From Lingula anatina (taxonomy: Eukaryota; Animalia; Brachiopoda), in contig CM120645.1 of the NCBI GenBank assembly GCA_051362555.1, forward strand, positions 16,182,001-16,246,000: a stretch of 64,000 bases of DNA, read 5' to 3'. Of this stretch, positions 1 to 64,000 are shown one piece after another. The notes under the pieces are model-generated. The model was not told the DNA's origin. It worked only from the letters and a program-made list of their open reading frames with translations, and did no database searches. The position numbers were made by a program, and so were the translations under genes. Numbering within the stretch: the first letter of the stretch is position 1; every line of letters starts with the position of its first letter.

Positions 1-1985
1 AAAATTGCAGCAGCGCATGAATCTAGATGAGATGCACTACTTTCCAACCCCGCTTAGGATCATTGCTATCACATCGCGCACCAGGCAAAATCGGTGTGGT
101 GGCTGATACTCTGTAATGCGATCTGACACATACCTTGAAAACGGGTAGTGTGGTCTGATAAACCGGTTTATACTGGACCCGTAGGTGCCGAGTCTGGTAG
201 TTGGGAAGGCCTGGGTATTACTAAAGGCAAAATGGATCAAAAAGTTCATTCCTAGTGAGAAATTAGAACTATGGACATTATCTAAAACAGTAAATCCACC
301 ATTTCTGGCTAGCATACAAAACATGTATTAAATCATTTGCATGTATATATCTGTACTGAATAGGTTTGGGTGATTCTCATATTTTCGACTTACTGAATGG
401 GTGCTTAACACACATGTGCTTACTATTTTCTCCATAAGAATCATTTAGGACGGTGAATGACTTTTTAAAAGGACAGACAAAACGCCCTTACAAGAGTTTA
501 TGGTGTGTAGTAGTCCTTTTCATATATATTTTAGGCAAGTAAAAATATTTTACAATGTTAGCACTGCCATTGTTACATTTAAAATGAAGTTTGGTCAACT
601 TATGTGTTCACTGCAAAGCTTGATGGAAGAGTCAGACTATCAATTAGTCAAAACAAGAAGTGATAAGATCTGTCAAGTTCTGTTGGATGCGAAATATAAG
701 GAGGAATCAAAATTATCCTCACCTCAAGCAACCAAAGGGTGAATATCTTTAGATAATTGAAAAATGATTGTTCTTCATGTATGGAGTCGGGGACGCAATT
801 AGTATAATGAACTCACACAGGTCTGCTTTATTAGTTCCCTAAATGTATTATAACCCAACATTATTCTGTGGTGAAAACATATTCATTTCACATTCACTTG
901 CCCTCCAAAGCAAAAAAAATCAAGCAAGGTGTTAACAGACGTCATAAAATCGCTATTTTGCGTGATTTAAGATTCTTTAAAATGTTATTGTCTTTTTAGA
1001 CCCATTACATAATTTTAGAGGGGGTAGTACAAAAAGTTGGTATTATCATTCCCCCTCCCAACAATAATGAACGAGAGAACTAGCGATAGCTTGGTGAAAC
1101 GGCACTTATTACTAACAAGAGGCTAACGAGCCAATGCTAACTGAGAGCTTCGTGAAACGGGCCCCACTTTCCCTTAACGCTTAGTCGTAGCGCGGCATAC
1201 TCTCAAATGAACTGCTTAAATTTCTTTTCTTTAATGATCGCTTCCACATCTCTAAACATGTAACAAGGTAATTCTCGAAATATTGCAGATCTTTTTCTGA
1301 CTTTTTTTTACTCTTTGATGTATTTACACTGTATAAATGTACAAATACATATCCAAGTGAAGAATGTAGTTTGATTTTCTAACCCAAGAATATGCGATGT
1401 TTTGCAAAGAGGACAGAAAAATTGAAATAACGAACCCAGTAGCAGGATTCCTGTATGCACATATGGAAGTACATATATATCTATAGCAACTTGTCTGCAG
1501 GTGAACAACAGTTAGTTCAAATATCTTACGATAGTGGCTAATGGAATATTTTTTTAGTTATATCATACCAGAAACTGATTTTGCAGTTCGTATTTTTTTC
1601 AGACATTTTGGTTTTTATGAAGTAAAGTGTTAAGACGTAATCACTAATAATTCTTGCATAATAACCATTTAATATAACACCAAGAAATGTTTTTTTCTTT
1701 TTCACTTCATAAAATAGCGGCCATATTGAAAAGTGATCAACGTCTGAAAACCGAGCTAATTCTGTTTCCTTATCCCTTAAGATAGTATTCCTATTAAATG
1801 CATGGTTTTAGGAGAGAGCATTGCAGTGTTGGACCAATGGGCCTGTGGGAGGTCCAAAATACCTCGATTTTATATATGTGTTGCATTGGTTAGTAAGGAA
1901 TGTATTCTGTCGCAATTTAATTGCGGTATACGATTGTATTTATTATCCTCAAACATATTCTAATAGATTCTTTTTATGTTTTTAG

Positions 1986-2132
1986 AGTGGTGTGTATATC
2001 ATCGACAGCCCTGGTATTGGTGAGAGTGGTGTCATGGATGACGTGGTTCTTAACTTCATTGCCAACACTACCATTTTTGCCTTCATTTACGTCTTTATGA
2101 CTGATAAGTCAGGCGGTGTACAGGAAGATAGG
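1986..2132 (+). CDS. Gene A exon: GTPase G3 (SGVYIIDSPGIGESG...GGVQEDR)
   Basis: tttag|agt...agg|gtaaat; 147 nt; same as gene B exon 4. Confidence 0.9.
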
Positions 2133-5100
2133 GTAAATTCTTTAATTTACGGTTATATTTCAATTTGTACAAGTTAACGTTACAACGGAATTATGCCCTT
2201 GCTAATGTAGTTCATATAATTTTACAATGTGTCTTTGAGTATGTAATTATTCTATACATATATTCTTCAGTTGATTTTATTGGTTTTCCTACCAGCTACA
2301 TCCTTTTTAATGGCTTTATATCTTTAGCTCCAAAAATTGCTGCGTCAGCTACAAGCTATGAAAGATGCAGCTGGGGAACCAATCTTTGATCCTGGCTGTG
2401 CCGTATTTGTCTGCAACCGCTGGGATCTGGTACCGGAGGACGCAAGGGAAAAGGCTTTAGAGAATGTGCGTTTGGCAGTGAGTGAGGGATGGAACCGGCC
2501 CGTGGATTCAGCAAAGCAGATATTTACCCTTTCTGCTAAAATGGCGTGGCAGCACAGTCAGGCTGGGTACATGACTCACGACTACAGGCGACTGGTCAGA
2601 GGCATCGAGGGCCTGATTCCAGTCAGTTTGCAAAGAAGGACGGAACATGTACACAGGTGTGTACTATTATTCATCATTACCCATTCATTATGTTTGCATG
2701 TTTTATCTATTTTATTTATTCCACAAAAAGTTCATTTTTCTCAGTAATATTGACAGGGTTGTATTGTGACATTTAAGCTATAATAATTCCAAATTAATAC
2801 CATATATATTTTAAAGGCTAATATTCACGAATTTAATTCTAATATTCAGTAGACTTTACATAAAAGAAGACTCTCTCTCTCGCCATAGCAAAATATCAGG
2901 CACCTGCTGGAAGAATTTGCGATTTGCCACTTTATTGCTGCGAACTGCAATTTCTTCATGCAAATTTGCAGCAAATTTGCTGCAAAATTACTGCAGATTA
3001 GCAGCAAGGATTTTCTTGAAAACTTGTTGCTACAACATTTTAGTTTGTTACATTATTGTTGCATCTATAAAAGTGTCTTAGGTGATTGCAGGTAGTAAAA
3101 AGTGTAAAATAAAGTTAAGGGACACATAAGTCTCACTGGAAGCTATGTTTGTCAAATGGATCTTTATGAAAAATGCGAAGGCTAGGGTGCAATCTCAATA
3201 ATAATAATAACTATTATAATAATAATAATTTATTGTCATATTCATACAAGTATAAAATGAAAATTGGTGTGATCTGTCGATACACTGTAATACAATGGAA
3301 TTATTAAAATACATTTTGTTCATTAAATATACGTACTGCTGATGGATAAAAACTATTTTAGTGCGCGTGGAGGTTGCTTTTAATGACCGTAGTCGGCTTG
3401 ATGACATATGGATAAGTAGGCTATTCGCTGGGTGACCAGGGTCACCTATGATTGACTTCACTTTCTTGAGCACTCGTCGCGTATACAAACATTCAGTTGA
3501 CGGCAAGTCCCTACCTACAATGCGCCTGGCAGTTTTTACTAAGCGATTGAGGCGATTCTTGTCCTCAGCTGTAGCACTACCGTACCAGACGGTGAAAGAT
3601 TATGTTAGTACACTCTCAATCACTGCCCGGTAAAATTTTGCCAGCAGTTCTTGGTTAACATAGAATGACCTCAATTGCCGTATAAAGTAAAGTCTTTGCT
3701 GAGCTTTACAGACAATTTCATCTATGTTAATGTGCCATTTAAGATAATCAGATGTATGTATGCCAAGAAATTTAAAATATCTGACTATTTCAACCTCAGA
3801 ACCATTCAGCATAAGACGCCTAATTTCTGTTGGAATTTTCCTGAAATCTACAATAATTTCTTTTGTCTTTTTAACAGTAAGCTCGAGGTCGTTTAAGCCC
3901 CCTTTACACTGGATGGCGTCCTTTCTGCGTCCAGCAGTACGGCCCCATTTGAGAGTTAAAAAATTATAATACTTTACGTGCCGACAACTGGCCGATCATT
4001 GAGCATTCATTCTGATACAAAATCAATGCTCGTGCCTCCTTATTAAGACCACAGCAATGCCAAATTTCATGGTCGCAGAAAGGACGCCGTCCAGTGTCAA
4101 GGGGGTATTACAGAGCACCATGAAACAAGGGTCGAAACTTGATTTCGATAATCAGACTCGGAAGTGCTAATAAGGCCAGCGCAGGTGGCATCATCCGCAA
4201 ACTTAACAATCAAACAATCGGGATACGAAGCAACACAGTCGGATGTAAACAGTGAATATAAAAGAGGCGAGATGACGCAGCCCTGAGGAGTGCCAGTAAT
4301 TATCTCTATAGTCCTGGAAAAGTTATTGCCGACTTTAACCTGTTGAGTACGATTAATTAAGAAATTTAAAATCCAATTACTGAGTTATGTACTAAAATGG
4401 AGAGAGTTAATAAGTTTTTCGTGAAATTTAAAAGGCGATATCGTGTTAAAAGCAGACTTAAAATCAATAAAAAGTAGTCGTGCATAGTTAGGAATTTTAC
4501 GATCCAAAAAAGTAAGAACATTATGTAAGTTAATAGCTACAGCATCCTCCGTCGACCTGTTCTTCCGATATGCAAATTGAAAAGGGTCAGAAGACGTCGG
4601 TAATTTTGATTTCACATGTTGCAGAACAAATTTCTCAAGCACCTTCCTAACAATGGAAGTTAAAGCTATAGGCCTATAGTCATTGAGACAGGTAACAGGT
4701 GTAAGCTTTCGAACAGGTATTATCACAGATTGTTTGAATATTTTGGCACATAACTAGAGCGTAGAGACCAATTGTAGATGTTGCACAATACACCAGAGAG
4801 CTCATCGGCACATAATTTCAGCAGCCTAGGTGTGATCCCATCCTAGTAAAACCAAGCCGGGTGTCTTCTACTGACAACTGGAAGGGTGTTTCTTCGTCTC
4901 GGGTACAGATGATAGGAGATTTAATATTTGGTCTGTCGAAGCGGGCGTAGAATTCATTCAACTTGTCTGGTAGGCTGGTGTCATCCGTGGGTGAGAGTTT
5001 AACTTTACGTTTGTAGCCGGTGATTTCACTCCCTGCCAAAGCTCACTAGAATTACAGTTTGAGATGTCTGCCTCAAGTTTATCTCTATACCGCAACTTAG

Positions 5101-8100
5101 CGCGCTTAATGGCCCGGCGCAGGTCATACTTTGACCGCTTGATAGCTTCCAAATTGCCCAATCTGAATGCTTCCTGTCTGGCAACAGGTTGTTTACGTAC
5201 TGAGGAACAAAACCAGGATTTGTTGTTCGGATATGATGAAACAGTTTTACTCGGAATGCATAATTCCTCGCAGAATTTTATGTAACTCATTGTCACTTCA
5301 GCACATTCATCAAGATCAGCTGAATCGCGGAGAAATAAGTCCCAGTCGGTGCATGCAAAACAGCCACGAAGTCGTTCTATAGCGTCATCACTAAACTGAT
5401 GAATTACTCTACGTACTAAAGGGTGTACAAGGTGAAATTAAAGCGTGCAGAACGGAATGGATCAAGCACAAAACAGAGAAGCAAAATCCATCCAGTCGAT
5501 TTTCGGGGCCTGGAGTAACTTGGAAAGATATATTTAGGACGAGTAAGATGAGGTCATGGCTTGAACAGGCGGCTAGGAGGTGTGAAATACCCATATTCAA
5601 GCATTCATGAATCGCCCTGTTACCCCCCTGGGTTCGAGACCTACAATTGACATGACCTTTACCTCCCCCCCCCCCCTCCCCCCCCCGTCAGTTTTATTTG
5701 TTGTAACAAAATGTTTATCGGTGTTTTGAATGCCTAATTTGTGTTCCAGGTTCCGTTCCTTGATCATTACACTTACAATTTATTTTAGTGTGTGTGTTTT
5801 TTTTAAGTGTCAAAGCGCCGATGGATGGTACCTTATATTGTTAAAAAATACCGGGCGGGCAAAACAGGCTCATACCTATTGGGTACTGAGGGAGGAGTAC
5901 GCCAAAAGGATGCGTTAACACATGTAAAATCTTGCGTTTGCCAGAAGAAAAGTAGGCCCCTACACATAATTAAATAAATAAGGAAAAACTATGGAAGTGT
6001 TGTTTTTGTTACTTTATTAAAATGCACATAAACTGCCCATCGGAAAATAAAATCGTCGTAAAATATTAAAATAAAATGTCATATTAATGAAATAAAGTAA
6101 ACGTTTATTATATTTTTAAAACTAGTTTATCTCTACATCCATTTATTCATGTCATTTCTCGGTGTAAACTACATGTATATAGGACATGCGTTACTAAAAT
6201 GTTAGAAATGCACGTCCCATGTACACGTAGGACTTGCATTACTTGGGAGCCTTCGTACAACGGACATTAAATCCTAGTAACGTACCTGTATGCCCTAGGA
6301 CTTCCATTCCTAGCAATACATGCCCTATGACTTGCATTCCCAGGACTAAAATATGTCCGGGCATACTTACGTTACTAGGACGTCCACTCCTGCCACACCG
6401 GTTTATACATCACAATACCCATGTACTTCCGGTAATATCCAATGAAATTCATTAGAAGAAAAAATGAAAGACAAATATTTTTTATCGATTGATACTGCTA
6501 TATTTTAACATTTGAGCAACTTGTAGATCTATAACATCTAAAACAATGTACCAGCAATGACAATATGTCAATATTGTTACACCCAACAGTGATTAAAGCA
6601 ATGCACAAATACATGAATGTATGAGACAAAAATGGTTAGTTTTTGTTTTGCAACATGCTGATGTGGTGATTATTTTATACTTGTTGACAAGGACCACTCT
6701 TCAATTTTAGCAAAAAAGTAAATTTTATAAATTCACCTGCGGTCTGGCATCAATTCATATTTGCATATGAATCAATTTATTTTTAATAAATAGCACTTTT
6801 GTCTACAAACCATGTCATGTGTACAAAAACCTGCATATGAAACTGAAAACAATGTATTGTTTAACTGTATATACCTTACTTTTGGTGGTTCAAAGCTAAA
6901 ATAATATCACAAATTTAAGTACACTGATTACCAATAAACGTTATCATTAGCAACAGCTCAAAAATATTTTTTCTCCCTTAAAATTTCGTCAAAAGTTGTG
7001 CTGGTGCTCATTGCCACACAGAATTTTGAGATGATAAGCACTTCTGTTATAATAATTGCAGATCAAGGAATGGCAAAATGGTTATTCCTGGTCTCATTCA
7101 TGTTGAACAAGCCTAGAAGAAATAGAGCTTTTAATAGTTATACATAAAAAACTTCACACACAAACATTCCCTAAAATCTTAATAAATAATAGTTCACAAC
7201 CTCTTTTATAGCAAAAATTGGTAACAGTAGATTATGTATTAAGGTACTTGATAGCTTGACTGAAATTATACCCCAAACCATCGATAGTTACCTTTTGTGC
7301 ACTGTAGTTTAATGTTAGTGGTGGTAAGAAAACAGAACCTTTTTGCTGCTGGAAACAATCATTTTGGCTGCTCAATTATGGCTACATCTGCCAGCAAAAC
7401 TAAAGATCTTTCATCTGCATTCTCTCTAACCTGAAATGAGTAAGTACGGAATTCATAACAACATATAACTACATATCCTAAACGAAACTCTCAATTACAA
7501 ACAATAAACATAAAGCCAATTGGAAATAGGTGTAGTTTGAAACATGTTTTACGTCTAAAGGGTTGATTCATTTTTGCCATTATAATGCCTCTAACTGGTT
7601 TTCACCCTAAACTGTATAGGAAAACAATGAAACGTGCAGACGTACTGGTTCAGCTTCTCAGTCTTGAGTCACGAGGAATCGCGCGGAGGATTAGACCAGT
7701 TACCAGGATCGAATTTCAAAGGACGCCGGTTTGAAAAGAATGCTGCGATCTGATTAGACGAGAGAGATAATGATGTTCCGTTTCTACTCCTCTTTACAAC
7801 TTCTTGCTTTATATATGCGGAGCAGGCCCTGCGACATTACTAGTATCCTTATCAGATTCAGTCAGATAAATAACACTAAAGTAAAAGGCGTTAAATGTGG
7901 AAATGATATAAACCTTCACTCAAATTTATTGGCATATACCTGAACTGTAATCCTGATTATCCGTAATGGTACATACATGTTTATATGTGTAAGTATTTGG
8001 TGGTGTTTAGATTACAGTTATTAATTAAATTAATATTTGAGAAAATTGATTGTTTTGTTGAAAGCAAAATCGTGAGAGTCGCATTGAATAGCAACTGCCA

Positions 8101-10227
8101 AGGTCACGAGAGAATCCGTCGATTTGTCTGCTTCCAACTCACTCCATTGATAGGGCAAAAAGCAAAATCTAATTTTTCAAATCGTGGTATATTGAGAAAG
8201 AATACCAAATCAGATGGCCTTAACTTATGGTATTTGGGATTAAGAACACTCGTAATATTTTACTCACGCAAAAAAATTGGAATAGCATGTTCATTTCTAA
8301 ACTTCTTTTATGACCTCATTTTATTGGCTTATTTAAAACCATTGCTCGTGCATTTGAAGCCGTGTGATGCATTTTTCTAAACAGGTATCCAACTATGTTT
8401 CTTTTTAGATGGGCCACACATCTCGCAGAGCGCACCTTAGATTATGCACAGCAGTATCTTAATTCTGCTAGTTTGACACGGGGCGAACTTGAGGCTAAGC
8501 ACAACGATCAGAAGGATCGGTTGTGGCGTCTTCAAAAAGACTCCGAAGATGTTCTGAGAAAACTTGAGGACAGTCTTAATGAAAAATGTGAAACCATAAC
8601 CGATGCTCTGTCCAAATATCTTACCAGTGCTCTGACCACTTCCCAGGCTACGTCTTGGACTTATGCTGAAGCTCCATGTGGGACCAATTGGAACCATTTA
8701 GAAGGGAGGATAGAAGATGCCATCTGTAAGAGAATTGTCGATGCCATCACTTCTTGGGAAATTGAAGAAAAGCTTTTTGAAACCACGAAAAAGAAACTGT
8801 TCGCGACCTTCTCCAAACAATTCCAATTAATTGAATCTGAGCTGCGAATCATTGAAAATATGTTGCAAAAGTCTTCAGAAACGGTGTGCAGGAAAAGGGA
8901 GAGTAAAACTCTGGCACCGTATATAGAATTCCAAGAACTGATGGACTCTGAGGTCGACAAAATGTCAATTGTAGACTTTAACCTAGGTGAGAAAATTGCA
9001 CTCGGTTTATTTTCGCCAATCATTTTACCAACGGGTGCTTTGGGGATGCTTCTCGTATCACCCGTGTTTCTTTTTGTTGACGTAAGAAAATACATTCGGA
9101 AGAGGAAAGAGAAACGAATCTTAAGACAATATAATCAGAACAAATGTGACTTTCTTCGCGACAGAACCGCCGAGGCTTTGGAAATAATGGCTAAGCGTGA
9201 TGTCACAAGAGCCTATGTCGATGCGATGCTTCAAGAGGCCAGGGATCACCTACAGATGATGCGTGAGTTCATTCCCCAGCTTATATCATCTACCCGCAAG
9301 TACATGCAGATTATTAAAGACGACCAACGGTGTGAAGAGCAGCTCATCACCACCTTTGGCCCTGTTGTTAGCAATTTTAAAGAAATAAAGGCTGCTCTGG
9401 AGGGTTTCGCTCTTTCACATCTTTTCTCGTATGATTTTAATGAGGCAGATGTGGAACAGGACAACGATCCTATCAAAGGACAAACATTATATCAAGGGAA
9501 CTGGACCGAAGTTTTCCCCGCCATCTTAAAATCTTCAAAGGATCAATCCCAGAAAATATCTGTCAAGCGCTATAAAGGGCCTGCAACAAGCAAGCAAGTG
9601 CGGGAGGAAATAGTTGAAATGAGGTGTGTTTAAAAAGTTAGCAAATAGGCAATTTAGAAGCTGTTAGTGTTTAAGAAACACTTTATTTACTATGCACAAA
9701 AACATGTACTATTTTATGTAATCAGTTTTGAATTGTGAGTTTAGAATTAATATCCATGTTCCTGTCTATCTAAACATTTTCCATTATACTATTTATGATG
9801 CTTTAAAAGTTGTGTTTTTACTTTAGCGAATTCATCGCCGCATTAGGTTTCGATAAACATATTTTATTTGTTTTTCTCATATTTTAAACTTTGCGATTTG
9901 TCTTATGTATTAGATCTTTTGCAGAATTGATCTTATTTCCAGGAAACTGGAGCAACAAAAGAGAAATTTCATTCCCTCCATGTTGGGTACTTACCTAGAC
10001 CCAACAACTGAACTGCCATGCCTTGTCATGACCCCGCGTCTGACAAGTTTGAGGGTCCTCAGAAGTGGCAAGGGCACAAGTAAAGTCCACCGGGGTCAGC
10101 TGGTCCAATATTTTCTCAAGGAACCGGTAGATTGCCTACTCCAACTGGCGGACGCCTTGGCCTACCTGTACAAGAATGGTTTGGTTTGTCTGGATTTGTC
10201 CATGGATACAGTTATGATTACCGTGTG

Positions 10228-10265
<38 letters not shown>

Positions 10266-11029
10266 TAATAAATATATCAAACTTGGTTTAAGATCTTCTT
10301 TCACTTATTTGACCCTGTATCATTTTGTCAAAGAGGGTGAAATGTGGAGTTTGTGGCGTTTATTTAGTATGGAGACTAACAACTTACAGCAACTAAGTCA
10401 CAAACCTGTTGATGCTATGTATTATGTAATATATGATTTTCATGGTGTATTAAATTTGCTATGATATTACTATAAAGCAGTCTTATATATTGTGTAGTAA
10501 ATTTGCTATAATATTACTATAAAGCGATCTAAGATAATGTGTGCACGATTTTTGCACTGCTACATGTCTGTACTAAAAATTAATGCTTTATTTTGCATTA
10601 CAGACTGGAGATGATACATGTAAGACCGTGAAGTTAGTGAACATCAGCAAGCGTGTCACGATGCCACCCCCAGATCCCAACTCCCCCATAGGGTCTATGG
10701 TTTATCTCCCCTACAGCGTCCTCGGTGGCACCAAACCTTACGATGCAGATGCCAACATCTACGCCCTTGGGCTCATGATGTGGGAAATATGGCATAATGC
10801 ACACGTGTACAAAATCTACAGAAATCTTGCAGTTAGAGTCTTCAGTGCTGGAATCAGGCAGGGCAACTTCCCCCTGGAGTTTGAAACTGGTAAAATGGAC
10901 CCGACCTTGGGGGTATACTGGGAGAAGACCATGAGGGCCTGTCTCTCCGGGGAAATCACCATAAAAGAGTGGAGGAATCAGATGCATGATATAAAGGATT
11001 TACTGAACCGAAAAGAAACTGCTGTGTGA
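1986..11029 (+). CDS. Gene A: dynamin-like GTPase-membrane hairpin-pseudokinase protein (5'-partial; exons with the N-terminus and P-loop are not in the window)
   Basis: Five GT-AG exons that splice in frame: 1986-2132, 2328-2656, 8409-9623, 9943-10222, 10604-11029 (stop). Motifs: G3 DSPG, G4 NRWD, hydrophobic hairpin IALGLFSPIILPTGALGMLLVSPVFLFV, degenerate kinase CLDLSMDT / LVNIS / YLPYS. Three exon lengths (147, 329, 280 nt) equal those of gene B. Confidence 0.88.
2328..2656 (+). CDS. Gene A exon: GTPase G4/G5 (FVCNRWD, FTLSAK)
   Basis: tttag|ctc...cacag|gtgtgt; 329 nt, ends phase 2. Confidence 0.9.
3197..5420 (-). mobile_element. 5'-truncated, decayed Rex1/Babar-type non-LTR retrotransposon in a gene A intron
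   Basis: Minus-strand peptides RGCFACTDWDLF, NDYRPIALTS, DPFQFAYR, FIDFKSAFNTI, GTPQGCVISPLLYSLFTSDC, KFADDAT and KAQQRLYFIRQLRSF...FYRAVIESVLT; frameshifts and stops; (ATT)n 3' tail at about 3197-3232. Confidence 0.88.
3896..4107. mobile_element. MITE (PIF/Harbinger-like) inserted into the LINE RT region
   Basis: 32-bp TIR CCCCCTTTACACTGGATGGCGTCCTTTCTGCG with its inverse at 4074-4105 (2 mismatches); TTA on both flanks. Confidence 0.8.
5715..6150 (+). repeat. Dispersed repeat shared with gene C intron 4 (48155-48250 and 48600-48900)
   Basis: Near-identical blocks such as ggatggt.ccttat.ttgttaaaaaata and actgagggaggagtacgc.aaaa..atgcgttaacac at both loci. Confidence 0.75.
8409..9623 (+). 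CDS. Gene A exon: helical stalk, hydrophobic hairpin, pseudokinase N-lobe start
   Basis: Within the 412-aa ORF; ttttag|a tgg...atg ag|gtgtgt; phase 2 at both ends. Confidence 0.92.
9943..10222 (+). CDS. Gene A exon: pseudokinase up to the degenerate catalytic loop (CLDLSMDTVM)
   Basis: ttccag|g aaa...acc|gtgtgt; 280 nt as in gene B exon 7. Confidence 0.88.
10229..10266. repeat. (TTA)n microsatellite
   Basis: Direct reading. Confidence 0.95.
10604..11029 (+). CDS. Gene A last exon: pseudokinase C-lobe
   Basis: ttacag|act gga; ANIYALGLMMWEIW (subdomain IX-like); TGA at 11027-11029. Confidence 0.9.
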   Translation, partial: TGDDTCKTVKLVNISKRVTMPPPDPNSPIGSMVYLPYSVLGGTKPYDADANIYALGLMMWEIWHNAHVYKIYRNLAVRVFSAGIRQGNFPLEFETGKMDPTLGVYWEKTMRACLSGEITIKEWRNQMHDIKDLLNRKETAV

Positions 11030-11189
11030 TGGTGTTAATTATCATCAATTGGTCAAGCTTTCCCTGTGGTGGACAATTTATTTTATATATGCATAATCTA
11101 TTTCACATTGTTACTTTCTAAACCATCATAGTTAGGAACTTGATACGTCGGGGATTAATAAACCTATCATTATAGGAATTTGCAAAGGC

Positions 11190-12680
11190 TCTTCGGAATT
11201 CAATTGTGACTTGGGGTGTGGTCGACCCTGGGGGTGGTCTATTCTAAGTTTTACATCGTATTTTATGCAAGGAACATGAAACGTGGCTACATACTATTTT
11301 GAATTTGGAAGGGCACTTCGGATTTTTTTTTTTTTTTTTTTTTTTGGGGGGGGGGGGCCTGGGAGCGGTTGAGTCTAATTGACATTGTTATTCCTGCTAT
11401 ATCTATCCGTAGACCAATAAAGCTGGGAACGTAAGGCTATGGGGATTGAAACATCTGTCTTTGGGGATGTGTATGGGTCCTTCTGGGTTTTTGTGACATT
11501 GGGTGTGGCCGTCCCTGGGGAGGTTGATTTTAAATTTAACATCGTTATTCGTGCTTCTACCCTTACACCATTACAGTTGGGAACATGAAACCTTCCGGGC
11601 TGATAAGCTTACCATTGAGGATATGCATAGGTTTCCGGGAATGTTAGTATGATATTTAATTCAGGTGTGGCTATCCCGGGGCTGGTTGATTCTATTTTTC
11701 ACAACTTTATTTCTGCCATCTATACCCTTAAATTTTAAGGAACATGAAACGGAGATTGATGAACCAGTCATTTTAATGAATGTGCATGGGTCCTTGAGAA
11801 ATGTAGAGAACAGCAGAAGCACATACAGAACTAAATGGACTTCCAGCCATATGCATAAATATAGGTCAGGGAATCCAATTAAAAACTAATTCAAGGCCAC
11901 ACACACTCGATCAGGAATCCTAGCGTTTAACTGCTGTTGTGTCTTAACACAAAACAAAATTGCTTATTTCCCAAGAGCAGTAATCAACATGTGTGTTTTA
12001 TGTTAAAGAACAATGGGACTTGGACCCTAGGATTCCTGAGAGTATGGGGTCTTGAATGGGTTTTAATTAACTTGACCTATATTCAAGAATACGACTGAAG
12101 GTCTGTTATTTAGTACTGTCTGCTGCTTTCTCTACATTTACCCTTCCTTCCTAATTCGAAGACCGCCATCAGATTCACACATAGGATGTAGTACTAGCTG
12201 GGTCGGTCCAACTCTGCAAGGAATCTTAAGTGCAATCTATGGACTCAGCTTCATTGCCTGACAAACCACTAATCACTCCACCCCCTAGGGCGGCCACACC
12301 CCAAGTCACACTAATGTAGCCCACCCATGCACCAAAGACTCATGTTCCTAATTCGAATGGTCTAGGGGGAGATGAAATAAATTACGGTAAGATATATATG
12401 TGTACCATCCCCAGGGACAGCCACACCCCAGGTCACAAAAAAAAAAAAAAAAAAAAGCCTATGCACACCCCGACATTTTAGTTTCCTCAACCTAAAGACC
12501 TATGGGCATATAGCAGAAAATACAATTTAAAGATAATAATCAACCACCCCTATGTCACCAAAGTCACCAAAAATCCGAAGGACACGTGCCCATCCCTAAT
12601 GGCAAGTTCAAATATCCCCAACGTCTCATGTTCCTCACTTTAATGGATAGAGGATACCAGTAACAACGATATAAAAAAAT
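11190..12680. mobile_element. Foldback-like non-autonomous element, copy 1
   Basis: Left half has repeated ttggggtgtgg..g.ccctggggg units and the right half has inverse cacaccccaagtcac units; central region is homologous to 16900-18040; boundaries approximate. Confidence 0.6.
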
Positions 12681-12816
12681 ATATCCCCCCCCCCCCCCCC
12701 CAAAGGACTGCAATAATTGATTCCTATTTGTTTATTTATCCACCTTATAATCCAGTAACCTACGCGTAAATTATGTTTTCATAGCCTGGTTTACCTGATC
12801 CATTAGTTTTATGCAT

Positions 12817-12925
12817 CAAGCGGATCTGGGAAGGGAGGGCCCAGGGGGTTTGGACCCCCTTTTCTTCAACGCTGACCATAATGTCCCATAATGTACTGAT
12901 TTTTAGAAATACTGGATCCACACCT
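12817..12925. mobile_element. Short degenerate MITE of the CAGGGGCGGATC...GATCCGCCCCTG type
   Basis: caagcggatctgg at the left end, ctggatccacacct at the right end, internal ggggg...ccccc. Confidence 0.45.
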
Positions 12926-13244
12926 ACATACGCCTGTGTATTTTAAAATTACTCAAAACATGCATCCAATACCACTAAAGAAACCCTATTCAGTCATACA
13001 AGTGAATTAAAACGTACAGTTTACCTATTTTGGATAATATTTACAGTACAAAAACATTATATTTCAAAAACGTTCTCTCTCATAGCGTTGGGCCAACAAC
13101 AGGTTCTTTTTCACCATTATCCCATAAAGTCGCAGGCAATATCTTATGTGGTGATGAAGTCGCAATTTATCCTATGAAGTCGATTTGACAGTAAAATCAG
13201 AGCATTTATCCCATGAAGTGGTAATATACCATGAAGTATCTTAA

Positions 13245-14824
13245 CAGACGGCTTTCCAAAAGTCATATGTGTAGATTTCAAATATGCCATTGGATTTGAC
13301 CTTTGACTTTTATTTCAAGGTCAAACGGGCCAAAATTTTCAAAAAAATGAATTTTTTTACGAAAAAAAAAAATTATTTGCCCTGTTATTCAGACACCACA
13401 CAGACTTAACCAATAATATTATTGGAACGTGTTACCCTTCAGGTCATCTTTCATCTCCGTGAATTTGGGGTCAATCGGTGCATTTTCACGGGAGCAGCGG
13501 CTATAAGATACCGAAACTGAAAACTGTCTCTAATTCGGGAACCGTTAATGCTAGAGACCCATTCTTTTTTGCATTTTGTAGAGCATGTAAAGCCCAACAC
13601 TGATGGTGGTCTCCGTTTTTTTGTACTCCATACGGTTTTCGAGTTACGCTGTATCAAAAAGTACATATTGGTGGTGAAAGCAAAATGTGCAGTACGGTAA
13701 TGATAATAAATTTTGAACTCCGGAAAAATAAAACATAAGGCTTGGCAAAGCAGACAACTTGTGGTCAAAAATGACATTATTTCATCAAATTTGAACTTCT
13801 GGAACTTCAGAGCACCTCCCATTTCAAGAATTTTGACCAAAATGACCTTTTCTTTATTTTAATTAATTTTTTCTGTAGGAAATTTATGGCACATTATGGT
13901 AACCCCTAAATTATAATATTTAGTCCCTTATATCTCCAAAACTGGCAGAGATAGGCCCATATTGAAGTTGAATAGGAAGTCATATACTGGCAATCTTACT
14001 GTGACCTTGAAATTGACCTTTGACCTACTTTTCACCATGAACTGAACTTTGCAAATTTTGCTTCCCTTTTATCTCCAAAACTGGCAGAGATAGGTCCATA
14101 GTTACTATTGAACTTGAATAGGAAGTCATATACTGGCAATCTAAATGTGACCTTGAAATTGACCTTTGACCTACTTTTCACCATGAACTGAACTTTGCAA
14201 ATTTTGCTTCCCTTTTATCTCCAAAACTGGCAGAGATAAGTCCACAGTTACTATTGAACTTGAATAGGAAGTCATATACTGGCAATCTTAATGTGACCTT
14301 AAAATTGACCTATGACCTACTTTTCACCATGAACTGGACTTTGCAAATTTTGCTTCCCTTTTATTTCCAAAACTGGCAGAGATAGGTCCATGGTTACTAT
14401 TGAACTTGAATAGGAAGTCATATACTGGCAATCTTACTGTGACCTTGAAATTGACCTTTGACCTACTTTTCACCATGAACTGAACTTTGCAAATTTTGCT
14501 TCCCTTTTATTTCCAAAACTGGCAGAGATAGATCCAAAGTTACTATTGAACTTGAATAGGAAGTCATATACTGGCAATTTACTGTGACCTTGAAATTGAC
14601 CTTTGACCTACCTTACGATGAACTTAAATTTGATTGTACCATTTTTAGTTATATATATTTTTTGCATATTTTGAAAATTCTTGCTGATTGCATTTTTACA
14701 GCTTGTCAAGCACAAGACTGGTGGCTGTGTCCCTTATTTTGTGTATGTGGGGGTCTATTCGAATGCGCTTGCTCCAGCTGGTGGTACAATATTCGGAGGC
14801 GGTATCGCCTCTCTGATCCTCTAG
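13245..14824 (+). mobile_element. Helentron/DINE-like non-autonomous element with internal tandem array
   Basis: Core motifs aataggaagtcatata and gtgaccttgaaattgacctttgacc; 3' hairpin gaggcg-gtat-cgcctc (14796-14811) followed by CTAG-TT at 14821; 5' end approximate. Confidence 0.6.
13930..14620 (+). repeat. 146-bp tandem repeat, about 4.7 copies
   Basis: Unit at.tccaaaactggcagagata... starts at 13932, 14071, 14217, 14363 and 14509 (the first unit is 7 bp shorter). Confidence 0.95.
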
Positions 14825-16899
14825 TTCACATTATAGTTTTTAGGTCTGTGAAACGGGTCTGCATCATGGTGATTAGTGCAACAACAGAATTCCAATATAT
14901 CTTGTAACATTATGTCAGTTAAATAAATTAACTCATGACCAAGCTTAGATTGCAATTTCATGTATAATATTTGAAGTGTCACAGAGCAAGTTATAGTATT
15001 AGAAAGGCATGAACTCTAAACCAACCACAGCGTAAGGAACAAGTTAAATGTGTAGGAAAGGCATGGACATCACCAGGGTGCCGGGGAAAGAACATAAAAA
15101 TAACAATAGCCTAATACATTTAAGGACGTTCTTTCATATTAGCTTTTTTGCGATCTGCGCAGATTTTGCACATGAGTATTTTTTTTTTTTTTTTTGTGAT
15201 AGCGGCTAATGATAAAAATATAACATGCAATAGAATACGCAATTCATCCTTTTAAGACATCTGTATTAAATATTTGATGTTATTATGGTCGAAGCGCTAC
15301 GAATATGACAACAATATGTTGCGTATCAGTGAACGCTTGGTCTTTTACGACGTAAAGTACGCACTTGAGACTTTGTTTACAAATGCCGCAATGTTAGAAA
15401 TTACGCGAAGAAGGGATGGAAAAGAGCGTTTTAGAAAGGCTTGTAAAGCAGTGACAAGATCTTATCTCATGGAAAATATTCACAAGGGCTTGCATTTTGA
15501 CCACAAAGTGTATTGTGGTGATTTGTCACATGGTTAAGATGTGTGCAGCAAGACATTGTCTTCTTCAGCATTGGTGTCCGAAGTTACCGTGCATTGTATG
15601 CTGAAAACAATCATCTCTTTTCTTTCACAGTTAGTTAGAATAATTAGACTCATGGCGTTTTGTTGTTGATTTAAGTATGTTATTATTGAACAATATGACC
15701 TGTAAACAGTGCGATTTTCAGCTCTCCAGGAAAGATGCATTACAGTAGGTGTGCAGCTATCTGGCGTGTTGCGATGTCATTCTTGTAATGGTTTTGTTAA
15801 AGTGCAAATGGACAAAACCATTAAACACACAACAGAGGACCAAGGGTTTTTTTATGCAAATACATGTAATACTTTTTTGATGCCAGGAAAATAAACAGTA
15901 TATTTTAGAAGTTAAATTGTACTTTATTCCAACTTTATCCAAATTTACCCAATCATTAAAAGGAGGCTTAAATTTAGTTTGTAAATTACTTAACAGAAAT
16001 TATTCAGCCCATAATGTATTAGAAGATTGTCTTAAGTCACAAAATTTAGTTAATGTATGTAATTATAATGAGCAGAAAATCTTTTGATCTCATAATCCTG
16101 GGCCGCGATCAGAGTAGTAGCCTTTTTTCAGTGTTTTTAATCATATTAAGATATTGAAATATAATGAATTATCACTAAAAAATTCACGGCACACTCTTTT
16201 TAAAAATGGCCCAGCCTGATTTTGACCCTGGAAGATCCCTGTTATTTGATTTTTTCTTATTTCATCCCAGCCAATTAACTATACCCTGTGTCCAACGTTT
16301 AGCAATTTTTTTAATAATACCTCGTTTATAAAAATGATTTATGTCTCCTCCATCCCAGTGCACCACAAACTGGTTAGTCCCGTTCATAACAAAAGAGAAG
16401 GCAACAAAGACTATCGGGTGTTCGTGATTTGGCCAAACAAGGCCGCTTTTATTATATAAACTCACTATCCTAATAATTTTAACAATAATAACAATGTGGC
16501 AAATTGTTGCCTGCATTAAATGTTATGGCCTTAGGGATAAAAATTAAATATGAAATATTAAATAAGACTCATCATCCTAAAAATAATGATGTGACGAGTC
16601 AGCAAAAGCTATTATTTTCAAACAATTTTGCACAAATTTCGTTTGTGGGGGCCTCTTTGCAACCCCACAAATTAAAACGTATGCACTATGTTGTTTGGGA
16701 ATTATATATAAAATAGTCTTTTCAGGCGTAAAAACTACGTTTTTTGGCACAGTCACAATTTTTTAATTTTAGCATCAAAAAATTACTTAATTTCATTTTA
16801 TTAGAAGGATTCACAATAAAAGCGGCCGGCATCGGCCAAGTTTCGTAAACATTGTATTGGCCATTTGAGTTTAAAACATGCAACGTAGCTACAGTATCA

Positions 16900-18040
16900 T
16901 TTGGGATGTGGAAGGGCATTTTTTTTACTTGGGGTGTGGTCATGGGGGTGGTTGAATCTAATTAAACGTTGTAATTTCTGTTTAATTGTAATTTCTACTT
17001 TTAGACCAAAAAAGTTAGGAACGGAAGGCTATGGGGGATTGAAAACATGTCTTTAGGGATGTGTATGGGTCCTTCTGGGTTTTTGATGACATAAATTGGG
17101 TGTGACCGTCCCTGGGGGTGGTTGATTCCATTTTCCGCATCGTTATTTCTACCATCTACCCTTAGAGTTAGGAACATGAAACGTTAGGGATTGATGAACC
17201 AGTCACTTTCTTATGAATGTGCAAAGGTTTTTCAGGAATGTAGAGAACAGCAGCAGCGCACATAGCACTAAACGGACTTACAGCCGTAGGCATGAATATA
17301 GGTCAAGAAATACAATTAAAAACTTATTCAAGGCCCTACACACTCAGAAATCCTGGCGTCCAACTAGCCGTTGTGTCTTAATACAAAACAAATATGTTAA
17401 TTAATCAAAAATAGTAATTAGCATGTGTGTCGCTATACAGAGGCTTTGTAAGGATTCCTGAAAGTATGGAGGCTTGAATGGGTTTAGTGCTATGTGCTAT
17501 TAACTTGACCTACATTCAAGCATATCGCGTATTTAAGGGTATGTTATTAATATAAGTGCTGTCTGCTGCTTTCTTTGCATCCCCCTTCCTTCTTAACTCG
17601 AAGACCGCTTTCAGATTCACACACCCTACTAGCTGGGTGGGTCCAACTCTGCAGGGGATCTCACTTTAGTGCAATCAGTGGAATCAGCTTAATTGTATGA
17701 CATGCCACCAATCACCGCACCTCCTCAGGGACAGTCACACCCGAAGTCACACTAACATTCCCCTGTACCTATGCACCAAAGACTCATGTTCCTAACTCGA
17801 ATGGTCTAGAAGGAGATGAAAGAAATCACGGTGAAAATATTACAGTCAACCATCCCCAGGCACGTCCACTCCCCAAGTCACCAAAAATTCCGATGTGCTC
17901 AAGCACATCTCTAACGATCTCAACCACCCCAGGGAAAAACACACCCCAAGTCACAAAAATCTGAAGTGCCCACGCACATTTCTTACTATAGTGTATTAAT
18001 CCCCAACGCTTTTATTTCCTAATTCTAAAGATATAAGGGT
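16900..18040. mobile_element. Foldback-like non-autonomous element, copy 2
   Basis: Collinear similarity to about 11290-12450, e.g. ggatgtgtatgggtccttctgggttttt and atgcaccaaagactcatgttcctaa. Confidence 0.65.
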
Positions 18041-20639
18041 AGGGCTCTACTTAGTACATTTTTCGGTTGCAAAGTGCGGCTCTACATGCCTTAAATCTGC
18101 TTCGATTTGAGGTATGTATGAAGTATATATACTCCCCAGAAGTAGCATTCTACTGCAACCATGCTTCACAAAATCACAGTAGAAATGAAGCATAATGCTT
18201 CGCCGCAGTAGTACAATACTGCATTTCTACTCTGCGTGCAGCAGTTTCGAAGTAGCATGCGTTACGGTAGCAGTCTTCTTTAAATATGCTTTATATCGAT
18301 GTAGAAATCCAGCAGCTTGGTCGGGGAATAGGTTACTACTGCAAATCTACTGCAAAAACACTGCTAAAATGATCGGCGCGTTTTGATCTACTCCACTGCT
18401 ACTACGTGAACTTAGTAATTTTGTTGGGGAATAGATTGCTACGACAAATCTGCTGCAAAAACTTTGCAATAATCCCCCAGCTGTGACGTGTGACACAGCT
18501 GTGACGTGTGACTTCCAAATATGGAAGCGCCTCAGGCAAAATTTTGAAGAAGAACGCCCTCAGATTGTCGGTGTTCGTCAGTAAAAGCGACTCCATCACA
18601 AGGCGGGGCGGACCCGCCGAAGGGCAGCTAAGTCATACCTGACTAGGTTCGGGACCGTACGGCCTCATACACCGTGCCAATGTACAACGTTGGGAAATCC
18701 AAGATCTTTCTCCGTACGCTCGTAAAGACCTTGGTTAAGATACGAACGAAGCCTATGAACGAAGGAATGACATGGCCAACTGTGTTCAAGGCTAACTTAA
18801 ATGTAATGAAAAGAAAATCTTACTTGTAAAAATGAAAAATCCGCTTCACGTACTAGTCTCAAGCTATTTGGTTCGATCCAGGAGTCCTCAGACAAAGCCG
18901 TAACACGAGAAAAACAGCAAACACAAATCGTAACGAAAACAAATATCGTCAGTGAGGCAAAAATCAATAAATTTCAATGGTAAATGTTCCATTTCTCGTT
19001 AAAGTCTCTTCGGGTTTGGTTGGATCCAAGAGTCGCAAAACAAAATTGTAATAAAAAAGAAGTAAACAGTCACAAACCAAACGATTTTTTTCAGCGAGGC
19101 TCAAATGGTACAATTAATCCCGAACGTTATGCTTTCAGCAAAGAGCTTATAGCAAACTGAGGCCGAGTATTAGCGTTTACTGAATATATGCGACAGCGCG
19201 CACATAAAAGATAGCTCCGGATTTAGTGCTGCAAATTTCGTCAAAGGTGAGGCTTCAAAGCTGCGGACAGATAATTTTCAAGGAGCTTAATGCAGTGAAT
19301 TCTAGATGCCATTCCCTGTTTACACTCCTAATGAAATGTTACAACGGCCTATGAAATAAATTAAGTTAACTGACGCCATAAAAAATCGTTTGCCTACGCC
19401 AAACTTCCCTTATCCACAAATCTATATTCCGTAGGATTGTGGCCAAATTTTGTCTTCAACTTATTCTATCCAGTGAGATTTGCTCTGTTGTACGTTAGCA
19501 TCATAGGCCTACAATAAGTAGTGTAAGCGAGATGAATGTATAGAAATAAGTCATGCATGAGCCTCTTTTTAGGTATATGAAATGACCCTTATTATTAACA
19601 GTTAGAAGTTATAATTATAGAAAGTGGAAGATGTAGCACAGTTTCTCTTCTTTCAAAAGCGAGGTTAAGGGATTTGCCTAAATACAGGTATTATCATAGG
19701 AGAATGTGTCATTGTTGTTTAAAGACATGTATGTAAAACATGAGTTGCCGCTTTGTATTACTGTATATAGTCCCCTTCTGTTTGCAGTATATACACCGGA
19801 ATAGGGACCAAGTTATTATAAAGTGCTCTTCTCCCTCTATAACTCAGGTGCTGCAATTGTGGCGATTTCTTTTTTTCATCTGGTGTTGATTAACATGGCG
19901 ACCTTTCAATGTGCAGATTGTGACTGATGATTCTAAATCTGGTTCAGGTTTGACTTTTTTCCTTTATCTTGAATTATGTTAATGTATTATTCTTTCTCAA
20001 AGTCAAGTTTAATAGTTTTGTACGTATTCAGCTTGAGATTTTGCTGTAATACCGTACTATGTCAAAGAGTCACTCTGCCTGTACTGTCTCTAACACTAAG
20101 GTTTCTGTTTAAGCCATATATATATATATATCCAGATCTATTTTCGACAAAAATTTTATTTACTCTCCCACTTCAAGACATGCCACGGTTTGTGTAATGA
20201 AGGCTAGCTTTTGAAAGAAGATCCAAGGTATTTTAATTCGTCTAGGTATGCCCACGTAAATAAAACCTCATCATCTACATGTAAGTGCAAAATGTTGGGC
20301 CAGTATTTAATTACTTGTATGGCAGGGCAGGCAGCTTGGTAGCTGGGCCTGAGTTCCCCCCGAACAGCATAATTACAAGATTTAGAATGCACCCTTTAAA
20401 ATCCTTCCAATTTTTTTTTTTTTTGATTTGCGATTTATTATTTTCCATATGCAACTTGGAAAACCATTGTCTCACAAAAGCTTTTTTCTTTTAAGGTGGA
20501 GGGAATGGCACTAGCTCGAGGAAGATGGTGTTTGATCCTGGGGAAAGCGTTTGGTGCCCTATCATGCAACTTTTGTTGTTACAAACAAAATTCCTCTTTT
20601 TAAATTTTAAATTAAAACAAAATTTTAATTTAAAACAAA

Positions 20640-20950
20640 TAAACACCATTTGGTAAAACATTCTTCCCAGCATTTGAAATTATTTATACTGAAAGCCTGT
20701 TGTACTTTCCGCAAACAAAACTAAATCGTCGGCATAAAAAGACCAGTAATAGACTTCCCGTCTACTGATGGGACTTGCTTTCTGATTCTTTCCACCTACA
20801 GATATTTGAAGTAGTTTAAATATAAGAGCAGGCCTTTTTCCCAGACAGTGCCGAAGGCCTTACTAAAATTTACAAAAAATATATATAGAACCGGTTATCC
20901 ATGCCTTGGGGAATATGTTACTAGAAATTTAATTATAAATACTTTAGATT
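20640..20950 (-). mobile_element. Degenerate LINE reverse transcriptase fragment
   Basis: Minus strand reads FYADDLVLFAES (about 20700-20740) and IFPKAWITG. Confidence 0.45.
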
Positions 20951-21235
20951 ATTAGAGGTACTGTAGCCATCCCTGATTCCGCCCTGGTTAGCTATGGGGC
21001 ATTCTTTTCTGCATAGAATAAAAATCAGTCTGTTCAATAAAAGTGGAATGTCATAACAACTGGGGATGGTAATGCAACAATAATTGTCAACACACTTGGA
21101 TTACATGACTAATAATAGGGTACTATGTAGATGTCGTTCCAAATCTTAGGGTAGATTCTGCTCTGATATACAGCATTAAAAGTTTATGAAACACTGGGAG
21201 GATGATGATTTTACCAATGAGAAGTGTATTTAATA

Positions 21236-22600
21236 ATACCCCCGTCACACTAGAGGCAGAATGAACAAGAATGCCGTCGGAAAGACAATTCTTTGTGCAT
21301 TCCTGGATTTTCAAAGAGCATTCTAAAAATTCCGAGTGCATTTCAAATATTTTACCCATTCCTGTGGTCGGCCTGAATGTTAAAAACTTTCGAAGTGCAT
21401 TCCAAGTGGAAAATTATCAAATGACATTTGAATAGTATTCTAAAAGCACTGTGACTGCATTCTAAATATTCTCACGGCATTCCGACAACTTTCGAAACAT
21501 TCTGATCACATTCGAGGGATATTCGAACTGGCACGCGACTTAAGGCTCCCGTCGCACTTATTCGACACCAGCAGGAATCAAGCTGAACCAGCAAGAATTA
21601 ATTAATTGAAAAATTCGTGCCATAATCGGGAGGGAATTTCAAATTGCAGTCAGAATATTCCGAATGAAATCCAAATGCCGTACGAGTGTGGTTTGACTGC
21701 TGGCCGAATACAGGCAGAAGTATGTAAGAAGGTTCCTCGAATGATGTATGAAGCGAACTCAAATGCAGTCAACTGCTCCCGGTATGGCTGACAATGATGG
21801 TTTGAAATATAAAGAATTCAAACAAAATGCAGCTGAAATACCTAAAATACTTAATTAAAATTACTTTCTAACATGTTTAGAATGTAACACGATGCCCAGA
21901 GTGTATTAATAACGCCACTGGAATGGTAACTGATCATAATGTTTCGAATGCTGTCGGAATGCCGTGAGAATATTTAGAATTCAGTCATAGTGCAGTTAGA
22001 ATACTGCTCAAAAGCCATTCGATAAATTTCCTCTTGGAATGCACTTCGAATTTTTTTGACATGACAAAAAAATTCGAGCCGGCCACAAGAATGGATAAAA
22101 ATATTTGGAATGCACTCAGATTTTCTAGCATGTTTTAAGAATGCTCTTCGAATATCCTGGAATGCACAAGGAATTGTATTTCCGACGCCATTCTTAATCA
22201 TTCCGCCTCTAGTGTGACGGGGATTTTATATCCCGCCAGAATGTTTCGAATATGCCTCGGATGAGCTGAAATATTAATTTTGCCAGCAATTGAACTACAC
22301 TAGTGCGCCGTTCAAAATATATTATGTATATTCTTACTGCCTTCTTACAGCATTAATAAATATTCCTAGTTTTCCAACTACATTCGAACTGCTTTTCACA
22401 GCTTATACAGTCGAAAGTGCATTCATCATTCCAGGCGAATTCAAGCGCATTCTGAGTATTCCAACGGTACTCTTACAATAATTAAGGTCAATTTAATTTT
22501 TTTTTTCCGAATATGGTGCGAATTTTTAAAAATTCTTCGTTCAGGCTCATTCTTCTTCATTCCTGCTGAATCCGAATAAGTGCAGTGACGGGGCCTTAAG
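21236..22600. mobile_element. Two nested copies of one Harbinger-like MITE family in opposite orientation
   Basis: Ends ccccgtcacactagaggc (21239) with inverse at about 22205-22222, and ggc.ccgtc..cacttattcg (21544) with inverse at about 22573-22596; about 280-bp inverted match of 21240-21510 to 21930-22222. Confidence 0.75.
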
Positions 22601-22738
22601 CAGATAATACACTATATACATAAATACGGTGGGTGGGCATGTGCATTAATTAACCAAACGCTCATCGAATCTGAATTAGAAGGCGGTATTGAGAATTAAG
22701 TCAACCACGTGTTGCCTGTAAATATTATATTAACTTAA

Positions 22739-23075
22739 AGTCATAATAACTCTTCTTTTCGGCCAAAAAATGAATTTTCCTGGAGTAAACAACAATTTTC
22801 CCAAACTTACCAATGATTAATGAATCCATTTTTACATTCAAAGTTAGTCCCTGGTTTTTTTCTAAAAAGTTTGGTTTTTTGTTAAAATCTCTTAAGAGAT
22901 TTTAACATAGTATAGCCATCAATGGAGGTCACGTGGTCCAAAGACAAGCTCAGATATCAGAATAATAGCTATAACTGCCGTTTTTGTGGTAAAACAGAAT
23001 ATATTATATTTCTATGAGTTATTCACAATGTTTTAATTGTGAAATATAGATCTCATACGAAGAGTTATTATCCCT
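22739..23075. mobile_element. MITE flanked by TTAA (Kolobok-like)
   Basis: TTAA|AGtcATAATAACTCTTC...GAAGAGTTATTATccCT|TTAA. Confidence 0.7.
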
Positions 23076-23139
23076 TTAACTACATGTATAAAGATCAACC
23101 GTGTTTGTTTATTCATTTATTTTGAGCCCCCGAACAAGA

Positions 23140-23723
23140 CAAACAAACCGACAGGAATATAATATTGGAGAAGTAACACCAATGAAAATTTTCGCAATGG
23201 TTGTACATGCATAAGGAGCAGTGGGGTTTGAAGCCTCGACTTCACGCATATCGCCGCTGGTTAATTGAGCTTCCAAAACAGTGATTTGGTTCTGAATGAT
23301 GTTGGATTCTACGTGGAACTTTCCAATGAGCTCCGTCTGTGCATTTTTGAAGAATTCCGTGTGTGTTTCATTCCTCCAGAATTTTGCGAATTTTCCCAGG
23401 GATGAGGGTTCTAGCTTACCAGTGTAAGTTTAACTTTAAAAAGACATCCCATTGGTCTGTAGGCTGTGGACAGTCGCCTTCTCCACATGTAAGGACACAT
23501 TCCGCATTCTATTTAGGCAACGTTTGATTTTTCGTGCAGCTTCTTTCGTTTTTTTTAACATTCCTTGCAATATTTAAGCCTTTTCTTCAAAACATTTAAT
23601 AATTTTAGAAATTAGCCGCATGATTATAACAGCTTATTTCCTACGTTCTTATTCTGATCTTTTTAAGATGCTCAGCGCTGACTTAAGATGAAAGGCAGAC
23701 TTCGCAGAATGTGGACCGCGGAT
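23140..23723 (-). pseudogene. Decayed fragment of a gene C-type stalk exon
   Basis: Reverse complement aligns by eye with gene C 51838 to about 52430: retained acceptor ag|at.cg.ggtcca.attctg.gaag, plus tttcatcttaagtcagc, aaagaagctgcacga, gctagaaccctcatcc and ggaaagttccacgtaga; contains stops and indels. Confidence 0.85.
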
Positions 23724-25006
23724 CTACGATGGGAAATGAAACAAAAATTATTTACCCTAATTGATTTTGTGTTGTTTTAAACGTAATAAAGGAAGTGTCC
23801 ATCTGTGTTACTGTGGTTCGTTTACAGAACATCCTGCACCGTGAAATTAGTGTTTAGCTTTTAAACACATATAACACACGTTTAGAACCTTAGGGCGTTT
23901 AAATATGTGTAAAAGCAGAACACGTATAGTTTTTCAATCTTCTCATAGAAAAAATACCAGATATATTTAGCAGTATTGCACATTAAGCTATGTGTTTAGC
24001 TCCACCAGTATATGATTAGGTAATAAGTTTATCGCAAGGCTAAACCATATTGGCTAACCACTTACCCTGCGTCGAACTGCTAAACTTATGGAGCTGCCTA
24101 ACGCGTGGAGCAGCCTTCTCGGATACCTAAGGTCTTCCTTTCAATAACTTGTTACTATTTTGAATATGTTAATTAAGTGCTACGTAACTTTTGTCAAAAT
24201 CCTGTAATTATACTTTGGAGAACCGTCGTACAACAATAAAGAATGTATCCTTATTTGTAAGGTCAGTCTCCATGCAAATTACCGTACCTTATCTTTCAAC
24301 TATAATGCAGAGTATACTTTCTCTGATACTTCTCTTTAATCTTTAAACCATTTAATTCCTCTCTTAGGTATTTCCTTCGATTTGAAGAAACACTTTTTGA
24401 GTTGGTTTTTCTGAAATGCGCGCTGCGGAAGTAGATGCAGAATCGTACTGTTCAGCGATATCTGAAACTAACATTAGGTTCCCGACAAGAACAATAATTT
24501 CGAGAAAAACGACACCAGTTACTGTTAACGGTAATCTTCCTTTTGAAAGACGCAATATTATGTAGAGGACCCCATCCCTCCCCCAAACCGCATATACACA
24601 AATGATTCTAGTTATGAAGTGTCAGAATACAGCTTACGGTCTTTGAAAAGGATAAACAACGTATCAGTTGTGAGATATTCTATCACTTTGTTTAAAATGT
24701 AGCTGGCCTGAAACCCTCAAGTAAGAACAGCCAGTCATTAGAAAACTCAGGTTCTGCATATTTGGAGTCATGTCTATACGTCAATGTAACACATTTTATT
24801 CGAAATCTTATCGAAAAATTAGGAAACAAGGATAATAATCTGTTTGCTTTGTTACTTACAACATACTACTCGTCGATATTTCAATTCAGCCTTTGTGTGC
24901 AGCTCGATCGTACAACTTTTCTTGGTAGATTCTAAGAAATATGTATCAGTGCCTCAGTTCTTTCTTCAACAGTGGTAACGGTATACAGATAGCACGCCCG
25001 TTTGAT

Positions 25007-25037
<31 letters not shown>

Positions 25038-25634
25038 TTGTTTGATTGATTTTACTTTGTTCTAATCTAACTCAGCATAAGCTTTTCTTCACGCACCGCT
25101 CAGTTTGTTGAATTGAGTTATAATGATAAAAAAGCAGCGTTAAAGTGATAAGTTGTCGCCTTGTCACAGACTACGTGGAAATGCGTCATTTTATAACTTC
25201 GATGCCCTTGAGCGATTCTAGCTATAGTAACCACTTAAGAAGTTGAATGCCCGCAATTACTGGGTTTTCTTTTGTCTGGTCGAGATAAACGCTAATCCCC
25301 GGTCGCACCTCATCCCGTCACAATTTAACCGTTTCCCTCCCAGAAAATGATTCTGGTTTCTGAATGTCAAAATCGTTTTCTGCAGTTTCTGGTTCCCACA
25401 GTGGTCTTTGAAAAACAGAACTACTTTCTGGTTGTCAGGTTTGTTTTTCGAAAACCGACACGGGTTTTAAAGCAGCCAGGATTTTTTTTTTCAAAAAACA
25501 ACATCGTTTTTGAAAAATCAAATAAAAATTTTACTCCAAACAGCAAAGTAAGGAGCCTGCAGATATTCTCCCAAGACCAACATGCTGTGTTCACGTCTTG
25601 CATTGGAGGCCATCTCATTGCCCCCCCCCCCCAA

Positions 25635-25636
<2 letters not shown>

Positions 25637-25676
<40 letters not shown>
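25637..25676. repeat. (CA)n microsatellite
   Basis: Direct reading. Confidence 0.95.
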
Positions 25677-25679
<3 letters not shown>

Positions 25680-25722
25680 CAATTAGACCAAAAAACGACA
25701 CTAGCTTCTCAGTGACAGAGTC

Positions 25723-26220
25723 TATATAACACGCAGGGGTTATATAGGTTAAATAAAAGTCAAAGAAAAGGCATGTGTTTTTCACTGGATCTTGGTTTAT
25801 TCACATGGATTCACAAGACACGTAAAAACTAAAAAAGAAGAAAAGAAAAAGAAAATTACAACAATGTACTTACTAACGGTTATTTACGTGATCAAATTTA
25901 CTTACTCAAAAAACTTATACATTTCAATAATCACCAATAATAAATAACTAATCATCAATAATCAATAATAATCAATAAACAGTATTAAAACTCACCATTT
26001 CTGCCATTCCTTTAAACTATAAATTTCAAGTAGAAATAACAGATTCAAAAGTATACTGTGTACAACTCCTACGGAGACACTGTGCTGAATGAAACAAAGT
26101 GCAAAACTCAGGGCACCACCCTGAATGAAAACTTGTCATTTATGCAAATGAATGACCATTGCATTAGTTGAGCCGGACACCCAGCTCCTCAATCTCAACT
26201 AAAGTAAACTAAACCTTACA
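25723..26220 (-). repeat. 3' LTR of the BEL/Pao element
   Basis: No difference from 32132-32629 found by eye; minus-strand ends TG...TA. Confidence 0.95.
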
Positions 26221-26342
26221 TACCGGCCACCGAAAGGCGATTTAATCAAGATTCAAAATAGCCTTTCTAATCAAATATAAACACCATTTAGTTGTCTCAA
26301 ATAATGTTCTATGAAGTCACTGTCATTTTAATGCATTGCACA

Positions 26343-29300
26343 TTAAACAAGATTTCCTTCCAATAAACACAGTTTTCGCACATCACGGCGAAAGCGTCCC
26401 TTGGCTGTCTTAACAATCACCTGGCGCACATGTCCGTATTTATCAGGAAAAGTTTCCTCTATCAGTCCTTTAGGCCACTGGCCGCGAAAGGCATTTTCAT
26501 CAATAAGCAAAACAAAGTCACCTTTTTTAAAGTTCTTTGCTGGTCGGAGCCATTTCTGACGTTCTTGAAGCACTGGCAAGTATTCTTTAATCCATCGCTG
26601 CCAAAATTGGTCTGCAATTAACTGCGCATGTTTCCACTGTTCATTATATTGATCACGTTCTGTGAAATTGTCAGCGGACAAACAGGGATTCGAACGCAGC
26701 AACAGTAGTTGGTTAGGTGACAAGGTTTCAAGTTTGTAATAATGGTCTGCTTTGCGGATCAACGGACGATCATTCATGATTTTCTCAACTTCAGCAAATA
26801 CAGTAATTAATGTCTCGTCATCCACCAATCTATTTCCCAAGACTGAACGCATGATTTTCCGCACTGATCTGATTAAACGCTCCCATACGCCACCTGCGTG
26901 GCTTGCATTTGGAGGATTGAAATACCACTGAATGTTGCGTCGTAACAGAGAATCACTGATTTTTTCTTGATTCCACTGCTGTAAAATGCGTTTTAGATCT
27001 GCTTCAGCACCTCTGAAATTGGTCCCGTTGTCACTGAAAATTTCACACGGCGGTCCTCGCCGACTAATGAAACGCAAAACTGCTTGAATGAACGAGTCTG
27101 ATGACAGATTATATGATATCTCCAAATGAACTGCTCTAGTCGCCATGCACGTAAAAATGCAACCATAACGCTTATTTGTTCGTCTTCCGCATTTCACTAA
27201 CAGTGGTCCAAAGTAGTCGACACCTACTGAATGAAATGGTGGCTTCCCTGGTGTCACACGACTTCTTGGAAGTGGGGCCATAACTTGACTGCTGGGAACT
27301 GCATTCCATCTTCGGCACACCATGCACTTGCGAATGACTTTTTTCACTGTTGACAATCCACGCGTGATCCAAAATTCTTGACGTATCACAGATAACACGT
27401 GATATGCTCCCACATGTCCTTCTTTAATGTGATAGTGTCGCACAATGATTTCAGTGACGTGATGATCATGTGGAAGAATTTTCGGGTGTTTCTGTGAAGT
27501 AGAAATTACTGCATTCTGGAGACGTCCTCCTACACACAGAATCCCATCAATTTTGATCGGAGATAGCTTGCGCAATGGGCTCACGTATCCCTTGGAATCG
27601 GGTTTTTTGGTCATTGCAGATGATACAACGCTGCACTCTTTGGGAAATGACTTTGTTTGTACATACATCACGATGGCATTAGTAGCAAGCGCGATTTCCT
27701 GTACTGTTAATGGTCCATTGTTTCTATCTACTGTCAATTGTCTCACGCGGGACAGTAAGTAGCGTTTGAAACGCAAAATCCAGGCAACTGATTTCTGTAA
27801 AGTATACCACGATGAGAAATGATGCAACAATCGCTCTACACCGTCCAATACTTCCGACGACGTAGTGACATGTACATGAGCTGATTTACGTTTCACTTCT
27901 CTGTCATTTTCTGGAATTTCATGTAGATTATCTGGTTGTTTCGGCCAGTGTATCTCGGGCTGATACAAGAAAGCTGGGCCATGTAACCAACGTTGTATGT
28001 CATCACCGTTATCACTTCTGAGCTGTATTCCTCTCGAAGCGTAATCTGCTGGGTTCTGATCTGAATCAACATGATACCACTGCGATGGGGATGAAACATC
28101 ATGTATCATTTGTAGACGATTGGCAACAAAAACGTGGAATCTGGTCGCGGAATTCCGAATGTACTGGAGCACAATCGTAGAATCTGTCCAGAAAACAACA
28201 CGATGAATGGGCAGTTGTAGCTCCTCCATCATTTGTTTGTGAACTTTCGCAGACAATGTAGCTGCTGTCAGCTCCATTCGTGGAACAGTCACTGTTTTCA
28301 GAGGCGCTACACGTGATTTTCCCATGACAATGTTGCAGTATACTTGCTGGTTAATATCAACAAACCGCAAGTAGGAAACAATGCCGTAGCCGGATAACGA
28401 GGCATCTGAAAAATGGTGAAGTTCAATGGACTGAATATCTGCTAATTGAGCTGATTTGTAGCATCTTGGGACTTCAATTGTTTGTGAATTGTCCAATCCT
28501 TCTCTCCACTGTGTCCATGCATTAAGATGCTCTGCAGGTAAGTCACTGTCCCACGCAATGCCTTCCCGACACAATTCTTGGAGTATCTGTTTAGGTTTGA
28601 GAATAAGTGGCGCTGCAAAACCCAGTGGATCATATATAGATGCAATAAATGACAAAATACCTCTGCGGGTATTCTTTACATCCCTTTCACGGACGCAGTA
28701 TCCAAATGTATCCTTTTCTATGTTCCACTGTACGCCTAACGCATGTTCTATCGGCTGTTTGTCAAAGTTTACATTTCTGACTGACGGTGCTTGCTCCGCA
28801 GTGGGCACACTGGATAGAACTTCCTCCTGGTTCGATATCCACTTGGTCAGATGAAATCCACCTTTCTGCAGTAATGAGGTGAGTTGAGTGATCATCCTCT
28901 TAGCTTCATCGACGGTCTCTACAGACTTTAAGCAATCGTCAACATAGAAGTTTCTGTAGACAGTTTCAACGGTCTGAAAATCAAAGTCCTTTCCATGATC
29001 TTCTGCATTTTTGAGGAGAGCGTAGACTGTACAACTTGCAGAGGAAGTAGCGCCAAACACGTGGACTAGCATTTGGTATTCTTCTGGTTGTTTGCTGAGA
29101 TCTCCTGCCGGCCACCATAGGAATCGTAGGGCATCACGATCATCAGGGTGCACTCTCACTTGATGATACATTTGCTCAATATCAGCAACAATGGCTATCT
29201 TCTCCTGGAGGAATCTAAGGAGAACTCCAATGAGTGAATTGGTTAAATCCGGACCCTGTAACAAGGAATCATTCAGCGAAACGCCTGCATATTTCGCTGC

Positions 29301-32090
29301 ACAATCGAAGACAACTCTAATTTTGGACTTCTTTGAATTGATCACAGGGTGATGAGGTAAGTACCAAACAGAATTGCTGTTGTTATGCAGATTTCTGTGG
29401 TCAATCTTCTGAGCGTGTCCTTTATCAATATACTCCTGAAGAGCTTGAGTATACTTCTCACGTAGGTTTTCGTCACGCTGTAGACGTCTTTTGAGCAGAT
29501 TCAAGCGCTTTTCAGCTGCTGGCTTATTATTGGGTAAGAGCTCGTCTGACTTCCAAGGAAGGGAAACTTGGTAATGTCCGTCAACAAACACCACGGATTC
29601 ATCCATGATCCTCTTCGCTTTCTTATCTTCTAACGACATGCATTGGCTGCTGCTGACTGAAGACTCACTGAATTCACTGTTGTAAATCTTGCTTAGTTGG
29701 GTAGAAATGGAATCGCAGCCTCTCAGAGAATTATCACATCCGAGTACCTGGTCTGCATGAATGAAATTAACCGTGACGTCACCATCATTTGGTCTTTTCA
29801 CGGGACCTAATATAGTCCATCCTAAAATCGTTCGGATCCCGTACGGTTGTTTCTTATCGCCTCGTCTCTCTTCTATGCGCCAATGAGCTTCAGGGTGATC
29901 ATTACCGATGAGAATGGTAACTGTTTTGTCATCTAGCTCTGGCAGTTGGACATCTTTCAAATGGCTCCATTCTGAAATGTCGGAGTTATTTGGAATGTTC
30001 TTTTCACAGATGGGTAGTCTGTCGGTCGTCCAAACTTGATCTAGAATCAATCCTTGCTGGCTATTGATAGCTTTCACTTCTAGCTGTACTTCTTGCCCTT
30101 GGTTTACGCAACTTTCATCGTTAACTGTACTGACACTGTACTGGATAGATTTCCCTTTGACACCTAACTTTTCAGCTAAACTGTGTAAACATAAACTGTG
30201 ATCAGATCCATTATCTAAAAATGCATAAGTTTCAATAATCGGTCCACCATTGCCGCCGCTCACAGTCACTGGGACAATCTGTAGACTGATTCTTCTTCCT
30301 GTCGCTACCGCAGCACTCTGGACTGCAACTACGGGGTCAGTAACAACAGACGTAGCGTTGGCACCAGGCTCACGTTGCAGTGCGGGGCTGTTGGCAGGTA
30401 CACAGGGTGGGTGTAGTAACGCGTGATGTCGCTTGCCACATCCAGGGACTTGACACAATTGTTTCCATTGACACGTTCTCGCCGTGTGTGGAGGGTTGGA
30501 CTGAAGACAATTGAAACACAGTTTGTTTTCCGACACAAAAATTTTCCTATCGCTGTAATTCATTCTAGCAAATTTAAAACATTGCTTGATAGTATGATTT
30601 CCAGAGCAAAACACACACGGGTCTCTCTGGACTGACGATGGCTGGGACTTGTTGGAGTTGCTTTTCTCGGCAGGGTGAACGTTAGTGGCTAGGGTAGTGG
30701 TCTTATAGGACGGGTTGTGACAACTGACCTTTGACTTAGGTTTCACATCCGGCTTGGATCCTACCAATTGTCCGAACCTTGTGTTGGCAATCTGTACCAT
30801 TTCCTCCAGGTAATCTGAGAGATCCTTGAACTTGACCTCAATCCACTGATTTAACAATTTTCCGGAACGTTTGGCCCATCCAGCTTGGAGATATTGCGGT
30901 AATCGCCGGACCACTTTTTCCAGAGTATCCATAGAATTCAAATCTTCATAGTATCCCATCTTGGATGCTGTCATTTGGCACGTAGTCATGTCTCTTGAGA
31001 GCTTGGAGAGTCGTGTAACGTCTGACGCTTTAATGGGAGGACCTGTTACTATTTTCTCCAACATAGCTTTGATGATGATGTGTTTTTGTCCGAAATGAGT
31101 CTGTAATATGTTTCTAGCCTGTAAATAACCTTCCTCTGGTTCAAGTATGACACAGCTTTTTATGGCTTCTTTGGCTTCACCTGTGCAGTACTGTATGAGG
31201 TATGACAGTTTACTTCTAAAGTCTGGTACTCTTTGTTCAATATTAGTCTCAAAGTTTCTTATGAAAGTCGGGTATGATACGGGATTACCATTGAAATACA
31301 AGTACTCACGTTTGGGCATTTCTTGGTTCAGCGTGATTTCTTGTAAAGCTCGTTGTTGTTGTTGAAGTAAGTGTGCTACTTGGTCATTCATGGTAAGCTG
31401 ACGCTGTTGCTCTATGGTAGACGTACCTATTGACTGCGCCGTCATAGGTGTATATTCCGTTGCATGGGGGTTAAATGTCATCGCTGGATCTGTATGGGAT
31501 GGCACACTGTACGGTTGCTGTAGCTGTGACGGTTGTGACGACTGGGCTGCCGTAGGGAACTGCTGTGGTTGACTTGTCCTTGACATCGGTTTCGGTTGAG
31601 TAGGCTCCGCCTCATATGATACTCCTAATTGCTGAAGCTGTTGCGTGGAATGCGGGTGATGTGCATTCATGCGTGACCGCTGTTGCTCACTCTGCTGTTG
31701 CTGTTGTGCACTGATATGTTGATGAGAAACATGATCGGAATTTGTCAGATTATGTGCATCAATAGTATCAACGTTACCTTCTTCCATGGAATTAAAGTAG
31801 CGATCAATCGTGAAGTTGTGTTCCGACAAAGATTCGTCTTCCTGAATTTCAGCCTCAATTTCCCGCCGTCTCACCTGGGCTCGTAGGGAAAGCATTCTCA
31901 TTTCGTCTTTTAGCTCTTGCTCACGATACCGACGCCTTAGTGCAGTTTCCGCTTCTTCGAATTCCAACTGAGCATTAGCAATAGCGAGTGCTGCTTTTGT
32001 TCTTTGGGATTCCGATGCCGAACGCAAACTGTTGGTTCTGAATCGTCTATGGGTTAGTCCGAAATCTTGTAAGCTGCCGTGGTACGCCAT
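26343..32090 (-). CDS. BEL/Pao gag-pol polyprotein (about 1915 aa from the first ATG, MAYHGSLQ)
   Basis: Three Cys/His knuckles (CVFCSGNHTIKQC, CFNCLQSNPPHTARTC, CQVPGCGKRHHALLH), protease FLDNGS, RT FYVDDCL, RNase H HHFSDAS, integrase GVDYFGP / SDNGTNF / WERLIRS. Confidence 0.95.
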   Translation of the reverse strand: MAYHGSLQDFGLTHRRFRTNSLRSASESQRTKAALAIANAQLEFEEAETALRRRYREQELKDEMRMLSLRAQVRRREIEAEIQEDESLSEHNFTIDRYFNSMEEGNVDTIDAHNLTNSDHVSHQHISAQQQQQSEQQRSRMNAHHPHSTQQLQQLGVSYEAEPTQPKPMSRTSQPQQFPTAAQSSQPSQLQQPYSVPSHTDPAMTFNPHATEYTPMTAQSIGTSTIEQQRQLTMNDQVAHLLQQQQRALQEITLNQEMPKREYLYFNGNPVSYPTFIRNFETNIEQRVPDFRSKLSYLIQYCTGEAKEAIKSCVILEPEEGYLQARNILQTHFGQKHIIIKAMLEKIVTGPPIKASDVTRLSKLSRDMTTCQMTASKMGYYEDLNSMDTLEKVVRRLPQYLQAGWAKRSGKLLNQWIEVKFKDLSDYLEEMVQIANTRFGQLVGSKPDVKPKSKVSCHNPSYKTTTLATNVHPAEKSNSNKSQPSSVQRDPCVFCSGNHTIKQCFKFARMNYSDRKIFVSENKLCFNCLQSNPPHTARTCQWKQLCQVPGCGKRHHALLHPPCVPANSPALQREPGANATSVVTDPVVAVQSAAVATGRRISLQIVPVTVSGGNGGPIIETYAFLDNGSDHSLCLHSLAEKLGVKGKSIQYSVSTVNDESCVNQGQEVQLEVKAINSQQGLILDQVWTTDRLPICEKNIPNNSDISEWSHLKDVQLPELDDKTVTILIGNDHPEAHWRIEERRGDKKQPYGIRTILGWTILGPVKRPNDGDVTVNFIHADQVLGCDNSLRGCDSISTQLSKIYNSEFSESSVSSSQCMSLEDKKAKRIMDESVVFVDGHYQVSLPWKSDELLPNNKPAAEKRLNLLKRRLQRDENLREKYTQALQEYIDKGHAQKIDHRNLHNNSNSVWYLPHHPVINSKKSKIRVVFDCAAKYAGVSLNDSLLQGPDLTNSLIGVLLRFLQEKIAIVADIEQMYHQVRVHPDDRDALRFLWWPAGDLSKQPEEYQMLVHVFGATSSASCTVYALLKNAEDHGKDFDFQTVETVYRNFYVDDCLKSVETVDEAKRMITQLTSLLQKGGFHLTKWISNQEEVLSSVPTAEQAPSVRNVNFDKQPIEHALGVQWNIEKDTFGYCVRERDVKNTRRGILSFIASIYDPLGFAAPLILKPKQILQELCREGIAWDSDLPAEHLNAWTQWREGLDNSQTIEVPRCYKSAQLADIQSIELHHFSDASLSGYGIVSYLRFVDINQQVYCNIVMGKSRVAPLKTVTVPRMELTAATLSAKVHKQMMEELQLPIHRVVFWTDSTIVLQYIRNSATRFHVFVANRLQMIHDVSSPSQWYHVDSDQNPADYASRGIQLRSDNGDDIQRWLHGPAFLYQPEIHWPKQPDNLHEIPENDREVKRKSAHVHVTTSSEVLDGVERLLHHFSSWYTLQKSVAWILRFKRYLLSRVRQLTVDRNNGPLTVQEIALATNAIVMYVQTKSFPKECSVVSSAMTKKPDSKGYVSPLRKLSPIKIDGILCVGGRLQNAVISTSQKHPKILPHDHHVTEIIVRHYHIKEGHVGAYHVLSVIRQEFWITRGLSTVKKVIRKCMVCRRWNAVPSSQVMAPLPRSRVTPGKPPFHSVGVDYFGPLLVKCGRRTNKRYGCIFTCMATRAVHLEISYNLSSDSFIQAVLRFISRRGPPCEIFSDNGTNFRGAEADLKRILQQWNQEKISDSLLRRNIQWYFNPPNASHAGGVWERLIRSVRKIMRSVLGNRLVDDETLITVFAEVEKIMNDRPLIRKADHYYKLETLSPNQLLLLRSNPCLSADNFTERDQYNEQWKHAQLIADQFWQRWIKEYLPVLQERQKWLRPAKNFKKGDFVLLIDENAFRGQWPKGLIEETFPDKYGHVRQVIVKTAKGRFRRDVRKLCLLEGNLV

Positions 32091-32131
32091 GATGGAAATT
32101 TCCGTGGGATGATTGAGAAATGTTTTTACTT

Positions 32132-32629
32132 TATATAACACGCAGGGGTTATATAGGTTAAATAAAAGTCAAAGAAAAGGCATGTGTTTTTCACTGGATC
32201 TTGGTTTATTCACATGGATTCACAAGACACGTAAAAACTAAAAAAGAAGAAAAGAAAAAGAAAATTACAACAATGTACTTACTAACGGTTATTTACGTGA
32301 TCAAATTTACTTACTCAAAAAACTTATACATTTCAATAATCACCAATAATAAATAACTAATCATCAATAATCAATAATAATCAATAAACAGTATTAAAAC
32401 TCACCATTTCTGCCATTCCTTTAAACTATAAATTTCAAGTAGAAATAACAGATTCAAAAGTATACTGTGTACAACTCCTACGGAGACACTGTGCTGAATG
32501 AAACAAAGTGCAAAACTCAGGGCACCACCCTGAATGAAAACTTGTCATTTATGCAAATGAATGACCATTGCATTAGTTGAGCCGGACACCCAGCTCCTCA
32601 ATCTCAACTAAAGTAAACTAAACCTTACA
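32132..32629 (-). repeat. 5' LTR of the BEL/Pao element
   Basis: Direct repeat of 25723-26220. Confidence 0.95.
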
Positions 32630-33769
32630 GAGTCGTTATTTCGATTGTATTAAATCAAACTTAGTCCAGCCTACAGCAAAACGAGTCACCCTGTTAACCC
32701 TCCACCCCACCGATCTTATATATTTGATCCTTATACATGTACAACTTGATACCCAACCCAGCTGCTGCAGTAAAGGCCCTCTGTGCGTCATAGATTTGGC
32801 CTCCCAGCACAGCGGTTGCATCTGTCACAGCGAACGGCTAGGAGAGACCGTGAAACCCTGCCCAACTAAGAGGTATACAAACGTATACTCCAAACAGCAA
32901 AAAAGATTCCCAGGGACCTCTAGATATCCTGCCCGACCTAGTGTAGACAACATGCCTTGGAGGCCAGCCCCCCTCTCCCCTCCACATCCCGTCAAACATA
33001 CACACATAAATTTTTCTAGCAACTAAGTATATTACTGTTAATTTACCACGTTACAGTAGGAAGGAAGAACGTATACTCTCTTGTTACTAGAATGTTTATT
33101 CGTGCATTCTTCATTTTACAATTACAAGACTTCTTATCTTATCATGTCACAATCCAATGCCAAGATGCATCAACCGGTTTCTCTGGTTTTCCAAAACTTA
33201 ACAGTCTAACCTTTTCTTCAGTCTACATTCACTTATTTGGTAATGGTGAGATGTTTTACGCTCTTACACAATATCTTTTGTTATTCTTTTTCTCAATAAT
33301 TCTTTATTTAAAGCGAATTATGAGCTTTCAATCAAATTAAATCAAATGCCTAATGCGATAATATTGTTATAATTGACCTATGTTCTCAATCTGTATGTGC
33401 ATATTTTCCTCCATCGCATCATAAAAGAATGATTAACCTTTATGCTGTTATATTTTATTCCCCGTTAGTTGCTCACTTTGATTCTTTTATCCACACTCTC
33501 TGGCTCATTGAAATAAGACTCAAAGTCATTGACTGTTAAAATAATTGTTTTCATTAAAACAACAAAACAATGGTTATTGATTTTCATTGCGATAAAAGTG
33601 TCAGAATCGTTTTTGAAAAACGACAATAGTTTCGAATTGCTAGGTTCCTTCTTTAAAAATAAAAAATTTGAATATTTTCTTGAGTTAATAGAATAAAAAA
33701 AACATGCGTCCTACACCAACAAAACATTACATCACTGCTCAATATTGCGATTTATATAAGGGTAGGATG

Positions 33770-33927
33770 CAGGCCCGTAGCCAGCAATTTCAAAAGGGGG
33801 GTTCTTTTTCTGAAAAAGTGGACCTTTTTCCATAAAAACTTCATGATCCTAGATCAAATTTTACCCAGAGTGGACCCTAACCCACCAAAAGGCGAACCCC
33901 CCCGAACCCCCCCTGGCTACGGGCCTG
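33770..33927. mobile_element. 158-bp MITE
   Basis: Perfect 15-bp TIR CAGGCCCGTAGCCAG / CTGGCTACGGGCCTG; GGATG duplicated on both flanks. Confidence 0.85.
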
Positions 33928-34497
33928 GGATGTATGTTAAGCATATACAAAAACACTAAGTCTTAAAGTTGCGTATCTATCACCCTGCATACAACCAAAT
34001 GGCATCACTGTACACAAGCTAGAGTGGGTTCCTAACGGCTTTTCTAGATAAAGTACATTATATATGTGTTTCCAAAGAAAATTCACTGAAAATACAAAAG
34101 TTATATTGTTATAATAGGTTGATCCGCTAGTGAACAAGTCAATAGACTAAAAAAAAATTGTCACTGAAAATGTAAATCTTAATAATTAGTTTATAACACA
34201 TACACACACTAACAAACAAAAACATAGATTTTAATTTGTATTAAAACACGAATTCAAAGATGAATCATCATTAGACAAGTACATGGCATAATATTTGCAT
34301 GAATATATGTGGCTACCATGTGAAAAATCTAGGCAATTAAATCAACAGCTACATAGCAGCGCCCCCTTTAATGAATATCATATTTAACGATCAAAACACT
34401 CTATATTTAATACGTGCCCCATTAATACAAATGCGGTAACTTGTTCTGCCTCTCCAGAAAAGTCATTTGTAAACATGTTTGATGACAATTAACACCA

Positions 34498-34917
34498 TCA
34501 CACAGCAGTTTCTTTTCGGTTCAGTAAATCCTTTATATCATGCATCTGATCCCTCCAGACTTTTATGGCGATTTCCCCGGAGAGACAAGCCCTCATGGTC
34601 TTCTCCCAATATGCCTCCAAGGTCGGGTCCATTTTACCAGTTTCAAACTCTGGGGGGAAGTTGCCCTGCCTAATGCCGGCAATGAAGTCTCCAACTACAA
34701 GATTTCTGTGGCTTTTGTGCACATGTTCATTATGCCATATCTCCCACATCATGAGCCCAAGGGCGTAGATGTTGGCATCAGCATCGTAAGGTTTGGTGCC
34801 ATCGAGGACGCTGTAGGGGAGATAAACCATAGACCCTATGGGGGAGTTGGGATCTGGGGGTGGCATCGTGACAGGTTTGCTGATGTTCACTAACTTCACG
34901 GTTTTATCCCGCCCAGC
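34498..34917 (-). CDS. Gene B exon 8: pseudokinase C-lobe
   Basis: tatag|gct ggg; KLVNISK, YLPYS, ANIYALGLMMWEIW; stop TGA. Confidence 0.9.
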   Translation of the reverse strand, partial: AGRDKTVKLVNISKPVTMPPPDPNSPIGSMVYLPYSVLDGTKPYDADANIYALGLMMWEIWHNEHVHKSHRNLVVGDFIAGIRQGNFPPEFETGKMDPTLEAYWEKTMRACLSGEIAIKVWRDQMHDIKDLLNRKETAV

Positions 34918-37900
34918 CTATAAAAAATATAAGGGATCGTTCAGAATGAAATTGGTCGCAACAGCTCACTTACTCCTCGGGGACCCTCGCTGAATGCAAT
35001 CAGATTAACAGACTAACACGCCTCCTCTTGACGTTGAGTAAAATACGGAGAATGAGTACGCCAGTCACGTTAGAAAAAAAGAGGATTAAGCAAGTGCTAC
35101 CGTGAAGTTAATGTGCATGAACTATTGCGACCTAACTCCCCTAAGTGAACAGGTATGTGTGTAAACAGGTATGTGTAAAATTTCTAGTAATTTCCTTTAC
35201 ATATTACTAGGCGATTCTCCATCCCGCCATACAACTATATCTTTCTTTTGGAATATCATTACACATTACACACGGTCAATTCCACCATGTGCACCAGATT
35301 CCAGGACAATCCCCCCCCCCGATAATCCCCCCGCCCAGACAATACTCCCCGGACACCCCCCTCCCCCGAGTTGAGTACAAGTAGAGAAAGTATTATTAAA
35401 TATTTAATCAAAGTATAACCAGGTAAAGGTGGGGTAAACATATGAACAGTTCAACAGGTAAACATTTTTTAATTCTTTTTCTTTTTGTACGGCGGGAAGT
35501 GAGTAGGTGGATAGTTGTCAATCAATTAAAAGTGACATATAATCAAATGGATACCTGTATGAGTGAGAGAATATGTTTACCCAACCTCTCCCTAGAGATG
35601 CACCCTGGTGCAAGGCTTACTTAATCAGGGGGACGGATATTTTAGCAATTAAAAGTAACACTAAATTCATCTAAATGTTACCTGGATGTGTGAGATCATT
35701 TGTTTACCCCACTTTACCTGGAGATATACTTTGATAAGATTTTTAATAAAATTTTCTTTACTTCTATTTCTGAAATTTCCTGTACTTGTATTACATGAAA
35801 ATAATTTGTTTAATGAATTAAATATCTTCTATCTTTGAGATGCATTATCACACTAAGAAATATCCATACAATAGATGAATAGATTTGAGCTTCATACTCT
35901 TTACTTTATATTTGAATATAATTATTTATTCTTCGGGGGGGGGGGGTAGTCCGGGGGGGGGGGAGATTGTCCAGGGAGGAATTGTCAGGGGGGAACTGTC
36001 CGGAGGGGGGGGGGTTGTCCTGATACCTGTACACCTTATCTTGTACAAGGTTGTGAGTTCGCGACTGTTTATTTGTTTCTTGTAATGCTCTTTGCGCTCT
36101 GTGTCAAAAAGCAACAAAATCAAACTAAATCACAAGAGAAAGGAGAATTCAAGATAAAATTTGATATTTCTTTTTTATAAATACTCACGGTGATCATTAC
36201 TGTATCCATAGACAAATCCAAACAGACGAAGCCGTTCTTGTGCAGGTAGGCCAAGGCAGCCGCCAGTTGGATTAGACAATCTATCGGTTCTTTGAGTAAA
36301 CATTGGACCAGCTGACCCGGGACGACTTTTCGACTACCCTTGCCACTGCTGAGGACCCTCAAACTGGTCAAACGCGGGATCAAGATAAGAGATGGCAGTT
36401 CAGTTGTGGGGTCCAAATAAGTACCCAATATGGTGGGAATGAATCTCCTCTTTTGTTGCTTCATTTTTCTGGAAAAAATAATTTGTTCTTGTGTTATGTC
36501 CTATTTAATGTATGGTGCCAGCCATAAATCTCTACGATTAAGAAAGAAAAAACTAAACTGAAGTAAACATAGAGAATGTTTAAGACAAACAAGAGTTAAC
36601 TTCTTATTTCTACACACCTCATTTCAATGATATCTTCACGTACTTGCTTTTCACATGTAGCCCCTTTATATCGTTTTACAGATATTTTGAGGGATTGACC
36701 CTTTGGAGATTTTAAGATGGCAGAGAAAACTTCAGTCCAGTTTCCTTTATATGACGTTGGTCCTTTAACAAGTCTGATGTCTGCTTCCACATCTGTCTCG
36801 TTATAATCGTACGATAAAAGATGTGTAATAGCAAAATCTTCCAGCGCACGGTTAACTCTGGTAAACTTCTTGACGACAGGGTCATAGGTGTCGATGAGCT
36901 GCTCTTTAGACCGTTGATCTTCTTTAATGGACTGCATGTACTTTCTTGTTGATGATATAAGCTGTGGAATGGACTCGCGCATCATCTGTAGATGATCCCT
37001 GGCTTCTTGGAGTTGAGCATCGACGTAGGCCTTTGTAACATCACGCTTAGCCATTATTTTCAAAGCCTCGGATGACCTATCTCGAAGAAATTCACATTTC
37101 TTCTGGTCATATTGTTTTAAGATTTGTTTCTCTTTCCTCTTCCTCACATGTTTTTTTACGTCAACAAAAAGAAATGCCGGTGACGCAAGAAGCATACCCA
37201 ACGCACCAATGGGTAAAATGATAGGTGAAAATAAGCCGAGTGCAATTTTTTCACCTAGGTTAAAGTCTACAATTGACATTTTGTTCACCTCATTGTCCAT
37301 TAGGTCTTGTAATTCCATATAGGCTGCCAAATCTCTACTTTCACTGGAATCTGTTTCCGAGGACCGTTCCAGCATGTTTTCAATCATGCGCAGCTCAGAT
37401 TCAATTAACTGGAATTCTCTAGTGAATTTTTTGAACAAGTCTTTCTTCAGAGTTTCAAAATGTTTTTCGTCCGTTTCCCAAGACCTGATGGCATCAATGA
37501 TTCTTTTACAGATGGCATCTTCTATTCTTCCTTCTAAATAGTTCCAACTAAACCCATAAGGAGCTTCGGCATTGGTCCAAGAGGTAACTTGAGCACAGAC
37601 AGGATCGCTGCTAAGATATTTAGATAAAGAATCAGTAATGGTTTCACATTCTTTATAAAGATGTTCGTCTAGTTTTTTCAAAATTTCTTCCGACTTTTTC
37701 TCAAGTCTGTCCAGCCGTTTCTTCTGGGAGTTGTGCTGAGCCTCAAGTTCATCCCTTGTCAAATTGGCAGAATGAAGATACTGCTGAGCACAATCTATAG
37801 TGCGCTCTACCATATGTTTGCCCCATCTAAAATAAACATAGTATAAATAACCTCTATTATGAAAAATATTTTAAACAGCCTCAGGAACTGGCTCAAAATC

Positions 37901-40900
37901 AGCGCGCTATATAAAAATGTAAACGCACATTACAAATAGATATTGTTTATTAACATAATGTTAAATTGGGTGTCGTATTATTACTCAGGAACACGGAATG
38001 AGTTTACTTTAATAAAGAAATAAATAAACTGAAACACACCGGTGCACATGCTCCGTCCTTCTTTGCAAACTCACTGGAATCAGGCCCTTGATGCCTCTGA
38101 CCAGCCGCCTGTAGTCGTGAGTCATGTACCCAGCCTGACTGTGCTGCCACGCCATTTTAGCAGAAAGGGTAAATATCTGCTTTGATGAATCCATGGGCCG
38201 GTTCCAGCCCTCACTTACTGCCAAATGTACGTTCTCTAAAGCCTTTTCCCTTGCGTCCTCTGGCACCAGATCCCAGCGGTTGCAGACAAAAATAGCACAG
38301 CCAGGGTCAAATATTGGCTCTCCAGCAGTATCCTTCATATCTTGAAGTTGCCGGAGCAATTTTTGGATCTACGGAAAGAACATCAGATAAATAATAAGAT
38401 AAAGATGCTATCATATGGTCTTTGCACACTTCAAATCATTTCATTTATTCTCTCATCTTCAAACGAGAAAGAAAAGGCTATCACACATATTAGATTAAAT
38501 GGAACGTGTTGGAAGTGAGCTGAAAGTAATTTTTGAAAACAAATATTATTTTTAAATTATTAAAATGTTTAAGTCAATTTAGCGAAAATATTATTCCTGA
38601 CTGTTGGTGGCCGTTTAGGATTTTAAACAGTAAAAATGAAATCAGAAAAACTTCTAGTGAACACGTGAGCTGGGATAGTGGTATAAGGCTTGTTAATGAG
38701 TATTTTATATACACTTTGACCAAAAGACTGATCAGGCCTGGCTCAGCTCCTCTCGTTTAGTCGGCCAGTCCTCTTTCCTTCTTATTGCACAGCCTAGAGC
38801 ATCTCAAAAATGCTCTATGGGATTCGAACAAGGAGAAAAGGCAGGCTTGTCTATTTGCCCGGTAGGCCATTGAAGAATTGTTGCGTTCTTTGATCCCGAT
38901 GAAGCTTGTTGAAATAGAAAAAAGACCAAATTGGCTTGGTTTGATGATGGTTCGACCTTCATTATGACTACTACCGTTGGCAAGTTCTAACCCAAAAAGT
39001 ATTGAGCAAACCTACTAGTATCCCAAAATTGACATGGAACAAGGAGTCTTATATCAGTACTATGAAAAAACAACTACATTTTATCAGAAAACCAAACGTG
39101 CACCTAGTAACGCACGTGAAGGCAATGAAGTTGATGGGTCCATTGTAATGTGGGTTCTTCTGTTAGGTGAAGAAAATTTTGTCTGAGTCCTCTGAGAAAA
39201 ATCTGACAACTGTTCTTTGACTACCCATCTGGTAGAGCATACGATCCTTCCAGGTTGTAGTCTTAGGTGGGAAACCACTGCCGATGACTGATCACACATA
39301 TTTCTTTGACCTACAGCTGGATGATATTACGATTTATCTCAGGAAGCTACAGTATCTACTTTTCACACCTCAAGCCTTAAACAAATCAAGGACTATATCC
39401 AATGAAGATCTGTTAAAACAAAACAACCGGAGAAGCGTTAGTAAAGTCATCAGGAAAAGGAGATGGAAATGGTTTGGCCAAGTTTCACCACAAAAGTAAC
39501 CATGTACTAGACACCAGAGGGACACAGAAAAAGAGGCAGACCTAAGACCACGCGGAGGCTGAAACAACTGAGGGAAACCCGGGGAATCATTCAACACCTA
39601 GCTCGTGACAGAGCGCAGTGGGGGATCTTTGTCGGTGCCCTAGACGCCTGACTGCGTGAAAGGATATAGTAGTAGTAGCAGAATTGACAACCTATAACAG
39701 CACTAGACAAAACTGACATGCGACTCCAACTCCAACTCAAAAATGCACGTGACCCATCATATCATTCTGATAAGATATGTCACATAACCATAAGGTTATC
39801 AAATCTAATCAGCACTTTTGTATTAGGAAGGTGATTATCACACTTATACCATTGTGACGATAGTTAAGCTATTTTCATATTTCTGACAATTATTACGGTA
39901 CACTTTGAAATTAAATCATCTCTTGTTTTCGAAATATTCCATTATTTTAGCAAAGGAGTAAGAGGGCTAATATATTTGTATGGTGACTGGTGGTCACTTA
40001 AAGGAAGTTCATGTTCACCCCGCAAGGGCTCTTCGCAACTTTAAGTATGTTGATTTGAATATTTTTAAGCAATACACACTCAAATGCTTTTAATGCAATT
40101 TTGTCTGGGGAAAACTGAGCAAGTATATTGCCAGCAATATTATTGGAGAATTTAGAAAAGCTTTGAATACAATATCAGTGCAGTTTACTTACCCTATCTT
40201 CTTGTACTCCGCCTGACTTATCAGTCATAATGACGTAAATGAAGGCAAAGACGTCATTGTTGGCAATGAAGTCAAGAACCACGTCATCCATGACACCACT
40301 CTCACCAATACCAGGGCTGTCGATGATATACACACCACTCTAAGGGTATAACACCATTTTGTTTATGTATTTTGTGGATACTTAATGTGAAGGCATCATA
40401 CCTTTGACAGAAAGTTTAGCAATTTTCTGTGAAATTACATGTATATACCAGTTCCCAATTTAGTTTCATGTCACAATTTTGCACGGACAGAGAAGTAGAT
40501 CTCTAAAAAAACACAATCTATACATCATTTTCCATATGCCCTGTCTTTATGAAATACGTCATTACCTTTAACAGTTCAAACGGCAAATAAACATCAACAG
40601 TGCACTTTTCCAGTTCATCCTCCCTCGCTGCACCCTTAGGGAATAGAACAGGCTCCAAAGCCGAGCACAAATCATCAGGCTTCTTTATGGGGACTTCTGA
40701 CGACTTTCTGCTGCCGTCAGCATAGTGTGTCACTTTGAATACTCTAGGTTCTTCTCCATACTTTATTCTTGTTATCGCAGCTGTACAGCTTAGATGGGCT
40801 TCCGGTAGGATCTTCTTGCCAAGGAGAAGGTTCAAAAGCGTGCTCTTCCCCGAAGAAGTTTCGCCTAGATTGTGAAAAGCCGTGTATATGTGAAAATATA

Positions 40901-42351
40901 TATAATAAGGTCAAAGTGATAAACAAACAATCAAATGTAAAAAGCAATGTTTATTACATAAACGAATGAACCGATAAAATAATGTGAACAGGAAAGATTA
41001 ATTTTAAAAAAATTAAAAATTAATGACCCAATCTAGAAACATCATATAGATAAAATACATGTATTTATTATCAAATATGCCTATGCATGCGTGTGTAATC
41101 ATCGGATATTGTGATTGTGTTCCCTTTTACAACTGCACATGTCATAATACAGTTGAGCTCAGAAAAACGCTCCCGGTTGTTATCCGTCCGTTACTCACTT
41201 GTTAACAGCAATAATTATAAGGTATTAGAGCTGACATGTCTGGGGATAACACCCCATGCTCCAATGGGTAGCTCAACGACTGGCTAACGATAACACAGTT
41301 AGCAAACATGTATTGTGTTCATGTAATACAATCCATTCATAAATGAAAAAAATATCGCTACCAGTTAAGTGATAAAGCAACTGTTACTTTTGTTAACATC
41401 TAATTTATTCTGAACTCAATAGTATATATAATTTTAATGACATATTAGCAGAGGAAGAGTATTAAGTGCCCAATAATTTGATTATAAACAATGAGTTGTT
41501 TGATTAATAACTCCTACCTGCTACAAGTATTGGGCAGTTACCAGTTTCGAGCATGGTGATCCTTTTACGCACGTTTATGTCTGCGCTCTCAGATACAACA
41601 TTCTCAGCTTCCAGTCTCTTTAAGATGCTCAAGTCAAGTAATTGTAGGGACTCCTTAATGGTTTTAAAGATCGACTGAAGTGCATTTCTTCTTTGCGTAT
41701 CATTCTCTCGTAGTTCAGCGAAAACATCAGCAGCCTAAAATTATATATTTAAATAAACATACACAGTAACTTTTGCACCCTGGTGTCCAACAACATATTC
41801 AATATTCCCAACTGGTATAAGGAAAACGAGGATCAACTGCTCCACGTATCAAATATGGAAGACCCTGCATGAAAGAAGACCAGACAAATCCGCAGATAGG
41901 CTCCCCGCCTCCACACGCGCCATTAAACGATTTAATTCCCTAGCCCAAGGTTTAATTGCTGGACCTCTGCAAGGACGGCGCATGTGGAGACGCAGAGACC
42001 ATTAGCGGATTAGTCGGGTCTTCTTTCATAAAGAGTCCGCCATACTTGATCCGTGGATCAGAAGACCCTCAGGTTTTTCTATTCTGAATGGCCTCTATGT
42101 TTACAAAACAAAAGCAAACAAAAGTAAACGTGGGTATATTTGAATAAAAAGAAAGACATAGACTATACCTTTTCCAATCTGGGAACTTGAGAGTGTTCTG
42201 CCTCGAAATGTAAGCGAAGCCTTTCTTTTAGATCCTGTAGATCTTCAATGTCGTCAGTGTATATCTCATAACGATCGCAAATATCAAAGGCCTCCACGGA
42301 GTCGTTCAAAGACTCGATGGTGTCTAGAGTTATGTCAGTTATATTTGCCAT
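34498..42351 (-). CDS. Gene B: complete dynamin-like GTPase-membrane hairpin-pseudokinase protein, 1027 aa
   Basis: Eight GT-AG exons in frame: 42351-42169, 41734-41518, 40864-40566, 40339-40193, 38368-38040, 37826-36618, 36468-36189, 34917-34498 (3084 nt). G1 ILVAGETSSGKS, G2 SCT, G3 DSPG, G4 NRWD; degenerate kinase motifs identical to gene A. Confidence 0.92.
35294..36030. mobile_element. Foldback-type MITE with C-rich and G-rich arms in gene B intron 7
   Basis: caggacaatccccc... arm versus ...gggttgtcctgatacctg arm; internal inverted pair ccaggtaaaggtggggtaaaca / tgtttaccccactttacctgg. Confidence 0.65.
36189..36468 (-). CDS. Gene B exon 7: pseudokinase to CLDLSMDTVM
   Basis: ttccag|a aaa...acc|gtgagt; 280 nt. 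Confidence 0.9.
36618..37826 (-). CDS. Gene B exon 6: stalk, hydrophobic hairpin, pseudokinase N-lobe start
   Basis: Overlaps the 405-aa ORF; ttttag|a tgg...atg ag|gtgtgt. Confidence 0.92.
38040..38368 (-). CDS. Gene B exon 5: GTPase G4/G5
   Basis: gtag|atc caa; FVCNRWD; 329 nt. Confidence 0.9.
39385..39680 (+). mobile_element. RTE-type LINE 3' fragment
   Basis: ISNEDLL...IRKRRWKWFGQV, then PEGHRKRGRPKTT, followed by a (TAG)n tail. Confidence 0.65.
40193..40339 (-). CDS. Gene B exon 4: GTPase G3 (IDSPGIG)
   Basis: ttag|agt ggt...agg|gtaagt; 147 nt. Confidence 0.9.
40566..40864 (-). CDS. Gene B exon 3: P-loop GETSSGKS and G2 SCT
   Basis: ctag|gc gaa...aag|gtaatg; 299 nt. Confidence 0.9.
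41518..41734 (-). CDS. Gene B exon 2: helical neck leading to ILVAG
   Basis: ttttag|gct gct...gca g|gtagga; parallels gene C exon 2 (AA...ILVAG, phase 1). Confidence 0.85.
41818..42085. mobile_element. Long imperfect palindrome (hairpin MITE) in gene B intron 1
   Basis: atgaaagaagacc.gac.aatccgc versus gcggattagtcgggtcttctttcat; arms about 100 bp. Confidence 0.65.
42169..42351 (-). CDS. Gene B exon 1 (coding part): acidic N-terminal helical module
   Basis: ATG in gcagcaATGG context; aag|gtatag donor; acceptor at 42401-42402 implies an upstream UTR exon. Confidence 0.8.
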
Positions 42352-42529
42352 TGCTGCTACCGCCTCTTATTTCCAAGTATTTTGTGTTTTCTGTTATAAC
42401 CTAAAAATGATAAAGATGTGAATGGGTCGGTGTTTTTAAAAGAGAGAAAATGCACTATTATCTGTGTCAAAATTAGATTAAAGGATTTCTGGCCTTGAGA
42501 GTAATACAAAAATGCTGGTGATTATGGTG

Positions 42530-43130
42530 ATTATAATAATACTAATAATAATCATAATAATAATAATAATAGTTTATTAGGTAAAATTGGAAACCTACGG
42601 TTGAAGTTGTACAAAGTATGTTTAAAAGAAAATCGACAATAAACTTTAAATCATAAAGCAATATATGTGGTGTTTCGCCGAATTTGCAAATTTCGTAAAT
42701 GGAAGTATCATCAACATCTGGACAACAAGTTTTTCAGGTCATTGATCATTGCAAGGAAAAGAGTTAGGCCTAATTTAGTACCCTGAAGCACTCCTCCAAC
42801 CAATCAGAATTAAAGCTACTGCATTTTACTCGCAAAGAAAGGAATAAATCCATCGTCTTTGAAAGTCTGGTATCACTTGAATTTCTAATTTTTTTCATTT
42901 AGATATTGTGATCAATCCTTTTGAAAGCCTTAACAAAATTTAAGAATAACACCTGACCATAAGACTTTGTTGTGGGGGATGATTCAAGTCCTCCTATAGT
43001 AATTTATGTGTCAATTTAACTAGGGCATGGGAAGTTGAACGGGCACGCTGGAAACAAGATATCAAAATCGTCAAATAGGGGCGTTAAGGCATTAATTTCT
43101 AAAGAGGCTCTGTGTTGTATTCAGATCCAT
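42530..43130 (-). mobile_element. Degenerate CR1-like LINE fragment with (ATT)n tail
   Basis: Minus-strand RSTSHALVKL and NFVKAFKRIDHNI (RT DFSKAFD motif); (TAA)n at 42530-42572. Confidence 0.5.
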
Positions 43131-43715
43131 TGACCCATCAAGGTAACAGCCGAGTCTGTCTCTTTGTCACCTTGGTTATCACTATGGCAATGCAGTCGAG
43201 GTCAATCGATTATACGACAAGCGTTGTGCATTGAAAAGAGGAGTTATATGGCGTCATATCATATATCTGGGACCCAACAAGCATATACACTTGTATTTGT
43301 GAATCTTAGCATACATGTGACTGACTTAAATCGCAGATAGGACTATTCTAGTTCTGCTGAGGGTGAAGATATAGCCTACTAGTTCACTAACACCCCCTGG
43401 TGGTTTTGTTGTTGTTATGCGTTTTGTTGAGACCCTCACTTTACAGAAGGGAGCAAATAGGCTGGGGGCTTAAACAATGATTCAATTTCGACGTGAACAT
43501 TATTCGCCATTCTGCTGCAAAACTTCAAAAGGCATGTGTCAATGCATTACGATCACGTGGTATAAGTGTAATGTACATCTAGATTACCACGCAATCTGTT
43601 GGGCAACATCATTTGTTCAAAGAAAAAGCAATGATTCGCCCCCAGAAACTGAGGTCGGCGAAAAAAAAGAGATTGAATCCAGAACAGCAATATCTGAGTA
43701 TAGAGCAATAAAAGT

Positions 43716-43977
43716 AAGACCCCGTTTCTTAACCAAGATCGACATAGCAAGATCGACCCATCTCCGAAGGGTTTCTCGTTTAATTGCATTCCGCTTAAGC
43801 GGCTCTGATATCTGACACACCTACTGAAGCTATTAGGGGGTAAACAACTATCGTTAAACAACTTCAGTAGGCGTGCTAGACATCTAAATGACTGAAGCTG
43901 AATGCAATTTAGCGAGAAACCTGTTGGATCTGGGTGGATCTTGCTAGATCGATCTATGTATTGTAACGGTGTCTAAA
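43716..43977. mobile_element. Hairpin MITE (Harbinger-like ends)
   Basis: About 110-bp imperfect inverted arms: agaccccgtt...cctactgaag / cttcagtagg...aacggtgtct. Confidence 0.7.
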
Positions 43978-44205
43978 ATACGTTTTGTAGGCATTTTTCA
44001 TGCACTTTATATCATTATGACCACTTGATAGAATCCCGTCATTTTAATATGTATTAAAAAACACAATATGAATTACATGACGTGACTTTAACCGAAAAAC
44101 CTGCTTATGTCCATTGTATTGTCAGACTGCGTTATCCACGTGCAAATAGGGTCACTGGTTAATTTGTACGTCAGTTAATGTAACAGGATCAGGCATAAAA
44201 CTTAC

Positions 44206-44569
44206 CTTTGCTGGACATAACGTGGATTAAAACGGAGGGTAAAGGAACTCCACGATGTAATTCTTTTCGGCGAAGCGACTCTCTTCCAAGAATGTGCGAC
44301 TTCCATTAAATCGACCCCCAGATCAGCTGCCATCATTTGTATAACAATAATGTAGGTCAAAGATGTTTTTGCAACGGCACATCCAGGTGTGCTTGAAAAA
44401 TTGATAAATATACCTATTTTGTATAGTCTGGGCGTTGTCGTTGTGGAGAAAGAAGGATCTCAGGTGGGGAGAACATTACTAAGTTTAGCTGTAGTATAGG
44501 CGATACCTTCTATTAGCGTCTTAAAAAACAGGATCCATACTGCTTTTGTCTTTGTCGACCAACAGGCAG
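44206..44569. promoter_or_regulatory. Candidate bidirectional promoter and non-coding first exons of genes B and C
   Basis: Minus-strand donor AAG|GTAAGT at 44205/44206 and plus-strand donor CAG|GTGAGT at 44569/44570; both start codons are preceded by splice acceptors (42401-42402; 44857-44858). Confidence 0.5.
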
Positions 44570-44863
44570 GTGAGTGTATACGCCGCATGCATCAAAATGA
44601 CACTGTTTTTAGAAGGGCGGGAAGACATTTTTCTTCGATTATATGTGTCACAGGCCAGATCACAGTATAGTACACTTCTTAAGTGACCCAGACCACATCC
44701 CAATTTGGTCTTTGCATTGTTAACAGCATAACGATGTTAAATGGCCAAGTAATTTACAGGTGAACTGCCAGTTTCTTTGTACGGCGTGTGTAATTAAATA
44801 GGGGTGTCATAGATAGATAACAAAATATTATTTTTATTTCTTTTTTACATTCCTAAAGAAAAA

Positions 44864-45055
44864 ATGGCTGGTCAATACTCACCCCCAATTTCGTTAGCTG
44901 AAATAGATGCTATATCCAATTTGAAAGAAGGCATAAAGAAGTTACGAGAGTTAGGGATAGATCACGCTGGTGTGAAGAACAAGGACGACGTAGTCCTCAG
45001 ATTGAGAAAATTCTTGAAACTACATGGTGTAGGTGTGGCTGAGGACCCACTGAAT
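44864..45055 (+). CDS. Gene C exon 1 (coding part): N-terminal helical module
   Basis: aaaATGG; aat|gtaagt; 64 codons. Confidence 0.82.
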
Positions 45056-48000
45056 GTAAGTTTAAAATGCTGTAGGTAATAATTCATGATATCCGTTCTC
45101 ACTTCGCTTTTTATAGATTTAATCAGGCCTACAACTTAACATATGCTATATATTAGTTTTAATTCACTACAAAATCTAAATGAGGAGACAAACGAAGGAT
45201 ATTTAGAGGCCGTTCGTAGTCAAAATATTTCTAAAAAGTGGACTTCCATCCAAAACCTGACTGGAAGTCAAATTTTGTAAATGGTCGCTTTATTTTTCAT
45301 TTCAGGCCGCTGAACTAATGGCAGATGCCTTGGAGGAAGATAAAGAGACAAGAAAACAGCTACAGCAATTATACAAAGACACGATTGAGTATATTTCTGG
45401 TTTACCAGAAAGGAGACGTGATGACCTAAATCAAAACATTACGCGAGTGGTAGAAAGATTAAGTGAAAGCATTGGAGAACTCTCTAAAAGCGAAAGTGGA
45501 ATTTTAGTAGCAGGTATATCTGAATGATTTAAGAGGGCTTTACATCCCCAGAAATGCACTGCATGACGTCACGCTTAGCCCACTGCGCATGCGTGCACTT
45601 TTAATGAGTTGCTAGATTGCCATAGGAAAATGAATGGGTTCGCGATTCGTGGGTAATTCGTGATAATTGACAAACTAGCGGCCTGATGCCGATAGACAGC
45701 AACGCTGTACTATGCTTCAAGCAACTCCTGACCAAATATCGCTAGGGTTTTTAAAAAATTCTGTTGTACACACGTACTAAGAAGTTTGCCGTGTATTGCC
45801 TAGCCTACCCTCAGCAAAAAGCACATATTTTCAGAAATAGTGATTTAAGACGGTAGATTCACTCAGAAACAAAGGCAAATTAATTCGTTACCGATAGCAC
45901 CAGCAGATAGCAGCACCATACAGAGTCTGATTAAAAACTTTCGTGGCAATTGAAGAACTTTTACCACTGTACAATGGAGTCCAAAAAAAGCACTTGGCAT
46001 AAATGTGAAACTGCCCAGTGCAAGGCCAAGAATTCAATCGTATTTTCAATCATATTATCAGATTCTTCATAAATTGACTTACAATATCACTACTCAGTAT
46101 TTAACTAATCTCTTAATCCAAAATTCCTATCATCATTTAATAATAATGCAAAATTCTTCTTTCAGATTGCTATTTATTTAAAATTTTAATGCTGCAACTG
46201 TTCCAAAATAATCTTGTAGTAAAGGAAAAATGCAAATAAGAAGTGGAAAACCAATTTTACCCACATTATTAAATTATTTGAATATAAAAAGAATAAGATC
46301 ACGATTTGACAAATTAAAATAATCTTTCATTAACTCTTTCATGAATAACATATTAAACAAAATTAAAGTTATAAATTAGTGGTAATGGCTTATTCTGGAA
46401 TATATGACCTCTGCACATCATCAGTACCTGACTTGGTACAGTATAGTTACTACTTGGATTCAGAGTTAGATTTAATAATGTAACAATAAGAACAATATAT
46501 ATTACAATAAACATCTCTGCACATGTCAGACGCTTGTTACCATGAACTAACACTACTTGACAATGGGCTGAGCACTTATCACAGAGTCTGTGTGCGATGC
46601 CATTGTTGTGCTGTGATTGGCTAGTTGAGTCACGTGAAGCCCTACTGTAGCGCCCTCGCGTATCGCGTGAATGCTGCGCATTTCTGGCCATGAAGCTTTT
46701 AAACATGATTGATCAGAACAATATCTGCCATAGTGGCCCCTTTAATTTTCAAGTTCTTAGTCGAGAGTTAAGACTTAGCCCTGCCATGATGAGACAACTG
46801 TAGACCTACATGTATTTTTAATCTAAAACATCTTAAAATTAGGTTTTAACTATATGAACTCTATATGACTTGTGCCATGACTTGCGATATTCTGCTTTTT
46901 AGCCCATGCCAGCCCATTCTCCTACGATCTGTCAACTGGCATTTGTTTACATTAGCACACGACTGTGTAAATTCGCGATCATGTATTAATATTGATTTTG
47001 CATAATAATCGGACTCTTTGCTATAACATTTCAGTATTTGCCATATTTCATTCATATATATAATTCAGGTGAGACCGGTGCTGGCAAGAGTTGTCTGTTG
47101 AATCTACTCCTTGGGGAAGATCTTCTTCCAACGGATTTCTTCAGTTGTACAGCAGTGTTGTGTGAATTAAGGTACGGCGACCAAAGGAAGGCTGTTGCAC
47201 ATTTCTGGGACACCAGTTTACAACCTGTTACCTTGGACCTGGAAGTGCCAGATCCTCTTGAGGTTTTGAAGCCTTACATATTTCAGGAAAAGGGACGAGG
47301 AAGGGATATATTTCCATACAACAGAGTCCAGTTATTTTGGCCTATCCCTCTGCTCCAGGTAACATAAGCTACGCGTTGACAAATTTTGGGAGACCCTGAA
47401 GCAATATTAAACGGCACTTATTTCTCAAAGAATGATATATCGTTAAATTAGTTCCATAAAAAGTATTAATCGTACCCACATATCTCTGAAAATAAAGATT
47501 TCGTGGCGAAATGTCCGTCACATAAAATATTTCCGTTCTCAATCAGTATAATGAAGCAAGACAAATTTCAATGAAAATTTAGCATGCAATTCTTAGAAAC
47601 AGGCTATCAGTTAAATGATGTTGCAAGGGCTTAAGAAGTTCATAATTTATTCACGTATGTAAAATCTATTTCATATTAAAGGCATCTAAAAACATTTATT
47701 TACAGGGAGGTGTCTACATCATGGACAGCCCGGGTATAGGAGAGAGTGAAATGATGACAAAACTTACAAAGAGTTACTTGGCCAAGGCATTTTCCTTCAT
47801 CTACGTCATCAACAGCATGGTGGCCGGAGGAGTGCAAGAAGATAGGGTAATATGGATTGCAAAGTTTATTTGTTTGAACATTTTAGGTGGGTGAATAAGG
47901 GTAACAGGGATGCAACTTTGACCTTTTTCCTAAAACATTTTACGTTGATGAATAATTAAGCTAAGTAGAATGGTACAGGTCGGCTGCAACTTAATCTCTC

Positions 48001-51000
48001 TTATAGGATAAAGGGGTTTTAAAGTAAGTTAAGAAGTAAGTGATGACGTCGAATTAGATAAATAAGGTTTTCTCTATATATAACTTTTTAAGAGATGAGC
48101 TTTTTGGGCAGCTCCAGATCAGTCGTAAAATTCAGCCAGTTTTGTGCTAATTTAGTTTAATGGTGTTTTTAATGTCTAATGTGTTCGAAATTCCGTGTCA
48201 TTACATTAACAACTTTTTTGTTTTGTCTTTTAAGTGTCAAAGCACCAAAATAGCAAAGGGTTATTACAGAGCATTATATACATATATTGCAATTTTCAAT
48301 TTCTAAACTGTCTTGATTTGTCTTAAATCTCAGCCCATACTTTCCAAGAGCACATTTCCATCGAGCTTGAGGTTATTTTTCAATTTCAGCGAGTGTAAAC
48401 CGAAAAATTAATCTGAGAACGGAGATTCCGCGTTTTGTGTAAAGTGATTTTTCTCTTAGGAATAAGGATTTGTCAGTTTTGAAAAAGACAGAGAGAGAGA
48501 AAATAAGAATTTCGACGCAAAACACAAAAGGTACACCACAGTAGAAAAGAACATGAAATATTATACACTGTTCACCTCAAAGGATGAAAATAAGAGATGC
48601 CTTTGGATGGTGCCTTATTTTGTTAAAAAATATCGGGCAAACCAGGCTCATACATATTGTGCACTGAGGGAGGAGTACGCTAAAAATATGCGTTAACACG
48701 TCAAAATTTGCGTTTACTAGATGACAAATACACATAAAATAAATGAATTGTTTTTGTTTCTTCATTAATATGTATATAAACTGCCTATCGGAAAAAAACA
48801 TTGTAAAAACATTGTAAAATATAAAGATAAAATGTCATATAAATAGAATAAAGCAAACGTTTATTATATCTTTAAAACTACTATGTCTCTATACCTATTT
48901 CTGGTTTGTCAAATTAATTGCAATAGTACACACCATATCATTCCCATTCTGAAAGAATTGCACTGGCTGCCTGTGAAGCAGAGGATTGATTTTAAAGTGT
49001 TTTAACTTACCACGGCGGTCCACACATTTTTATACTGATAATGATCTTATTTTAGAACATTCTGTTTTAGAGAAGGGGTGCCTCAAAAGTTTTGGAGATC
49101 GTGCTTTTATAATCTACGCCCCAAAAGTGTGGAATGCCCTACCAAATATTATTAGAAAAACAGAAGACTTTGACAATTGTAAATCTCTTTTAAAGACCCC
49201 CATTTTTAATTATATATATATATTTTTTTAATAAGATTGATTTTGGTAGTGGAATTTTAAATGGTTTCCAATGAGTGCTTTAGTCATTTTAATGATTTTA
49301 GTATATTAGCCATTATTGTGAGGCGCCTTGAGATAGAATGTAAGGCGCCATATAAGAATCTTATTATTATTTTTATTATTATTATTAATTTCTTTGGAGA
49401 TTATTACGGAGGTATAGCTATCTATGAAGATCCACGTGATCTGATGGCAAGCACAGATTCAAGAACTGTGATAACTGCTTTTTGGTAGTTAAATGGAATT
49501 TATTATTTTACTCTGAATTGTTTACAGTGTATTTATTGTGAATTAGGTATCTCATACGAACAACTGTGATCCCTTTTAGGCGAGAGCACTTGGTAAGTAA
49601 TTTCGTTTTTTATATGGTAGGACAAGTTGACAGCAAAGCAAATCTTCAGTTGACTTCAGTGGTGAAGTTAGTAAGTCGATTAGTATCGATGCGCTGTCTC
49701 TTCTTTGTAGCTTCAGGATCTCCTTAGTGATGTAGTGAGGAGTAATTTCGAGACAGAAGACAAAAATGGCGGCACAGAAAGACTTGCTTCTGGTGTCCGA
49801 CTGTTCAATCCTTCGACGGCCATCTTTGTTCTCAACAAGTGGGACCAGGTGCCAGAAAAAGAAAAGACAGATGTTTTTAAAGACACTCTTCGCAAGCTAC
49901 AAAACATCTGTGACGGTTTTACTGCAGACCAGCTTTTTCCTATATCAGTAACAAAGGTGAGATTATATAATTAACCTTATTAACTTTATCGGACGCCCTA
50001 TGGCTAGTTAATCCCAATGGATCAGAGGATCAGTTAAAAGCAGTCTTCTGATTCATCGTCTGGACCAAAAAGTATCAAAAAATCATTTTTTTTTTTTTTT
50101 TGTGAAAGAAAGAACTGCCGCTGATAATGCAGTCCTTTAATTAATTGCCACCGAGTACATCATTGTAAGCATGTCTGGTTTTCTGGTGAAGAGAGATATC
50201 TTCTTCTTTGTGTTAGCAGACTTCATATCACATATCAAGTTTTGGATAGATTTGGTGAAGACCCTGCGTGAACTGTTGCCCACGGGGTTGGCTCTGCCAA
50301 CCTTCTGGATTCCATTCTTTACAGAATTCAACCAGTGTAGTTAGTGTAGTGTAGTTGTATTTATCAGGAAAGTGTAGTTGTAGTCCTCAAGATGCATGTT
50401 CTAGCACCAGAAATGGTAGATTCTATTTTGATTATTTTTTTCCAACGTGACAATGCTCCTCCTCGCCGTGCTCACAGAAAACAATTCTTCGTAGACCAGG
50501 AAATTGAGCAAGTAGGTCAACTGGTTTAAACACAAGCAGTGCTGAGATACTCTAAACCGTAGTGTAAATTGGTAAAACGACAAAGCTGGGCCGATTTCAC
50601 TGGTTGAGCTGAAGTAGGCTTTTGTCTTGAGGTGGGCTTATTTCAGCCAGAGATTCATCAACAAATAGTAGACACTGGTTGATTTAAAATAGATGACCGT
50701 CATCTGGGTTGGAGTTGAAAACGCAAAATACTACCTCTTTGCTTACATTTTTACTTCTACTGCATTTCTCCCCAATCCAGGATTCTTGGAACACAACTTA
50801 ATCCTTTCACTATAAATTGCCGGTAATCTATCAATTCTATAATTGCTCAACAAAATAAACACAAACAAAAAACAAATCCCAAAAACAACTTGCTTAAAAG
50901 AAGAACATGAAATAATACTAAGCTAAAACTGGCAGAATTGTACTTAATATTTGAATTAAGTTTGAACTTACTGTAGCCGCAGCTGCAATATCCTGTTGGA

Positions 51001-54000
51001 ATATCCATTATGTTTAGCAGGAGCACATCAAGCCGTGCACTTGGCTTTTTGGAACGTTATAACTATATTTTTGTACAAAATTGTATCACCTTAAATGTCA
51101 TTTTACTTTTTGTTGTTGTAAAATACAGGACTAATTCGAAAATGGTTCCAATCGATCAATTATCTAAAAAATTTAGCGCAATTTTTATCTTCCTCGAGGC
51201 GCTATAACTTAAGTTTTAACAGCAGGATCTGCACCTTGTGACGTCTTTAATTGTTTATTGCTGTGCAATTCAAGGCAAGTTCAAAAATGGACCTCCTCCA
51301 TATATTATAATAATTTTGGTAATTTTATGTTTTTTATAGAATATTTCTGAGACAAAACAAGTAGACAATATTTTCGATTAATTGAAAACCTTTTTAAGAA
51401 ATGCTTGATTAAAATGCCATTGAAGTTTTCTGGTGCTATTAAACGTCTTCTTTGAAATGCTCACAGAATGCTTGCAAAATGTTTTTGTGGTATCCGTGGA
51501 AGCTTTCTATTTTCTTTTCTTTTCATAATTCGTTTTGTATATGCCAGGCTCATAGTGCACTAAAACAGGGCTGTGCGACACCTGAATTCTCCAAGTTTCT
51601 TGTTGGGCTGAGGAAGCTTTTTCCTAAAACCCTAAAATCAAACCAGGAGGATAAATACAGGTAACAAACGGTTCTTTGTAGCTGTTTACTTTATAATGGC
51701 TACCAAAAATATATCATTCAGTGAAAGGTTTATAAAGGATGAGCATGTTTAGACTCTGAACGTTTTGTTTTATTACTTAATTTAGACAACCATTTAACCA
51801 GAGAAAATCTACTTTTCATTTTTCATTCTCAATTTAGATTCGTGGTCCATATTCTGAGAAGATCTGCATTTCATCTTAAGTCAGCTTTGAATATCTTTGA
51901 AAGATCTGAAGAAGAGCGTAACAGAAAAGCTGCTGAAATCATGCTACAGATTGGAAAAATAAAGAACAGTTTTGAAAAGAATCGTTTTAAATTGCTAGGA
52001 AGTTTAAACACAAAGGCTAAAGAAGCTGCACGACTAATCAAAGATTACCTGAATAAGAATAACGAGCGTGTCCTAAAATGGAAAGATGGCGATTGTCCAA
52101 AGCCTACTGATCACTGGGATGACCTTTACACACAAGCTAGAACCCTCATCCTCGGGAGAATCCGCGAACTGCTTGAGGAATGGAACACCAACACGGCGTT
52201 CTTCACAAAAGCACAAAAGGAGCTTATAGGAAAGTTCCACGTAGAGTTCAACATCATGGAGAACCAAGTAGCTCTTTTGGAAGGTCAGTTAACCAGCAAC
52301 GATATGCTGGAAGTCGAGGATGCAAACCCCACAGGCTTAAGAGACGTGGAGGACACTGCTACGTTTACAACCACTGAAAAAGTCATCATTGGCGTCACTT
52401 CTCCAGTATGGATTCCAATAGGCCTTGTAGCTTCTCTTTTTGTCATCCCTGTTGCCCTTGGTGTAGCACTAAAAGAGCATCTCTTCGAGAAGAAACAAAT
52501 CAAAGAGTATAAAAAACACAAAACGGTGGTTATGGAATATATTGCAGGAAAAGTGCTCGAACATTTTATGTCAGAAGAAAACCTGTCGAAAGAGGTGATG
52601 CGGTACTTGAACTCTGCAGTTGCCACACTCAATAACCTACTCAGTGCTATTCCAAAACTCCTAGATGATGACCTACAGCTCATAAAAAGGTTGCTAAGTG
52701 AGAGTCAGACAGCAGAATCAGAGTTGCAGTTGTATCAGAAAAAGCTTCAACGAAATGATGCCTTAGAGGGATGTCTTGGGTTGCTGTACGTGACAAAAAT
52801 CCGTGAGGACATCAACGAGACAGAAATAGATTGGGAATCGCCTGCTTTTGCTTCTGGCACATTTGGCGAAGTTTATTACGTAACCCTTCTATCAAAAAAC
52901 AACATGAATGCAGCGGCAAAAGTGATGAAGCAGTCCGCAACAACAGAGAATGTGGGAGAGGCTATACTGGAGGAGGAATGCTTGAGGTGAGATGTACAGA
53001 TTAGGATAGATGCTAAGGTTTTACTTTATTATTTATTAATTTTATCAATGGCGAAAATGTCATTTAAAGTCGTTTAGGAAAGGGTGGACGTATTAAAATG
53101 CTGGTGTGTGTATTTTAATGTGTGAAGGGGGAAATGATTTTGCTACATTTAATACGAAGATTAGCATGATCAGTTTGACTAGTTTTGTTGATACAGGAGA
53201 CTTAACAGAACCCCAAACATCATCAAGTTCATAGGAACCAGCGCCATCATAAAGCCAGATGGTAACAGGCGCCTTGTCATTCTAATGGAGTACTGTCCTA
53301 CAACCCTTGCTGATCGTATGTTGAATGCAGATGCGACAAGGCCCAAAGGACAACGAGAGACCATAAATCCTGGTTTGAAGCAGCCATTAGATCATGGCCT
53401 CACGCGTTCCGTCGCTAACTTTGGTAGGCAAATATGCACTGGATTAAAAAGCATGCATGCTCAAGGATACGTTCACCGAGACTTGAAACCAGAAAACATA
53501 TTGGTAAGTCTGAAGTTGGCTGGATAAGATATTCCTAAAGCAACCCGCACAGTGAGCAATTGGCGCGCGCCACTTGCGCTGCGCCAGATGCTTGCGCTCC
53601 TCAGCTCCCCGCAAACGCTGCGCTCTTTGCTCAGCAGAGGTGCCTCCCGGCCTGCCCCTATCGGACGCACTGTGAACTGTGGGATCATGTGTTTAAGGAA
53701 ACATTACATATTGATTTTTTTTTCTGGTAGTAATGGAAAATGGTGACCACGTTAATCAATCAGACTAACTTTAACTGTGTACATTTTTGTTGACTTCGCT
53801 GGGGGATACCATTTTTGTTTGTTTCCGTGTGTCTCACCGTGTGCGGGGTGCTTAAGATGGAAGTTTTAGTGACTCAGACTTTATTTGTTATGGATGAATA
53901 GCATTTTATATACTACATATACTTCTTCATGGTATTATCAAAACTTCTGTTTTGATTCAGTACTTTGTACAGCAGTAATAATAATTATGTTTCCGTTGTA

Positions 54001-57000
54001 CAACGTTTTAAAAACGTTGGAAATGTTTTAATCCCTATCCTGTGAATAGAAGGGGGCGGACAAACAATGGAGAGCCGTCTAAATCCCTTCAAAATTCGAA
54101 CACAAAAACACAATAGTTTAGACGTAATAACACACAATATCTTAGGCGAGTGAACCCCATGACGCCGGTATCTGTGGTCCAGTCCGCTATATCATAGTGT
54201 AATTAACAGCAGGATACATCAGCCAGAAGGTCTCCATTGTTTGTTGTGGCGATAGGATTATAGCTGTAAGAGGCTTAAACCCATGCTACCAGGTGCCACT
54301 AAACCGTCTCCCGTAGCGAACTGTCCTTTTGTTCACTAGTTTGGCACGAGCAGCTGATTATCTTTTTTAGTGTTGCAAACAAACTGCTAGTTAAATTTGT
54401 TCTCAGGTATTTTATTCAATATGAATTTTCCGTAGTCAAAAATTGAACTAAGTATTGTTTGTTTTATTAACATGCATGAGAGTGAGCATCAACCTCAAAA
54501 AATTATTATTGCATTAATATATAAATGAATGATTTATTTATAAAATTACTGATTCAAGTATTTATAAAACATGAACGATAATGAATTCGGAATAAGGAAA
54601 AAAACAGCGAATAGCATTTTCAATAAAGAACAATACATGGCAAATATATTACTTATACTAGAATTATATTATTTAAATTAAATTAAATGAGGTGCATTGG
54701 CAGAGGCACAAGGAGAATCCAACGTGCTACACTACATGGGAGTACGGTCAATTTAAAGTGTAAATCATCAGTTAAAGAGGAGGAGGGGTCTTAACATAGC
54801 TCGCTCTCTATTGTTAAATGCGACTGTAGTTATCTCTCGAACAAGCTTAAAACATGCCCATACGATTACTGTGTCTGCGGCTGCCATGCAGAAACGCCAT
54901 GTCAAACATATTTTGCTACAGTTACAATCAGTGTATTTTGCTACAGTGAGAAACATGGTACACTAGCGACTTGTTTTAGATCACTGAAACAAGAATGCAT
55001 GCATGCGATACCTGGGGGGATACAATCAAGTATGCAACTGATCTATTAATTGTGATTGCACAGTACATGTAACTAGACCTTTGTTCTTACTCAGTAGTTT
55101 GGAATAGGATGCTTAGACAAAAATCTTCTATTCAACTCGCTTAGACCTAGGTCGTGATGCTGTTATCACCCGAGGAAACACCTTCACTGAACCCCCTACC
55201 GGAAGTCCCCCTAGCTAAAACAAAAAAATGCCCCTTGAAACTGTCCATTTGTTAATCGTCAAATGATTTGTGATTTCATTGAACGTCTTTGATCGAAAGC
55301 TTTTAAGTGACAATAACCTTGTGCTGAATATTTATTAAAGCGTACTGGTTGTGCCTATAATTCGCGCGACAATCCGCGTATACTCCATGTACGTATTTTC
55401 TCTGTACTCACGCCCCCTGAGAGACAATGGGTTGTTTTGATAAACTACAAAAGCCTGTGCGGGTAGCAAACAATAGCGACGTGGACTCATACAGGGCCTA
55501 AGCGCACAGGGGGAGGAGCGCATATGTAAATTATTGTACGGGTGATCCTTGGAGACCGGAGTTCGTCCTCGCCAAGCACGGCAGGGTGTTAATTGATGCG
55601 CGCTATAATCCCACTTAATTAACAGCTTTCAACTTGGCAGTATTGCACCTTGCTCTAGGCTGAATGTCGACCTGCCGTCTCGTTGTTTTGTTTGCTTCTT
55701 ACAATCAGGGGAATGGGCCTCTGCTATTTAATACATTTAAAGGATTTTTTAGTAGTTTTGGTGAATTTCTCGAACGATCAGTCAGTGGCCCATACCAATT
55801 AACTCTTCCGATCTTGGCAGGAGTCTCCCTAATTTTGGACGTATCTACCGATCCCTTTTGTCTCGATACATCACACTTTTCTCTTTGTCCTTACGTTTGG
55901 AAACTTCTCAGGTTAAGTAATAGGGGTATAGATAGCACTAAACAATAAAAAGAAAATACCAACGACAAAGCCGTGCCAGGTCTTCGTGTAAGTACCATCC
56001 AAAACACTGTACATGTATGTTGTTTTCGTGGAGACGAAGCTGGTTTCGAAAGGAACCTAAATAGCGATTTTAAAACCACAGCTAGGTAAGCTACCTGGAC
56101 ATTGTAATAAGTGATAGATACAATACAAGTCGCCGAGCCGAACGTGAAATTTAACGAGCGTATTGTCGAGCCACAGGTTGAGTAATTTTCGGGTACAGCT
56201 CGGTGGCGAGTGTTGTATCTAGCTTAAACCACAGCCTCTCATCGGTTAGTGCAATGTCCTCGCCAAATATTACTGAATGCCAGCTGAGCGGTGGAAAACT
56301 AATTCCATGCAAAAATTCTTGTTGGGCATTAGAAAAAATTATCAAAAATGACTTACGAGTGTGTCAATTTGCCTAACGGCAAGGGCTTAAGTGTTTGTGC
56401 AAGATCGGTCACATAACTGCATTCGCTTACTGCAACTCCTTGAATTATGAAATAGATTAATTAAAAGAAGATCTTTAATTGATACGTGTGCAAATGCTGT
56501 GGAGGAGAGTTCGCCCAAACAAATCATTAATGGTAAATGGCATTTGATTAGCCTTTGTTGTGAACACAATAACATCATGTATCAAGTAAGTCCAAATTAA
56601 AAAAGTTTTAATTTTTTTCAATTTACTTCATGTATTATAACAAGAATAATTATCAATGTTGTTTTCATGTGTACATGTACGTCCTAGGGATGGATGGTGG
56701 AAGTAAAAGACTGTCATACTTTTTTTGATATCCCGCTTGTCGGCGGTGGAAATTACAATACAACGCTTCGTTTGCTGGTTAATGATCGCATTAAGTGGTG
56801 GCCGATTTCGCACCTTTTACATTTCATTCAATGGCAGTTACAACTGGTAGTCGCCCCTTTATTTCGGTGTCCAGTGTTACCTAATGACTGGGTTGTAATT
56901 GACCTTCATATTAAAAACTATTCCATTCTTTGTCTAGGTCTACTAGTATACATCCCAAGAGCGTTCTCAGGCGGCAATTGTTAATCATTAAACAATAGCG

Positions 57001-60000
57001 ATAAAGCATCGGTTTCGGCAAATTTCAATCTTTTGGGCCATCAACAGTGCCTAAATATTCAAGAGACACCAGTAAACTAAAGTAAACTAAAGTTATAACT
57101 TCTTGGGGTGAATCAAAATTTTCTCAATTAGGTGCTGGTAGGCTAATGAAAGACTAGGAAATAATCGTTTATTGCATCGAGAATTTAATCCTGTGCAACC
57201 TTCTACAAAATGAAGATTTTTCACTACTGCATGGCTCGTTATTCATAAAGAATGTTTTTAACGTTTTATAAGGTTTTTGACAGATAAATAATTTCACCAA
57301 AGAATCTGCTCTCCGTTATTTGTTTTATTTAGATTTGATTCATTTTATTTAGGAGAAGTCAACAGATATAAAAAGAAAAGAAATACAGGTAGAGGAAAGA
57401 GGAAACTATCAAGAAAAAGTGATGGGAATCCTTAATATTAAAAACATTTACGGGAAATAAGATTGATGTCCTTATCTCCCCTCTTTTTCTACCAAGCCCG
57501 CTTGCTCAAATGATTCATTCCTACTTCGGGGAAAACAAATGATAAAATGCAGAAAATGTAGAAAAGAAGGACACGAACGAGAGAAGAGGGACGGGAGTCT
57601 TTAATATCAAAATATTTACGGGAAAAAAGTATGTGAGAGTGATCTTTATCTTCCGTCTTTCTCTGCCAGGTCGTCTTCTCCAATGCAGGTGCTCTCTGCT
57701 AGTTTTAAAAATATCTTTCTGCATAGACAGCTTGACGATTGGTGATTGAATAATTTCCAGATAAAATATTTAAATACTGTGGCAAGAAAAGGAGACGAGC
57801 CCCCCCCCCACCCCCCACCCCCCCTGTACAAAGAAGCAATGAATTAGAATGTTGTTATTACTGCAATTTTACAAAATTATATTTCTACGGTGAACCACTC
57901 CAGGACATAAATATATCCCACTTAGTGCACAGCAGCTTGAGCGCTTTGTGGGGTATCAGCCTGCGACAAGCAAAGTTTAAATTTGTATGAATGTATTTTT
58001 AATGATATCCTTTTTCAAAAAGGCATCACTTTCACTTCTTCACGCGCACAGAGTCCTTTTTCGCATGGCTTAATTGCTGTCGACCTGCCTCCCTCTACAT
58101 ATAAAATTCAAGATGGCGCACGTGCAGTGACAGGTCCGCATGGCTTGACAGAATAAGTTGACCGAATAATACGCGAAAAACTTTAAATGAGATCACCATA
58201 TAATGTCACGGTAAAAGACGTTAAAGAAGCCAATATACAGATAATCTTCACAACGTCTGAAGTAGTTTATTTAATTTTTGCTCATTACCTCAGACGGCAC
58301 GCTCCGTGGTTTGTGACCGATACTGCATTACGTCATTTTCAAATTAACGTTGCCCGTTATGGGGGAAAATTGTAGATAGCAGGACAAAAAACTCACAAGT
58401 AGAATAAATATTAAATCTTTCAAACAAAACTTTGCAAAGTGAAGCAGAGCCCGTCAGCAAGGCATGAGATAGGACATGTGTCAGCCTAGAGAAAGGAACA
58501 GTACCGGCAGATAAGCAACTATGTAATTACGTCGGCTTATGGCAAGCGGCAATTAACTCCCCGTCGACAATGAACAGGGTGAGAAGCCGCCTCCGATGGA
58601 CAATCGGGGATTGATTTGCATATTAGCGAACATAGGGCGGGCTTGACGTCTTCTCATTTTCATTGCCATTGTGTTTTGCCCTATAATTATCTCGTCACCA
58701 TGTACCCGTACTGCTAAACGACAGACAACTTATAAATATCATCTGTGTTACTGTGTAAATGACCACATTTAGTTAAAATATAACGATGTCGGTGATTTAA
58801 TCCATCCAACATATCTAAATTTGTTCTTTTAAAACCAGTGTCAGGTTAACACCAAATCAAAGCAAGCCTTGATGACTGGTTTTGTTTAAAATATTGTAAA
58901 TTAAGTAAAGCTAAATAAAGCCTGTTTCTAGTTCACAGTGTTTATCCCAGCTACATATACTACAGGGGTATAACAAGACTCCGCAGCGAATTTACTTTCA
59001 CAATACTCTGTGCTTCAAGTTTCCTAGAGTCCCGTTTAATACAATAACATCGAAAAGTATAGCCTAAGTGTAATATAATTATGAGGCCGTGTATGGAAGA
59101 TTTTACATTTCAGAAATTAAAGAATTTAAACATGCTACATGTAGGTTCGTGCACATCACTTAAGTCATTTCACAAAAATTGCACCTAATTGTTTAGATTA
59201 ACCTCTACTTTTATCGATCTCAACGCCTTGTCTGATCCACCTGAAAGAAATATAGTGAACATGAGGCAAACTAACACGTTTACATGTATGCGAAGGGGGT
59301 ATACTTCAATATTGATTGCAAACAATATCAAGAGCGATTCAACACCGTTGCCTGTCTTTCACACGTTTACACGAACACACGAAGGTCGCGTCGCGATATC
59401 TATCTCTCTCTTTCGAACAAGGGCTGACCCGAAGTAAGCTTTCTAAACTAATTTCCTTTTGATTGTGTATTGTAATTACTCCACTTGCTCGCCTCCATTG
59501 TCTTGTAAAAGTGACAAAGAATGTGTTGTTTTCACACTCGAGTTGATAGAACTTTACACAACTCCTTTCCCTTGTTACATAATGTCTTTATCAAGGTTAT
59601 AATCAGTGTGAAGAGGGTGTCTGGCCTCACCTAAAAAGGCAGTTGATTTTCATACTGGTTGTTGCTTAACTCATGCTAACCCACTCTGTACAAATAATTA
59701 TGGTTTCAATAAATCGACAAAATTATGACATTTATGAACAGTGTGTATCAAACGTATTGATACGATTGAAATAAATGGACAAGAAGGATTACGGTATTAG
59801 TTACTATTTACCTTTGGCGTTAACTTCGCCCTGCTATATAAATGAACAAATGTTGCAGATTGTAACAAAAAATTTATTTTTGTGTTTTAATGACATATGC
59901 TTTACATATTTGATAGTGAAACACTACTCGGCTTTAATGAATCACCTGATGTTAACTATGTCTCCCCCTCCCATGCCTCCCGAAAAAACTGCTTCTTTTA

Positions 60001-60449
60001 AATTCGAAATGAATTGTTTTTTTAGACAAAGAAGTTCCCTTTTACGTTTCGGTCATTGTACAGCACGTTGTAATTGGTATTTAAAAAAGTTAATTATTGT
60101 ACTCCGCTTTTCAGTGTTCATCCTGGTGCTTTCATCGGGGATACCTCAGGTTGAGGTACGATTACGTCGCTAGCCTAAATCCATATTTTACTGGAATATA
60201 TTTAAGTACACGTAAAGCTTTGTGAAGTCCCTATTGTCACACATCATAGATAGGGCCTACTGAATTTTGTCTTGAATGAAAAAAATACCCACAACTTATC
60301 GTTTTGTGCTTAAACCTTTCATACTTTGGACCGAGGTTTGATATACAGTGTACTGTAGCTATTATGACATTCCTCAGCATCTAAATGAGAAACGAGGATG
60401 TTTTCCTGTAAAAGCAGCAGCGGCGGTTTAAATGATCGCTATCTCGGTT

Positions 60450-60498
<49 letters not shown>

Positions 60499-63400
60499 AG
60501 CGCAACATAGAAAGTGTTTAGGGAGAAAGTCACACAAAGACCGACGTTGTTTTGTCTTCACATTTACTCTTCCTTTTTTACTGCAATTACTATCGTCAAT
60601 TCATGAAACCGATAAAGCAAATAAGTGACGACACATTGAATATAGTCATAAGGTGCATTTCGCTGAGTGTTTACAAGATCTAGCCACACATTTTATCGCC
60701 ACGCGTTCTAGTCTGATAAAAAAGGGGGCGTTTATGCTGAATCGGAGAATTAGGAGATATGTCACTAAATGGGAAGATTCTCGAGGAGACCGATAGTGTT
60801 GAAAGGTCTGAATAATTTTGTTTAAATGTGAAGGCTAGCTTAGATTATCATACAATGGATGGTATCATAATTGCCTAATATCTTCAGTGTGTGCAACAAG
60901 TGGCGCAACAAATGATAATAAAAACATCAGGAAGAAAGCGGAATAGAATATTTTGAAATTTAAACAGTCACTCATGGCTTTGAATCTGACATCGAATTTA
61001 GCCCAAAATATAAGTAAATTCAGAATTATTAGCTAAAACGTAAATTTACATCTTCCCTTATTTGTCAGATAAAAAAAAATGCCGGTGATCAAAGCGCAGG
61101 ATATGCTTTCCTGAAGGTAGCGGCCACGAACGGCGACGGTGTTTTTCTGAACAATTTACCAGTGAAACTGTATTAGTTACGAAAAGCCTCCTTTTCAACA
61201 GGCGTGTTCTATTAATTAATTCATGTCACAGAGTAAATTTATAAAGGCAAAATTTCATTCAAGGAACTAGTTCCAAGAAATAAACGGGAGCAAAATATAA
61301 GTCAGCACACATATAGACCATACAACAATGAGTCTATATTTAGAGCATAATCCCTCCTGTTATGCATATATGGGCCATCACCTTTTTTCACCGCGAGCCC
61401 CTTTAATTAATATATTGTAGTACTTATTCTACCCATTTCATTTGATATCTCTGTTTCTTTCCCTACCCCTTTCTCTTGTTAGAAGGAGGTTAAATAATTA
61501 AGCACTAAAAATCTGCATCACCAATCTTCAGAAAAGAATAAATGAATGAACCACTGGGCTGGTCCACAACGTCCGACACAGCAGAATGAATCAAATAACA
61601 GCTTTCACAGATTCAACTGCAGTTAGCTATATAGTGTCACTACAAATATAATCCACTGCACGTGCGAAGCTGTTGAACAAAAGGATAGTTCGCCACGGGA
61701 GACCGTTTGTTTACATAAGTACTCTAAGGGGGAGTGCCTACCCAGGCGACCAGGGGATTAGGCTAGTCACTATATTCCGTCAAAAATCGTTTGGCGACCC
61801 TATAATTATCACACTCCCTCTATTGTATTATCTGTCGTTATAATCGCATCTAATCTTCTTTTGGTTGACGGAATAAATGCACACATCCATAATATTAGGA
61901 CGGTACAACGTTTTTCTGTTGTTCAGTACATATGTGATTATCCAAATGCGAAATGTTTGCGCAAATAACCAATTTAAGGGCATATTCCCATAGATTTTAG
62001 ATCGATCTAGCCCCGTAGGGAGTCTCACTAGATTACTGTCAGATAATCCGGCTTAAATGTCCGTCCCGCCTACTACAAGCTGTAAGGGGGTAATTAACTT
62101 TCGTGCCCGCTTGGCTGACAGCTATTTAGCGTGAACCCCCAGGGAGTAAGGTCGATCTAGTTTGGATCGATCTAATCTCTGGGAATGGGGTCTAAGATGC
62201 AATGCTCCTTTTTGAAATAACCCTTTGATGTCATCAGGTAACAGCTAAAGATGAAATTCGACTTGCTGATGTTGGGCTGACAAAACTGCAGAGTGACATC
62301 ACTGGTACACAATGTGGAACATTGGTTTATATGGCACCAGAAATCCTGAGGAAGGAAAAGTACGGGGCACCTGCAGATATGTACACTGTTGGGGTCATGA
62401 TTTGGGAAATGTGGTACGGAAAACGCATCTACAACCTACCTTGCTTCGAGAGCTTTGAAAATATATCAGATATTTTGGAGGTGAGTTATGAAATTATTAC
62501 ACAGAATGAGTAGATGTTAATTCAGTGCAAACTGAATATCATTCAAAAAAAGTATATCGACTAAAACCATTTACATCATAAAATTCATCGTACAAAAGGG
62601 GGAAATGTTCTCACTCGGGTTTAAGAGTCGGTATCTACTGGAAGCCACCTTTACAATGTAATATATTGGGCAGAGATGGTAATATCCTTATTCTGAATCT
62701 CATGGTGACTACCGTCAATGTATTCATTTACAAGTGCATGGATTTTGCCAGATTTTGTGGATTTTTAGTCTTCGTTTGATCGTTTTATTTCATATGGTCT
62801 AAATGAGAAATGAAAAGTGAGCGATAAGAAAACGCAAGCTAAGTTTTCAAGCACTTCAGTTTTACAACCTTCACTCATTCATTTAAATATTTGGGTTTCA
62901 AATACATGGATTTACCCTTCTCAATCTTCCATAGGCCAATAAACCATTTTAACCCAATATTGATCCACACTAAAAAAACTTGTCTAAACTGAAGCACGAA
63001 AAAAAATTAATCGGGATTAAGAAAGCCATGATTGTAAACCATCATTATTAGTATCCTCTACCAGGGCCACAGATTGATTTTGCACACGGTATTCACAGAT
63101 AAGTTTTAAGATAAATAGACGGCTATTTTACTATCTCTGACTCTGCCCTGAAACCGCCAGGTTAATTACATGACTGGTAATTCTATGCATAACAGCTCAG
63201 GCACTGCCACTTAACGGGCCCAAGCCAAGTCCCCTTGACAGCAATCTAGACAGTTAATTGCTCAGATTTTAATCACTTTTTTTTTGACAAATAAATATAA
63301 CCCCTAAATGGCTTGTTACTAAAGATACTTACTAAAATTTCCTGCAGTAGCTCCCCACAGAGTGGGCACAATGTCATCTTTGCGCATGCATATTTAATTG

Positions 63401-63717
63401 CTTCCGTCTGGCCAAAAGTTACAGGGAGGCTTTTGGAAATTTTGCCCTTAATATCTGCCACCCTGCTAGAAGATAATAATTTAACACATTTTCCCATTGT
63501 TAATATTTTATATTGTGAGGAAAGGTTAAACGTTTATTTTCATTTCCAGCTTGATTGGGCATCACTTATTACCCTTGAGGGTTTTACACCGCCGCCTCCT
63601 ATATGGTGCAAGAATTTAGAAAAACTGCTTTCCCCCACACCATCTGAAAGACCAACCGCAAGCAAAATGGAGAAATTCCTCGAAGAGGAAACCCGCAAAA
63701 GATTCCATTATAAGTAA
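44864..63717 (+). CDS. Gene C: dynamin-like GTPase-membrane hairpin-active protein kinase (DSTYK-like architecture), 1018 aa
   Basis: Ten GT-AG exons in frame: 44864-45055, 45306-45513, 47069-47358, 47706-47846, 49711-49956, 51548-51660, 51838-52986, 53197-53503, 62238-62480, 63550-63717 (3057 nt). G1 GETGAGKS, G2 SCT, G3 DSPG, G4 NKWD; kinase ASGTFGEV, AAAK, HRDLKPEN, DVG, YMAPE, DMYTVG, ERPT. Confidence 0.93.
45306..45513 (+). CDS. Gene C exon 2
   Basis: ttcag|gcc...gca g|gtatat; ends ILVAG. Confidence 0.88.
47069..47358 (+). CDS. Gene C exon 3: P-loop GETGAGKS
   Basis: ttcag|gt gag...cag|gtaaca. Confidence 0.92.
47706..47846 (+). CDS. Gene C exon 4: G3 MDSPGIG
   Basis: tacag|gga...agg|gtaata; not in the ORF track. 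Confidence 0.9.
48925..49390 (+). mobile_element. L2/Crack-type LINE 3' fragment
   Basis: HIIPILKELHWLPVKQRIDFK and FGDRAFIIYAPKVWNALP; (ATT)n tail. Confidence 0.75.
49711..49956 (+). CDS. Gene C exon 5: G4 FVLNKWD
   Basis: ttgtag|ctt...aag|gtgaga. Confidence 0.9.
51548..51660 (+). CDS. Gene C exon 6
   Basis: gccag|gct cat...tac ag|gtaaca; phase 0 to 2 fits both neighbours. Confidence 0.85.
51838..52986 (+). CDS. Gene C exon 7: stalk, hydrophobic hairpin, kinase N-lobe
   Basis: 382-aa ORF; VIIGVTSPVWIPIGLVASLFVIPVALGVAL; ASGTFGEVY; AAAK. Confidence 0.93.
53197..53503 (+). CDS. Gene C exon 8: kinase to HRDLKPENIL
   Basis: atacag|g aga...ttg|gtaagt. Confidence 0.93.
54035..54263. mobile_element. 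Probable MITE
   Basis: Inverted pair acaaacaatggaga / tctccattgtttgt near both ends. Confidence 0.5.
60452..60497. repeat. Long poly(T) run
   Basis: Direct reading. Confidence 0.9.
61975..62195. mobile_element. Probable MITE just upstream of gene C exon 9
   Basis: attccca.agatt..agatcgatc with inverse gatcgatctaatctctgggaat; internal ctgtcag / ctgacag. Confidence 0.6.
62238..62480 (+). CDS. Gene C exon 9: DVG, activation loop, APE
   Basis: atcag|gta aca; RLADVGLTK...CGTLVYMAPE...DMYTVGVMIWEMW; gag|gtgagt. Confidence 0.92.
63550..63717 (+). CDS. Gene C last exon: kinase C-terminus
   Basis: ttccag|ctt; PSERPTA (subdomain XI); TAA. Confidence 0.85.
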   Translation, partial: LDWASLITLEGFTPPPPIWCKNLEKLLSPTPSERPTASKMEKFLEEETRKRFHYK

Positions 63718-64000
63718 TTTCCAGAAGATTGTGGATGAAATAGTATATTATAAATTTTAATTTTTCGTGGTTATAGTTGGTTGTTGGCACTGTTTTTAAT
63801 GTGAAAAGTAGACATTGCTATGTCGTAGTAGTACCGTTACAGGAAACGACAGTTGTTCAGGGATCTGAAGGACGAAAGGACTGAGGTTAATGTTTTGGAG
63901 GGGAGAGGAGGAAGTTGAATGTATCGTCGACATAAAGATATTGTGCGTAGCGGGCGCGCGCATACACACACTGGCAACAGTAATTGTTTTGATTGATATA

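Follow-up and report, generated by a model that had tools for sequence, protein, structure and literature searches.

In animals, mitofusins have been regarded as the main representatives of the BDLP/mitofusin branch of the dynamin superfamily. We know of no kinase in the Eleos (LeoA/LeoBC) anti-phage system and of no pseudokinase partner for DSTYK (Dusty, RIPK5), which as far as we are aware is single-copy in vertebrates. In kinase/pseudokinase couples, an active kinase works with a dead kinase fold that either controls it or takes up its signal, and Roco/LRRK2 proteins carry a GTPase and a kinase in a single chain. In bacteria, most genes for dynamin-like proteins (DLPs) come in pairs, whose products become active GTPases and bind lipid once the pair tetramerises; mitofusins also show heterotypic pairing of isoforms (both as outlined in PMC6104087). 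For Eleos, 415 co-localised homologues are reported from 317 eukaryotic genomes; the main account makes no mention of kinase fusions, and its supplementary hits may include such loci (Cury et al., 10.1101/2022.12.12.520048). According to PMC6981171, DSTYK consists of a kinase and two non-catalytic regions.

We compared these systems with a divergent gene pair in a 64,000-nucleotide stretch of the Lingula anatina genome (the window). The pair, its exons and the region between are:

34498..42351, minus strand: gene B, predicted BDLP/mitofusin-class GTPase-pseudokinase, 1027 aa, 8 exons (open frame, GT..AG introns)
42351-42169, 41734-41518, 40864-40566, 40339-40193, 38368-38040, 37826-36618, 36468-36189, 34917-34498, minus strand: exons of B
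44864..63717, plus strand: gene C, predicted BDLP/mitofusin-class GTPase-kinase, 1018 aa, 10 coding exons (open frame, GT..AG introns)
44864-45055, 45306-45513, 47069-47358, 47706-47846, 49711-49956, plus strand: coding exons of C
51548-51660, 51838-52986, 53197-53503, 62238-62480, 63550-63717, plus strand: remaining coding exons of C
44468..44569, plus strand: non-coding 5' exon of C, 5' end undefined (RNA joint 44555-44857 with 11 letters between, runs X18-X20)
42352..44467, no strand: upstream region common to B and C, about 2 kb long, putative bidirectional promoter (from gene orientation)

Neither gene has an internal stop, and every intron is GT..AG. The sequence-only reading had described two genes of about 1020 aa with one architecture, strong divergence, seven common intron positions and phases, and start codons about 2.5 kb apart on divergent transcripts. 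The gene models bear this out: the proteins of 1027 and 1018 aa are 27% identical over 968 aligned columns (BLASTP E 8e-77), the start codons lie 2513 bp apart, and all seven introns of B match introns of C in aligned position and phase (0,1,0,0,2,2,0), the two in the kinase region to within 2-3 alignment columns. C has two introns beyond these seven. In raw-read RNA runs carrying the same species label, the joints table supports five of the seven B introns, with 2 reads per run for a sixth, and 7/9 C introns are supported too, including one of 8.7 kb; because most reads are only 90-99% alike, they may stem from paralogous copies. The 5' exon of C is joined to an acceptor at 44858, its donor coming from sequence reading. 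Among four runs, expression of both genes is clear in X18, weak in X12 and absent in X15 and X16, and read depth is near zero at 42711-44004. The region 42352..44467 may serve as a bidirectional promoter for B and C, judging from gene orientation. It holds none of the window's 12 ISRE-like matches (6 expected), and the window's single NF-kB-like match lies outside it.

By sequence profiles and predicted structure, both proteins appear to belong to the BDLP/mitofusin class. As the earlier reading had expected, Pfam Dynamin_N and Pkinase both match the exons of B and of C; they also match near-identical full-length relatives, with Dynamin_N above cut-off in both types. GTPase motifs G1-G4, which that reading had placed in both genes, are intact and conserved across both types. 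The predicted C-type model (pLDDT 83.7, pTM 0.81) has BDLP as its top structural match (E 2e-19), and the B-type model (pLDDT 75) aligns with BDLP (Z 21.7, 525 aligned), Cj-DLP (Z 21.4) and, most closely over the G domain and neck, with the mitofusins (MFN1/MFN2, Fzo1; mitofusin-1, 5yew, Z 28.9, rmsd 4.7, 353 aligned). The match covers residues ~60-730, where a helical neck and trunk lead the chain back to the G domain, in line with the proposed dynamin-like architecture. The stalk tip bears one hydrophobic segment, with a KD19 maximum of 2.14 for B and 2.37 for C. This possible counterpart of the lipid-binding paddle or transmembrane hairpin that marks the trunk tip in the BDLP/mitofusin class has pLDDT <50 in the predicted models and is weak in ~40-50% of relatives, KD19 exceeding 1.6 in only 36/61 kinase-type and 25/48 B-type proteins. 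The N-terminal module of C gave a weak SAP match (E 0.012); we rejected that identity and left the module unnamed because the match was not repeated among family members, SAP falling outside the 25 most-matched families (44 C-type and 40 B-type members).

The kinase folds differ in their catalytic motifs:

53474..53497, plus strand: intact catalytic loop of C, HRDLKPEN (from sequence)
36201..36224, minus strand: degenerate catalytic loop of B, reading CLDLSMDT where C has HRDLKPEN (from sequence)

C has the Gly loop, beta-3 Lys, alpha-C Glu, HRDxKxxN, DxG and APE, motifs conserved in 61 kinase-type rows, and this complete set predicts an intact, active kinase. The C-terminal part of the B-type model takes a kinase fold (Z 21.7 with RET), and its subfamily shares the loop signature H-x-[ED]-L-[ST]-x-D-T. 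The claim that B has lost its catalytic motifs held in part: the Gly-loop pattern, HRD Arg, loop Lys, Mg-binding loop Asn, DFG Asp and APE are gone, and the beta-3 Lys, an alpha-C Glu and the catalytic-loop Asp are kept. Taking a pseudokinase to be a kinase fold without at least one of the beta-3 Lys, catalytic Asp and DFG Asp, B is a pseudokinase and is predicted to be inactive.

These features place B and C in a large invertebrate family of the BDLP/mitofusin branch in which intact GTPases are fused to a kinase fold. Campylobacter Cj-DLP1/DLP2 (5owv), Nostoc BDLP (2j68/2j69) and mycobacterial IniA (6j72) resemble B and C in the G domain, the neck/trunk helical stalk and the hydrophobic tip, and bacterial pairs are likewise two diverged paralogues side by side (as presented in PMC6104087). 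Unlike bacterial pairs, B and C are animal genes, intron-containing and divergent rather than operonic, each subunit has a small helical module at its N-terminus and ends in a kinase or pseudokinase, and the heteromer would hold by analogy. The family differs from mitofusins in its kinase-fold fusion, 16-18% structural-alignment identity and multicopy, lineage-variable occurrence, and mitochondrial localisation is without support for B and C. Eleos shares with the pair its two co-located dynamin-like genes; PADLOC gave a weak LeoBC match for a C-type protein (E 2e-8, residues 73-749) and weak LeoBC (~1e-6) and LeoA (3e-5 to 2e-4) matches for B-type proteins, with profiles shown without a curated cut-off, and these low scores may reflect generic BDLP likeness. 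RIPK3/MLKL, JAK JH1/JH2 and Roco/LRRK2 resemble the pair in design logic only: their GTPase class and scaffold are unrelated, whereas both partners here are full-length paralogous large GTPases. The pair is apparently undescribed so far, since a literature search with thin coverage of subscription journals found no description of dynamin-kinase/pseudokinase pairs.

B-type pseudokinases were found in brachiopod, molluscs, nemertean, hemichordate and amphioxus; the seven named coral rows are all kinase-clade, with no B-type. In kinase-domain trees, 47/48 B-signature rows form one clade (support 0.91 and 0.85 with and without motif columns). For the GTPase+stalk columns, keeping 28 B rows in one group gave a tree 7.2 lnL better than a free quick search (AU p 0.64), and free trees often split the B type. 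Conserved residues specific to B concentrate in the pseudokinase catalytic and activation region, a clustering that is partly circular because the B class was defined on the catalytic loop. Selection could be gauged against a second copy in the window:

1986..11029, plus strand: gene A, second B-type copy, last 5 exons only (79% identical to B, inverted orientation)
1986-2132, 2328-2656, 8409-9623, 9943-10222, 10604-11029, plus strand: exons of A (first 3 exons outside the window)

The dN/dS ratio between A and B is 0.30 overall and 0.36 in the pseudokinase, which indicates purifying selection on the latter. Together with the B clade in the trees, this led us to reject the idea that B is a recent copy of C in decay. 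On this sequence evidence the B type is an old, conserved, bilaterian-wide subfamily; the kinase and pseudokinase subfamilies split before protostomes and deuterostomes parted, and were apparently kept as neighbours.

Beyond the window we judged adjacency from accession or locus numbers and scaffold lengths. The possibility that the pairing is unique to this genome did not survive this survey. Six Lingula loci carry a B-type and a C-type gene with neighbouring locus numbers, and 6/8 named B-type and 6/9 named kinase-clade genes have the opposite type 1-2 LOC numbers away on a same-length scaffold. One of these Lingula pairs, an ancient duplicate, shares just 36-37% identity with B and C, each member being sister to the remaining Lingula copies of its type. 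Opposite types also have neighbouring or nearby numbers in B. floridae (BRAFLDRAFT_81321/81322), B. lanceolatum (CAH1255340/CAH1255337-9) and B. floridae x japonicum (LOC144886844/144886833), three cases that represent a single orthologous locus, and a kinase and a pseudokinase share one 448,542-bp scaffold in Saccoglossus. The side-by-side arrangement of two diverged DLP genes that marks heterotypic DLP pairs is thus seen directly in the window and, elsewhere in Lingula and in amphioxus, through neighbouring numbers. The kinase-type and B-type matches from an incomplete sampling of Pecten, Argopecten, Ylistrum and Dreissena lie on different chromosomes or scaffolds. Young copies lack strict co-divergence, since B is closest to LOC106178620 (98% identical) and C to LOC106179517 (99% over 886 aa); some young Lingula copies may be alleles or converted copies.

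Because both types have neighbouring gene numbers in amphioxus as well, the pair is likely an old two-part membrane-signalling machine of invertebrates. We think it reasonably probable that B and C are two subunits of a membrane-bound complex, in which GTP-driven assembly would set the pseudokinase against the kinase and so control output. A common promoter would lead to both proteins being made together, and the hydrophobic stalk-tip segment would bind membrane. Hetero-oligomer formation would then switch on GTPase activity and lipid binding, as in Campylobacter DLP1/DLP2, and the B pseudokinase, as allosteric partner or substrate of the C kinase, would turn a membrane event into phosphorylation. 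A complex prediction for the C-type kinase (700-1019) and B-type pseudokinase (715-1027), run without alignments, scored 0.00 and speaks neither way on binding. As trigger we tentatively put membrane stress or a pathogen-containing membrane at the head of the list, with routine organelle remodelling as the main alternative. A more doubtful extension is a bilaterian-old, two-gene, cell-autonomous defence, in which a BDLP/Eleos-type pair on damaged or pathogen membranes fires the kinase via the pseudokinase; brachiopods, molluscs, hemichordates and amphioxus would have retained it and gained further copies, while vertebrates would have lost it, DSTYK perhaps being a degenerate solitary relative. 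Copy-number expansion and the weak LeoA/LeoBC profile matches lend this immune reading indirect support; the absence of ISRE-like and NF-kB-like sites from the shared upstream region counts against it. The pair offers a concrete two-protein system for coupling membrane remodelling to phosphorylation, and a test case for survival of the bacterial paired-dynamin design, anti-phage use included, in animals.

Linkage could instead be a relic of an old inverted duplication preserved by slow rearrangement, the two proteins forming separate homo-oligomers and the kinase fold of B having its own scaffold role. The unlinked types in the four bivalves, the kinase-only corals and the fact that amphioxus, hemichordate and Lingula genomes are slow-rearranging fit this account, which we nevertheless regard as unlikely: the Lingula pair was copied as a unit, with a 36%-identical ancient copy in mirror tree placement, and ordinary macrosynteny is far looser than genes lying directly side by side from brachiopod to amphioxus. 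The genomic and phylogenetic evidence behind the heteromer also fits linked, co-regulated proteins without a stable complex, where kinase-dead B, as a competitor or decoy, damps C by taking up membrane sites or upstream signals, or soaks up inhibitors that pathogens direct at C. B could compete for the membranes of C because it keeps a full GTPase and hydrophobic tip. A decoy should, however, track its partner, yet B and C have diverged to 27% identity, and B-specific conservation centres, with the circularity noted above, on the pseudokinase catalytic/activation region; we hold such damping or absorption to be improbable.

DSTYK resembles B and C in size and in having a long N-terminal non-catalytic region before a C-terminal kinase, and is the nearest named ESM Atlas cluster by features (0.91); one coral relative is auto-named DSTYK-like. 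It co-localises with LAMP1 and Rab7a and has an effect on lysosome biogenesis (as reported in PMC6981171), and B and C might be plain orthologues with this endolysosomal role, one of them decaying. The likeness is one of features; DSTYK-named clusters show no Dynamin_N at the 10% display threshold, whereas the two nearer clusters (0.97, 0.96) have it in 98% of members. When the Atlas was searched with just the GTPase+stalk part and Dynamin_N clusters were passed over, the matches were bacterial clusters, with no DSTYK among them, and scanning the collected family proteins for a DSTYK motif found no DSTYK sequence. Since the family is multicopy in Lingula and B is under purifying selection within a bilaterian-wide pseudokinase subfamily, this account is very improbable; plain orthology looks unlikely as judged from Atlas clusters and features. 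The family does raise a hypothesis about human DSTYK, whose N-terminal region is unexplained.

Ordinary tandem duplicates also exist: a 112,771-bp contig of Saccostrea cucullata carries two neighbouring genes that we considered as a further B/C pair and rejected because both are kinase-clade, one of them degenerate. One more piece of the family lies in the window:

23163..23741, minus strand: broken C-type stalk exon fragment with stops (tblastn 43% over 187 aa)

This fragment matches 51821-52332 at 75% over 528 bp (blastn).

Coordinate-based gene models bear out the two divergently transcribed genes of about 1020 aa described in the sequence-only reading. On each strand, six-frame reading gave frames of exon size encoding a P-loop GTPase, an extended helical stretch and a kinase, and the models have open frames throughout and GT..AG at every intron:

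42351..34498, minus strand: gene B, 8 exons, 1027 aa
44864..63717, plus strand: gene C, 10 coding exons, 1018 aa
ending at 44569, plus strand: non-coding first exon of C, from RNA reads

The two start codons lie 2513 bp apart. Each B intron (7/7) has a C counterpart of the same position and phase, C having two extra, at 27% protein identity, so the claim of seven common introns despite high divergence also holds. RNA runs labelled with the same species support 5/7 B introns, plus a sixth with two reads in each run, and 7/9 C introns. Read depth over both genes is low and most reads are 90–99% alike, so they may derive from other copies. Across the four runs compared for both genes, B and C both show clearly in X18, weakly in X12 and not at all in X15 and X16; a C-only comparison additionally detected C in X19 and X20, with none in X13.

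The closest database proteins to B and C are near-identical, come from Lingula anatina and are all named "uncharacterized". Dynamin_N and Pkinase profiles matched both B-type (degenerate-kinase) and C-type (intact-kinase) proteins, as anticipated, and for the GTPase the search of solved sequences placed BDLP, IniA and Cj-DLP nearest. AlphaFold2 models built on close relatives, the database proteins P0011 for the C-type (90% identity with C, pLDDT 83.7) and P0008 for the B-type (98% identity with B, pLDDT 75.0), order a small N-terminal helical module, G domain, long stalk and kinase fold, with a hydrophobic, poorly predicted stalk tip. BDLP was the top Foldseek match, and VIA-align returned mitofusin-1 (Z 28.9), BDLP (Z 21.7) and the RET/JAK2 kinases (Z 21.6–21.7). 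Judged by sequence and model, GTPase and stalk of both proteins are of the BDLP/mitofusin class. The N-terminal module (first coding exons; B residues 1–55, C residues 1–60) comprises three helices conserved in both subfamilies and is a candidate sensing or assembly element; a weak SAP match was seen for C only (E 0.012). The C kinase has every catalytic motif, as claimed, but the statement that B has lost them was too strong: B retains Lys in beta-3, a Glu in alpha-C and Asp in the catalytic loop, and lacks the loop Asn, DFG Asp and APE, losses from which it is predicted to be a pseudokinase.

A profile built on six Lingula proteins matched 250 family representatives at E <= 1e-30, with 150 of them among the matches listed. 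Among these, a first set of 850–1350 aa rows, leaving out three rows that lack a P-loop and one whose kinase is truncated, held 43 intact-kinase and 42 degenerate rows. A later set (n = 117, 880–1200 aa) held 61 intact rows, 48 with a common degenerate signature (H-x-[ED]-L-[ST]-x-D-T, DFG Asp absent, Lys or Arg retained in beta-3) and 8 other degenerate rows. Since this class was defined from kinase motifs, trees serve as independent tests. The kinase-domain tree places 47/48 signature rows in one clade, as it does with motif columns removed (support 0.91 and 0.85). Free trees from GTPase and stalk columns united 36/42 degenerate rows in one case and split the group in others. In a thinned GTPase and stalk set (<45% identity, 66 rows, "other" degenerate rows and two outliers left out), a tree forcing all 28 B-type rows together scored 7.2 lnL above the free quick tree (AU p 0.64); a single B-type origin is therefore not rejected, and we favour it without regarding it as proven. 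Named B-type members come from Branchiostoma, Saccoglossus, Pinctada, Sinanodonta, scallops, Dreissena, Tubulanus, cuttlefish and Lingula; named coral rows are kinase-clade in 7/7 cases. A word-limited search met no vertebrate, arthropod or nematode name among 58 family rows (of 73 matches; 8/58 unnamed). A separate unnamed clade (P0086, P0098, P0106, P0111, P0116, P0157, P0159, P0160) mixes intact and degenerate kinases, showing further independent kinase loss. The database model of P0004 (L. anatina LOC106164177) is a chimera that runs as C-type through to the catalytic loop and continues as B-type in the kinase C-lobe; it may be a real recombinant or an annotation fusion.

Neighbouring B-type and C-type genes recur beyond the window, where adjacency was judged by locus or accession numbers and scaffold length. 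In Lingula RefSeq, 6/8 named B-type and 6/9 named kinase-clade genes have an opposite-type neighbour by locus number (106174708/710, 106179516/517, 106178620/621, 106164176/177, 106166322/321, 106163465/463); the others may have partners that were not seen, and alleles may account for some of the young copies. Members of pair 106163465/463 are 36–37% identical to B and C and each is sister in the tree to all other Lingula copies of its type, which points to an old duplication that copied both genes together. Kinase and pseudokinase are numbered consecutively in B. floridae (BRAFLDRAFT_81321/81322) and in B. lanceolatum (CAH1255340/CAH1255337-9), and almost so in an amphioxus hybrid assembly, all one orthologous locus. 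In Saccoglossus both types share a 448,542-bp scaffold; the types were checked in the 117-row set. The pairing is accordingly not unique to this genome, but in four bivalves, sampled incompletely, the B-type and kinase-type matches lie on different chromosomes or scaffolds, as passive linkage of B and C would allow. Two neighbouring genes on an oyster contig are both kinase-clade. Window B and window C best match different RefSeq pairs, which suggests gene conversion or reshuffling.

We consider it slightly more likely than not that B and C are an animal counterpart of the bacterial DLP pair, B's pseudokinase being an allosteric partner or substrate; passive linkage of the two genes is one rival. 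In bacteria, DLP genes mostly occur in pairs, and the Campylobacter pair gains GTPase activity and lipid binding when it assembles (PMC6104087). The B/C neighbourhood has the genomic form of such a heterotypic pair. B and C would be produced together from a shared ~2-kb upstream region, bind membrane through the stalk tip and hetero-oligomerise. As the kinase fold follows the returning stalk helix, assembly would bring pseudokinase and kinase close, and the pseudokinase could then act as allosteric partner or substrate; alternatively, B could be a decoy or competitor. Copy-number turnover and weak LeoA/LeoBC matches hint at a possible immune trigger. Cury et al. report Eleos homologues lying as co-localised genes in the genomes of 317 eukaryotes (10.1101/2022.12.12.520048). 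A pattern search of the shared upstream region returned no immune-type site. Plain DSTYK orthology is a less likely rival. By features, no named protein comes closer than DSTYK, which is described as non-catalytic regions plus kinase with a lysosomal role (PMC6981171) and as distinct from RIPK1-7 (PMC9573974), but it sits in clusters of its own that show no Dynamin_N. Full-text literature searches yielded no description of the architecture as a pair, though such loci may appear as Eleos-like entries in the Cury et al. supplement; "kinase" is absent from the text of 10.1101/2023.06.28.546890. Heterotypic dynamin-like pairing is already known; as far as those searches reach, the proposed kinase/pseudokinase output on it had not been described.

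The rest of the locus holds further copies, mobile elements and repeats:

1986-11029, plus strand: gene A, second B-type gene, inverted orientation
3198-5437, minus strand: broken LINE-type reverse-transcriptase element, in the gene A intron between exons 2328-2656 and 8409-9623
13924-14632: tandem array, 146-bp unit, 4.9 copies, 93% matches
23163-23741, minus strand: broken C-type exon fragment
25723-32629, minus strand: young BEL/Pao LTR retrotransposon, LTRs 25723-26220 and 32132-32629
41820-42080: inverted repeat, imperfect (68% over 272 bp), within intron 1 of B
61984-62193: short repeat, ends apparently inverted, immediately upstream of C exon 62238-62480

The inverted gene A and broken C-type fragment mark the locus as a small, actively rearranging cluster. 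Between A and B, dN/dS is 0.36 in the pseudokinase and 0.30 overall, and dS ranges between 0.22 and 0.72 over the length of the gene, a spread suggestive of gene conversion. The BEL/Pao element has identical 498-bp LTRs, a 5-bp target-site duplication and a single open frame of 1940 aa matching Peptidase_A17, DUF1759, integrase zinc-binding and DUF5641. The short repeat at 61984-62193 is likely a high-copy MITE: it recurs in very many RNA reads, with loose ends to either side.
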